This document shows positions 1-64,000 of a stretch of DNA of 64,000 bases, piece after piece; positions within the stretch are counted from its first letter, which is position 1; every line of letters begins with the position of its first letter. The notes under the pieces are model-generated. The model had not been told where the DNA came from. It did not search any database and was given only the letters and a program-made list of their open reading frames with translations. The stretch is from Raillietiella orientalis (lineage: Eukaryota), in assembly GCA_036172245.1 (NCBI GenBank), contig JAYWIR010000014.1:4278001-4342000 (forward strand). The letters are read 5' to 3'. The translations under genes and the position numbers were made by a program.

Positions 1-2247
1 CCCATCTCCCGCAATAATGGCGTTTGTCGCTCGCGTGGACGGTGAGAGGAGTCTCTGGGTCACGTTCCCCACAGATAGATCACCATGCCCGGGGTGTGGC
101 GGGACTCTGAGCAAGAGGACCGTCAGCCAGACCATCCAAACCCTGGGACAAAACCGGATCGAGTGCTCCAGAGAGAAGGGAGGTAGGCGTACTGGGTGTC
201 GTTATGGATACCCGTCAACGGCGTCAGAAGAAGAGCAGACAGAAGGAGAGCTTGTCGAGGATGGATCACTCCTCGCTTCTCCTCCGAGGGAGTGCCTACG
301 GCTGCAGGAGCGGTTGTAGGAGGATATCTGGGGTCCTAAAAGTGACGAAGTGACGAAGGAGTTCCCAGGAATCAGGGTGAGCGCCCCTGCTTCTTGGGTT
401 TCAGAAAGGAAGCAATGTATGCATGAATCCTCTCTTGGAAAGTCTGTTGGAAACCCCAGACGCTATTTCCCGCAGCGGAAGTTCGGAACTTCATGGAAAA
501 AATCGAATGAGCTGCAGGAGAAGAAGATGGTGGGTACTCTCTTGTTCCCTCTCGCGCGTTCCTTTTTTCCATGCCGTTGCAGGTACAAGAGCTGCGTTCC
601 GCCGAGCGAAGCCACGGTCTTCATCGATCCATCCCAGCCGATGGCTCCCAGAACACGCTGCAAGAGTGGTGAATGAGGAGGCACCTCGCCTCTTTCGGCA
701 GATTTTCTTGTTTTTTTTTTCGCTCTCAGGTGGCAGAGCGGCTGCCGAGTGCTCCTCCCGACTCAGCGACTCCCCGGTGGAAATGGCATGGGGCCGATCT
801 CTCGTCTGTACTCGCTGTGTACCCTGTCTTGGGTTTCCGAGAGGACAGGCGACGTCGGATGGGGCCACTCCCATTTCTTCCCCCTCTTCCTGGAGCACCT
901 GGAGCACCAGGTAGGATTGGAGGAGGAGGGGCATCGGGTGAACCCTTCGGGGGATCGGTTGCCCGGAAAGTGAGACGAAACCTGTGAGAGAGGGATGCCA
1001 CCCCCATCCCCACTCCACCCCATGCGCGCGCGCGCGCACGTCCCTGCACCGCGGATGGTTCTCGAGGCAGTGTACGAGCTCGCGGCGTCATCTGTGGTCG
1101 AGCGAAGGAACAGCCCCCTTGCTTGCGGGCTCTCTCTTGCGGATAGTTTTGGAAAGGGACATCGGGAGGAGGAAGCGGCCCCCTCGTTTCGGGTGCGTTT
1201 CGGCTCTGATGACCGACTGGCCCATTCACCTCGTTTCGGCTCTCTCCTTTGCACCCGCCCCGCTCCAGCAGCCTGGACGGCCGCCTGCATCAAGGGAACC
1301 CAGTTGCAAAGTGGGCGAGCGCCTCCTCCCGCAGACTCCCCGTTCCCACGGCCGCGAAAAGCCATCCCAAAACTACGACAGAGTTCGGAACCGCATCCTG
1401 AGCATCCTTCCTCAAATATTTGCTTCCCGGGGAGGGGGAAAGGGAGGAAGAAAAAAAAAATGTCGGCGGAGCTTCTCTCGTCTCCGTTCCGCCGCCGCTC
1501 GTCCACGGAAGCGCCATGTCGTCTCTCCACCTGCCCGCCCTCCGCGCGCTGCGGTCGGCCGATTCCGGAGATTCGCAACTTCCCAGACCGCGCGCGGGCA
1601 GATCCGCCGCTTTTCTTAAGCCACCCCATCGCAAAAAAAAGGAAAAAAAAAACGGACGATGCTCCTCTCTCCCCCTTCTGCTGGTGGGTATCGATGGGGA
1701 CGAAAACCTCGTCCGTGATTAGAAAATGGCGCCTGGATTTCTGAGGGCCATCGATCCACACCAAGGCAGCTTTATATGAAAAAAAGAAGAAGAAAAGAAG
1801 AGAGAGACAAAGCAAAATGGCTGATTTCATGTGGTTCTGTCGCTGTTTCCCTCCCCCCTCCCCCATCCTCAGGAAAGCAACCCTGATGAAGTTCCCGGTT
1901 TCGATGAGCGAAAAAAACGACAGTCGGCCCCCGCCCACTTGCGCGCAGGTGGAGACGAACCCCGCCCGCCCCACCCTGGACACTCTGCCGTCCGGCGCAT
2001 CCGTCTCCGCACGTGTCTCCCGAGGGAGTCGTTCCCCTTCCTGCATGGGACTTGCAGACCGCCATCTTGCTTTCGGGCGTGGGCGTTGGGAGACCTCGGC
2101 GATGTTTCCACCTCCCGGCTCATACAGGAAGAGGCTCACAAACCACGGTTCTAAGGGGGAGGAGGGAGTCATCCAGATGTCGAGTGGCTCCTGGAACCAC
2201 CTCCCTCATCTCGACGGCTGGGGATGCGACAAGGCGAGCGACTCGTG

Positions 2248-2783
2248 GCAGAGCGGCCGCTTGGGGGAACGCCGACCTGTGGAGACGCCGCTTTCGTCGC
2301 CCGCGGGCGTTGAGGGGAAGAACGAGCGAGGAAGGTCCGAAGAAGTTGTGACTTCCTTCTCGGGTCGGATCCCATTCCCTGAGCTGCTCCGTCAGGGAGC
2401 GCAGAGGACATGGTGGGGTTGGTATCGCTTCGTTCAGCACAAACCGCGCCGAGCTGCTCCCAGGAGCTAGGTTGGACCGTGAGGGTTCCTTTTTTCTGGT
2501 TGACATCGCTCCTCGGGGCGGGAAGGTCATCGCTTCCTCCCACTTCCGGCAGGCGACTGGGAGTGCGCACGCCCGCTAGGCTGCCACCGGGTCGTCCGCG
2601 CCCTTCCTGCGTTCTTGCCCTCCTTCCGCAATAGCCTGAAAACGGGGAGCGCTCGCAGGCACCTCGACCCGAGAAGGAAGTCACAACATCTTCGGCCCTT
2701 CCTCGCCCGTTCTTCCCGGCAACGCCCGTGGGCGACAAAAGCGGCATCGCCACGGGTCGGCATGCCCCCAGGCGGCCACTCCG
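2248..2783. repeat. Imperfect inverted repeat pair (~120 bp arms, ~300 bp spacer)
   Basis: ~2248-2367 (..gccgctttcgtcgcccgcgggcgttg..gttgtgacttccttctcgggtcg) matches the reverse complement of ~2664-2783 at roughly 80% by eye. Confidence 0.8.
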
Positions 2784-5700
2784 CGAAGAGCTGCTTACCT
2801 TCCCGCATCCCCAACCGTTGGGATGCGAGAAACGATCCCAAGTGCCACGTGTGGACCGCGCATCGGATCTCGTCCACGGAGGAATTTTTCACCTGGGTGT
2901 TCCCAACGGAGACCTCTGCGCACAGTCTCTGGAGCCCGCAAATCGGGTTATGAGCTCGAGTGCGGGGTCACGCTGCCGCTCAGATCACGCAGCCCACAGC
3001 ATAGGCATCTCAGGTTCGCCGCCCGGTCCTATTGGGCAGGTTCAAAACCAAACACGCAAAAAAATCAAAATACGAAAATGGAACTTTGGTGATTCCTTTT
3101 TTTTCCCTCCCCCCTCGCCATTTACGAATGCGATGCACCCGTAGAAAGAGGAGCGAGGCATTAAATAAACAAATGGGCAGCTTCGTGGTGTTTGCGATCT
3201 TCCTTCGCCGTCAGCTTGCTGAGGATGCTGCGAAAAATCCCTGCGCTTCCGGGGTCAGCTGTGGCCACCTCATCGCTCCCCGAAGTAGGAGCGCTACGAC
3301 AGCCGACTGTTGACTCGCGTGTGGCTGCTCTGTAGCCAGAGGCGCCACCATATGGGTGCGGAGGCACCTCGAGTTAGGCTGAGGGTGGGCCGAACGCTGC
3401 GGGTCTCTGGATGTTCCATTCACCATCCCCTTCTACTGGGAGAATTCTGGGTCAGCTCCTCTCTTCTTGCAAACTGACCCGTTCTCCTGCGAGAGAGCTT
3501 TACATTTTTAACGTTTTCGTCTCGTGACAAAGCGGTCTCCCGTGAACAGCGAGCATCATTTTATGGGGGGGAGGGGCGGGGACAGAACCGACGGCAGGCA
3601 AGCCCATCTCACTCGTCCCGAGATTATGAGAGAAATTGGTGGCCAAGGCACTCACTCTTCGGCTCCCAAGCTCTACGGCTTCCAGTTGCGAATCGATTTC
3701 CATGCTGATGCTTGCGTTTCCCATCATCAGATGGAAAGCGAATGCTTTCTTCGCTCCAGTATTTGATTTTCGCTAGCCGCCCCTGTCAGTTCCCCCTTTT
3801 GATGACTCAGACTGTATGCTCTTCCTTAATTATTTACGCTACATCTCCGTTGTCCTCTGTTGGAACAGCTCGGCCAAACTGGAAAACATCGTCAGTTCAT
3901 TTGGCAAGACTTTCCTCGCGTCTAATCGTTTTTGCCTCCATCTCTGTATTTTGAATCCCTGCTTCCATTTCTACGGTCAACAATAATGATAGAATGTGCA
4001 ACAGTCTAATGCCCAGTGAATTATATTCATTGCAAATTGCACAAATTAATGCAATTTCTATCTCGGAGATTATGTGTACACACTAAGAGGCATTATGAGC
4101 TCATATAATCCTGTACATTGTACGGCACAAGTAAGACCTATCACATGTGATATATTAAACGAAACAGATATATTAAACAGAAGATAATGATAAAAAATTG
4201 ATTTATATAAACGCTGAAGCTGTGTATTTCATGGATCTGGCATTCCGTGTACTATACAGCGCATACAGTAAATTAAATGACCCAGAAGCATCGCGTAAGC
4301 GCGTGACCGTATGAAAATAAACCACTTTGTGAACAAAATACCGTATTCTTTACCATACATTTGCATGATTAAATTAAATTTGATAAGCACGTGCCTACTG
4401 TACGTTGCCCTTATAGTTAATCTTGGAATGTAAAATCTGTCGTCATTCAGCGCAGTAGATATCTACAGTAAGTAGATTCGCAGTGAGTAGTATCTACGGG
4501 TGCCCACCAAATCCATAGATATGTACATATCCATAGATATGTACTTCACAAGGATGAAGGTCTATGTTGTAACTCTTCCTTGGAAGGCACGTGTTCGGGG
4601 ATTCACATCCAGGAGCAGGCCAAGTGGCTGACCATTTCAGGTGACAGGGAGCGGTTACTGACATCCGGGAACTTGGACCAGGTTCTTCTCTATTTACGCT
4701 TCGTATTTCTATAGACTAAAGTTTGTTTCATTCAATGAGAAACGTAGCTCAATAAAGGGGTAAGAGAATTTGAAATGGTGGTTCATTAAAGACAGGCAAA
4801 TCACGGAATATCCCGAGGTATTCTGGCCCTATCTCGTGTTGGTGCTTACGAAGCGCAGAAGCGGATTGCTTCGTTAACAACTTGCCTTTTTGGTGAGCTG
4901 AAGAAATAAATGTGGCATACGTCGGGAGGCGCAGGAACCAAAAGGTCCGCCATTTTCCAAATTACGTGATCTGCGGAGGTGATATCTCTTCTTCATCGGA
5001 TATTTGGTGACCGGGTCATCAGTCTACACAGTCTCCCTACAGGATGAATCTCTGTACGCGACTACAGCGACGGCATCAGAAGGTGCCAACGACACGAAAT
5101 ACCCTCGCACTTTCGAGATGGCAAATGCACTTACGACACTTCTCTTTGTCTTCCTCTTCAAGATCTCTCCGTCCTCTGCCGTTGTGCATTTCTTTTGACT
5201 TCGAGCAAGTGCTCTATCGCAAACCTGAGGCGTGGCTCACAAAATCTCTCTTCCATCTTCCATCGGCAGTGCTTTGTCTCTACCTGAGTTCCTGCATACC
5301 CACAGCTTCTCTGGCAACCATGCTAATGTGATAATTGGAACCAGTCCTACGGGAAGGTCCGGTATGGTGTTTGGCTGCGACCGCATGGAAGAAGCGCTGG
5401 GTCAGCATCTGGTTCAATAACTTCTCACTTTTCCTGCCATGCTTTCTGAGCTAAGACGCGGGAACTCCTCGGCCTGATGCGCAGGAAACGAGAAGGAAAA
5501 TCTTGAAAATGTCAAGTGATGATGAAAATCATGTTTCCGTGAACTTTGCGGAGACCATGGAAAATTCACGTTCTGCGGAAGAATCCAAAAATTTTGTGAC
5601 GAGAAATGGAGATTATTCCCAAAACTTAGCACCTTTCGATACTTTCTTGTAGTTGCTTCAGATGACTCCAGCAAACAGTAGTTTAGCACCATAGCTTTCC

Positions 5701-6561
5701 TTCACATCCTCTTTCTACTCCTGAAGTTATCGAATCAGCAGACTGTCACTGCCACTGTAATAGTGAGGATTGTAAATTATGCATTCATACATTATACAAT
5801 TACAGTGGTACATTGAAGCTAGAACGCAATCACAGTTACGAATACAACTCCATACATTTTCAAAGGTCGATACCATTTCTATTCGACATTTCCTTCAGAA
5901 CAATGGAACACTGTTCTTTTAATCATCAATATCCTTAGACCCCATGGTAACTGTGACCAAGTCTGAAATCTCTTAATTTCTTGCCCTGTGAAAAACCTGT
6001 GCTTCCCCCGGGTCTGTGCTAAAAAAAAAAAAAAACTGCCAGTCACTAAAGCCACAACCAACTTGTTAATCATTCGAAACCACTTCATCACGGGTAGGCA
6101 CATTTTTAGATTCAATCATTGCTTAGAAATCTGTTTGTGGAATCATGTAAGAGGGTCTACGAAATCCTGAAAGGGAGCCCTTTGGACGAAAGGAATAAAG
6201 GAATCAATGACAAAGATTGAGAGAGGTGCGAAACATTTCGCGGCCATTTAGCTCTTCGGGAAAACAAACCAAGTCGCACGTGGAATAGCGGGAACAAAAT
6301 TCTGAATGCTCCCCAGCCGGAATTTTCAAAGTCGCATGAATGGATGGACCAAAATCCGCCTTGTAATGAAAGCACAACATTTGTTGCGTTCGATTCTGAT
6401 GCTGGAGCATCTGCTGGGGAAATCCGGGAAGAAGCGGACACCTTTTGCTACCTCCAGCTTCATGGAGCAAATGAATGAGCACAACATGGTGACAAATCAG
6501 AAAACCCCACTGGGACAGCATGTTATTTCTTCTTCTGCCACAAAGCATTCTACAACTTCTA

Positions 6562-8166
6562 CCTCAGCAGTTCGGCAGTTCCGAGTGGTTAATTGTGGAA
6601 GCGAGTCACATTCCTCTGAGGCAAAGAAACCAAAGTGGCTTCCCAGGGAGCACTCAAATCCGCATCGTAGTCTCTGCTGTATGGAATGCTCATTTCCAGA
6701 CGGAGTTCTTTGAGCACGGCTAGGAGGAGAGCAACAACAGAAGTGCCGTACACGGTCGTTTCATCTCACTCCCTCTTCTTTAATAATGCCTTCATTAGGT
6801 GCAAATGGTTTCTTACAAGAAGCTGAGCGAACGAATTTTTCAGGATCCCTTTGAGGAAAATCAGACTGCAGATGCTGTGCCCAGAGAGGGATTTCTTCAT
6901 ATTCTTCCGACATGCGTGTGATGGGGAAATTGCTTATTCCCTAAATCGGTTCTAATCAACGGCAGCAGAGCAGGCTTTTCTTTCACACCAGCTTTCATTT
7001 TAGGTGTTTGAAGGTCCCACTGCCCATTAGAAACGAACACACGAAAATAACCTCTACTTCTGTTTTCCTTTTTCCCGTCGTTTTCGCGTGAATACTCCAT
7101 CTCTTGCACCCCAGAAGCGATTTTCAGATCGTTGCGAAGACATTAACCCCATCTTCGAGTCCCGATTTCCAGTCCGATATCGCTTGGACAAGGTTTGCTC
7201 GTCCCATGCTTCTAGTTCAAGATCAATCGAGGTAAAAAAAAAAAAAAAACGTGGTGAAGAGGAGGTGCAAACTGCTTGGGAACAGCACGAGGCGTGCTGA
7301 ATCACGCGGTCTCAGCGCGAACGCGACTCCTCCTGGGCTCCCGAGCTCAGACCTAAATCACGAAACCGATTTCCATTCCTCCCTTCTTCTTCCTCCTTTT
7401 TCTTCTTCATATTTCGCCGGCGATTTCTTTCGCCACTGCCAACGCACTTTCTAGAATCGTGACCGTTCCCAGTAGGTGCTAGTGAGGTTCCTGGCAGGAG
7501 CCGGGTGTTTGCCAAACCCGATGTTTCAGCTTTCACAGGCAACAGCGAAATAAAAATTCGCAGGACAGGCAAAAATGAGGAAACGGAACTCTGGACCAAA
7601 ATGCCACAAGGAGCCATCGGGAACAAACCGCGTGTTTCTGGAGGCGTAAGCTGCTATGCCATCTGAAGATAGCTGAGATTGCAAACATGGAAACCGTGCA
7701 GCTTTATCCAGATTTTCTTCGTGCTTAGTCAAAGCAACGTTTGAGATTTTTCGGCGATGTTGCACTCGAAGGTATCTCAGTTTCCAAACATTCGATCAAA
7801 TGCTCATTGGAGAAGCTCGGCAGTTCCGTGTGATTAATCGTGAACTCACCGTTGCCGTCTCCGTGTAGACGCGGCACGGAGACGGCAACAGGAACTGGTG
7901 GTCATCGCCGATGGACACTTCACCATTGCTGACTGTTGTGGAACCACAACAGTCAGTAATGATGAAGTCATGGGAATTATGCACCTTCCGAATGCAGACT
8001 CCAGAGATACCCGCGATCCTAGCAGCGCACCACTTCGGCGCCCTACGTGTTTGAGCACCATTCGCGAATTGGAGCATCCCCTGGGAAACCAATTTGGCTT
8101 CTTTGCCTCAGAGGAATGTGACTCGCTTCCACAATTAACCAATCGGAACTGCCGAACTGCTGAGGC
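6562..8166. mobile_element. Candidate non-autonomous TIR element (~1.6 kb, ~105-bp inverted arms, TA at both outer ends)
   Basis: 6562-~6670 (cctcagcagttcggcagttccgagtggttaattgtggaagcgagtcacattcctctgaggcaaagaa..) is close to the reverse complement of ~8060-8165. TA lies at 6560-6561 and 8167-8168, with a 1-nt offset on the right. No transposase was recognised inside. Confidence 0.4.
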
Positions 8167-9179
8167 TACCGAACCCCGGAATGAGAATCCAAATATAGTT
8201 TGTTACAAGAATGGAAAATCCATTCTTTTTTCAAACTTACATTGTACAAATTATTTAGCGTGCATTGAAAAATCAAGATTAATTCCAAATTCCTATTGCT
8301 CTATTGTATATAATCTGCATATTCTGAATTCTATAAAAGCTTGATTCAATTCCATTAAAAATGCTATTAATACGTGTGGTTTAACATAAAGATTTTCAAT
8401 GAATTGATCGTTTGTTCCAAATATGGTACCTGCCATTGAATATCACATTGATGATGATCTCTTCGAAAGGGAACTTGGTATTGGGAGACTGGCAGCCATG
8501 GCAACCGTTGATTCAAATTTAAAAACTGTTCGATAAACTGTAAAGAAATTAGCAACTTCCAATTTGTTGCGATAGGGTAGCAAGGTATAGTAAACTTAGA
8601 GAAGCAGACTTGTAGGAGGTCACTTCTACAAGGTTACGAGATTGTCCACGTTACCTACACTACAAGAGAAATGAACAAATCAGCAAAAGAGATGGCGGCT
8701 CTTCTGATGCTTAGTTTCAGCATGCATATTTCGTTGGATTCGAATCAGAATCCACAAGAGGTATCGGTGACACCACCCATTACAGCATACCGGTGGTCTG
8801 GAGACGTCCCCGGGAATGTTCAGGTAAGATCCGTATCCTGCAGCTACACCGCCACCGCCGTGGAATCAACGCGACGTCACACTCGACGCGTCCCTCTGCG
8901 AAACCGACGCCCCACCCACACTTGCTGCGAGCACCGCCTTCACCAGGGCGAATTGCCGAACCGGAGTTGCTGAATTCAGCCGGTGCAGTCATCTTTGGGT
9001 GATGCTGAGTGCTGCGACTCGACAAAATGCAGCATCCATCTGTCCCGCTGCACTCCGGCGCCCCCTCGCGAGCGCTTCCTTTCCTCTTTCCAGAAGATCC
9101 TGCACATCGTGCTGCAACCCTCAGAAGAACTCTCCAAACAAGAAGCGTTTTTTGTTGTTGTTGTTCTTCTTCTTCTTCT

Positions 9180-11095
9180 GACGGGAACTCCAAAGTGACC
9201 CTCTTCTTGTTCTCTCTGAAGGGACTCCTCGGAGCTGGACACTCCGTTGTTTCTTCTTCGAAGGAAACCCGCAAGGCAACCGCTGCTTGTTCCTCCTCTG
9301 AAGAGAACCCCGAAGGGACACTTCCCAACTTCCCTGAAGGGCGCCCCTCGAGGAGAACAGCGCGCTTCTTCTTAACACTTCCGAGAGACATCAACCAACT
9401 CCATGGTACGCGATGGCGACTCCATTTTTTAGAGCTGGAGGGAAACCCGAAAGGCTTCTTGATGTCCCAGAAGTCTCGAAGGGTCAACTTCCAGTCCCGG
9501 CCAGTTAACGGGGACATCCGAAAGTTTCCGGTTTCCGCCGATGCCGCATTCGAAGCCTACAGGCCAACCAGCGTCATCTTGCTTTCGTGGATTACCCCTG
9601 GAGCACCACCTGGTGCGGACCTGCACGTCTTCTCGTCTAGAAAGCTGCCGGCAGCGTGGGACGCGCGTCCTTCCTTGCGCGCCCTCCACGCTCGTCCACT
9701 GCAGTCTCGTCCACTACGGACTGCACCTTCGACAGGTGGCCACGCTGGCGAGGAAAATGGGATGGATCTCGTGCCGCCCCGCGAACGGTAGTGCCTGGTT
9801 GCAGGGAACTGTTCGCATGTGGGCAAGGATCCAGGAGCCGAGCGCGGAACAGGGGTGACGTTTCCCCTACGCGCAAAACAACTACACTCTCCGGGAGATC
9901 CGTGGGCAAGCAGTACCTCCCTCGCTACCGCGCTGCCCTCCCTTAGGGAGCACATGGACAGCAGCCTTATGACTGGATGGGGGTCAGTGTGGAAATCTCC
10001 AGAGGGAGAAGAGGACCGGGCGAGTGGACGACGGGACAGCTCACCGACGCTCCGACCCCGGTAGCTCGATCTCGTGGACTTTTGCGCTGGGGCGTGCTAT
10101 TGGGTATTCCGGAGAAAGAGCTGCAGTGGCACCCTGCAGGTGCTCATGAACACCCGCACTTCCTCCTTATAGTGGCAGGAGCCTCGAATCTGCTGCTGCT
10201 GCACTGAGACCTCCCGTGCAACGCCTGCCGGCATCACTGGACACGAAGGGGGGGGAAGGGGTGGACTCAAACTGTGTCAGGTAGTGCGGGGAGCGGGAAT
10301 CACTCCCGCACCTCCTAGTAAACTCCCTCCTCCCCCTTCGGGGACGCTTCGTCGCGACCCTCGGAACCCCTGGAGGCAACGCCAGAGGCGTTTGGAAGCA
10401 ACTCTTCCTGAGAGACGCCCTCACGCCAGTAGGCCGCATCCCTAGCAGCCCTCTTCTGCCTACGCGGGATCGTGACTGCATGGAGCAGCCTCAGAGTAGG
10501 ACAGAACGATAGAGACACCATTTGTTTTGCTATCCTCTTCATGAGGACAGCGTCAAGATGGCTCAATCTGGGAGTCTCGAAACAGGAACTTGTCGGCATC
10601 CTGCAAAGGATGCATTCGATGTCCTTCAGCACCCGATGATCTCTTCCCGAACACCTATTTTTTTTACTGTACGTTTTTTTTGTTTTATGTTTTCCTTTTT
10701 TGTTTGTTCCCCCCCCCCCCTGCTACCAAGGTGAACCTCGCCGGCCTGCACGCCGGTTCTCAGCAGGTTCCTTTTCTAACGCATAACTCTGGTCTTCATT
10801 CTAACTCATAATTCTTCCTTTTCGTGTATGTGACATGGGGAGACCAAGCGTCCTGCCACAGACGTGTATGTTTATTTTGTAAATAAATGCCCCGAAGTGA
10901 CCGGGTGTCAACCAATGCTGCACCCGAAGCCTACAGGCCAACCACCGTCATCTTGCGAGGAGAACTCGACACTCGTGACACACCCATTTCTCTGGCGTCG
11001 ATCTTCCACGTGGATCGGGAAACGTGGAGATTCGAACCCGCGACTCTTGGTACCACGAGCGGAGACTGCAGCCAACCTGTCCTGGGAGCGGGCAA
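9180..11095 (-). mobile_element. tRNA-headed SINE copy interrupted by an antisense Tx1-like LINE fragment
   Basis: The minus strand from ~11094 reads ..AGGACAGGTTGG..GGTTCGAATC.. (A-box-like and B-box at tRNA spacing), then a core shared with the 19931-20725 copy. The SINE tail resumes at ~9536-9180, homologous to 20110-20600 and 31900-32348. Confidence 0.7.
9595..10910 (+). mobile_element. 5'-truncated, decayed Tx1/L1-clade LINE (ORF2 C-terminus plus 3' UTR)
   Basis: Translates in pieces to EHHLVRTCT.. (homologous to ~27240 minus) and the CCHC knuckle DSNCVR*CGERESLPHLLV. It continues ..MRTASRW..KQELVGILQRM, then a T-rich UTR and the family 3' end AATAAA-gccccg..ccgggtgtca. Confidence 0.85.
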
Positions 11096-11979
11096 CTCGA
11101 TGTCGCATGTGGAGCAAAAAGCATTTTCCAGGGATGGACGTGACCAGGGATCAACAAGCAAAGGATCCAGCAGGGAAAGATCGAGCCCAAAGGACTTCAT
11201 CGCTTTCTGCAGTGAAACAGACATTAGTGGAACCATAAATAGATGAAGACGTAGGCGGTTGCAACGTCCGGGTCGATCGACAGAAAAGGGAACGGACTTG
11301 AACCCAGCAGTGGCACCTTCATGGTGGCAAGGGAAACGTACTGGAGAATGAGGGCGAACTCGGCATTCGGGACAAAAGTGTCCCAAGCGACCTAGCCACC
11401 CAACGTGTGGACGCGCTCACAAAGGAGATCGCCTCCAGCCTGCGCACCAGGCGACGTGGACGTCCGTCCCCTCTTGTCAGACGCGCGCACATCAAAGGAC
11501 GACCACGTCCTGCGATGCACGGCCCGGATCTCGGGGCAGTTTTCGCTCAACGGAGGGCATCTCCGACCCGCGGTGATTGCGGATGCATCCATTCGGCGCG
11601 ATTCGTGTCGTAGATTGCCCACCAGAGGCGGCGGCGGCCATCTCAAGTGTGGAGGGCGTGGAGCGTGGCGGCCAATCGCTCGGTCTCAAACCTCAACGGA
11701 TGCACCAACAAACCGGCCAGGCGCTGACCACGGAGAAGGGTGGTCATCTGAGCCAGACGCCGGTGGTCTGTAGCCAACCTGTCCCGGGTGTGGACGGACT
11801 CTGGATGTGGAGCTCCAGCGAAGAGGAAGGCAAGGTGCTCGCGGCGGATACTCGACGACGGTGCGGGGGAAGGGGAAGATTTCCCCTGTACCGAACTGCC
11901 TCTGTTGACCTCTCTCCACCACCACCCCTCCCCATCCCCTTCCCTCACATCGCACCGATCACACACCGATGCACTAGGA

Positions 11980-12310
11980 ACTCAGCTCTTTCTGGTTAAG
12001 CTCCGGGTGCTCACTCCCCTCCTCACTAATGAGATCATCAGGAGGTCTTCTGAGGGGGAAGTACTGCTCCCAGAAGTCCATCCTTAACGAATGATAGGAA
12101 CTCCCGAGAATCTCGACCGGGAGCGATCGTTTTCGTACGCCCCACTTCCACCCACATGGCAGCACGTGACGGGCAAGGCTTTCCTTAGTGGATCCGCATA
12201 CGCGACTCTCGCCAGCCCCGCTGGACGAGGGCGGTGCTCTCCTCCCTCCGTACGGCTCGGTGGGAGACCGACTCTGCTGTTCCCGGCTGCTTCTCGACCG
12301 CGATGGTCCC
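11980..12310 (+). pseudogene. Possible eroded APE-endonuclease N-terminus of a LINE ORF2
   Basis: NEIIRRSSEGEVLLPEVH resembles the D-xx-LQETH motif. The following VTGKAFL..GRGR..LGGRPTLLF follows the GVAIL..GR..G..L order of L1-type endonucleases. Weak, by-eye similarity only. Confidence 0.3.
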
Positions 12311-12870
12311 CCCCATGCACTCAGAGGACAGGTCCAGAGACTTGCTGCAAGGCTCCTTCTGTGCTCGGGACTCTCCACGCCGCGTTTCGCTCGCGGAGAC
12401 ATGACGACGGCGAACTGCGGAGCGAAGACGAGGACGCAAGCAGGAAGACCACCCCGAAGAGGTCGCAGCCAGATGACCCCATACCGGGAATGGTGGAGAG
12501 ATGAGCTTTTCCGGTTCTCCTGATGAATGCGGAAGACGCACAGATGGGCCCCTACCCCCAGCACCTACCACCGATGCCTATTTTTCGTGTGTGTTCATCC
12601 ATTTCTTCTCCACTCCCTCTCTCTCAGGGGATTCCGTCTAAAGGCGACATGTCCGCTGGCGTCCTCGGTTCCTCCTGTACAAACTGCACAGAAGGGACCG
12701 AGGGTAAAAAGTGACCTCGCCTTTCACATTCCGCGGGTGAAGCAAACGCCCTGGCGTGAATAGGTGGTTGCGCTTCCGAGGAGGGATGCGACCTCAGGCG
12801 GATCTCTCCAGACCAGCTGCAAGATGCCTCTCGATGTGAAGGGAGCGGGAATGCCGGAAGCGGAAGGTCC

Positions 12871-13245
12871 GGAAGGACATGCAAGGGAAGTAGTTGGAGG
12901 CGTGGTTGCAGGGCGGAATCGGGAGCGGCAGAGCTCGCCACCGGAAAGAGGGTTCCCCACTCCCTCTCAGGAGTTGACTCCTCTCCGGTCGGTTTGATTT
13001 GGAAGCGAGCCGTGAGCGCCACGGCAACGACGAGCCCGACATGTCCGGCGATCCCTCGCAGTGCCCTGGATGCGGGAGATGCCGCAGCTGAGGGCATCCG
13101 CGATCCGGCGGCTGGCGATTCACTCGTGCAATGCCGCACGACCGACCAGCCGCGCGGGCAGCGCTAACCTCGTGTGCAGCTGGCGCGTGCTGCGGGAGGA
13201 ACCTCTGCAACCACGCCTCCAACTACTTCCCTTGCATGTCCTTCC
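12871..13245. repeat. Perfect 41-bp inverted repeat, 293-bp spacer
   Basis: 12871-12911 ggaaggacatgcaagggaagtagttggaggcgtggttgcag is the exact reverse complement of 13205-13245. Confidence 0.95.
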
Positions 13246-14364
13246 AGGACTGCACCGAGGGAGATGGAGAAGAGGACGTAGTCCGGGTTAAGACAGGCTT
13301 CCTGGAAGACTGAAGCTTGGTTGGCTTCGAATTAGCGCATCCCGGAAAGGAAACACAAAGCTGTGACGCCGGATCCGGCACTCCAGGACGACTGAAGAAT
13401 GGACCGGCTGGACGCCCCCCTCCCCTACACATCGTTTCCGCTTGTCGCTCTCCCCTTCCTTAGGGAAGGCGAGAGGAAGCGAGCGCGAGGAAAGAGCAGC
13501 TACCAAGGATTGGCTCTCCGTTTCACCGCTTGAGGACCACCTGAATTGGGGAGCGAACGATCCTCGGATCGCCAGGCCATTTATCTGAAATAAACCTATA
13601 AAATTCATGCAGCTGGAGAATCAGACTCTGTCAAAAGGAGGAGGTGGAGAGTCCAGGTGGATTGCGTAAAGGACGAGAGACTCCCTCGTTTGGGGATGCA
13701 CATGCGGTGGATGAAAAATGTAGACAAAGAATGGAAGAAATGACGCATTGCTTTTATCAAAGAAGACAGAATGGGGGAGGGAAAAGGAGACTGTGGAAGT
13801 CCTCAGAAAATGGGAGGGTATGGGTGGGGGGTGGATGGACGACACCAGGGTCGGCTTGCTGCTCCTCGATCCAGGCGGAGAGTCAGGTGGGAAATTTCCC
13901 TTCGCGACCAAGTCGACGGAAGCGACAAGAGCGAGGTTCCGGAACCGTTGCTGAGGCAGGTAGTCGACCCTTGCAGAGAAGGATCGTCCCTCGAGATCTC
14001 AATAAACACGGCGAGGTGGACGCAAGCTGGCCCTCTTGTGAGCGCACAGGAGTTTTGGTCTGCAGAGGCGTCGGAGGCGAATCTAACGGCCCCGGGTCTG
14101 GAGCAGCACGGATCGTCCCAGACTGTTGCACCCGGTGGGGAAAAGAAAGGGCCTGTTCCAGCGTTGAAACCCGCCCATTTCTCTCGCGTGTCCAAGGGCT
14201 GGCCCACTTCTGCAGCGAAAACTCAGGGGTGAGACGGTCTGAGCGAGGGAGGAACCTCTGCTCCATGAACACGGGGAGGATTTCTGAGCAGGATCTTTGG
14301 ACCACTCTTCGCCGAATAAACGAAGAGCTGATTCTATTATGAGTTCTGAACAAGGCATCTTCAC

Positions 14365-14970
14365 TCACAAAACACCTGGGGGGGCGTGGACTCCAACTGT
14401 TGCATGTGTGGGGAACGGGAATCCTTCTCGCACCTGCCTGTAGACTGTGCTGCCCTCCGTCCTCTGTGGTTGCGTTACGCAACGGCCTTGTACACCGACG
14501 GACAATCCCAGAGACGTGACAAAGCCTCTTGACAAAGCGATGCCCTTCGCCTGCCGCATCAGCAGCAGCTGTCTGCTGCTGCCTACGTGGAATTGCGGCG
14601 GCTTGGAGCTACGCGAGAGGAGGACGGCGCGATAAGGGCGCCATCTCCTTCGCCCTGAGCTTCATGAAGACAGCAGCTAGGCCTGACAGCAGCTATGGCC
14701 TCACCTGGGACATACTCAGAAGAAACTTGCCGGCATCCTGGAAAGGATGCAGAGGACGCACTTTAGTACCCGGTGATCCTTTCCCTAACCCTCCCAATTT
14801 TTGTATATACTTTTCTTTTATTTTCTGTTTGGTCCCTCCCTCTCCGCTGCCGAGACTCGTGCCAGCCTGAGTGCCGGTTACTCAGCAGGTTCTGAGCATT
14901 TTCGGACAATGTAGGGCCCTACACATGTGTGTTTATTTTTTTTAAATAAACGTCCCGGGATGACTGGGCC
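14365..14970 (+). mobile_element. 5'-truncated Tx1/L1-clade LINE 3' fragment
   Basis: VDSNCCMCGERESFSHLPVDC knuckle, ..FMKTAAR.., T-rich UTR, GTTTATTT-N5-AAATAAAC at 14931-14951, then the cccgg-gatga-ctggg terminal stem. Confidence 0.85.
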
Positions 14971-16379
14971 TAATAACTGTCGCGGTATGACCCACTCGCG
15001 AAACCACCAGGACTCAAAGAAAGGTCTGCGCAACTCTGATCCCTTGCTTCAAGCAAGTAGCGAAGGAGGCGGCCGAAACAAGGAAGCCTGTGGAATCCCC
15101 AAAGGACCCGGAGGACTCCGTAAGTGCGGGACGATAGTCAGATTCGTATCCTGGACTAAAAGGAAAACGTCTTCTCTTAGAAAAGCAAGAGGTAGCCGGA
15201 CGTACAAACCCGCACGCTTCTTTCTAGGAAGAGTAGCCGCCCAAGCTTGAAGGGGCCCGTGAGGAGGATGCTGGAGGAACAGAACTGCGAAGCGCTTTCC
15301 ATACCCTTTGCGATCTGACCAGTCATCATATTTGCTCAGTACCTAATGGGGATGTCAAAGCATCATCAGAAGACGACATGACTATAAGATAGCGAGTGAG
15401 TGACCAGGCAGGCGAGTGATTTCTCTCTCTTGACTGAGTGTCAGTCGGAGGCCTCGGGGTCAGTATGCATGACTTTAGGAGCTTCGGTCGGGTTCCAAAT
15501 GAGACAAAGTACTCCCCTTCCCCAGAATAAGAACAGCGCTTGAGAGAGAGTGGGTGTTCCTGACAAGAAGCGGGCTACCCCCGAGAATTCCGGATCCGTC
15601 GAGGAAAGGGGAAGGAAAAAACTCTGGATGAATGAAATCCTCTTTCCCATGCAACCATTTATTCTGGAAATTCCTGCCTCCTGACAAGCTAATCTTCCAG
15701 TGGATTGGTTGTCCTGGAAAACCGAAGAGGCACCCAAGGGGTTCTCGCTGTTTGAAAGATTGCAGACGGGATGTTAGAACCCTGCTCTAAGACGATCCCG
15801 TCTCGGATTCAGCGGACGAACGTTCCAGCAGATAGCACTTTGCTGATATCCGTAGGAAGGGCTCCAGCTGCATGCAAATGCGAGGAAATGAGGGGCGTTT
15901 TTCAAACTTCACTGCTGATCCCATCCCTCTCAGGAACGAGGGAGACCTTGGTCCTTGATCTGCATGCCCCCTTCTTGAGCGAACGGGAAGTTTGTCCTGA
16001 GCTTCGCCGTCTTCTCTGAGTTCTCGGCTCCCTTCCTTGAATCCTGGATTCAGGAACCTTCCATGCCGCCAGCATGGAAGGCCTCGAAAAGCCTTATCCC
16101 ATGATGGCTTCCAGAGCCAAGGCATTCAAGAGGAAGGGTTTCAGCAACCGGTTCCGGACAGATCACCCTTCCATGGAGTTCCTGGCCATTTTTCGGTAGC
16201 TCTGCTTTCAGGAGATAGCCTTTAGCTCTGGAGGGGACAGTCTGGCATGCGAAATGGAAACATATTGCATCCAGGTTGCAGGTCCAGGGTTGAAGCTGAG
16301 GACTCTTTACACCTTGCTTTGATTCCTGTAGGATCAAATGCTTCTATTTGCTCTTCTGATGTGGCTCATTATCACGGAT

Positions 16380-16860
16380 GGAGACCCCTTAACGAAGATT
16401 TCGATGGCCATTGACGCCACGAGTGAGTGCTGGGAAGGAGCCAGATGGGTAGGTTCTTCAAACACCAAGAAGAGGACTCAAAAGATGAGCTGCGGGCAAG
16501 ATTCCATAGACGGGTTGAAGGAGCAGGGACTCTCGTAGCAAAAGAAGGGAACTCTGAAGAGCGAAAGGGACCTTGATCCACGGTTTCAGAATGTTGTCGA
16601 CCTTCAAGAGGGAAATCAAATACAAGAAAGCAGAATCTGCGGACACCGAGTCTCCTCTCTTCCAGACACAGAACCACGAATCTAAAAGGTTGGATGAAAG
16701 GGGCAGCAGATTTCGCTCGTCTGCCATCGCAAACGACGTAAGCCAAGCCTCTAATTGTTCTTACCTTCGTCTTCCAGTTTGTATTCTCAAACGGATGCTC
16801 AGATATATCTCCTGCTGGGCGGGAATCCTCTATGATAAACTCTTCGTTGTCTATCTCCTT
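16380..16860 (+). pseudogene. Possible DIRS-type RNase H relic
   Basis: ISMAIDATSECWEGA resembles TDAS..GWGA, QDSIDGLKEQGL resembles HIN.LE..A, and SAIANDVSQ resembles N..AD.LSR, in the expected order. Upstream (~15090) GIPKGPGGLRK resembles RT VPK..GG.R. All are very degenerate. Confidence 0.3.
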
Positions 16861-17839
16861 ACTCTTAAATGAATCACTTCCGACTGGTTACGGCTCTTCA
16901 GCTGGCTTCCTCGCTCCCAGAGATGCCCCACCTGAATGCAACTGCACAGTGGTGGTCAAATACTCCTCACTTTTCTTTAAACGCACATCTGTTTGTTTGC
17001 TTTCTTGATTGCTCTTTTTTTCAGAGAAGATCCCTTCCTTGGGGTGCTGATGGAACGACACTTGTTTTTCTCAGAGACTCCTTTTCGCCGTTGAATGTTT
17101 CTCCCCGACTCTTCCTTCCGTGTCCCACAGTCGTACCCTTCCTTCCTGCCCTCTGCTTGTCAAAGCAGTCTGAAATTAGCTTTAGACAGCAAGCTCAAAA
17201 ACTAGCTTCAAGTCGTTCCTTCAGCAAGATGAAGGTAGCAGGCACAGAGATGGTTGCAATTTGTGGTGGCATGCAAACCGGTGTGCCACCCCCTGAATTC
17301 CTTCATCACTACCATTCTGTATTGTTTTCTGATGCACTATCACCCATGCTACTTGAACCATTACCGTAGTATTCTTCTTCCGCTTGTTCTGTTCATGCCG
17401 AGACTGCCGCTGCTAAAGTGTCACTACGAATCCATAGCGTCCGTCATCCCTGTCTCTCTGTTCAGTTCTTCTTGCCCTTCTCGGCAATTGTTTGTCACAG
17501 CAAATCTCAGGTCTACCAACTTCGAATCTTCTTAAAATGATGAGATCCTATCCTGATGTCATCCGCTCATTCCTCGTCGTTGCCAAGGTGGCTCCAGAAC
17601 ATCAACCATTCATTCTTCATCTCCAACCATAAGCCTCACGATAGCTTCGCTCTCCTTCTCTCACAAGACATCTCCACAATCAGCATCAGATACTTTCAGT
17701 ACACAAGCTGAATCTTTGACTCCTTCAGCCTGTCTTCAGCTTTCATTCCGGTGGTCTACGAACGTTAGTAATGGACGGGTGCGTCAAACAAGTCTTAAGC
17801 ACCGTAAGGGCCCATATTTGACCCTGCGATGGACAGCAC

Positions 17840-18196
17840 AATAAATTAATAAAACATTGATATTAATTTAACTTTTACGTTTAACCGCTACTGCTGGCAC
17901 GCATATTAGCAATACCTTAAATAATTACTAATTCAATTTTTTTTATAATTAAAATTAAATACTACACACTTTTATTTTAAAATTTATATATATCTCATTA
18001 TTTCAACTAATATTAAATCACATGTCCAAATTTTTACTAACAGCTCTAAGCATAATTAAATCCTAAATTCAATACATATATTTTTGTCATATGAGTTTTC
18101 AATTTTAAACAAGAAATGTTTCCTTTTTGTTGTAAATAAAATATTCTATTTAACTACTCCCTGCCTTTTTAAAATAATCAAATTTAAAATTTAATA
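17840..18196 (-). pseudogene. rrnS: NUMT: 5' part of mitochondrial 12S rRNA, possibly with adjacent AT-rich control region
   Basis: Abrupt, very AT-rich island in GC-rich DNA. 17882-17900 reverse-complements to GTGCCAGCAGTAGCGGTTA, the conserved SSU GTGCCAGCxGCCGCGGT motif in a mitochondrial-like AT-rich context. Confidence 0.85.
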
Positions 18197-19930
18197 GGTC
18201 GCATTGGTTTGTAGGTCAGCTTCCGGCAGACCAGCGATTCCCTTGTGGAGCCAGCAAGGAAGAGTTTGCCGTGGATACGGATGAAATGATTGCGTCGACC
18301 AGCACCAAACCCCTAGCAGTCGAAGGAGTTTGAATGAATCTTTTTCCCCTTCTTTTTTGTTTTTTTATATCGAAGTGTCACTCAGTTTCTCTTAGGAAAG
18401 CGAATCTATTCGGGATGCTGCGTCGGAGTCTCCTAAGAATCGCAGTTTTTTATGAATTCGTCCTATAGGACTCGATACTTTGTCTCAGAGTCCTTGGGCC
18501 CCAATCGAAGTCCCTGGGCGGAAATCTTTGAGAGCGAGGAGAGAGTTTGTCGAGGCTCCGGGAAGGAGGACTTCGATGGACCGCCTCCTCCTTGGACGGG
18601 TGTGAACTCCCTAACCTGCCTGTCAGCCACAGCAGTGCCAAATTTTGCTTTTGTTCCTCTGCCAGTATTCCCGGGAGATTCCTACTCGTACGTCAGGCAC
18701 GGTCGTTTCCCACTCGCAAGTCAATCCCATTCCAGAGATCCATAAATCAGGATCTTTATCCGTTCCCCATCCTCTGTAAAAAGGGGGAATTTCCTTCTGT
18801 TTCCCAGTAATCTGCGCGACCGAAATCTACGCTGGACGCGATCGATCTCGTGTCTTTCAAAACCATGCAGGATGGAGGGACTGTGTCCTCACATCCCTTC
18901 CTGCGACCTCCCCCGTAGGCTCGCGTGCCTTCCGCTTCCCGAAAACCGCCTCAGGGCTTTTTTCCTCCACCGTTCCAATCGCTCCGACTGCGACCCCCTG
19001 ATCGGACACTCGAGCCCCCGTCACGCATGACCCCGGGCCGTCTCTCTCGAAATTGCTCGTTTGATGTCTCTGCCTCCCTCCGCTGTCCGGTTCTAATCCC
19101 TCCATTCCCGTTTCCCAGAAACTGGTGGATTTGGCGTTCGCCGCGGTTTGTTGGGGCATCTTTTGAGGCTGACGAGGGATTAGAAGACCATGCTACCCGC
19201 TCCGCTTCCCTACGGATGAAAGCGCCTGATCTCCGGTGCAGCTTAGAAGAAGAAACATCTGCGGAAGTCGCGGCCACGGATCGCAGACCATCGACTTCTT
19301 GGTTTCGGACATAGGGAGATTCTCCTGCGCCGCAGATCGAGGGTTGCGCAGATGCGAGAGCGCCGGGAGCACTGCGCACGGAGACGGGCGTTCTCGCTCC
19401 AGCGGATCCGACGACCGCCCTTGGACTTGAGATGGCGGCCTCGCCAGACTCTCCTTAGGGCGGCCTCCGGCGGAAGTTCCGCGTGCGAGGACACGGAGAG
19501 TGCTATGGGTTTGCCAGATGCGCTCTGCAGGGGCGGTATCGGTAGACGAATGCCCATGGCGCATCGAGCACTGTGTCGAAGAAGTGCCGCCTCTCCGATC
19601 CCTCGAGTCCCGGAAACCTGCCGGATGTTCAGAACACCCGTGACCTCGCGCTTCTGGGGTGGACCAGACACCCAGTTCGGAAGAAATTGACCCCGCTCTC
19701 CTGAGGCAGACAACTGGACGGCGCTCCCGAGGAATGCGAGCAGGGAAAGATTCCTCTTCTGTCCACCGTCGTTTCCGTCCGGGCACTCGTCACCCGAAAC
19801 ACGGAGCGGCCTGTGCACTTCCTGGTTGCCAGCCCACTCCGGGATTCCGCAAAAGGAACTTCCCGGCAATGGCGAGGGCGGAGAGACCGGAGACCCTAGC
19901 CCCGTGTTCGAGACCATGTCGCAGCCATAT

Positions 19931-20725
19931 GGCTCGCGTCAGAGATCACGTGGCTGCTGACGTCTCCGTGCGTGGCGCCGCCAAGCGTCGCGGGTTCGGA
20001 TACTCGGGAAGAATCGATGCCGAGGAATAGGAGGTGAGTCGCGGGTTCGGGTCCCTCCCGCAAGATGACGCTAATTGACCTGTCTTTGAGTGTGGTACCG
20101 GTAGCGGTTCGAATCAGATGCCCCCTATGAGTGGCAGGGACAATGGGAGTCGGCCTTCTGGGTCCTTTCAGGAAACTGAATCAAGGATCAGTTGGGGATC
20201 CCCTCCGGTTGTGCGAAGGAGCTGTCCCTTCCTCTTCGTGAATGGACCCTCCGTGTCGTACCTTGGAGCTGGTAGATTGATGATGACACCTCTCCAGTGT
20301 GCAAGAAGCTCGCTCCTCCTTCGGGAAGCGGTCTTTCAGAGAAAATTGGGACGCGTCCCTTCGTGCTTCCTTTCAAAGGAGTAAACAGGAGTGGTTCCCT
20401 TGCGAGTTCCCTCCGAAGAGGAAATTCCTAATAACGGATCCTTTCCGGGTTCCCTTCGGAGAAGAAAAAATGGAACAGATCCTTCAAGGGTCTCTCCGGA
20501 GAGAATGAGGGAGAGGTTCCTTTTGGAGTTCCCTCCTCAGGCGTGAGAGGAACGGACTCCGAGCCCTTTCTGGATTCATAGAGCGGACTCCTTCCAGTGT
20601 TACCCCATATCTTGAAGAATCACACGTATTTTTGGGTGGCATGGAACAGCGCCAAAGAGCTGCAGGAGCTGCCAGGCGCGCGACAGTTCTGGAGGTACTT
20701 GGAGAACCAAAGAAAAACAAAACGT
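19931..20725 (+). mobile_element. Uninterrupted tRNA-headed SINE (~0.8 kb; empty LINE target)
   Basis: Head ..gtggctgc..gtctcc..ccaagcgtcgcgGGTTCGGATAC (B-box-like, ~19993) and core ..cgcaagatgacg.. join directly to the tail. The tail is homologous to the reverse complement of 9180-9536 and 31815-32348 and ends A-rich (gaaccaaagaaaaacaaaa). Confidence 0.7.
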
Positions 20726-22199
20726 ATTCGAGATTGGATCGGCATCTCTTCTCTCCGCATGATTTGTTCAGCGCGGTCCATTCTTTATGCCTCTTTCATC
20801 TCTCAAAGGAATGCGGAAGGCGTAAAGCGCAGGATGTATCGATTGCTTGTTTCAAGGATCACCTCTGAAGAAGACGGGACATTACCTTTGAAATATCCAG
20901 GAAAAATGAGGGATGCAGCACTTACCCGGGCAATTTCTGAATCGTCCGAAGATGCTGGCAGCCTTGAGAAGGCCTTAGCATGAGACCTCTCCGGGAGCTG
21001 TCACGCGGTTACGACTGCCAAAGAGATCTTTGCGCAAGAGACATTAGAAACCGCGTCCATCGAGGGGGGGGGGGGGGCACCTGAGCAGAACCCTCGAGGT
21101 CACGAGCAGAATGCGAGCTCCAAGATTCATGCAACTGTGGCGCGTGTGGAAGGGTATCTGGGCGCATTTTCCGCGGTTCCTGTGTCTCCTTATCCTCCCG
21201 TAGGGTCGCAGAGAATCGTTCATCCGGTTTCTGGTGCACGTCCCAGCCATTCTGGATGAGGATGGGCTCACACCATTCTCCTCGTGTTTCCCCCTTGTGT
21301 GGAGAAGGCACACCTAATCTATGTAAAAGTGGTACAGGTCAAGAACGCATACAGATGTGGTAGGCGTCCACCAAACAACTGAAGAACGGTCCACCCGATC
21401 CCTCAGCTGAGAAACGAGCGGGCTTCATCACTGAGCCTGACCGAGACCAAATCATGGTCAGTTTATGGCGGTTCGATGGTGACTGAAGCGCTTGGCAAAC
21501 GCAGTGAGAGTAAAAAGGTCATCCTAGAGGCTGCAAACTCATCTCTGTCACCGTTTCTAATACAGGTTCGACGCTTTACGATGAGGACTATTATTTGAGC
21601 GTTGTCCTTGGAGATGCGTGGTCCCTCCTTAGAAGGAACAACTTGGAACTCGGGAAACAATTAAAAATCTCCCTCGAGATACAATCGATACAACTCAGGT
21701 CCTCCACCGATCCCTTAGGCATAGATCAGAATTTTCTTCTTTTTTTTTTAGCACTGATAATTGTGGTAATAGCAGAAGTAATGGGAGGAGGAGAAAGAGT
21801 GTTCCGAGGCGGGTCCCGTCCTGAGAACGAGAAGCCGAGGTCCCTGCCATCTGCTCTGAGAGACTCCCGCGGAGTCGCCACCTCCGCGTCAAGTTTCGGA
21901 GAGGAGGGTGGTGGCGGGGGGCAGGTCCAGCTCCCTACAGGACCGCTTCTCTTCTACGGCCTGCAGCAAGTCGCCCAGAAGAAAACCCCGGATGTATCGA
22001 GCGCGCAGCATGTCTTCTTGACTGCAGGCGATCCTCCTTCTCCAAGGTCACCAGGCTCGCGAGCTCCTACCTCAACCGGTACAACCTCCCTGGGTCAGCG
22101 AGCCAATTGTCATTGTAGTGGTAAGCGACCACGGAGGCCAGGTCATATGTTGAGGGGTCTCAGCGGAGGTGTGTAGCAGGTTGCCCTTCGGTCCGAAGT

Positions 22200-22860
22200 A
22201 GGACATGCCGGATTCACCGCTGTAGCAGAGCTGCGCAAAGTGCATGACCATGTGGAGCCGAGGTCACGAGGGTGAACAGGAACATCTCCTGGTCCAGCCT
22301 CCACCGAGTCGAAGCCAACCGCCAGAAAGAGTTACCCGTCGGCTCAGCCCGTCCTCCAAGCGCAGCAGAGCTCAGACGTAATGGATCTTCGTGCCCGCGG
22401 AGCACGGCAGGAGTCTGTGCTCCCTGAAGAGCGTCAGGAGAGCCTCCATGTACTTGGAGATGCAGTCCAGGGCCAGTATTAGGAAGCTCTTGGTGGACTC
22501 CAGGTATACTGCTAGCGCTAAGGCCACCATGAGGCGGATCTTTTCCCGCAGCTTTCCTTCACCGGGCAGAGCTGGCAGGTCTCCCAGAACGTCTCCTTTC
22601 CCATGGAGAAACCGGCGCAAATCAGCCGCTAGTGGTTCTCTTCCTGCAGGATGGCGGTCCACGGTGACCGGAAGGTCATGGGCAGCCATCTCTTCCCGGT
22701 CGAAGTTCCAGTAGTTTCTGTAGGGATGGTCGGGGCGCTGGCCCGTGCTGTGGGCGTTCCCTCGGAAGTTCTCCATCCAGATGGCCTCAGGCGGCGGATG
22801 CGGCAGTGGCTCCGCTGCTGGCGTTGCGCGGAGGCAGGTGGAGCATCGCGGAAATCCTAG
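22200..22860 (-). pseudogene. Possible DIRS-like tyrosine recombinase relic
   Basis: ..PYRNYWNF..DLRRFLHGK..ISKYMEAL..HRLLP.. then WRLDQEMFLFTLVTSAPHGHALCAAL. This resembles the DIRS YR pattern Y..W..F / FL / I..F..G..RP / K..FLLALASARR..EL.AL. Frameshifted, and the catalytic Arg is not retained. Confidence 0.35.
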
Positions 22861-24454
22861 CACCTGCGCAGGTCCAACGCGCAGCTTTCCTCCCTCCGAC
22901 GCTCTCCCTGGGCAGTTTTGTTCTTCGGACCAAGCACCAGGTGGGGAGATCTCGACCGGAGAACTCTTCGTTCCACCTTTCAGGTCGGCAGGGGAACCCG
23001 GCTAGATGAACGCTGAGAGGGCATGGGGCATGATCCGCGACGCTGAGAGGCCTCAAACCCCGTGATGCTCGATCGGTAGTGAACCCGTCCAGGTCTCCCA
23101 AGGGACTTCTGGAAGGCGTTTGCACCACTTCGACCTCAGTAGGGAAGCAAGGCTGCCACTGCATTTTCCGCTCAGGGCATCGAGCGGGGAAATTTTCGCG
23201 GAGGAGGCTCTTCGTTTGGGGAGGATCCTGCTTGGTCCAAAAGCTCGCAGTTGATAGGGGTGCTGGACGATCACAATTAAGGACTCTCGAAGACAAGAGA
23301 CTCCCAAAGTCCTCGGAGGGAAAAAAAGGAACTCCGAGAACTTCGAAGATGAGGAGGCTCCTAAAACTGACTGCCTTCTCCTAGGTCAAGAGCAGCGGGA
23401 TCGCCATCCTCCTTTGGGCACAGCGCGAGAACAGGATATGTCAAGTGATTCAGATAGCGATCCCCGTTCTGCCTTCGGAATCGCGGACGCTGACTGCTGG
23501 ACCTGGCACGCGCTTGTGCTGTGCTCCCGGAGAGTCTTGCCTGGCACCACGAGTGGGCGCCAAACGAAAAACCAAGCTACAGATGATTCGAGGAGAAGAG
23601 AGAATGAAGGACCCCAAGCTTACCAGCTTCCTGGAGAGTGCCATCGTCTTCGGAGAGAGGGGACAGTAGGGCAAGGAAGCGCTGTTGCTACTCTTCTTCG
23701 AGATTCGGAAACCGGCCAAGCATCCCGGAAGCGCGATCTGGCCCTTTTGAGGTAGATGGGACCGGTTCGACTGAAATCGACCTCCGCTCCCCCAAGGCAG
23801 GCGACGATGCTGCTTCCGAGGAGGGAGAGTAGGGAATCCTCCTTCGAATTCGAACCCTTTCAAAGGATCTGCATCCAAAGAGGAAGCTGAGCCGAGCACT
23901 CTTGAGTGCTCCCTGCAGTTCCAGGGTTGAGGGAACGCTGATAGGGATGCTGAAATGGGAGAGCGAACACTCTCACATTTCCCCCATTTTCCTCGCTCTC
24001 ACAACTCAACACCAAAGGCGCCTGTGGAAGGTCACTCTTTCACTAACTGTGCACTTTGCCGACTGTGCAGAAAATCAGGGTAGCAAAATCAAAGTTCTTC
24101 GGCCTGCAGCTTCACCGAGGATGCCTGTCTGGCCGCAGTGGTCTGTCAAGAGCCCGAGAGCAGCTCTTCGGTGGGAGGCGCGCTGGAATGAAGTGGAGAA
24201 CAGTGACATTGAAAGCACTTCGAGAATGACAAGAGAAAGCTGGAAAAGCGCCTCGAGTCTCAGCTGGGTGCCATCCACCAAGAAGCAAGCGGTGATGTCT
24301 GCCCTTGCTCTGCCTCCATAATGGTGCGCTCTCTGATTGGCGGGGGTTCCTCGAGAAATCCTTCCTTTCCGAGATCGAGCCTTCGGATCAGCCCGTCGGG
24401 AGCAGTGAAGGCCCTCCGGCCGATTCCTCAAATATACAAATCGTGGGCACGCTG

Positions 24455-24600
24455 CCTGCACTGGTGGCTGTGTGACCGCGGTCTCCACGCGTCGCGCCAG
24501 ACGTTGCGGGTCCGAATTCCCGTGCGGAACGATCGACCCCGGGGAATGGATACGTCGTAGATTCCAAGACCTCCTACCCCCTCAGCAGAGTGACTCTGGT
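24455..24600 (+). mobile_element. SINE head plus core abutting a LINE 3' end
   Basis: ggctgtg..gtctccacgcgtcgcgccagacgttgcGGGTCCGAATTCC.. is homologous to the other SINE heads. Confidence 0.65.
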
Positions 24601-25105
24601 TTGACACTCGGTTGCTCCAGAACGTTTATTTATATAAAAAATAAACATACAGGTCAGTGACAGGACTCTTGGTACTGCCATGTCACATATGCGAAAAGAA
24701 ACTTTGATCTTAGCCAAAAGGTCGAGAAGGCGGCACGCAGGCCGGCGAGGTTAGCCTAAGCAACAGAGGGGAGGGGAAAAAAAAAAAGGAAGACATAAAA
24801 CAAAAAAAAACGTACAGTAAAAAAAATAGGTGTTCGGGAAGGGATCATCGGGTGCTGAAGGACATTGAATGCATCTTTTGCAGGATGCCGGCAAGTTCCT
24901 GTTTCAAGACTCCCAGATGGAGCCATCTTGACGCTGTCCTCATGAAGAGGACAGCAAAACAGATGGTGTCCTTATCGTTCTGGCCTCCTCTGAGGTCGCT
25001 CTATGAAGCCACGATTCCGCATAGGCAGAAGAGGGCTGCTAGGGATGCGGCCTACCGTCGTGAGGGCGTCTCTCAGGAAGGGGAGCTTCCAAACGTCTCT
25101 GGCGT
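24601..25105 (-). mobile_element. 5'-truncated Tx1/L1-clade LINE 3' fragment
   Basis: Close reverse-complement match to 10380-10910 (the antisense ORFs 24852..25394 and 10315..10632 are near-identical), with the same UTR and 3' end. Confidence 0.9.
24701..24729 (-). pseudogene. U2: U2 snRNA 5' fragment (about nt 5-33)
   Basis: The minus strand reads CTTCTCGACCTTTTGGCTAAGATCAAAGT versus the metazoan U2 5' end (ATCG)CTTCTCGGCCTTTTGGCTAAGATCA(A)AGT, one mismatch. The rest of U2 is absent. Confidence 0.85.
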
Positions 25106-25109
25106 GGGT

Positions 25110-25210
25110 TCCGAGTTCCACTCCTCATCCTCAGCGTCTATTCCTTTACGCTGGGAATCGGACCCTCAACGCTTGGTGCCACACGCGGAGAGATCACAGC
25201 CATACGCCTG
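25110..25210 (-). mobile_element. Isolated SINE head
   Basis: Minus strand ggctgtgatctctccgcgtgtggcaccaagcgttgaGGGTCCGATTCCC is homologous to the heads at 32850-32890 and 11030-11095. Confidence 0.65.
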
Positions 25211-25992
25211 CGATGGAGGCCGTGCAACAGGTCTCCGCGCTGCACACCTTCTGCCTTCTCTCTCTCCCTATATTCCGCGCCGTATCCCGTTCGCCTTTTC
25301 TGAACTCCTTCCCGGTAGCATTCGAAGGAAAATTCATCTTCTTTCCTTCACCGTTCCTCCTTGCTGCCTAGCGGTGCCAGCCACGACTTCGTGAGTTGCC
25401 GGAAGGGGTCCGAAACCGTAAAGTTCTGGAGCCGCACCCTCTCTGAAGCAGCCCAAACTGAAACGAAAGCGCACCCAACACGGCGGAAAGAACCTGCCCG
25501 ACGCAGGACCGCATCTCCCGGTGCCCTACCACTGCCACAGAATCTCCGAATTTACCTGCGAGCTCTTTTTTTGTGTATGTTTTTTTCGTCTCGAATCCCT
25601 CGCGATTGGATTTCGTCTGTCCATTTGGACGTTTCCGACGACGTGCCTCTCCACATCCGCACACACCCGGAACGTCCCTCGGAGTCCAGCTTCTGCACCA
25701 GCGGACGAGTCTCCAGATGACCAGGGAAGCGACGCGACAGGCCCTTTTGGATTTCCCACGCGATCGACACTTCTGTGCTTCGGGATCGGCCATGTGAGCT
25801 CGTGAAGCATCCTCGTCGCACCCGGAAGACACGCTTGCGGACGCATAGGAGGTCCCTGTTGGGATCCAATCACGTCTCCTATGGCTCCGGCTCCACAACA
25901 GGAGCATTCGTGCAACGGATGGTAGGGTGGGCATCACTCCTCAGAGGGATGCGGAACCAGAACTCGGAAGGATCAGCCGTGGTGCTCCTCGC

Positions 25993-28700
25993 TTCTCACC
26001 CGGGTGCGGCGGGGAGTTTATTCTTTCGAACAAAACAAGTCAAGAGTCTGTGGCTTAACCAGTGGTCCAGCCACGCGCGAATAAACAATAGCGAGCCTGC
26101 CGGGTCACCGGTTCGCAAACCGGTACGGTCCACCACGACAGGAGAGGGGATAGGGACGAAACAAAAAATAAAAATAAAAACAACATCTGGGGGGCACGAG
26201 AAGGGGTCACAGTCTGCTGGAAGGCGTTACATTTTTTCTAGGATGCCAGCAAGCTCTTTTTTCATGTGTGTGTCCAGGTGGGCCCATCATGTCTCCATCC
26301 TCATAAATTCGGCGGCGTATTGGACAGCACCTTATCACGGGGTCCTCCTGTTGCTTTGCTCCATGCGGCAACGATCCCGCGTAGGGAACACAGAGCTGCT
26401 AACGAGGCCGCAGGCTGGAGGGCGTCGCAAACGAAGAGGGTTCTAATTGCGTCCCTGGAGTTGCCACAGGGGATCCCGATGGCCGCGGCAAAGCGGTTCC
26501 AAAGGGACCGAAGAGCAACACAATCCACTAACAGGTGGGGGAGGGACTCACGCTCGCCACACAGTAAACAATTTGGGTCTACCACTCCGAGTGTCCACTG
26601 GTGCCGGCGGGAGTTGCACGGGAGTCCCCAGTGAAGCACCATGAGCGCAGACTCCTTCCACTTCAATAAGAGGGTATGGGTGTCCATCAGCACCAGGGGC
26701 CACTTCAGTTGTTCCAGAGGAACATACAGCAGCTCGCCTTAGCGCAAAAGTCCAATAGGGGTGGTAATCCGGGCCGCAGTATCTGAGGGTCTGCCCGTTT
26801 TCCATTCTCCGATCCTCTTCTCTGTACCGGAGATTTTTGCAAAAACTTCCCATGCCGCCGCGGTGTTGCTTCCCTGGTGGGCTATGAGGGAAGGCAGCAC
26901 TACAGCGAGGGGAGTTCTTCCTACCCACTCTCTTTTTGGGGGTTCTCCAGGACCTTCCGGAGCGTGAGGCGGTCGTTGCGTGCAAACAGCTGCCTTCACT
27001 CTTGTTCGGCGCGCTGCTCGTTGCTCCCCGCCCATGCGTATACGGTTTCCCGCAGCCAGCGGGTCCGTTAACTGGGAGACAGGAGAGCCACCCCACGTGG
27101 TTCCTCATCAGATCGGCCACTAGCCGCAGCTGCAAATGCGGTGGCCGACTTAGTGGCGACGATGTAGCGCAAGAAAGGAAGACAGTCCTACCTTGCTGGT
27201 GACCTGCTTGACAAGGAGGCGTGCAGAGTCGCACCAGGTGTGCTCCAAGACTTTGCCACTAGGGAGAGTAACCGAAACTGAAGCTGAAGCTTTAGAAGCT
27301 CCAGCGTCGGGAGGCCGAGACCGCCGTCCCTACGCAGAGCGCTCAAGTCCACAACTCGGACTAGGACCCTCCCTCTGCCCCACAGGGCAATTCGTAGAAG
27401 GTCCTGCGTTCACTTTTTTGTCTCTGTAGTTGGGGGACAAGCAAAAAGTAGGGAACGGAGGAGGGGAGCCTCGAACGCGTTTCACACCGCGGCCCGTTCC
27501 GGCAGGAAAAACCTGCCACCTTGGAACGGGTCGATCGCCATCTCTACCTTCTGAAGGCAGCTGGACCACGCATCCGAAGGGTGATAATCTCCCATCTGTA
27601 CACGGAGGTATTTAAAATACCTGACCATGGGGATCCTTAAGCAGACCCAGTCCTACTGCCCTGCCCACGCCGCACCAATTGGCATCACGGACGACTTCGC
27701 CCTTTTCACCCTTAGCCCTGTTCCCCGGCTTGGTCGAAGAATCCTCGACGGCGGAAGCCGGGGTGCACATAGGGAGCAGCAGAAAAAGATCGTCCGCGCA
27801 CGCCGAAACCGCAAGAGCACAGGACAATCGCGCGGCAGGTACTCCAGAATCTCCTTGTACGCTCTCAATACCAACTCGAAGTAGGTACTGAAGATCAAGA
27901 GGCTCAGGCTGTCTCCCTGCCGTATGCCGCGTCGCACCGGTACGCCGTGCACGGTGTCCACTAAAAGAGATCTGGATTAGCGCAACGCGCCAGCAGGAGC
28001 TCAGGTAGGCCATCAAAGAGGCCAGGAATAAGAAACTCCAGCAGGAGCCTCTGGTCGACGCAGCCGAATGCTTTGTACAAGTCGACTGCGACCGCAAGGG
28101 CTCCCTCCCCCACCCGACCATCTGACGCTTTGCCGGCGCACGCACCGGAATTCCAGCTGCTCATCAAACCCCTTTCTTGTTGGTGCTCTAGCCAGGTGGA
28201 AGCGTGGAACAGGTTCGCCTCCATGCTTCGCCCGGGAACAGCATATGTCTGTTCCGGGCTGATGAAGGCATTTGCAACCCTTCCCAAACGCCCACAACTT
28301 TGCCAGCAACTTGGCGTCCGCATTCACTATTGTGATGGGACGCCAGTTGCTCCTCAGATCTCCTCCCTTTGGGAGGAGCCGCACCTTTGCCGAGCGAAAC
28401 GAGTCGGGAACGTCGCCTGTCTCGCGGATCAGCAAGTGAGTACCAGGGGAGTGAACTCTGCCGCGAAACATTGAAAAAATTCCGCTGGCAGGCCGTCATC
28501 CCCTAGAGCTTTAGCCTCTTGAGCCTTCCGATGGCGCTGATGATTTCACCCGCCGTAAAAGGCTCATCGAGGTTCCTTCTTTCTTCCTCCCCGATCGCAG
28601 GAGCGCCTTTCGGAAGCAGGAGTCGCGCGACATCCCGTTCCGGAGGCGCTCGCGCGTACAGGGAGGAATGGAACTTCCTTATTGTCCCTTTCACCTGTGC
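25993..28700 (-). mobile_element. Decayed Tx1/L1-clade non-LTR retrotransposon: RT domain, thumb, CCHC knuckle and 3' UTR (5'-truncated)
   Basis: Motifs in order across frameshifts: LDEPFTAGEIISAI, DDGLPAEFF, LLPKGGDLRSNWRPITIVNADAKLLAK, ISPEQTYAVPGRS, VDLYKAF, RRGIRQGDSLS, CADD, FKYL, GGLGLP, CLLCGERESLPHLLVDC. The UTR ends AATAAAC-tccccg..cccgggtg. Confidence 0.93.
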
Positions 28701-29669
28701 GGGACCCCCTTGCCCCCGTGCTGCCCTCCCTCATAGAAGCCAGGGACAGCCAAGAGGAGGCTTCTTATGAAGTGTCCTGCCTCATTGGAGGCAGGAAAAA
28801 ACTCATGAAGGCGTGGACGTCCCGGGAACTAGAGGACGCTACTACCCCGAGTGTCCCGCCGAATGGGCTGGAGCGAGCTGCTCGACATACCTCCAGAGGA
28901 GGTGAAGTGGCCCCCAGCGTCTTGGGACAACGGCACCCTTCCCCTGCAGTGGCAGGAGACGGCGTTGCTTCTGCTCCATTGGGGACTTTTAAGCAGAGCA
29001 CGCCTGTCTCACTGGACATCAGGGAGTGTGGATGCCAATTGCGCAGAGTGCGGGGAAAGAGAGACCTTCCCCCACTTAATCATCGAGTGTGTTGCTCTCC
29101 GTGAGATGTGGGATCAACTCTCGTCGATCCTGAACATTCCGGTGGGCGACCCAAGAACATTTTTCGAGCCTCCTGATGCGGGACGCCATGCCAGCCTCCG
29201 AGTGTGTAGCAGTGCTCTGTTGTATACGCGGAATCCTGGATAAGTGGGCCGCGTCAAGGAGAGGCCTCACCAGTTGGAATGCCATCCACTGGGCAGCCAT
29301 CTCTTTGGAGAAGGCTTCCCGTTGGCACCGACTTGGAAAACATTTGCCGGCACTTGTTCGCATCCAAAAGCGGATGCAGAGGCCTCCTCACGGCGCACCG
29401 TGATTCCCTCCCTTTCCTCCCCTCCCAAAAAACATTGTCCCCCCAGGCGTTTTTCTTTTTTTGTTTTATTTTTGTTTTTCCCGCCCCTGCGCCCGTGTAG
29501 AGGACCTTACCTGCCTGCGGGTCGGTAAGGACAAGTGCCCCCAAGACAGTCGGAACATGTGTTCCGGCTGAAAAACAAACAACAGAGTGACAACAAAAAG
29601 ACTTTATTATAAAAAAATTTTATTGTGAAGAATTTTGATAATAAAAGCCCCGGCTCACCCGGGTGAAAA
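28700..29669 (+). mobile_element. Divergent Tx1/L1-clade LINE subfamily, 5'-truncated, head-to-head with the previous copy
   Basis: WQETALLLLHWGL..HWTSGSVDANCAECGERETFPHLIIECVALREMW.., ..LCCIRGILDKW.., T-rich UTR, AATAAAA-gccccggctcacccgggtg. Confidence 0.88.
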
Positions 29670-31790
29670 ACCTGTGCGGGATCCGAGTACTTCCAGCCCT
29701 GGTCGTCCAGCAAGTGGTGCTCCTCGTGGGCAGTGCCCTCTTCCCCCGAAGTCTTAGGAGAAAGGACGAATCTTCTTCCTTGGTTGAGGCGGAAGAGCCT
29801 CCGAGCAGTGCCTCACGGACAGCCGCCTTGGTGCGAGCTCGCACCACGGAAAAAGACGCGAGCCAACATCGCCGCCGTGCTTTCCCTTCGAGCATCACCA
29901 CGGGCGTTTGCGTTGTTGAGCTCCGTCCGCTCGCGGCCTGGGAGCCACGCGTCCAATCATGCTGTCGCGGCATGCGCAGAAAGCAAAGTTTACATGGTTC
30001 CACCCTTTCTGGGGCTGCTGTGGAACCTCACGCGAAAAGCCAATGAGGCAGCATACCTTGAGGGATGCACGGTTCGTGAGCGTTCCGGGTGTCACTGATA
30101 TTAAAACAGTTCCTTGCCAAAAGTTCCTTGTTCTCTGAAGAACAGGCTGCTCAAATGTTCGAACTGCTCCCATCTGTTGCGAGTTCGCAGAACTACGCCA
30201 AGAACACAACTCAAGGGAACGAGATCGAAACGCCCCAAAGCAGCTCCTCAACTGGGCCATTTTCAGCTGGATTCCGCGATCTCTAAATAGCATCTTCAAC
30301 GGACACATCATCAACCAGATCATGGTTACGGAGGGACACGACGAGCTGGTGATCCAATCAAGGTCAGGATTGTGGAGGCCAGATAAGACCCAGATCGAGA
30401 AGGTCAGCCGAGAACACTAGGAGCTGGTGTACTTCAAAAACACCATTCCAGGTACAAATTCGACGGCCAGAACCGGATATATTACTTGGCGGACGAAGGG
30501 AAGATGGTTGTACTGTACCATGCTATGAATATTCTTCAGCAGCATCGAAAAAGGCAAGGCAGGAGAATTCGGCCAAGCATGAAAGATTGGTTCCCCAGCT
30601 CACCTCCACAATAGTGCTTGCAACGGTAAGAGCGGAGAATCTCCGGGATCTTGGGATCAGAGGAAGGGCGAAATGTGGACGGAATCGAAACTGTTGCTCA
30701 TTTTGGAAGGCCAAAAAAAAAAATTGTTGACCTGGAAGAATCATAAACCGATACTGCAGTTGCTGTGATGCTACACGCTATTCCAAACACCATGAAACAA
30801 ACGTGCGCGTGTGTGTGATGCGTGTGTTTGTGTGGATGGAGAACAGGAAGAGGGAAAGAATTCATCCAAAGAATTCTAAGGCCTGAGAGATAGTAGAGTA
30901 TAGAATACCCAGAATGAGGGAAGATACAGAATTGCAGCAAACGATTCCCACGTCAGAAAAGCTGCTCGCATGTTGGCGTTTTTTTGGACGCGTCCCGAGC
31001 ACGCATGTGTACTCGGGAAGCAAACTTGGCAGCTCGACGTGTTTCGCTCGGACGAAAGTGTACACAAGCATCCCTGCTTCGTATGCGGAAAAGCGGCTTC
31101 AGAAGCTGCTCATCCGAGCTAGGAGTAGCGGCACGGCGAAGGCGGCGGCTCTGGTACCGGAGCAGCATCTCGCTACAGCAACGTCCAGGAAGGTCGTCAG
31201 AGTCCACAAAAGTCTTATGAGAACACTCCCTGCTCAGGCGGAAAAGAGCGTGGAGGTGTTCAGGCTAACTGGGACTCGCCCGTTCATGTGCCAATATCGA
31301 GGAGATGAGGGAGGGAGGAAGTCGATTCGGAATCTGGTTTTTGTCGGGCTTTCTCCGGATTCTACCAAGACTTCAAAAGATCGGCGGAGCAGCAATACGA
31401 AATGGAGATAAGTCGGCGGTGGATGTTGTTGGACTTTCTTGGAGTTGACTCCTGAGATTCTGTTCTCCATTCCTAGTTTTTTTTTCTTTTTTCCCTCAAT
31501 TCGATGTCCAGAGCTCAGAATAGAGAGATTCCGCAAATGAATAGGGAGCAGATGCATCCTCCATCCACTTGCATTCTTTCTTCTCACTCTAAAGATTGAA
31601 ACGTAGAGAAAGTAATCCAGAACACCAGTCTAGTATCTCACAATCTCACAGCAGTCCACTGGAATTACCAAACCTCTGAAGGCGTTTGTTCCCTCAGTGT
31701 GTGACTGATTTACTGGTGAATTGCTGTTGTGAAACAGTGGTAAGAACAAATCCTCTTTGATCCTGATCATGATTCTTGGAAAGCTCTTCC

Positions 31791-32890
31791 TTTCTTTTTT
31801 TTTTTTTCCTTTAGTTCTTAAAGTGCTGAAGAACCGTTTGCCTCCCCGGGGGGAGCTCACAAAACTCTTGAACACCACCCGGGGGTGCGTGCAACCCTTT
31901 GAGACAACCAAGGCGATACCCGGAAGGACCACCCTACGAATCCAGGAAGGCTCCCGAGGAAGGAATCCGTTCCTCTTACGCTTGGATAGTAAAAAAACCT
32001 CGAAAGGAATCCTCGCCCTAGTTGTCTTCGGAGGGAACCTCTTCCTCATTCTCTTCGGAGGGACCGCTAGAGTGAGAAACTCCTCGTTTCTTCTCCGGAG
32101 GGGCTCCTCGGGAAAGAGTCGCTCTTTTGAAGAGAACCCCGAAGGGACGCTTCCCAATTTCTCTGAAGGGCGCTCTTCTTACACTCTGGAGAAGCGGCCT
32201 CCCGATGGACGTATTAACCAGCTCCATAGTACGCGACGGAAGGCTGTATTTTCGCAACCGAAGGGGTACCCCGAAGGGCTCCTTGATTCCTGGAGGGACC
32301 CCGGAACTGTCCCGGCCAGTCAGTGGGAGCATCCGGTTTCCGGCTTCCACCAGTGCGGGATTGTGACTGCATGGAACAACGCCAGAGGAGGCTAGGACGA
32401 CAGGGACGCCATCTATTCTGCTGTCCTCTTCATGAGGACAGCGTCAAGATGGCCCATCTGGGAGTCTTGAAACAGGAACTTGCGGTCATTCTTACAAAGA
32501 TGCAGAGGACACCCTCTAGCACACAATGATCACTTCCCGAATCCCCCATTTTTTTGACTATATGTTTTTTGTTTACGTTTTCCTTTTTGTTCGTTTCCCC
32601 TTCCCCTGTGCTGCCTAGGCGAATCCCGCTGCCCTGCGCGCCAGTTCCCGGCAGGTTCCTTCTCGTAGTTACAAGTAACGTGGCAGGATCAAACGTCCTT
32701 CCACAGATGTGGATGTTTATTTTATAAATAAACGCCCCGGTGTGACCGGATGTCAACCAGTGCCGCACCCGAATATGGGCCAACCAGAGTCATCTTACGA
32801 GGAGAACTCGAAGCCCATGACACACTCATTTCTCCGGCGTCGATCTTCCACGCGAGGATTCGAACCCGCAGCGCTTGGTGCCACACAACC
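31791..32890 (-). mobile_element. SINE copy with poly(A) tail, interrupted by a 399-bp antisense LINE fragment
   Basis: B-box GGTTCGAATCC on the minus strand at ~32856-32866; core 32764-32855; tail 31815-32348; T-run at ~31791-31807 is the poly(A) tail on the minus strand. Confidence 0.75.
32357..32755 (+). mobile_element. Short 5'-truncated Tx1-like LINE with 8-bp target-site duplication
   Basis: Homologous to 10465-10910. ACCAGTGC flanks both ends (32349-32356 and 32756-32763). Confidence 0.85.
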
Positions 32891-32924
32891 GTAATACAGC
32901 AATTGATATTGACGTCCAAAATCA

Positions 32925-33160
32925 TGGACGTCAATATCAAGCAAGACCTTGACGACATCTTCCAAAGAATGCAGAGAACTGCCCTCAGCAGGACGTGACC
33001 CCTTCCCGAATCCCTCCCCCAGAATTGTTTTATTTTTGTTTGGTCCCTCCCCTCTGCTGTCGTGAGAATCTTCACCGGCCTGCGAACCGGTGTCACGTGC
33101 AGAAAATTGGAAATGTTTATTTCATTTTAAATAAACACCCCGGCGAACCCAAGTAAAAAA
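32925..33160 (+). mobile_element. Very short Tx1-like LINE 3' end
   Basis: DVNIKQDLDDIFQRMQR corresponds to GVLKQELAVILTKMQR of the other copies. Followed by UTR, GTTTATTT-N6-AAATAAAC at 33115-33136 and a short A-run. Confidence 0.8.
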
Positions 33161-33345
33161 ATAAGTGCCACACCTGAAGCCTGCAGGCCAACCACCGTCA
33201 TCTTACGGAATGGAGGGGGGGAATATGGAACCCACGACGCACCCCCCCTCTCCCATTCTTAGTGCCGATTCTCCCGTAGGATACTTGAACCCGCAACGCC
33301 TTGGGCCACACAGCAACCAACGCGGGCGCATGGCTACAGTAGTGG
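33161..33345 (-). mobile_element. SINE core plus head downstream of a LINE 3' junction
   Basis: gtgccacacctgaagcctgcaggccaaccaccgtcatctt matches the core at 10915-10954. B-box-like GGTTCAAGTATCC on the minus strand at ~33279-33291. Confidence 0.7.
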
Positions 33346-36331
33346 AGAAAGATCTTTCTTAGATCGCCTTTTATCCATTTCAAAACTTCGGATCATTTGC
33401 GACCTTTCTTCTTAGCAGGTCCACGTTAATTCTTCGTCAGTGCAACATGAAGAGATTCTGGTCACATACCTCATGGCAAATTCTTATGCCCTTCTGACCT
33501 TTTGTGAATTTACTTTCCTGCTGAATAAGGCTTTCCGAATGCATTCGTGAGAGTTTAGCGTGGCACTCTGACTCTGAAGACAATGGGATGGTCACTGGCA
33601 TATCTGAAGACATTTTGCCATGACAATTTCACTCGTCCTCAGTACGATGTATCGAAGCAAGAGATCGGAAAAATATTTGAAACATAAAGGTTTTCTTTAA
33701 ATGAAGGAAGCAAATTGAAGATTTATGAATATCACATTATTGAGATGATCGTTCATCGATGATTATTACATAATTGTGTGCCAATTATGGCATTACCATC
33801 GTAGGTATCATTCCTCACTCGTATAAGGCCGGTTTTTCTGAAGTTTGCTTACAATTTCTGTTTCTCTGATTTCTACACTTGCTTGACAGATTGAAACTGT
33901 GTCTGTAACATCTTTGCACCCTGCAAATTTTCATACCAACAAGCTTCTCCTTCCAAGTCTTACTCAGGCCAGCTCAAATCCATAAATATCCCTTCAGAAT
34001 ACGAAAGTTCTGGCAACACAGAACATGTGCACATTATTCTTCCATTAGGATTCCATTTTCTTTTGACAACTCGGCAGAGGTTACTCAGCAACAGTAAAAT
34101 ACGTGCCATGCGCCCCATAATCAGGAGTGGGTTCGGAAAACCTGAAGTTTCTCTCCGAAAAAACAGGCACGACAGTCAAGCAGGGAAAATGACCGCATTG
34201 ATTCTTTTCCATATACACTGACTGTGAGAGATTATTTACTGAGGATGTATCTGTTGTACGTGGGAACTGTATCCCATACACAAAGCATTGCAAGAACAAA
34301 ACACCATTGAATGGTTTCCTAGCATATTTACTCAGGAAAATCCAATACAAGTGTGAAAGGCACGAGATACAGCACACTTCGTGGAAATCTTAGAATAAGC
34401 GTTAGTTTTCTATCGAATATGTATTTAAGGCAAGATGTACGATGGGAAGTGAACTTTAAACAAAGATATACTAACACTGGTTGAATGAAGATTGAAACTT
34501 TCAAGTTTCCTTTCCATTAATAGCGTTATGAGCATTGTGTATTGACTCATCTTAAAAGGTACAATTTGAAGCACGAATTTTCCTACTGCTGAAATAGGAG
34601 GAAAATTCGCGTGTCATTCTACTATGTTAGTTGTGAAAAATCCAGCTTTATAAAAAAAAACAGTTCAATTCGAACATAACACGGGAACCTGGAAAAAAAA
34701 TCTGTGTGTCGAATCATTAATTTATCTAGAATAGGTAAAATAAATGACTCTTGGATTCAAGAAGGCAATTGGCTCCTATGAAATTTATGCTCGTGCTTAA
34801 ATTATCAAGAGTTTTCATTAACAGCTCATACCTTTGATCTAAAGAACAACAAGAAGTTTCTAAATCAAGGAAGGATGAAAACTAAAATTCCTGACCGATA
34901 TTGGGAACGCTGGCACCTTTCTGTTCATTGAATGATTGGGCTCTTAGGGAAAATTTTACTGTAGCGCAAACTTCTTGTCATTTAAAGTTTCCGAAAATCT
35001 TAAGACTTACAAACATGATGCAGCACAAAAAATTCAATGTTTATTCTGTTCAGAAAAAAGTATTGTGAAATGATGAGATTCAGCAAGGATTTATCAAGAA
35101 CACAATCATATATTTCTTTTATAAATGTACATAAATACATGGTACATTGAATTAATTCAGCTCGTCGAAAAGTAGACTCCTATTGTCAATGGACTATCGC
35201 TATGATTTATTATTCTTGATGGACAGGATTTGTTTTCCTGGACTACAGTTAATTGTGGGTGTTATGGAAGAGAACAAATAATAGAATTTGATCTCATCGG
35301 CATTTCGTCTTAAGGTACTTCTGTTACTTTCTGATGCTCATGCAGAATATTCCTTAAGGTTAGAATTCAGATAGTTGTAAATCAATGGTATGCATTCGAT
35401 AGAAATAAAGTAATAGTAGCTTTATAATGTTATAACATGTAATTGTAAGTGTAAGGAATGTTCAGGATTCTACTAGTTCAAAATGTTTACATACATACAT
35501 ACAGAATCACAAATGCATGCAAACTTATTTACACTTTTGTCGGAACTAATCACAGACAATCCGATTTTACCTAGAAAAGAAGATGAATCTAGACAACCAA
35601 GAATCAGAATACGCAATTTTTCCATTTTCAGAATCCTTGTGATTGTTGTCCTCCTCAATGTACACCGGAATCAGTTTAGAATCCAAAATAGAGCACGAAG
35701 GTATTTCAATCCTGATTCCAAATTTATCACTTCCGTCTTTGTTTGCAATTGGGCAGCTGTTTCCCTTGAATAAGTTCATTAATCGAAACGCCATAATCTA
35801 CTCTTTCAAGATTTTGAATCTGATTTTAAATATTCTTCACCATGATCCTTTTTCTGAATCGTTTTAGAGCAACGATTCATTCGGCTCGAAGTCCTCAACA
35901 GCAGTATTCAGGAAACGGCAAAATAACCTTCAAAGTATCTTTTAAGGATAACCTCGAACCAAATAAAGACCTCGACGACTTTTTCCTAAATTTGCAAACA
36001 AAAAAATGGATCGGAAATAAGCATTCTCAAATACAAAAGGCTATCGGCTACATATGGATTTCTCATATATCAACAAAATGAAGAGTGCAAAATGAATGGT
36101 TTCAGTGGTTACAGAGATCTGGGCACTTAATTGTACGTCCACAAGCCTATCTCATTTCCAATGATAATTACGCGATTCTATTTTAAGGAATTCCAGGAAG
36201 TGAGTTTCATTCCCTGTGGCATAATTATAATTACCCTCGATTCTGCGTGCATTCATGAAGGAATATCCCATCAGAGTCCAGTTTACTAACCAGAGTCTCT
36301 TAATATAATTCTGTCCAATTTCATCGCCTGT

Positions 36332-36849
36332 TTAGTAGAACTTCCTTTTGTGACCATCATCGTACGTGCCTCGCTTTCCTGCATTATACTCTTGGGATTT
36401 CAATGTCTTCCCTTTACTTTTCATTGTCCAATTACATGGTGGTCTTGTGGTCCTCTTCACGAATGAGCATTTTCGATGATGCTGAGGCGTTCTCACTCGT
36501 CTGCATCTGCCTTCTCGAACTGCTTGTTGACTTAGGTGTTTATCAATCACTCTGCTCTGGCAATTTCAGATTGGAAATTCTCAGGCCAAACTGTGTGCCT
36601 CACTTGGATTACGAGAGCAAGTGAACCTTGCCCAGCTGACCATGTTGTGATGGCATGAGATGCTTGCCGATAGACAAAGCCCATCCATATGACCACCACT
36701 CGACCTTCTGGTTCCGTAGAGTGACTTTTCCTGTCCGAAGGCTACGATGCATCCATTCCCTTTGGAATTGGTAGATAAACAGTCGTTTGCAGCTCTTACC
36801 AGTAGCCTCCGGATACGGAATGCGCTGAAAAGCCACTCAGGATACCCAT
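36332..36849 (-). CDS. Candidate small orphan basic protein (135 aa, 3 exons), head-to-head with THADA
   Basis: ATG at 36849; exons 36849-36800, 36759-36627, 36556-36332. GT-AG introns of 40 and 70 nt keep the frame (408 nt in total). No homology recognised, and the second donor (GTTCAC) is weak. Confidence 0.3.
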
Positions 36850-37205
36850 TTTCTTTTTAAGACGTTTCGTAATTTTATTTGTGCTGGCTGCGTCGATTTA
36901 GATTGCACTGAAATATTCCGAGCGCATCGTTTCGAAGGAAATTGACGGCTGCTCCCAACTCCCACCTACTCTCCTACCAAATCCGCAGCCTCTTACTGGA
37001 GAGTGTGCTGCATGCAAGATGATGCAGAATGGAACAAACACAGTATATCAGGACAGGACATAGTATCTGTTCTGAAACCATCAGTGCCTTTTAAAAGGAA
37101 AAAAAAAAAAGTCCACCATCAAAATTAATCGTGGCAAATGATGTATTTTCAGACAGTTTGAGATTCGAAACGTGAAATTTACAAGAAAGCCTCCAGAAGT
37201 GAACA

Positions 37206-40200
37206 ATGGAAATCAGTCCCATTAACAGGCATGAGCCAAGTTTTCAGAGACTGGAAGACATCTGGAACAACTTGAAGTCCAAGTATTTCATCAAAGAAAT
37301 AGTCTGATTATCTTATTTTATTTTTATTTTTGCAGAAAAATGAACGCAGCAGATAAAATGATCGTGCCTCAAAGAAAAGAATTGACTTCAACATTGAAGA
37401 TATTGGCAAATGAGACTCTGGATTTCCAAAAGCACCATAAAATGCTACAAACTGTATTCGATATTTGCATGAGCGACCATTTACCTTGGGATTCTCAAAG
37501 TAAAGCAGGAATTATAATTTGCAAGATTTTATTAAGTATCTGCAACAAAGACCTGAGCTTATTTTTCCTGAATGTAAGATTTTATTGATTAGAATTTTAA
37601 TCCAACTAGAACACACATAGGTAGGAAAAAACTTAAATAGTATGAACAATACAGATTCAAGTGGCAAATCTGATATTGGAAATGAATCGAGCATTCTCTG
37701 CAGTCTTGGATTTACATTGAAAATTTGCATTTATTTTGGTCTGATTATTGCGGCAAATAAAGAAGATTATGTACAACCTTTTACATCACTTTGTCCTGAA
37801 CCATTCCCAATACATATTATATCAGATTGTGTATTTGAAGGATTTAGGTACCTTTTAGTAATTTACTGTTTTCATGAGTCTAGTTAATAGGAAAACTGGA
37901 ATCTTGAAATGAAAAAAAATGAGAAAACAAAATTGAAATTTCAGGTGCACTTCTATAGATCATTTGTTAACTATTTGTCGTGTGCTTGATCATACAATGA
38001 ACACATTAAGCTGCAGTCTGTTAGAGATTGAAAATGAAAAGTTCTGCAAATACTTCCAAAATGAAAAGCTAATCATGTGTTTACTGAATTTTATATGGAT
38101 CTGCATGGAAAACAAAGCCAGTCATGTCAGGTGCTTGGCAAAAGATATTTTACAATCCTTATTATCACTCAGAATTAAAACTTATGGTTTAGGTGAGATG
38201 CATAAATATTCTAAGATGTTTAAAAAATGTATTTAAAGTTAAACATACACAACAGAATAGATTTAAAAATTTTTAGATAAGTGTCATCACTGGATGACAG
38301 ATCTACTTCTTCCACAAGTGTTAGCTTTAAGCATGCATCAGAGGGCTCGCTACCTCAGCCTCACATGCATAGTACAGATGCTTCCAAAATCATTTGGTTG
38401 TTATATCCTGGAAAAATATCCCAAATTGGGTGAAGAACTTGCAACTGTCATACAAAATTGCCGTCAGATATCCACATGTGTAAGTGTGCAGGTAGTTAAG
38501 GTATTCCAACTACTCATATCAAGGTGAAAGAGAGTTTGGAAGCTGTGTCATTACTCACTGCAGCCTCAGATCTTTGGTTTGATTGCTTAGTGAAGCCAGT
38601 TCTCATGTTGAGCTGGAATGTTCCCACAATCAAAGAAGGCATACTACCATCCTTATTAGCAACTTTTATAAAGTGTTGTCCTGATAAATTTCAGCAACTG
38701 TTTATTGACGCCAACTGGCCTTGGTTGCCCTTGAGAGATTTACTCGAGGGATTAAAAGTTCTTAAAAAAAATGGAATGCTGAACTCATTGGACTGTGGTG
38801 ACCAATGGAAAGGATATCTTTCATATCAGTTTTTGTTTCAAGTTGCACAAGACAGTGATCCTGAAGTAAGAATGGCCTTTGAAAGCAAAGTCTCATTAAG
38901 TATTATAGATACGACTGGCTTTGCTGCATCTCATTGCTGATGGACGTCGCTCCACAGAGCTTTTTAGCTTGGCTGAGCTTCAATTGCTTCAGAGATTATA
39001 TCTGTATGGCTGCTTTTATCAACAAGCCTCCCAAAGGCAAAAACTCATATCAGCTACTCAGATGGTAAGTATCAACAAGTATCAACTCAAAACAACATCT
39101 GAAGAGTTGGCAGGTGGTTTCCCGTTGTATTTGTGGATTGGCTGTTGCTCAGCGAAACAATTCTCATGGAGATGTGCAGTCCACTGAAAAATTCTTAACT
39201 TGGCTGGGGCAATGGACTTTGTGTCAACTGCTTCCTGAAATCTCGTTTGCAAGGCGCTGTGTCAGTTTACAAGTTCTGAAGCTGCTATGCGCTTGGCAGC
39301 AGAGTGCAAAATTATTTAGTGATGCAACAGCATATCAGTTTTTACTTCTGCTTTCTGATCCTTTTGAGGAGAATAAAAAGCTAGCACTCCAACTGCTTGC
39401 TCAGTGGATGTCTAATAGCTGTGAGGTGTGTAGCATCCTGCACATGATCACATTATTTTCAAATACACTAAAGATTCCTTGGGCTGCAGCTAATGTATTA
39501 GATGTTGGATTAATATTGGCTCAGAGTCCCAAACCAAGTTATACGCTCACAGGTGCCCATGTGCTTCAGTTATATAGCAGCCTTCCTGTGGCTGCTTCAT
39601 CTTCCAGCAGAGTAGAAGAAGCCATCCTATTATTGTGGAATGCATTGCAGCAACAGGCTCAGCAAGCTGAAGAGACTCAGTTGCACTCCATTGTGATCAC
39701 TCCTATGCATGGGTTACTTCTTGGAATCAGATATTTACTCCCCCATATGTGAGTACCCTTGATGATCTTGAGTTGGTCATGAGGACTTGATTTTCAAAAT
39801 GCTGGATATAGTCAAACTATGGGGATGACCTGGAAGGGAAGGCTCATTGAGATCCTTCAATTGTGTATTCATCTATCAACATTGGTGAGCCCTATTGTGA
39901 ACTCTAGCAGTCCAGAAGGTTATTTTCCGGCAAACTGGTCTGCTGGTAAGTGGTTGATGCTTAACAACTTGCATTTCCATATTGCAGAAAGTGATCAGAT
40001 GCCTTGTTCTCCTCAGTTGTTAGTTTTATGTGCCTGGCGTACCTGCAAAGAGGCTTTGTTGCTTGCATCTGACGTCTGTGTGTTATTCCATCCCTGTGGC
40101 TCTCTATTAGGCATGGATCAACAGTTGTGGGACTCCGTGGGTTTTCACTTCATGACTCAGATGGGAGAAATCAGACATAGAGGTGCATTTGAGCAGATTC

Positions 40201-42664
40201 ATGTGGCATTCAGCAAACTGTGCAGCAGTTTGTGGCGTTGTGGAAGTACTCTTCCATTATCATGGCTGCAATATTTGCAAAGATCCTCATTTCGACTGGA
40301 GAAGCTCAGTGACACAACTAGGCGTAGTGCTGGTTTGCCTTTTCTTATTCAGGTATGATCTTGGATTTAAAAAAACAAAAATTAAAAACACTCTTTTGTA
40401 GGCATTGGTTTGCAGTCATCCAAACCCAGAGACATGCAGTCTAATTGGGAGCATTTTGGATCACCTGAAAGTGATAACTAACAATACAGATGTTAGCATG
40501 CGTGTGCACGCTATGAATATCTTACGTTACTTATTCAGGAGTAGCCACCTGCATGGAACAGTTGCTCCTTACATTGTACAAGGACTGCAGAAAGCAATCA
40601 TTGGGTTTGCATCTGTATTATGGCCAGTAAGTTAAACACAGTGAAGGGCATTCAAATATTGTACTAGGAAAGAAATGCAGCCACACTTCTGTTCAGTGCT
40701 ATAACTGGGAGAGTATTTGGAGTTAAACAGGCAGCTGATGAATTTAGTAGAAAGAATAGCCTTAACAGTCTTGTATTCTTCCATCGTTATCCAGAGCTGC
40801 TTCCATTTTTTGAGAAGCAATTAGCAGAAGGCATTCGGAATCATTCCTATCAATGCATTTATCCTGTACTGTTGATTCTAGTTCATTTGGAAAGTCCTGA
40901 AGCTGGCGATATCAGATTAGAGAAGCTTCGAACATCAATAATTCTGTGCAAAGACAGTTGCTTGTGGAAAATACGCAGTTTGGCTGCCCAAGCATTAAGT
41001 ACTATCACAGCTCCTGATCAGTGTGAACAATTGCTGCAGCAACTGCTAGATAAATTGACAATGCCTAAACAATCTCAGAATTCTATGCATGGATTGCTGT
41101 TGCAAGTTAAAGCTCTGGCAGAAACAATGAAATATAGCAAGACTCTGATAGACTGGCTTCCAACTAGCTACTGGTTACTTCACCCTAGGTTTCATCCAGC
41201 AATACGTGCAGTATATTTGACGTTATACCAGAAATGCTTACCAAGATGCTCTCTTCCTCCGTTTTCATGCCTGTGGAATATTTGTAGTAATGATTTGATG
41301 CATCAAAACCAGGAGGTTTCATGTCATGCTGTTTATTGTTGGATGTTGACTTCGTTTTTTGTTCAGTATGCAACCAGTGATATCAGTAGGGAGCTGATAT
41401 TAGAGCATTTGCGGGATGCCTTTCCATCCATGCATTCCCAAGCCCAAATAGTTTTTCTTCAATTTCTGACTGCATGTTTGGAATTTAATTCCTTCCTTAC
41501 ATGTCCCTTCACTTCAACTAGGGTCCACATTGACTGTACTTCTGTACAGACACCGTCTTGGCTTGCATCATTTCTTCAGCTTGCCAAAGAGTCACTGAGA
41601 CCTGATGAGAATGTTCATGTTACCTTTGTGCATCTGGTTACGTGCTGTTTGCAGCATCACATGGACAATGTTACTTTGCTTGCTACTAGGCTACCTTGGT
41701 GGAATTTTGTTGATCTAACAGAAAAGATGAAAATAAAAATCATAGCACTTTGCACAGCTTTATTGCGATCCTCATCTACCGAGGTAATGACGTTTCTCTG
41801 TTCTAATATAAAAGATCCCTCAGAATACGCTGCTGGAATCTTGGAGCAAGTACTTCTGCATGTTAGCAACTAATGCTAACAGTGTTTCTCAAAGAATGGC
41901 AGCTGCGCAGGTAGCCAAAGAAGGATTTGTCCTTGCTGTGCAGCAAAATGATGTTGATGGTTAGTGAGTCAGGTTGATTCAGTGAATGATGTACTCATTC
42001 TTGATTCAGTGTTCTGGCAAGTATGGAAAAGTGTGATCATACTTTTATTAGATAGCGAACCAAAAATACGTAACGCAACTGCAACGTTGTACCCTTACAT
42101 CCGTTCTATGCTACAAGCAACTGGGAATCGAAATCCCTTATATCAACCAGAGCCAATGGGAAATGTAGTCAGTGAAGTGGTTTTGAAGGCCTTGACTGAC
42201 TACCTGATTCAAGTAATAGCCCCCAAATGTACCGAACATTGTATCCAACTGTGCAATGACTGGGTAATGGATCTGATTCAAGAATATCCTGAATTTCAGG
42301 AAGAGAATATTCTGGTAATTCCACTTTATGATTCTGCATTGTTGTGATCTTTTTGTAGAGTGCCTTTGAAGCGTGTGAGGAAACCACGTATGAGGACAAA
42401 GCACTCCTAATAGGTTTGCTGTTGAATGCTTCAATGGTGCTATCATCATCAGAATTTCAATATCATCAAAATTTGTTACAGTACAGTATTTATGTACTCC
42501 GTGATGGATCTCTGTCAACCAAGCTTATCACTCGGAGTCCGGAACAGCGCTTGCACGACATTGTTCACCAGTATTTTGCTTTCATGAACAAAGGTTCAAA
42601 CTGGAAAAATGTTCACATGGAATCAGTTCATCCTCTCTCGTTGCTGGAAGATTTCAAGAGATAG
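37206..42664 (+). CDS. THADA: THADA / Trm732 homologue (tRNA 2'-O-methyltransferase regulator, DUF2428), ~1554 aa, 16 exons
   Basis: Hallmark motifs SSSPEGY, CAWRTCKE, IRHRGAFEQ, TRRSAGLPF, RVHAMNILRYLFR, RNAATLLFSA..RVFGVK, FFHRYPEL. Frame-preserving GT-AG introns: 37283-37335, 37574-37620, 37848-37944, 38193-38276, 38480-38523, 38866-38908, 39065-39113, 39426-39473, 39749-39811, 39946-39987, 40353-40401, 40627-40667, 41784-41823, 41960-42009, 42315-42358. The spliced length is 4665 nt. The two in-frame introns (48 and 42 nt) and the start codon are inferred. Confidence 0.93.
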
Positions 42665-44146
42665 AATCAATATTTTTCTTTTTTCTTTTTTTTTGCATCT
42701 GGTTGATAGATGTGCTGTCGGAAGACGGACAACTTTAAGCATTTCCATGTTTGAAGTGATAAAGTGATTCAAGTTCAGTGCAGTTGTTTAATGAGTTTTG
42801 TGAAACAATTTCGAATTCAGTAAGTTGCTTCCAAGGCAATGCAATGACCCACTATTATCTCCTCCCGTGTTGCATTCCCTTCAACAAGAAAAAGTTCGCC
42901 TCCTGCATACAAGCCTAAGTCCAGGACGCCTGGTGACCTTGTGGAAGGGCAATAGTTTCTTTCTTGGAATCCTACCGTTACAATTGTACTTCCGTGATCA
43001 TTTGAAACAAAACTTTTACAACATTACAAAAATTGATTATATACCCCTCACAAAATTAGAAGTGTTGGTATTTCATTTCGTTTTTCGTGGAATTAACTTT
43101 CTAAAGCCTCGAGGCGCAGGAGAAGCCCTGACCGTTTCATCCGTGTAGCATCAAAACCATGAACTTTCAATTAAGTTGTCAGTCTTATCGAAATTATCAT
43201 CCATCTGAATTTTACGTTTTGACGCAGTGGTCATCAACTCCATGAAATTGGACGAATTTGCTTTGTGCTGAAAAATCCCTCATTACAACAAATGTCGGTG
43301 CAAGTAAAAAATGATGCACGCAAAAGATAAAAATAGTGTATTTACGATGCACGTAATTGTTTTTCCATAAAATCGTGCCAATTTTTACTGTTTAGCCCGG
43401 GAATCACCTCAGAGCCCAGGGAGTACTCCAGCAATTTCAAGGGAGTCGGTGTCATGGCACCACTGGTTCTGCCGGTGTGCCTGATCGGATTATCTTTTAT
43501 GCTTTTACAGTACAGCCCATGGTTATGCATGCAAAGTGCATACTTATCTCTATTCGAGGAACCGAAAGATCTGAAATTGAGATATGTTTGTATCAGTAGC
43601 TCTATATGTTCTGAATCTGCACTCGAGTCCATCCAATTATCAATTACTGGTTGCATTTCTCACCGTTAGCCTAATCTCTGGCAAAAAATTAAGCTGCCAA
43701 AAATACCCTCCACTGCTTTTCAGTGATGACGATTACCGATTTGTATTTATTAAGCTGCACTAATAGCGATCGCCCGGACGAATATCCAACTCCATGAAAC
43801 CAGACTACTGAGCACCAACTGAAAGAAAATTATCACACGTGCTTGCAGTTTTTCGTATTTTGCTTTTCATCATTCGATCGAAGATGGACGAAAGTCACAA
43901 CGTGAAGTCAGAGATGAATTTCCTCAGGAGAGTGAAGAAGAAGAAAAAATCAGGTAGTTCACTGGGTAATAATGTAAGCTTCATTGGAATGCTGCCTTCT
44001 TACCACCACAGCATCAATCATACATGCGAAACCAGTACAATATAAAGCATAAAAAAACACAGGAAACGAAGCTTTGAAATGTTTATAAATGATGTAAACA
44101 CAGATCGCAATTACAAAACTGAATGGCATTTATTGGCCTGGTGCTT

Positions 44147-47100
44147 TTACATGTGGCGTGTATTACCAAAGTTGATGCCACTCTGTGTGGCACCCTTGTT
44201 GGAACCAGACTGTAAACCGATTATGCTCTCAGAAGCACGCAACTGCTCTTCGGTGAAATGGCGAACATTTTTCTCGGATTCTTTTGGTCCAATGCCTGCA
44301 ACTCCAAATTTATCAGCCTGAAAGACATGTATTTTTACTGGGTTGTAATAGAGTACTACAAGAAAAAAAAAAAAAGCCCTTTCAATCTTCGGTTGAACCG
44401 CCTCGCTCATCAACAGCAAAAAAGCCTTTCATTTGAATTAAGAGGCGAAACTTGAAAAGAGGGGGGGGGGGGGGGGGATGAAAATGGGATTACGCAGCTA
44501 ATACGTCCATGCGCAAGTCAGCGTCAGATTTTACAGGAAGGAGTAGCAGAAAAGTTAAGAGAAAATCAGGGATAAACAAAGGGACCGACCGGTGAGCAAG
44601 GTCTTCAGGGGGAGCAAGGTCCAGAGGGTAAAATGGGTCCTCAGGGTCCAGAGGGTAAGCTTCTCGAATTTCAAGCATACCGAACGTTGCGGCAAAAGCA
44701 AGAATGACCACCTGTCAAAACACTGAAGCTGATGAAATTCTGTGTTTGTGAAAGTCTGTGCACAACCAAAGGAGAAAAGGCGTAACGGCAGCACAAGAAG
44801 AATAAGGGGGCTGCTATGTTAAAAAGATCACCTCAGTGTGTTGAAATGATGCATGAACGCGAAAGTACGGCGGACCTAAAAGCAAGGTTCCATGCTAGGA
44901 AAAAAAAAAACATCAGTAAATTTGTCTTGCACTGAGCTCAAATAAACGCCTTCGCAAATAGCAGCATTCTTCGGCGGACTCGAGAGTTCACGAAAAGGAA
45001 AAGAAAAGAAAAAAGGCACTATGATAGAAAACAACTTTGAAATTGTGTTGAACACGTATAGCAACTCATCTGGAATATTTCCCCTTGTCATACAGCAGGA
45101 GTGAACGATAGGGCAATATATACTTCATATCAATCGTTCCGTTACTAATAAAACTGAAAAAGGATATGATCGTTGGTTCAAATTTAATCTACACAAAGAG
45201 CCTTGAAAAGTATACACAGACTAGAAGCATAGATTAACAGATGCTGATGCTGAATCTGCTTCTGCAATCACAGAAGCAGATTCAGCACGAAATTTTTGGC
45301 AGGTAATTTGGTGTTTTGAATCGAGTGATTTGGTGTTTTGTGTTGCTTCGAGAAATGGGCACATTGTGTTCCTCCGCAATGCTGAAGGATGGCATAAACC
45401 AAACACCGCGGAAATCTGTACTCTAAAACTATGTAAATCATATAAAAACTCTTCACATCAACCAGTGGGAAAACTTTCGCTTTTGACTGAGGGAAAGAAA
45501 ATTCCGCAGACAGCGACGAGGCTGATTACATTATATTTCATTTTTCACGATGAAGGCAGAGGAGCCGCTAAGCAGTTCAAAGAACGACAGGAGAGGACAT
45601 GTCTTCTCGTTAAAGATGAATACAAAACAGAGGCTTGGGAGCAGCTGAAGCTATTAGAGAGGAAGCAAATGCATTTGGAAGCTTTGTCATCGCCTTCACT
45701 TTTGCTGAACGTACTTGATGTGGAGTGAACATGTCCACCGAACATGACTGGTTCTCACGATAATCAAAGATCCATCGCACAGAAGCCACCAAAAAACTAC
45801 GGTGGGTACGAACCACAGTACACTTCGTCTTCTTCGTATAATAGGCAAGCCAGGGGGCAAATAAATAACAAAGAATGCTACAGGGCTGTGCAACTGTGAG
45901 CTGAGTACGCCATGAATTCGTCCCACATGATGAGTTCACGCACAGAGGATGTTTCGAATTTCTGAGGATAAGAGAAATGATCATACACGACTCATGTCCA
46001 TGTACGTCGTGGTTGTTTCAAAGAGCCATTTGCCGATTTCGCTGCACGATGGGAAAACTGGAAAGCTCAGAATTGGAATGCTGAATGGTCCTGCCATGAC
46101 AATGGAGCAGAGAAACAGAGGAAAGATTAGAAATACCAATGATGATTCACTCCAATTATTACTTTCACTACCAATGCAGACCAAAAGCGCTTCCGTTTGC
46201 CAGCGGAAAATCTGAATTTTGGCTTGGATGGAAGAAACAATGCCTTGTAAATCGAGATTCGAATCTCCATTCCCACCCCCTCGTTCTGTCTGTTGATCAA
46301 TAAAGAAGCAGCATGCCCCTCAGCGTTATGCTCCCGAAGTCCATCCAAGAACGCAAACTGCTTTGCATCCGTGCTGGCATCTCTTGGAGAGTTGCGAGCA
46401 CCTTCTACTAGAGACGAATGAGGGGACCCGCAGGGTTACCAGTCCGAGACGCTGCAGAATCAGCAAGAGAGGAAGGATTCAAAAAAGGAAAACACGAAAC
46501 TAAAGATGGATGTGCCCGAAGCGCAGACTGAGACCACGAAATCAGAAAAACGGACGGCCATCTGTTGTATCTGGCTGAGAAAGGCAAAGCGCTGATTCAT
46601 GCTCTCGTGCGATATAATTTCGTATTAGCTTTGAAAAATCGCGAAAACAGATCTTTGGCTACCCTATCGGCCATTTGGCCTTTTGCAGTTCGTTTCGAAA
46701 ACATGGTCATGAAAAAACTTGTGGTGACTCGGAGATGTCAACACGAGCAGTGCGCGTTTCGTTCCGTTCGGTGAAAAAAATTCGCTGGGTTCACCTTCAG
46801 TTACAGACGGGCTGATGTTGACCGACCACAACATTTACCTTTCTTCCCAAGGACTGCAAACAGATGACAACGGAGTTGAGATTTTGGCGCTCCCACAAGT
46901 CTACAGTTTGGAAAAGCTCTTCATTAATTACACCCATAGAATGCGCAGCATTCAGAAAACAGTTGATGTTCTCCATACATTTGAATGGAAGAGATGAGTT
47001 CTGTATTTTTTTTATTGTTCCGGGCTGGAGTTTATTTACCAATCTATTGTTTTATAGAAAAGCACTCTTAAAAGAATGGTTTGGACATCATTCGTACGTT

Positions 47101-47240
47101 TACCTGCAGAGGACCTGCCCATCTTTCAGGGTTGCATAGAAGTTTTCCATCGAACCCGATGTATCGAAATTTTCTTGTAAAATACTTCTGATCCATTCCA
47201 GCACTTCACGTGCGTGTTCTTCGCTGTATTTGCTGAGAAT
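44147..47240 (-). CDS. Chd64: Transgelin/myophilin-family calponin-homology protein (Chd64-like); first coding exon not identified
   Basis: Exons 47240-47104 (ILSKYSEEHAREVLEWI..LKDGQVLC), 47043-46839 (..FKCMENI..FQTVDLWERQNLNSVVICLQSLGRK) and 44317-44147 (..GPKESEKNVRHFTEEQLRA..IGLQSGSNKGATQSGINFGNTRHM*). Introns are 60 and 2521 nt, GT-AG, with consistent phases. Confidence 0.93.
44582..44654 (+). other. Collagen-like (Gly-X-Y)8 coding fragment, antisense within the Chd64 intron
   Basis: GPT GEQ GLQ GEQ GPE GKM GPQ GPE G. Preceded by AAG (possible acceptor at 44580-44581) and followed by GTAAGC (donor at 44655). An in-frame TAA lies at 44573. Confidence 0.6.
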
Positions 47241-49419
47241 CTGATACAATTATTGGGATTACTTTTTGGAACAGATTCACACCCATACATACACGCCGAG
47301 CAAGAAAAGTCTGGCAGGATTTTTGTCAGGAAGGCTTTTCTGTCGCATAAAGAACCCTCGGCTCCTAGTGCGGGCACTTGAATTTTAGACTTCTGAGCTT
47401 GGAAAAGGTATCTGAGCGGTTCCCCGTGCGACGACGGCGCGCGCGTTCTGTGGTGGGGATCGGCAGGGAAGCCCCATTCGAACCCGTGCGACGAAATGAC
47501 GTATCACACGGCTTCCAAGCACTCCCACACACGTAATTTTGCACAAAAAGGATGCGAAAAGTCGAATTCCCCGTGGTCGGCTCAGCACTGCATGTCAACC
47601 TGCATTTCAGGGAAACCCTGCGACGCCGCCGAAGAAGTATGCGCTGAGCTTGAAATACTCCTCGCTCGGAAGCACACTGATCTTCTTGCTTTCAAGTGAT
47701 TACGAGTTTCAGACTGTTCGAGGCAATGAGAAAGCTCACGGTGAACTGAGATTTTACTTGAAACGAATCTTAGGTCATCAATCATAACACCACGAATTTC
47801 CTTGGATTTCGAGTATGTGAATTTCACAAAGTCTTTTCCATTTTTTTTTTTTTTTATTAAAAAAAAAGCATCCAACATCAGTTTCGGCTCAAACACACAC
47901 CCTTGAACTTTTGAATTTGGGAAATAATTCTATAGGACACTTACTCCCACGAGAAATTGTAACACACAGCATACGCCGCACAGCTGGAATACTTCATTCC
48001 ACGAAAGAACAAAAAATGAATAAAGAGCGAAGCAATCTGTTTGCTGTTTGGGTATGCATAAATATTGGATCGCAATGTGAATAATGCATTTACATGAAAG
48101 AAAACTTTTCGAAACCGTGAAGTCTACAGGACTGCTCGATGCCGAGAACTAAATAAATTCGGTTCTCGTCATTTACCACCACCACCTACCCCAAGTAATA
48201 ATAATAAACTATGAAAGAAAAATTAAGAAAGTTTGGTTCCCGGATGCAATAAAAGTTTCTATGCAAGTGATGGCACAAGAAGAATGGCCTTCTTTGGTGG
48301 CGCGAAGAAACCCTCCGTACCAACCTAATAATCACACTAACCGTTTGGGGCCATCCGGTGAAAAAGAGTGCTTTACTTTATCACACTTTATTCAACTGCC
48401 GGAGGCTACGCAACGATTCAGCACTCAGCTGAGGTCTTCAAGGAACAAGAATATACCGTGACCGTTTTGCCATCTAAAAACATTCCACAGGAGATTCACA
48501 GAGAAACAGGTTCATCCTCTCAATCAAACATGTAAACCAACGGGAAAAAAATTAGACCAATCCAAATGGAGAGAGAGAGAGAGGGGTGAGGGGGGAAAGA
48601 ATGGTGATTTCTCGTCGCTTTTTGCTGGACCTCTGACTTATGGGAGGAAAAAGTATCTCAAAGACCGTACGAGCTAAACGAAGCTGCTATTAATGAAATG
48701 CATGGTTTGTTCGGCAAGCATGCAAGAACTGCTTTACTAGAAGGCAAGGAATCATTATGAATACTCAAAAAGATTACGGCTGCTTTCCTACTGGTCTAAA
48801 ATCTATCATAAACCTTCCACTGGCAATCAAGAACAGGACCCCGGGCCTCGTGCTTGCAAACCAGCTATGTCCATCACTGGCTCTCCGCCTCTCCCTGCGC
48901 AACTTTGCAAGCAATTTTCATCCGTGCCCTGATTCACTAAAATGAGCAGCCAAGTTAAGGGATGGATTCAAGAGAACGGGAAGATATTCCGAGCTTCCAA
49001 TAGATCCATAACGCACATTTTCTTCGTCTGGGAAACGCCGCTTCCATGCAATCGTTTTGAAGCGTAAGCCGACCTGCAAACTGCTCCAATCTACTCTGCA
49101 GTGTTGCCAAGTGTACCTAACCAAATAGTGCACCATCAACAAAACGATACGTCACTTAACGCTTTTCGATCCTCATTTTTCAGAATAAGCAAGCGAATCG
49201 AGGACCGGATTTCTGTGTTCGACCTACACGTGGACGTGCCGGATCATTTTCTTTCGTGATTCACCGCCTTTATAAATTGCAGATATTCGTTACTCGCTAC
49301 GTTCGTTACCAGGGTTTCAAAAATATTCTCAAGTATCCAGGGCCTACACATCGCTGAATACTGAATAGTGGGCGGGTTAGCAGGATAACATGCAACTGAA
49401 AATGCAGTTTCCGTGCAGT

Positions 49420-49423
<4 letters not shown>

Positions 49424-49450
<27 letters not shown>
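49424..49450. repeat. (CT)n microsatellite
   Basis: Direct read. Confidence 0.95.
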
Positions 49451-50050
49451 TTATAAGGGTCCTTTACCTTTGGAGATAAAGAACACACATTGAATGTTAT
49501 TTTCATGCCGACTACAAAACTAAATAAAAGTTTCATCAACAAAAAGGCTGAGGCGTCTGAATCCCCTCGAACAGGAGTCGACCACAATGGTTTTTTCATA
49601 CGTAGCTTTCTACTCATAAATGCGTATGCATGGTATCTTTGATTCAAGGTCGCTTGCCCACGCACCGGGAATTCCCGATAGGGAGTCCACGATATGAAAC
49701 AGAGCATTTCGCTGCACATCGAGATGCCATGACCGGATACCACAACGGGGAAGCGCAGTGGCTTTGAATCCGACTGCGAAGGCAGATTTTCGCATCGATT
49801 TTCTGCTTCTTCCGTCTTTTTCCCAGAGCCGAAAGAGGGAACGGTGCGTTCCATCCCTTTTGCAATGGCATTCCGTACGCGCATCCCGCTTTGACTAACG
49901 CCTTCCTATTATGCGCGCCATCCCTCTTTTGGACGGCAGGTCCAGGAAGGGTAGCGGACACAAAATGGGAACGTACAGTGTACAAAAAAGCGCCTAATGA
50001 TTTCAAAAACAAACGGAGCTCGAAGTTCACATCAGAAAAAACATAATAGA

Positions 50051-50093
50051 CACACGCGAGCGCACGCACACGCACACACACACACACACACAC
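50051..50093. repeat. Imperfect (CA)n/(CACG)n microsatellite
   Basis: Direct read. Confidence 0.9.
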
Positions 50094-53000
50094 AACTGCC
50101 ATTCCCGAAGATTGGAAACTTCTTTCTCTTTTTTTTGGGGGGGGGGGGGGGGGGGAGAGGGGGGTCCGTACGCAATTAGGCAACAGTGATCCATGCAAAC
50201 CTTGAAAAGGCAATCTGTGGCAGGAGCTCGTAAGTGTGTTCAGCTGGAGCTTCCCAGCGATCGCATGTACAGATGACAACTTCCGAAGGTGGTGAGCTGC
50301 AGCGTCTCCGAACCAAAGGTGGGGCACGTTCACGTCACATCCGCTGAACGGAACGCTCGAGGCGCGCGAACGCTTTTGCGGCCACCGGTCGGAGCCACCC
50401 GCTCTTCCGGGTAGGAAGGGTTCCCGTGTTGCGCCAATCTGACGCACGCTCGCCTTTTTGCACGAACCCCCGCTGGGTTAATCCCGACTAACAAACGGGA
50501 AAAGAATTTCTCGCGCGTGCGTAGGAGCAAGCCAAATCTGCCCAGCCTATTCCTCACGTTTTCACTTTGCAAATTGGAAATCTGGGGGGATCTGATCGCA
50601 GGCAAAAAAAAAAAAAAAAACTACAGCAAATCTAAAAAACGCAAAAAAAAAATGGTCGTTCGGGCAAGCTGCCCGCTGTCTGCAGATCAAAACAAACGGT
50701 GCCTAAATTCCTGGGGACCCCGTGATGTGGCTCGCGTGCGCGCGCGCTCGATTCGAACCGTCCCGCGACGGTCATCGTCAATTTGCACGCGGTCCTTCTG
50801 GTTCAGAAACGCTCGCCACTCCGGCGAGTGCGGCCCTCCTTGCTCTCCGGTTTCGAGAACTCAGAGCTCCTCGAGAAAAACGATTCCCCTGACTCAGATG
50901 GGAGAGGGGAGGAAGGCGTCCTCCTTCCCTCCTCGGGTCACGTGGCCGTTGCATAAAAGTGCAGCGGGCCCCCGGTTCGGGAGGGGGAGGGGGAAGGGTG
51001 CACGTGACGGTTCGATCCGCCGCGAATCGCCGCTGGCACCGGGGACGACGGGCGGATTCGGAGGGAAACGAGCAGAAGGGCGAACCGGACTGCAGAGACC
51101 ATCACTGTTTTCAACCAGCGATTATCACGCCTCAGAGGGCCTTCTCAGCTATAATATTGCCCGTGCGCAAAGCGTTCGTAAGACAACCGAATGGCGAAAG
51201 AGATGGAGAAAGAGCTGCGGAAGGTGGCGACTCCGAGGTCTTCCCCAGGCAGGTTCCTAGGAAAGACCTAGCAAAGACTGGGAAGTCCTGGGAAAGACTC
51301 CGCATACTGTCCGGCTCAACCTGCCCCCACCGGGCAGCCGAGAACCCGGCAGGGACCGGAGGCGGGCAAAGACCGTCCCGAGCCCTCGAAAGGAAATCCC
51401 GCGCGCAACGACGCCGAAAGCCGGGGCGAGCTGGAGATCCGGATCAACCGCAGGTGCCACCGGCCCGGTGCGAAAGGAGGGGGAGGGGGACAGCCGCCGC
51501 TGCGGGATGCGGCTCTCCAAACGCAGAGGGCTGGCCCCGGAAAGGCCGCGGGAGCTCCGCGCTACTTGCCCGACCACCTCGTCGGAACGCAGCGCGCCCG
51601 GCGTACTCGTCGCCGCCCCCTCGAGGGAGGACGACAGGAAGTGACAAACTGTTCCGCGAGAGGGGAGCAGCTCCGGCGACCGGCAGCCGGTTCGCCCGCG
51701 GATCCTCGGGAGCAGCAGAGGCTGCCTGGCAGAGGCGAGGTCAGGATTCCTCTTGATCCTACCCGTTGCCGGGAGATGGAGGTGCACAGGAGGACGAAGA
51801 GGGAGGTCGCCAAGCGAGGATGAGGATGAGGATAAGGACTGTGGACGAATGGTCTCCGCGAGAGGTTCCCTGGAGCTTGGCGACCAGCAACGGGAGAACT
51901 TCCCACCCGCCCCTTCGCCGCCCCTCTCCTCAGGTGCAGGGAAGAGCAACCAACCAGCGTGCGACAAGGGAAATCCGGGGTGGCCCCCGGGAAAAGGGAA
52001 TGCGAAGCCTCCACCCCACCCACCTTCACCTCACCTGCGCCCGAATACGACTCCCCTGCCGGGACCCAGGGTCGGTGAGACGTCGACCCCTCCCCCCCGG
52101 CTCGCCCGTCCCGCGAGAAAAAAGCGCGTGCCCTACGCTGCGAGGGAAGGGAAGAACCGGATCCCCCTATCCCTTTGCACTCTGGCAAAGGGGACAAAAA
52201 GGAAGGCTCCACCCGAGGGGGTGGAGCATCCCTTTTTTTCCACCTCCCTTCCGCTCTGATCGCCAGCAGCGACCCGACGCCCAGGGCATCCGGGGCGTGG
52301 CCGAGCCTCGCGCGGCCGGGGTTCGTGTGGACCACGGGAGGTCGCACGAGCCCAACGGTTCGAAGCGCGCGTGACCGGCCCCTCCCCCACCGACCTCCGG
52401 GAAAGGCGAAAGGCTGGGTTGCAACCGTCACGAGCAAGTCCTCCGGGAAGCTCCGCCCGGGGGGAACCTCGGAAGAGTCGACGAGACCAACCCGACCGTG
52501 CGGGAGCCCGTGGCTGGGGTGCGGCTCCCCCTCCCCCTCCCTTCCTTCCTTCCCCTTGCGTTCCCGCCTCGCCGCCGTCTCCGGGGGAGGAGGCTCTGCG
52601 CGCGCGCAAGGAATCCGACGCGCCCAGGATAAGGAGGGAGTGAGGAGAGAGCGCAATAAGAATTCCGGGATCAAAGCCCCGCTCAAATCGCCGGAAAGCG
52701 GGGAGGCCGCCACCCCACCCACGCGCGCCCCCGCCGCCGCGCACGACGACGGCGGGACATCCGGCAACACAGAGCGCCACGGGCGCGCGCGGTCACAGTC
52801 GACTTCTCCTCCCCTCTTCCTCAGCACGCCCGCGAGCCCGACCCTGAAGCAAGTAACCACCTCTGACTGAAGGGCCCGGATACGCCGGTCCCCCGCGAGA
52901 GCGGCCGTCTCCGCAGCAACGGAGGAGCCGCCGCTCCGAGAGCTAGCGCCCTTCGGTCGAACGAGAAGGCCGCGATTCCCCGCCCGCGAGCTCCTCCGCT

Positions 53001-55487
53001 GCGGGCTCCTCGACCCGGAACGCTGCCCGGGGCAACGCCGCCGGACCGTGCCGGAAGGAGGAGGGCTGGACGACCCTTCCCAGGAGGCCTGGGTTTCCCT
53101 CCGGCTGAAGATAACGGCCTCGCGTTCGCGCGAGACCGCCCGGCCCTTGCTCGCCCCCGGGGCTCCCGAGGGCATCTGTCCGACTCATCCCACCGGCGGC
53201 AGCCTCGATTTGCCGGGTGAATGGCGGAGCCGCACAACAGCAGCGGCGGTGGGGTGACCCGTGGCCGGAGATAGGTAAGGGATGAGTGGGGAGGGGGAAT
53301 GGACCCCTGCAAGGCGACCCCGAGCGCGCGGCGAACTCCGCAGACTGGCGGGGCTCCATGGGAAACGCCGCGGGTGCGCAAAAACTCATTCGGGTAAACC
53401 GCGCGACCCTTCAGGAATGGCCTCCCGCTTCCTCCGCTGGACCTCCCGTGGCTTTGAAGGTCCAAGGCGGCAGACCCGGAGCAATTCGTGCCCTCTGAAG
53501 AGGAGGGGCTGGAAGCCTCGAACGCCGGTCCGGTGGTCCCCGCCTGAAACAGCTCTTGGCTTTTGCAGCAGCAGCGGCGACAGCAGCGGCTTCTCTCTGT
53601 TAGCGACCGTCACACCCGCTCGTGTGAAAGTGCCGCCATGCTGTGCCACGTGTGAAGCTTCCCTCCTTCTTCCCCCCCTCCCGAAGAAAAGCGTCTTCCT
53701 TCCCCCCCCTACGTGGCTGCCGCGATCCAGCGCGGCCACGCTTCTGGCAACTCCCCGAGCCCCCTATTTTTCGCACGTATAAGGAGAGAGATCGAAAATG
53801 GGGTTGGACGGACGGAAGGACCGCCACCTGGTCGTCGCAGACGCGAGGCGGTGGAAGGGGGAGGGGCCGAAAGGGGGGAAGCCTCTCTTCCAGGAATCCA
53901 GTCGAGACGAGACCACCACCGAGCGCCAGGCGGCTCCCGCCCATCCGCCCGTCTCCTTCTCCTCCTCGGAACGACCTCTGCACATCTCTGGGACCTCGTG
54001 GCTTGCGGGCACAATGTGCCTCGCCGCGCGTCCTCGAGTGCCTCACGCAACAGCAACACGCCCTTGGGGCAGAGGGCGGCCAGAATCCACAACGGTACGC
54101 GAAGAGGAGCGGGAGAACGCCGATCGCGAAAGGACTCTTCGCGCCTGCCCTCAATGCAGGTCACCCGATTGGTCGCCAGAACGGAGAGGGAACGCGATCT
54201 CGAGCTTCCTCTCCAGCTGCCCCCCCTCCACCTCCCTCTCAACTCGTCTCTCTGCGAACCCTTCCCTTCTGAGGGGAGGAAAAGGGGAGGATGCGCTCCG
54301 CAGCCCATCGTGCTGCCGGACCCCATTGGGAAGGCCGTCCCCTCTTCCTCAAACCGGACGCATCGGAGCAGCGCGACCGCGTTCTTCCTGCCTTTTGACC
54401 CCAGGGCGTCCGTCGCGCAAAGCAGGGACGGCCACGTCCCTTAGCTTCCCTCTCCCCCCCCCCTCTCCCCCATCCGAAATCAGAGTGCCATGAATTCCGG
54501 AAAGCAGTGCCCACCCGGGAAATCTTGGAAGCCGTCTTGGGGGCCGAAGGAGAGTTCCCCCTCGCAACGCTGGGGGAGGCGGTGGCTTTCGATTTCGTCG
54601 CCCGCCCCTCCCTTCGGACTTGTCCCTTGGGTCCGTGCGGGAAGCGGCTTTTCCCGGGGTCGTCTCCCGAGAGTGAATGCGCGTTTCAAGCTGTGGAGGT
54701 CCCCGGCCAGACGGGAGGCATATGGCAGCTTCCGAGCAGCAACATCCCTCCCGGGATGCTGACTGAGAGCTCGCTGACCAGGAAAAGGGGACTCTGATGT
54801 GGCGAGAGTGGCAGGACAGAATTCGGGAGCTGCACGAGAGGGTCTCCGTGAGGGGGCACCCTCCTCGCAGGCTTCCGCTACGATCGCGAAACCGCCGTTC
54901 CGGCGCGCGTGACCCATGGGACCTGGCGGCGATGGTTAGTCCTCGCGCCGCTCCCCTCTTATGGAGACCAGCTTCTGCGCTCGACCTCCCGGCATACACG
55001 GCTGCTTTGATCCGCGCCCTCTCTGGGACGCGAAGCAAACCACGTAAACAGCAAGGATGCAGCGAGCCCCACCTTTCTCACTCCAACTGATCGGAAGATC
55101 CAAGAACCTGCAGCCCGGCCCACTCGGTGCAGTGTCGCCGAGAATTCGTGACCGTTTCTGAAGCAACCCGTTGTTGCGGCGTTTTTTTGCCCGTTCTCTT
55201 CCCCGGGAGTGGAAACGCATCTCGACCTTGACGCTGAGGCTTCGGAGAATTGAAATTTCGCTTCCCTGCTCCCGAAGCAGCAGCAACGACGACGGCAACC
55301 AAAAGGCACCTGCTTCTTCCTTGAATCCATCTCCGCCAGTGAGGTTGCGTGCGGAGGATACGACAAAATGGAAGAGAAGGAAGAAAAGATCCCTTAGAAC
55401 CACAGAGCCCTGCCACATGGTCCCATAAACACTACGGTCACCAGCATTCTCACTGTGCTCTCTCTTTTGCCCTTTTTTGTTTGCTTA

Positions 55488-55488
55488 T

Positions 55489-55532
<44 letters not shown>
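55488..55532. repeat. Compound (TG)n(AG)n microsatellite
   Basis: Direct read. Confidence 0.95.
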
Positions 55533-56847
55533 ACGGGTGTGTGTTTTTGCATGTGTTCCGAATGTGCCAAACACATTCTCTCCGATTCTTTTCTCGGCTA
55601 CCGCTGAAACTCTGCAGCTACCAAATCTAACAGCTCCTGATAATTATCGCTCTGTGTATACCTGTGCCTGTGTTGCAGCCTACAAAGAGGATCCTCATCC
55701 ATTACTCATGACAAGTCACCGATGAGGATGGTGCGTCAAGAAGTTTCTCATTTTGCGAACCATGAAAGTGGGAAGACGCGTGGATGCTGTCGCCCAAAAA
55801 CCAGCACTCGGATCTCAAACGTTCTTTGGCGCGGATAAGACCGCACGGCCAACTTTGGCACTCTATCTGTCCTTCCACGTGCACACATTCAATCCACATC
55901 TGAACGCGAGGGCGATGCACGAAAACACACAGATAATTCAGCAGAACCTGACGGTCATTGTATCCTGCTGCTGAAACAAACAGCCGGCTACACGTTTCGC
56001 ATCTGTACCCCTCTACCACTAAAGCAAGCAGATGCCCCAGTAGAGTGAGTTCCATACATTAAAGTCTACTGGAGATAATATGCGCACCTGGTGCGCGGAA
56101 TTCATACAGCAGGAAAAGAGGCTCGATGGAGAGGTGCTGCCAAACATTTTCGAGCGAGTTCCCACTTTTGAAGACGAGTCCTTCTAACCCCGCGCAGGGA
56201 AAAAGGATGCAGAAAAAGATGGCATGACTACTTCCAATGAAGAAAAGACCTTCTTGAATTTCCAGCAACCACATGCATCTTCCATCGTTGAAGAATGCAA
56301 AAAGACTTTGCAGGTTGCAATGTCCCATTCCGAATGCTCGCTCTTTTCTTACTGTGATCCCTGGGGAAAACACGCCAACCTTGACACGAAAACAGGCAAA
56401 GAATTAACGTCACAGAATGAAATCCACACTGGATAATCAATCATGAATAAAGAACCAGGAATCGGATGAGAACTGCTACACAATTTTCAAGGAATAACGC
56501 AGATGATGGACAAAGGTCACTGTCGAGCAGCAGCGCTAAGATTTTCTGAGCAACTGAGTCGGGAGCCTACAGAACAAAACTAAAATGCGGCCCCACTTTG
56601 AGCGGATCTCAAGATACTTTCTAGAATCCTTTTAAAAAACACTTAGAGGTGTTTTATCACCACCATTCTGTCCCGATATTTGTACTAAAAGTTTCCGGGT
56701 CAGACAAGAAGACACTGCAGACAGACTGTCTGTGGTTGTCGTTATTAGTTTTCAAACCGAATTTCTTTTCGTGAGCAAATTCCTATTCCATTGCTTTCTC
56801 CCGCATTTTCCCTCTCGGCTCCCAACCTGTAAGCGACTGACCGCATC

Positions 56848-56879
<32 letters not shown>

Positions 56880-59800
56880 GAAAAAAGAGAAAAAAAACGT
56901 GATCCGTCTCGATCAATCAGTAGAGGTTTTCGAAAAAAACTTTTCGATTCTTTCGAAAAAACTTTCTGGAAACGAATCGAGCCATAGCATTGACCCCGTG
57001 AAATACAAATAAACGATGCCACAGGACTCCGTTCCCGTTGCACACTGCGTCTGGTTTGAATATTCCTTGCTACGTTATGCAGAGGACTTTTTTTTGAAGT
57101 GTGCATTTCACAAGGCGCCGTGGCAAATCGCTGTAACCCGAAACACCGATGTGCCCACCGTGTTTCAATGTTAAGCAGGCATTTTTGTGAGTCATTTCGT
57201 AGAATGATTCTGGCATCCCTTCTTTCCACGGGAGCGAACTTTCCCGTAACACATAAGTTTAATAACGCAGATAACCGAAACGCCGGAGCAAAATCTCAGG
57301 AGGAAACCTATAGACCGACTTCCAAGTGTGCCTGGAAGAAGAATCCCGATCCTGGTGAACGGAACGGCTGCGTACATTCGAGAGAATGAGAAAACACTTA
57401 ACGACTAAAACAAATCCGTTTGAGAAGGGGAAATAGGAGGGGGGGGGGGGGGACAGCTCCAGCACGGAAGTACGCAGAACGGCTACTCGAAGCAGATAAC
57501 TGCTGCCACTAGCATCAGCTTCTCTAAGGCGGGGAGAACAAAATAACTTATCAACTGATCACAACGTAACGCATCCTTCATTCAGAATGCAAGGGTCCAA
57601 GATCCCCTGGTACCAACGGGGTCTGCACTTGGCTCATGGGGAAGCAAGGTGGACCAGAACGATCCAGAAATTCCAAGAAATGAGAAGAACGGTTGCGGAG
57701 GGAGCACATGGCAGCTTCCGTCTGCAATCATTTTTCTTTCCTCTGCCTTCGTGGAAGCGCAGCAGACGCTCGCGAGAGCACCACCCCTCCAAGTGTGCAA
57801 ACGTAACATGTGTTGGAGAGAACGAATAATTATAAGCAATCCGCAATTTCCGAGGAATGTAATTTCGGCGCGCTCGTTGCGGGAAAACGGTCTGAATTAC
57901 ACGGGTGTGTGTTTCCCACAGGAGACGGCGAAAAAGGTACGCTCCGGCACCTACGGGGCTGCAGGGAGCAGCTACGACGTCCGACCGTGGGCTGCCTCGC
58001 AACACGCGGAGAAGACGCCAGGAAACGGCTGATTCATGCCACGGTTCCGGCGAATCGAACGCCTATGATGAAACACTCGTGGCGGAAAGAAAGGGGAAAA
58101 GCGTTCACATTCTTTTTCATCTTTTGTTTTCCTCTTTTTTCAAAAAAAGAAAGAAAACATGCAAAACAGCAGGAGGCACGCTTGTCAGATGCTCTCTCAG
58201 CCGTGCGGACGCAGTTTAAGGAATGCATCTGAGAAGAAGCGTAGCAAAGGCACAGTATGGAACGCGGAAAGAGGTGACCACGTGCCACGAAACGTGTGCT
58301 GATGCAGCACTCTCGGACGTGCGCTGCAAGGAAGCTCAGGAAGCATGCACTCTGGCAGTCGTTCGACAGGAGGCTGGGAAAACAGGGAATCTTTGAACCC
58401 TGAGCGGATGAATGCTGCAGACCTACAACTACTCGACGGGGAAGGTTCAGTTTGGTTTCCCCGCCCGTGGGTGGCCCGATTCGACCTTTCGAAATGCCAA
58501 GAGGCGCCCGGTACATCTCCCCCCACGTGCAACACCCGCCGGCCGAAGCCGATCCGTACCCCAGCACCCACGCGAAAAGAACCCACTCACCTTTTTGTGG
58601 GCTTCGGCGGCCAGGCCGGACTTCGTGGCTCGGACGCTCGCCATGGTCTCCCACAAGCAGCTGCACTGGCGCCGCTCTATGCTGTGTCACCGCGCGGGTT
58701 GCCCGGAGAAATGCTGCTGCCTCACATATTGCCTAGCGGCAAACGACGAATAGCGTGAAAGGACTTTGGACTTACGACAGCAGCAGCGTGAGGCACGCGC
58801 AAGCGGCGGCACGGCAAACCATTCGCGCGCATCTTTTTTTTTTTCCTTTCTTTCTTTCTTTCCTCCCCCTTCCCCCCCCCTCTCTCTCTCCCTCCCTCCC
58901 CTCCCCTCCTCGCCTCCTCCCCGCCTTGTTCTCGCGTAATCTTTCTTCATCCTGCGCCGACCACGGCAAGGGAACACCTCGGAGACACCTCTGCGCAGGA
59001 ATGTTCTTGTGGCAATGGTTCCCGTTCGATCCCCCCCTCTCCATAATAGGGTGGGTCCTGCACAGGTACAGTCGGTCGCGCTTTCTTGGAATGCCGCGTT
59101 GCGTAAGCGGTGCTCAGAGAAAGGGGAGGAGGCCCGCGAGATGCACCTGCGTGACGACTGGGCGTAGCTCCGTTGCAGAGAACGAAGATAGCAGCGAATG
59201 GGGGGGAAGAGACAGAGTGGTGATGGGGGGGGGGGTGAGGAGAGGGACGGAAAGCCTACACAAGAAGCTCGAGCGTGGGTGTGCGTGTGCAGCCGCCTAC
59301 ATTCCTGCAGCGCCCGCCGCCCCGGACTGGAAGTCGCCATCTCCTCACCCTTCCCGCTGCCATATCAGGTGGCGCCCGGGGGAAGGGGGATGCAAGAGGC
59401 TGCGGCCGGGAGGGCAGCATCTTCCCCAGGATCTGCGCCGGGGCTCTCCGGCGAGACCCAGAGAGCACAGGAACGAATGCTCCTCCCCCTGCAGCGGGGA
59501 AGGAGGCCCACGTCGTTCCGCCGTCGCCGAGCAACCGGGGGCAGCAAGACCGTCCCCCCTCCTCTCCCTCCGTTTTCTCCGAACGAAGGGAAGGAAGCCT
59601 GGACCTCCGGGAGGAGCGACCTCGAAGGGCGGCTCGACACAGGCACGGAGGGGAGCAGCTTCCCATTGCGCGGCAACCCTCGCGAAAGGCGAGAAAAAAG
59701 GAACGGGGTGGGGGTGGGGAGCCGCTCTGGTGCCAGCCTCGGCCCGCAGAAGGAGGCGCCACCTCGTTTGCGTCCGTCTTACAGGTCGCCTCACCCCACC

Positions 59801-62800
59801 TTTGGTCCCCGCCGGCAGTGGCTGCGGTGCGGTCCGAGGACTGCGGGTGGGTCCGAGTCCGCAAGGGAGGCGGTAGCACGCGGCCCACCTTCTGAGCCGC
59901 AGAGAAGACCCGGGCGAGAGCGAGCTGGAGGAGGCGCATGCGGGTGGCGGGCATTGGGGAAGGATGACCTTCCCGGAACCTCCAGCGCGGCAGGCGAAAG
60001 TATCACGGAGACTCTCGTGCGGTCTCGGAGGCAAACGCAGAAGGGGGGGAGGGACCGTCGCCGTCTCCGGGGGGTCCGAAGAGACCCTGGAAGGTCCTGA
60101 TCGCAAGCAGAGTCGGGATCTGTCTGGGAGAACCGCCTGCGGAGAGTTTGCCCCTCCTACCCCGTGGGCAGCGCAGGGGTCCGGCACTTCTGTCCGTCTT
60201 GGTCGTGGAAGGCCTGAGGCCACGGAGGCAGCTCTCGCGACTTGCCAGCGATCCTTCCGCTTGTGCGTGGGAGGAGTAGCGGCGGGATCTCCGCGACCCA
60301 TTCCTTCCCTTCGTTTCCGCGCAAGCTGAGACGGCGCGCAGCAGCGGCAGGGCAGAAGGCGGAGAGCCCTCCGGCCTCCCGAAAACCTCCCCGCCAACGG
60401 GAACCCTCGGAGAGCAGGGGGGAGAAGGGAGGGGACTTTTCCGAGAAGGGACGAGTGGCTCCCTACGAGAGGACGGACGTGAGGAGAAACCTCCGGCCGG
60501 AGACTTGGCGGGTACTCCCGGGTCCCCGCAAAGTTCGGGTGGGGAGGGGGTGTGACCCCCGCCGGTCATCAAAGCTCCCCATGGGACCCCTGACTCAGGA
60601 GCGAACGCCCCGTGACGAGTGTGGGAGAGCAGCAGCCGAGGAATCGCCAGGTGGCCCGAGGGCTGCTCGCGGCGATGAGCGGCAGGAAACGAACAGCCGC
60701 CGACTTCCGCCAGATGGGGGGAGGGAGAAGTGTCTCCCCGGTGGTGGTAGCGGTGTCCACCTTCTTTCTACACCTTGCGCTTCTGGAAAACGCCATAAAC
60801 CCGGTGGTGTCCGCGGCGTCTCTATGGACCACTACGGAGCAAAGAACTTCATCAGATACAAGGGGGAGGAGGAAGGGGGGAGCCGAGAAAAGCGAGAGTC
60901 TTTGGACGCGTTGCAGCAGGGCGACGACAGAAAGGAAGGGAAACTCGAAAGGGGGTGGGGGGATCTGGACTTGTAAAAAAAAAACTGCGCGAGACGAACA
61001 AAACGTCCCGGTCAGTTCTCGTCGGGGGGACCTGCTCGCCTTTCCCCAGCTCGTCCTGACCTACGTTCCCGGTTTCCCCGGCTAAGCACACCTCGGACTG
61101 ACTCTGCGGCTCCTGAGTGTTTTCTCGAGGTGCTCGCATAACGTTTTTTTTTTTGTTCTTTTTTTTTTATTCCGGACTGCTCTCTGTGCACAGGCGCGCA
61201 CCTCCTCCACAGCGAGCGCACGAAAATCACTCCGGGCTACGGCTGGATGGCGTCCACTCCCAAGGATTCGGAGGGGAAACCGTAAATTTCAAGTCCAAAG
61301 TCTCCGCATCGAGAGACCAACGACAAGGGTGTTCGGATTAAGCAATTGTTTGTGCTTCTCTGCGTGAAACCAACCAGCTGGCTTGTTGAGTCGACAAAGC
61401 GTGAGAGAATCAACAGAGCTTCTGAGCAACAGTGCGATCTCGTTCGTGGAAAGATCTTCGGCACGTCCAGCATCCTCAGCTCTTGGATTCCACTTCCATG
61501 CTACTCCCGCTCTTATTTCATCTTCCATTGAATTTCTTTTAGGCAGTACACAAACCTTCGAGTAGCACGAAAAGTTTCAGGGTTACCAGTCCCTTATTCG
61601 CTTTTTCGAATTTTCCATTTTGAAACATTTGACTGCTTTCAAAACACCACCTGGTTCCGCAATTAGAAGGTTTAAAGAACCTGAATCTTGATATTGTGCA
61701 ACGGAGGGCAGCTTGCTGCTTTCAGCTTCACGATACTTGCTGCGTTGCTTCGTGTGTCCAAAACATAAGGAGACTCGCAAAACCTTTCGCTCCTGATGGT
61801 GTCATCTTGTTAAGGACGATCGGTGATGCGAAATTTTAGAAATGCATATTGCACTGTTTTCATCGGGGCATTTGGAAGCTAGAATGATCGCATACCCTCT
61901 GATGAAGATGTATCACCAAAATTCACATTTCATGAAATCCCTGATTAACATTCATGTAATTTTAATCAGAGGCTTGCATGAAAGCATGGCAGGAATCTCC
62001 CAGTGGTGTTTTTTACGTTAATAGTCCGCTGCTGATTGTAAAGCCACAGATAAAGATTTCAAATCACAGAATACAGAAGATACCCTACTTAGCAGTCTTG
62101 AGACACACGCGCAAAGAATAGCAAAGCAAAAGCATGCACTCGGTGAAAATGAAAACTTTGCTTTCCCGGGAACAGGACTGCTATGTGTTGATCTCCTGGA
62201 ACTGAACAGTTTCGATTCAGGAACCCAGGATCAACTTGCCCTTTAAAGAGCGCATTATTCAGATGAGGAAAGCAAAATCCACAAAACAAACTGCCGATAC
62301 TCATAATAGCATGCGAAAAAACCTTGAAATGTTGTTCAATTGAACGAACTACGTACATATCAATTCTTGTGAAACCGTTTCACACATGTTTTTTTTTTTT
62401 TTCGTTAAGCCTAACAGTCCTGTACGCAGCAGAATGAGAACGAATTCTGATCCGAATCATGCAATGGGGATACCAAATTCTGTTTATGCAAAAAAGTTGC
62501 GACTCCGCAATAAGCGCCACACAAATAGGACGACTTTCATTCCCGAATACTGAAAACAAGAAACAAAACAATCGGGAAAACGTGCAGCATTCCGCAAATT
62601 ATTGCCTAAAGGGAACTTGCTTTTTTTTAAAGAAAAAACAAAAGAAAAACTGTGCTGATTCTATACTCTTGTGATTGATATCGAAGATAAGCAATCTGGA
62701 TTTTATTTTAAATATTCCATTCCTTCTGCCTTTTATGCCTCTCCTTATCAATGTTTTACAATGACAAGCAGCGCTTAGCTATTATAATTCCTTTAGCGCC

Positions 62801-64000
62801 TTTTCTGTGAGTCACCTAAAGATTTCATGTTCACTCTTTTTTAGCGAGGTACGATTCTATTTATTTGATGTGTTTTTTTTTTTGCTGAGGTGAATTCCAT
62901 TTTTAAAAGCAGTGCGGAGTCGCAGGCTAACTTTTCTTGAATGACAACTGTATTTTGATGTCAGTTTGCCTCTTACATTAAGTAATGCACTTATCGTGTC
63001 TCCCAATAGTATCATTGACTCATCAAAAATAAAAGAGCATCTTGGAATTCCAGCGCAATAAACGCTCAGGATTGGAAGATCTGCATCCAGCGAATCTACT
63101 CCGAGGGTATTACTTGGATTCTTCATACTTGGATTCAGAACTCGCAATAGAACTCACCTATTCCTCCAGACATATCTTGCAACTTTTGTGTCTGTTGCCG
63201 TGGATAGATACTGCAACAGATGGAAATTGTATGAATATCTATCGATCTTTGAAGCATCAAAATTTGCCATGTTTTATTGAATCAAAGGTAACGATGGAGC
63301 AGTTAATCATTGTGATAAACATTAGAACGGACGGAGATATAAGCACTGAAGTTGTAGCCCATGAGATTGTCATAAACCAAAATGATAAGAAACTCATTTG
63401 AGAGCTTCCTCTTTCACACTCATTTATGGAAGTAATTCTAGCATTTCTTAAAAGGACAGTATGACCGGCATTCCTTATATATAAGTGGGTTTTCAAGTAT
63501 GGATTTTTCGAAATCCATACTTTTCGAAATGGTGTGCATGAAGTCCTAATTACTACTTGTGAATTATTCCTGGTCATCATTTGAAGACTAATGTAACGTG
63601 CCCGTTTATTCCATAGGAACAAATGTGTCCCCACACATAAGTTTCTGACCACATGTTCTTCTAGCTTTTGATAAAAGTTTCCAAGAGTCGATCGTGAATA
63701 TTTTTCGAACCAGAGCACCGATTCATGTAATGCTTCGACCCCATCAAGGTCATGCTTCAACATAGTCTTCGAAAACTTGTATAAATTTCAATCTTGATCT
63801 TTGTACGCATTGTTTCTGAGTTGATGATTGAGACCTAATTATAAAAACCATTGTAGTATGTCATACCAAGGTGTTGAAACCGGAGATTTAGATGTTTTTG
63901 CTACCTTAAAGACCTGCAGACATTCTCCTGCCTTTGACGATCCTAGAGACCTTCCAGTTAGTTAGTTTGAGCTTCCTCAAATGTTTTTTCCCAATCCCTG

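Follow-up and report, generated by a model that had tools for sequence, protein, structure and literature searches.

Results

LINE ends and the repeat that they join

Why do the 3' ends of a decayed LINE meet the same nucleotide of another repeat more than once within a single stretch of DNA? In the window, by which we mean the whole 64-kb stretch analysed here, an nhmmer LINE profile detects seven 3' ends, all of them decayed and all from a single LINE family. The first-pass annotation had counted five, all of them running into the same SINE core. Three of the seven, A (ending at 10910), F (32755) and G (33160), do adjoin an identical nucleotide of an antisense SINE-like repeat of about 800 bp, and a fourth, C (24602), adjoins a similar ACCAG motif in the SINE head, a second site that had been placed about 25 bp further into the core and in fact lies 27 nt deeper. 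The remaining end of the original five, E (29669), is located outside the SINE: the flank at 29670 has no match to the SINE-head profile and is the continuation, on the other strand, of LINE copy D, in which E is nested between 15-bp duplications. Inspection of the sequence found all five junction 8-mers in place, namely ACCAATGC (10911-10918), ACCAGTGC (32756-32763), ATAAGTGC (33161-33168), ACCTGTGC (29670-29677) and, on the minus strand, ACCAGAGT (24600-24593). The two further ends, B (about 14972) and D (about 25993), have flanks without a SINE-head profile match at E<=100, and the site motif is absent from both (9/25 and 10/25 positions, best of 13 offsets).

Within this window an ACCWG-type motif thus stands at five of seven LINE ends and the SINE-like repeat at four. 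Exclusive targeting of the SINE is not supported, given the three ends outside it, and since both SINE and motif are missing from the DNA around B and D (2/7), the specificity of the LINE is at best a strong preference. Chance, on the other hand, cannot explain the pattern, because SINE pieces make up only some 2.4 kb of the 64 kb and yet hold four of the seven ends, three of them at one nucleotide and in a single orientation. These counts describe one window, in which all filled copies lie within one 24-kb repeat island, and not the genome.

The SINE-like repeat gave eight nhmmer profile matches, which represent six copies of a unit of about 790-800 bp, long for a SINE. Copy S20 (19951-20725, plus strand, E 6e-209), given in the first-pass annotation as 19931-20725, is uninterrupted at the homologous site, as had been claimed; this empty site (20095-20102) reads ACCGGTAC on the antisense strand, the motif having been lost from S20. 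Copy A consists of a body at 9163-9582 (minus strand, profile positions 109-548, E 1.1e-120) and a head at 10911-11074 (minus strand, E 1.3e-45) directly 3' of LINE A. The body of copy F (31796-32356, minus strand, E 1.7e-157) ends in the upstream ACCAGTGC at 32349-32356, and its head (32756-32893, minus strand, E 8.9e-45) begins with the downstream one. Head G (33161-33315, minus strand, E 1.6e-15) is joined to its LINE at the same nucleotide as A and F, and head C (24477-24601, plus strand, nhmmer), antisense to LINE C, is joined at the second ACCAG motif. A further head fragment, H (25119-25196, minus strand, profile positions 9-84, E 1.3e-8), lies in sense directly 5' of LINE C and forms with head C an inverted pair around it. 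The SINE body is missing 5' of both LINE C and LINE G. Three of the four local SINE copies that keep the site are filled.

What kind of element is this repeat? S20 and F carry A-rich tails, and S20 may be flanked by a 13-nt duplication (19903-19915 and 20723-20735, 10/13 identical); with tail and possible duplication the unit fits a short non-coding multicopy retroposon, and no Pfam family is matched by the ORFs (150 aa or longer) that overlap the SINE copies. Across the window, 55 ORFs of this minimum length gave only three Pfam matches, all in a THADA/Trm732 gene. The proposed origin of the SINE from a tRNA was not borne out: ARAGORN predicts 0 tRNA genes, and Rfam returned nothing at the gathering score, while relaxing it to E<=5 (25 kb searched) or to E<=10 (two stretches of the SINE head) brought up no tRNA. 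The only Pol III-like signals in the head are a B-box-like GGTTCGAATC and a loose A-box-like TGGCTGCAGTC. Near its 3' end (about 20640) the SINE briefly resembles the C-terminus of the LINE ORF2, without BLAST support, and the resemblance was taken as chance.

The LINE copies and their affiliation

All seven LINE copies in the window are 5'-truncated, and they are old and dead. LINE A (9583-10910, plus strand; 9584-10911 in nhmmer) retains 1.3 kb with the ORF2 C-terminus and the 3' UTR and is 46-48% identical to residues 500-617 of protein P0004 (tblastn). LINE B occupies 14365-14972 on the plus strand. LINE C (24602-25116, minus strand, about 515 bp) was delimited by the nhmmer profile together with the sequence, and contains a 33-nt fragment of the U2 snRNA 5' end (24700-24733). 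LINE D (25993-28692, minus strand) extends, with frameshifts, from the reverse transcriptase to the 3' end and continues 5'-ward from 29685 to about 29990 beyond the nested E; it is 48% identical to P0004, with tblastn matches to residues 5-610 at 41-56%, and its translation ending LLDDQGWKYSDPAQ corresponds to the P0004 start. LINE E (28708-29669, plus strand) lies antisense in D, and once it is taken out the reading frame of D relative to P0004 is restored. This nesting replaces an alternative in which D and E formed a single double insertion, head to head, that duplicated about 50 bp. LINE F (32357-32755, plus strand) measures 399 bp, and LINE G (32932-33160, plus strand) about 230-255 bp, its 5' limit falling between 32905 and 32932.

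Is this a Tx1-clade LINE, as the first-pass annotation had it? Pfam finds zf-RVT (PF13966) in LINE D and LINE E with E-values of 2.7e-4 to 3.5e-4 (best 2.9e-4 for D and 2.7e-4 for E) and 21.6-22 bits, scores that fall short of the Pfam cut-off (27.5), as decay of the copies would lead one to expect. A CCHC zinc knuckle is present at the C-terminus, following the reverse transcriptase, but as it is common to L1 as well it does not discriminate Tx1 from L1. RVT_1 was missed by Pfam in the frames of the window because of the frameshifts; the reverse transcriptase is evident instead from P0004, in which the domain is intact. The closest database relatives of the LINE are 24-38% identical and mostly unnamed. 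Among the ten top longer relatives, Exo_endo_phos (PF03372) and RVT_1 occur in all ten and zf-RVT also in seven, an architecture common to L1 and Tx1 and shared by relatives at about 25-34% identity. The cluster names of these ten are uninformative, and names of the type 'Transposon TX1...' (a grapevine protein; an Atlas cluster, score 0.88) are automatic and non-diagnostic. By taxon, the Atlas gives Bacillariophyta most often for the LINE protein, a lead toward diatoms and no more, and a mixture for THADA, whose exon brought up just three weak matches. A tblastn search with 296 relative proteins found nothing upstream of D, and the endonuclease domain is kept in no copy of the window, so that the enzyme has to be deduced from relatives. 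A metagenome scan with the LINE 3'-end pattern yielded 13 loci, none similar to the 9-34 kb region, and a search with P0004 returned from genome contigs one distant reverse transcriptase (26%), on a short contig of a bacterial bin, and from viral contigs none. Our best reading of these comparisons is that the LINE probably represents an extinct family related to L1/Tx1-type families; membership in the Tx1 clade was not confirmed.

Target duplications and the context of the proposed nick

The insertion of LINE F splits the SINE-like repeat with a perfect duplication of ACCAGTGC (32349-32356 and 32756-32763) around its 399 bp, exactly as first described. Target duplications also flank LINE E (28693-28707 and 29670-29684; 15 bp, 14/15 identical) and LINE A, where a 5' copy at 9537-9582 and a 3' copy at 10911-10956 share about 46 bp (82% over 62 nt in a BLAST comparison of 9522-9582 with 10895-10956; 39/46 with one gap by eye). 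These three duplication-confirmed insertions (8, 15 and about 46 bp) have a common fixed 3' junction motif. The nick contexts read CTTCC^ACCAGTGC at 32344-32356 in the SINE and CTTTC^ACCTGTGCGGGACCC at 28688-28707 in LINE D, and the pre-insertion site of E agrees with the SINE site in register at 19 of 25 positions (binomial P 1.4e-7). When the 300-bp contexts of the SINE site and of its counterpart in LINE D are aligned locally, the best match coincides with the nick and with no other position, and past about 25 nt the two have no homology. Across the window the motif ACCWGTGC occurs 8 times against 2.98 expected, a count that 0 of 100 shuffles reach; four of the eight occurrences are two duplication pairs, and the other four sites are empty.

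The same evidence bears on a targeting that would read position rather than sequence, by way of a Pol III transcription complex assembled on the SINE head, as in Dictyostelium TRE3. The LINE 3' ends do face the head, and the B-box-like GGTTCGAATC stands some 80-120 nt upstream of both sites. In the account of TRE3 in PMC5006619, however, integrations spread over 14-228 bp or more, whereas here three events fall on the identical nucleotide. Moreover, E sits in LINE coding sequence with no SINE head near it, at a 19/25 look-alike of the SINE site, and the SINE head is matched by no tRNA model. Integration in a window of distances irrespective of local sequence, as for TRE3, is not what these junctions display, and we regard such a mechanism as unlikely.

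A different route to the same pattern would start from a weakly specific endonuclease and from master copies residing in SINE sites, whose read-through transcripts would carry target sequence at their 3' ends and pair with the nicked target. Such pairing sharpens the integration of R1-type elements. Cotranscription with the target, too, can strengthen specific integration, according to PMC4494074, and both precedents speak for this route. So does the form of the LINE 3' ends, which lack a poly(A) tail: a small GC hairpin is followed by no more than TCA or a few A. Yet the same nick was used by two subfamilies with different termini, and B and D end without the motif, which is therefore no part of the element. 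The likeness between the E site and the SINE site also reaches 5 nt upstream of the nick, where pairing of an RNA 3' end is not expected. To us this route appears improbable; presumably an endonuclease, and not pairing between RNA and target, reads the site.

Relationships among the insertions

Did the LINE enter the site repeatedly, or was a single ancestral LINE-in-SINE chimera copied by segmental duplication or composite retroposition, with later deletions giving the varied LINE lengths? The first-pass annotation had proposed that LINE and SINE-core phylogenies be compared, since congruence between them would mean one amplified chimera. Carried out here, the comparison finds the two sets of relationships incongruent, A and C being sisters in the LINE and not in the SINE head. 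The tree of LINE tails is ((A,C),F) with 99% support for A+C, and at sites that differ between A and F, LINE C agrees with A by 55:28 (p=0.004), B, D and E being symmetric. A and C differ at 60 of 408 positions in the LINE but at 33 of 111 in the SINE head (Fisher p=4.6e-4), and their junctions are 27 nt apart. This disagreement counts against one amplified chimera. The argument for independence is one of topology, and the aligned stretches behind the trees measure about 250-440 nt.

Copying of a chimera can draw on the fact that the filled copies all lie inside 24 kb, and on the A-F pair, whose divergence is alike in the LINE (80/393), the head (21/136) and the body (80/323; Fisher p 0.25 and 0.18); F could in principle even be derived from an A-like copy by one deletion leaving 8 bp of the duplication. 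Indeed, for the pairs A-F, F-G and A-G the LINE and SINE divergences are similar (Fisher p 0.18-0.44), and these pairs alone do not reject duplication. Against it stand, besides the trees, LINE G, which does not group with A/C/F (41:16 and 36:19) and bears the D/E-type 3' terminus of the other subfamily, and LINE E, inserted at the same motif outside any SINE. Homology between the filled copies stops at the SINE borders, and the duplication pairs (39/46 for A, 8/8 for F) are more alike than the A-F divergence of the LINE predicts. Taken together, we judge the copying of one chimera to be very unlikely. Three duplications, the look-alike site of E and the incongruent trees support repeated independent insertion at one sequence in this window. 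The view that LINE G duplicated a very long target, with heads F and G as its two copies, found no support and seems unlikely (K2P 0.34-0.36 between the heads, against 0.18 for A-F).

Discussion

Given these junctions and duplications, a motif that recurs at a target outside the SINE, and several events that are independent of one another, a sequence-specific LINE nicking at a site that is carried by the SINE-like repeat is in our view the probable and best explanation. Such a LINE, now extinct and comprising at least two subfamilies (A/C/F and D/E/G), would have integrated by target-primed reverse transcription, its first-strand nick placed just 5' of ACC(A/T)G(T/A)G (ACC(A/T)GTGC) within a context of roughly 20-25 bp. 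The nick site would lie about 165 nt into the SINE-like retroposon of about 800 bp, on the antisense strand, and as the SINE carries this context its copies would have been the main landing pads here. Loose placement of the second-strand nick may account for the spread of duplication lengths (8, 15 and about 46 bp), and 5' truncation would have affected most insertions. LINE C, between its inverted SINE heads, is given no account by this simple model. The association of LINE and site may extend genome-wide. We advance more tentatively, as a possibility, the fuller proposal of an L1/Tx1-related LINE, perhaps of a diatom-like protist and not of an animal, with an endonuclease for a SINE site of about 20 bp, which would use a non-autonomous element as a safe harbour and insert head-on to its presumed Pol III promoter.

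How does this compare with known systems? R1 and R2 are the general models of sequence-specific target-primed reverse transcription, and the LINE described here resembles them in its specific first-strand nick and its multicopy safe-harbour target; it differs in clade, in endonuclease type (from R2) and in target, which is here itself mobile. Target-specific LINEs of the Tx1 clade, a clade described as found in animals, include Tx1L in Tx1D, Tx1-Mar in Mariner-N4_AMi, Tx1-9_AMi in Harbinger and Keno in U2 genes (Kojima 2015, PMC4494074). As in these cases, the LINE takes a fixed position and orientation in another multicopy repeat, with a fixed 3' junction and no long poly(A), and an AP-type endonuclease is shared too, here seen in the relatives only. 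More than one site per host repeat is likewise known, from positions 240 and 830 of Mariner-N4_AMi (PMC4494074). There, target preference is recognised where one sequence type occupies >20% of the flanks, a proportion exceeded in this window by the SINE (4/7) as well as by the motif (5/7). Unlike the Tx1-clade cases, the host repeat is a SINE-like retroposon, and two of the seven ends are off target; as a class of LINE target, the SINE appears neither in the passages of PMC4494074 used here nor in a literature search. TRE3, which carries an AP endonuclease, a reverse transcriptase and a zinc finger, integrates about 100 bp downstream of tRNA genes (PMC5006619). The LINE resembles it in where it lands relative to a Pol III-type promoter element, downstream and with the 3' end facing it, and differs in that TRE3 accepts a broad range of distances and is considered to recognise the transcription complex, whereas here the same nucleotide and motif recur, also outside the SINE.

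These comparisons suggest that the habit itself is familiar from some LINEs and that the novelty lies in the landing pad. LINEs that recognise a sequence amount to programmable integrases of natural origin, and new pairs of target and endonuclease inform on how AP-type enzymes read DNA. If our interpretation is true, the SINE joins a list of targets that comprises rDNA, snRNA genes, tRNA arrays, microsatellites, DNA transposons and LTR elements, and with a protist as host the habit would reach past the animals. The presumed Pol III promoter of the SINE could then, judging from the geometry only, yield antisense RNA against the LINE, and the copy number of one retroelement would be the niche of another.

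Results

A LINE-tail profile detected seven copies of the LINE, all within 9.5-33.2 kb and none in the rest of the window, whose DNA is eukaryotic and comprises a GC-rich repeat island (~9-34 kb) adjoining an AT-rich gene region. These copies, A (9583-10910, +), B (~14365-14972, +), C (25116-24602, -), D (28692-25993, resuming from 29685 to ~29990, -), E (~28708-29669, +), F (32357-32755, +) and G (~32932-33160, +), are all decayed, and at the 3' end of every one AATAAA is followed by a short GC hairpin and then by TCA or a few A as the terminus, which is short. The first-pass annotation had counted five such 3' ends; its junctions stand, its count does not. A profile made from three copies of the SINE-like repeat identified eight pieces in the window, corresponding to six copies: the intact S20 (19951-20725), copy F (32893-32756 and 32356-31796), copy A (11074-10911 and 9582-9163) and, represented by the head only, G (33315-33164), C (24477-24602) and H (25196-25119). 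The unit of ~790 bp carries a B-box-like GGTTCGAATC close to its 5' end and an A-rich tail. As no tRNA model matches the repeat, its earlier designation as tRNA-derived is unconfirmed.

The 3' ends of LINE A, F and G adjoin, in antisense, the identical SINE nucleotide, as seen both in the alignment and in the sequences. LINE F interrupts its SINE copy with a perfect 8-bp target duplication, just as had been described for 32349-32763, and LINE A interrupts another with a duplication of ~46 bp (9537-9582 versus 10911-10956), the copies of which agree at 82% over 62 nt by BLAST and at 39/46 positions by eye. The five junctions initially assigned to one SINE core thus hold to the nucleotide for these three; LINE C adjoins ACCAGAGT, found in SINE copy F at 32783, 27 nt further into the repeat, after one extra A, and LINE E drops out, since the SINE-head profile finds no match in the 3' flanks of LINE B, D and E with the cut-off relaxed to E<=100. 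LINE E is instead bounded by the duplication ACCTGTGCGGGAYCC (28693-28707 and 29670-29684), and past it the minus strand reads LLDDQGWKYSDPAQ, which together with the V encoded by the duplication matches 10 of the 15 N-terminal residues of P0004 (619 aa), a database protein related to the reverse transcriptase of the LINE. This continued reading indicates that LINE E is nested antisense in LINE D and, by this context, it is an independent insertion.

The pre-insertion site of LINE E agrees with the SINE site of LINE F at 19/25 positions in register (-5 to +20; binomial P 1.4e-7), and the best local alignment of their 300-bp contexts falls exactly at the nick in both (positions 145-170). Taken freely, this alignment is only modestly above shuffles, 29/500 of which reach its score, and the homology is therefore no wider than the site. 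At the most favourable of 13 offsets, the flanks of LINE B and D match the target at 9/25 and 10/25 positions, no more than chance would give. The window contains eight occurrences of ACCWGTGC where 2.98 would be expected. Four of them belong to the duplications of E and F, one pair each, and the other four are unoccupied. In S20, drift has turned the homologous unoccupied site into ACCGGTAC. An exact, unoccupied ACCAGTGC lies at 24458-24465 (-), next to SINE head C at its 5' end.

LINE C sits between two inverted SINE heads (25119-25196, -, and 24477-24601, +), both with the variant GGGTCCGA instead of GGGTTCGA; on its 5' side, in place of the expected SINE body, there is a head in sense orientation that breaks off near position 84. 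This arrangement may have arisen by inverted duplication of the flank during integration or by insertion into an inverted SINE pair. The 9-mer GTGCCACAC occurs just before the start of LINE G, in the last stretch of SINE head F (32879-32888), and recurs just past the 3' end of this LINE (33165-33173). F and G are thus ordered body, LINE, head, LINE, head. This order resembles tandem insertions of site-specific elements, yet the F and G heads are not close copies.

The LINE is related to P0004 through copy D (48% identity across 96% of a 411-residue stretch), and tblastn maps P0004, in which RVT_1 is intact, onto LINE D and A. In LINE D and E themselves zf-RVT matches are weak (E ~3e-4, under the Pfam cut-off). 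Longer relatives of P0004 (23-31% identity) contain Exo_endo_phos and RVT_1 in 10/10 of the top matches and zf-RVT too in 7/10, an architecture common to the L1 and Tx1 clades. Public data include P0004, a reverse transcriptase fragment with an open frame from the LINE family to which D belongs, and P0011, a 132-aa fragment with 70% identity to P0004; the family may have better-preserved members in a related genome. The 3' UTR of LINE C contains a ~33-nt fragment of the U2 snRNA 5' end (24700-24733, -), near-perfect over positions 1-33 of Rfam RF00004, with a whole match of 23.3 bits, below the gathering score. It stands in place of a segment found in LINE A and F and recalls U1/U2-derived pieces on some Tx1 elements described in PMC4494074.

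Elsewhere in the window, three adjacent open frames (39069-41873, +) encode a THADA/Trm732-type protein (PF10350 and PF25151, E ~1e-35; PF25150, weak), with long exons, very short gaps at most and 35-42% GC versus 55-59% in the repeat island. In a GC-rich block at 50000-61000 (58-68% GC), both strands carry numerous ORFs of 150-540 aa that overlap one another; those scanned have no Pfam match, and the LINE and SINE families described here are absent. Three self-complementary stretches (2184-2848, 12867-13250 and 7878-8002; 59-69% identity) and an inverted repeat pair (6562-6663 versus 8165-8064; 102 bp, 90% identity) were also seen.

Discussion

Do these junctions reflect repeated targeting, or a single LINE-in-SINE chimera that was amplified? 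The pairwise LINE versus SINE divergences of A-F, F-G and A-G (Fisher p 0.18-0.44) are compatible with a single chimera, but are indecisive by themselves. The LINE-tail tree, ((A,C),F) with 99% support, conflicts with it: at sites differing between A and F, LINE C agrees with A over F by 55:28 (p=0.004; symmetric for B, D and E), and yet A and C mismatch at 33/111 positions in their SINE heads as opposed to 60/408 in the LINE (p=4.6e-4) and also differ in junction position. Sister LINEs with distant heads and unlike junctions argue that the common ancestor of A and C was a live element, and LINE F, which branches outside A and C, must by the same tree be a separate insertion too. LINE G falls outside A/C/F (41:16 and 36:19), its terminus is of the D/E type, and in a short alignment it clusters with D and E (84-93% support); its independent insertion is probable, not proven. 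The comparison of LINE and SINE-core trees proposed in the first-pass annotation thus reveals incongruence for A/C and favours repeated targeting over a single chimera.

Across the insertions the 3' junction is fixed and one motif recurs, while the duplications and the 5' truncations differ in length. In the mechanism that we propose, an AP-type endonuclease would nick the bottom strand 5' of ACCWGTGC within ~20 bp of context, reverse transcription would be primed at this nick and the top strand would be cut 8-46 bp downstream, with the SINE-like repeat serving as a multicopy supply of the target site. The ends of LINE B and D are off target and thus show that target choice is a preference and no absolute rule.

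Among the targets of Tx1 families described in PMC4494074 (Kojima 2015) are a piggyBac-type transposon, LTR and Harbinger elements, snRNA and 5S genes, satellites, microsatellites and a Mariner family, which is entered at two positions, each in a different orientation. A SINE is absent from these described targets and from the results of full-text literature searches. The geometry of Dictyostelium TRE3, as outlined in PMC5006619, is similar, but its distance window is broad, which is inconsistent with the identical nucleotides joined here. The finding is real, in one window and with decayed copies only, and its best interpretation is a LINE that prefers one site and has a SINE-like repeat as its landing pad.
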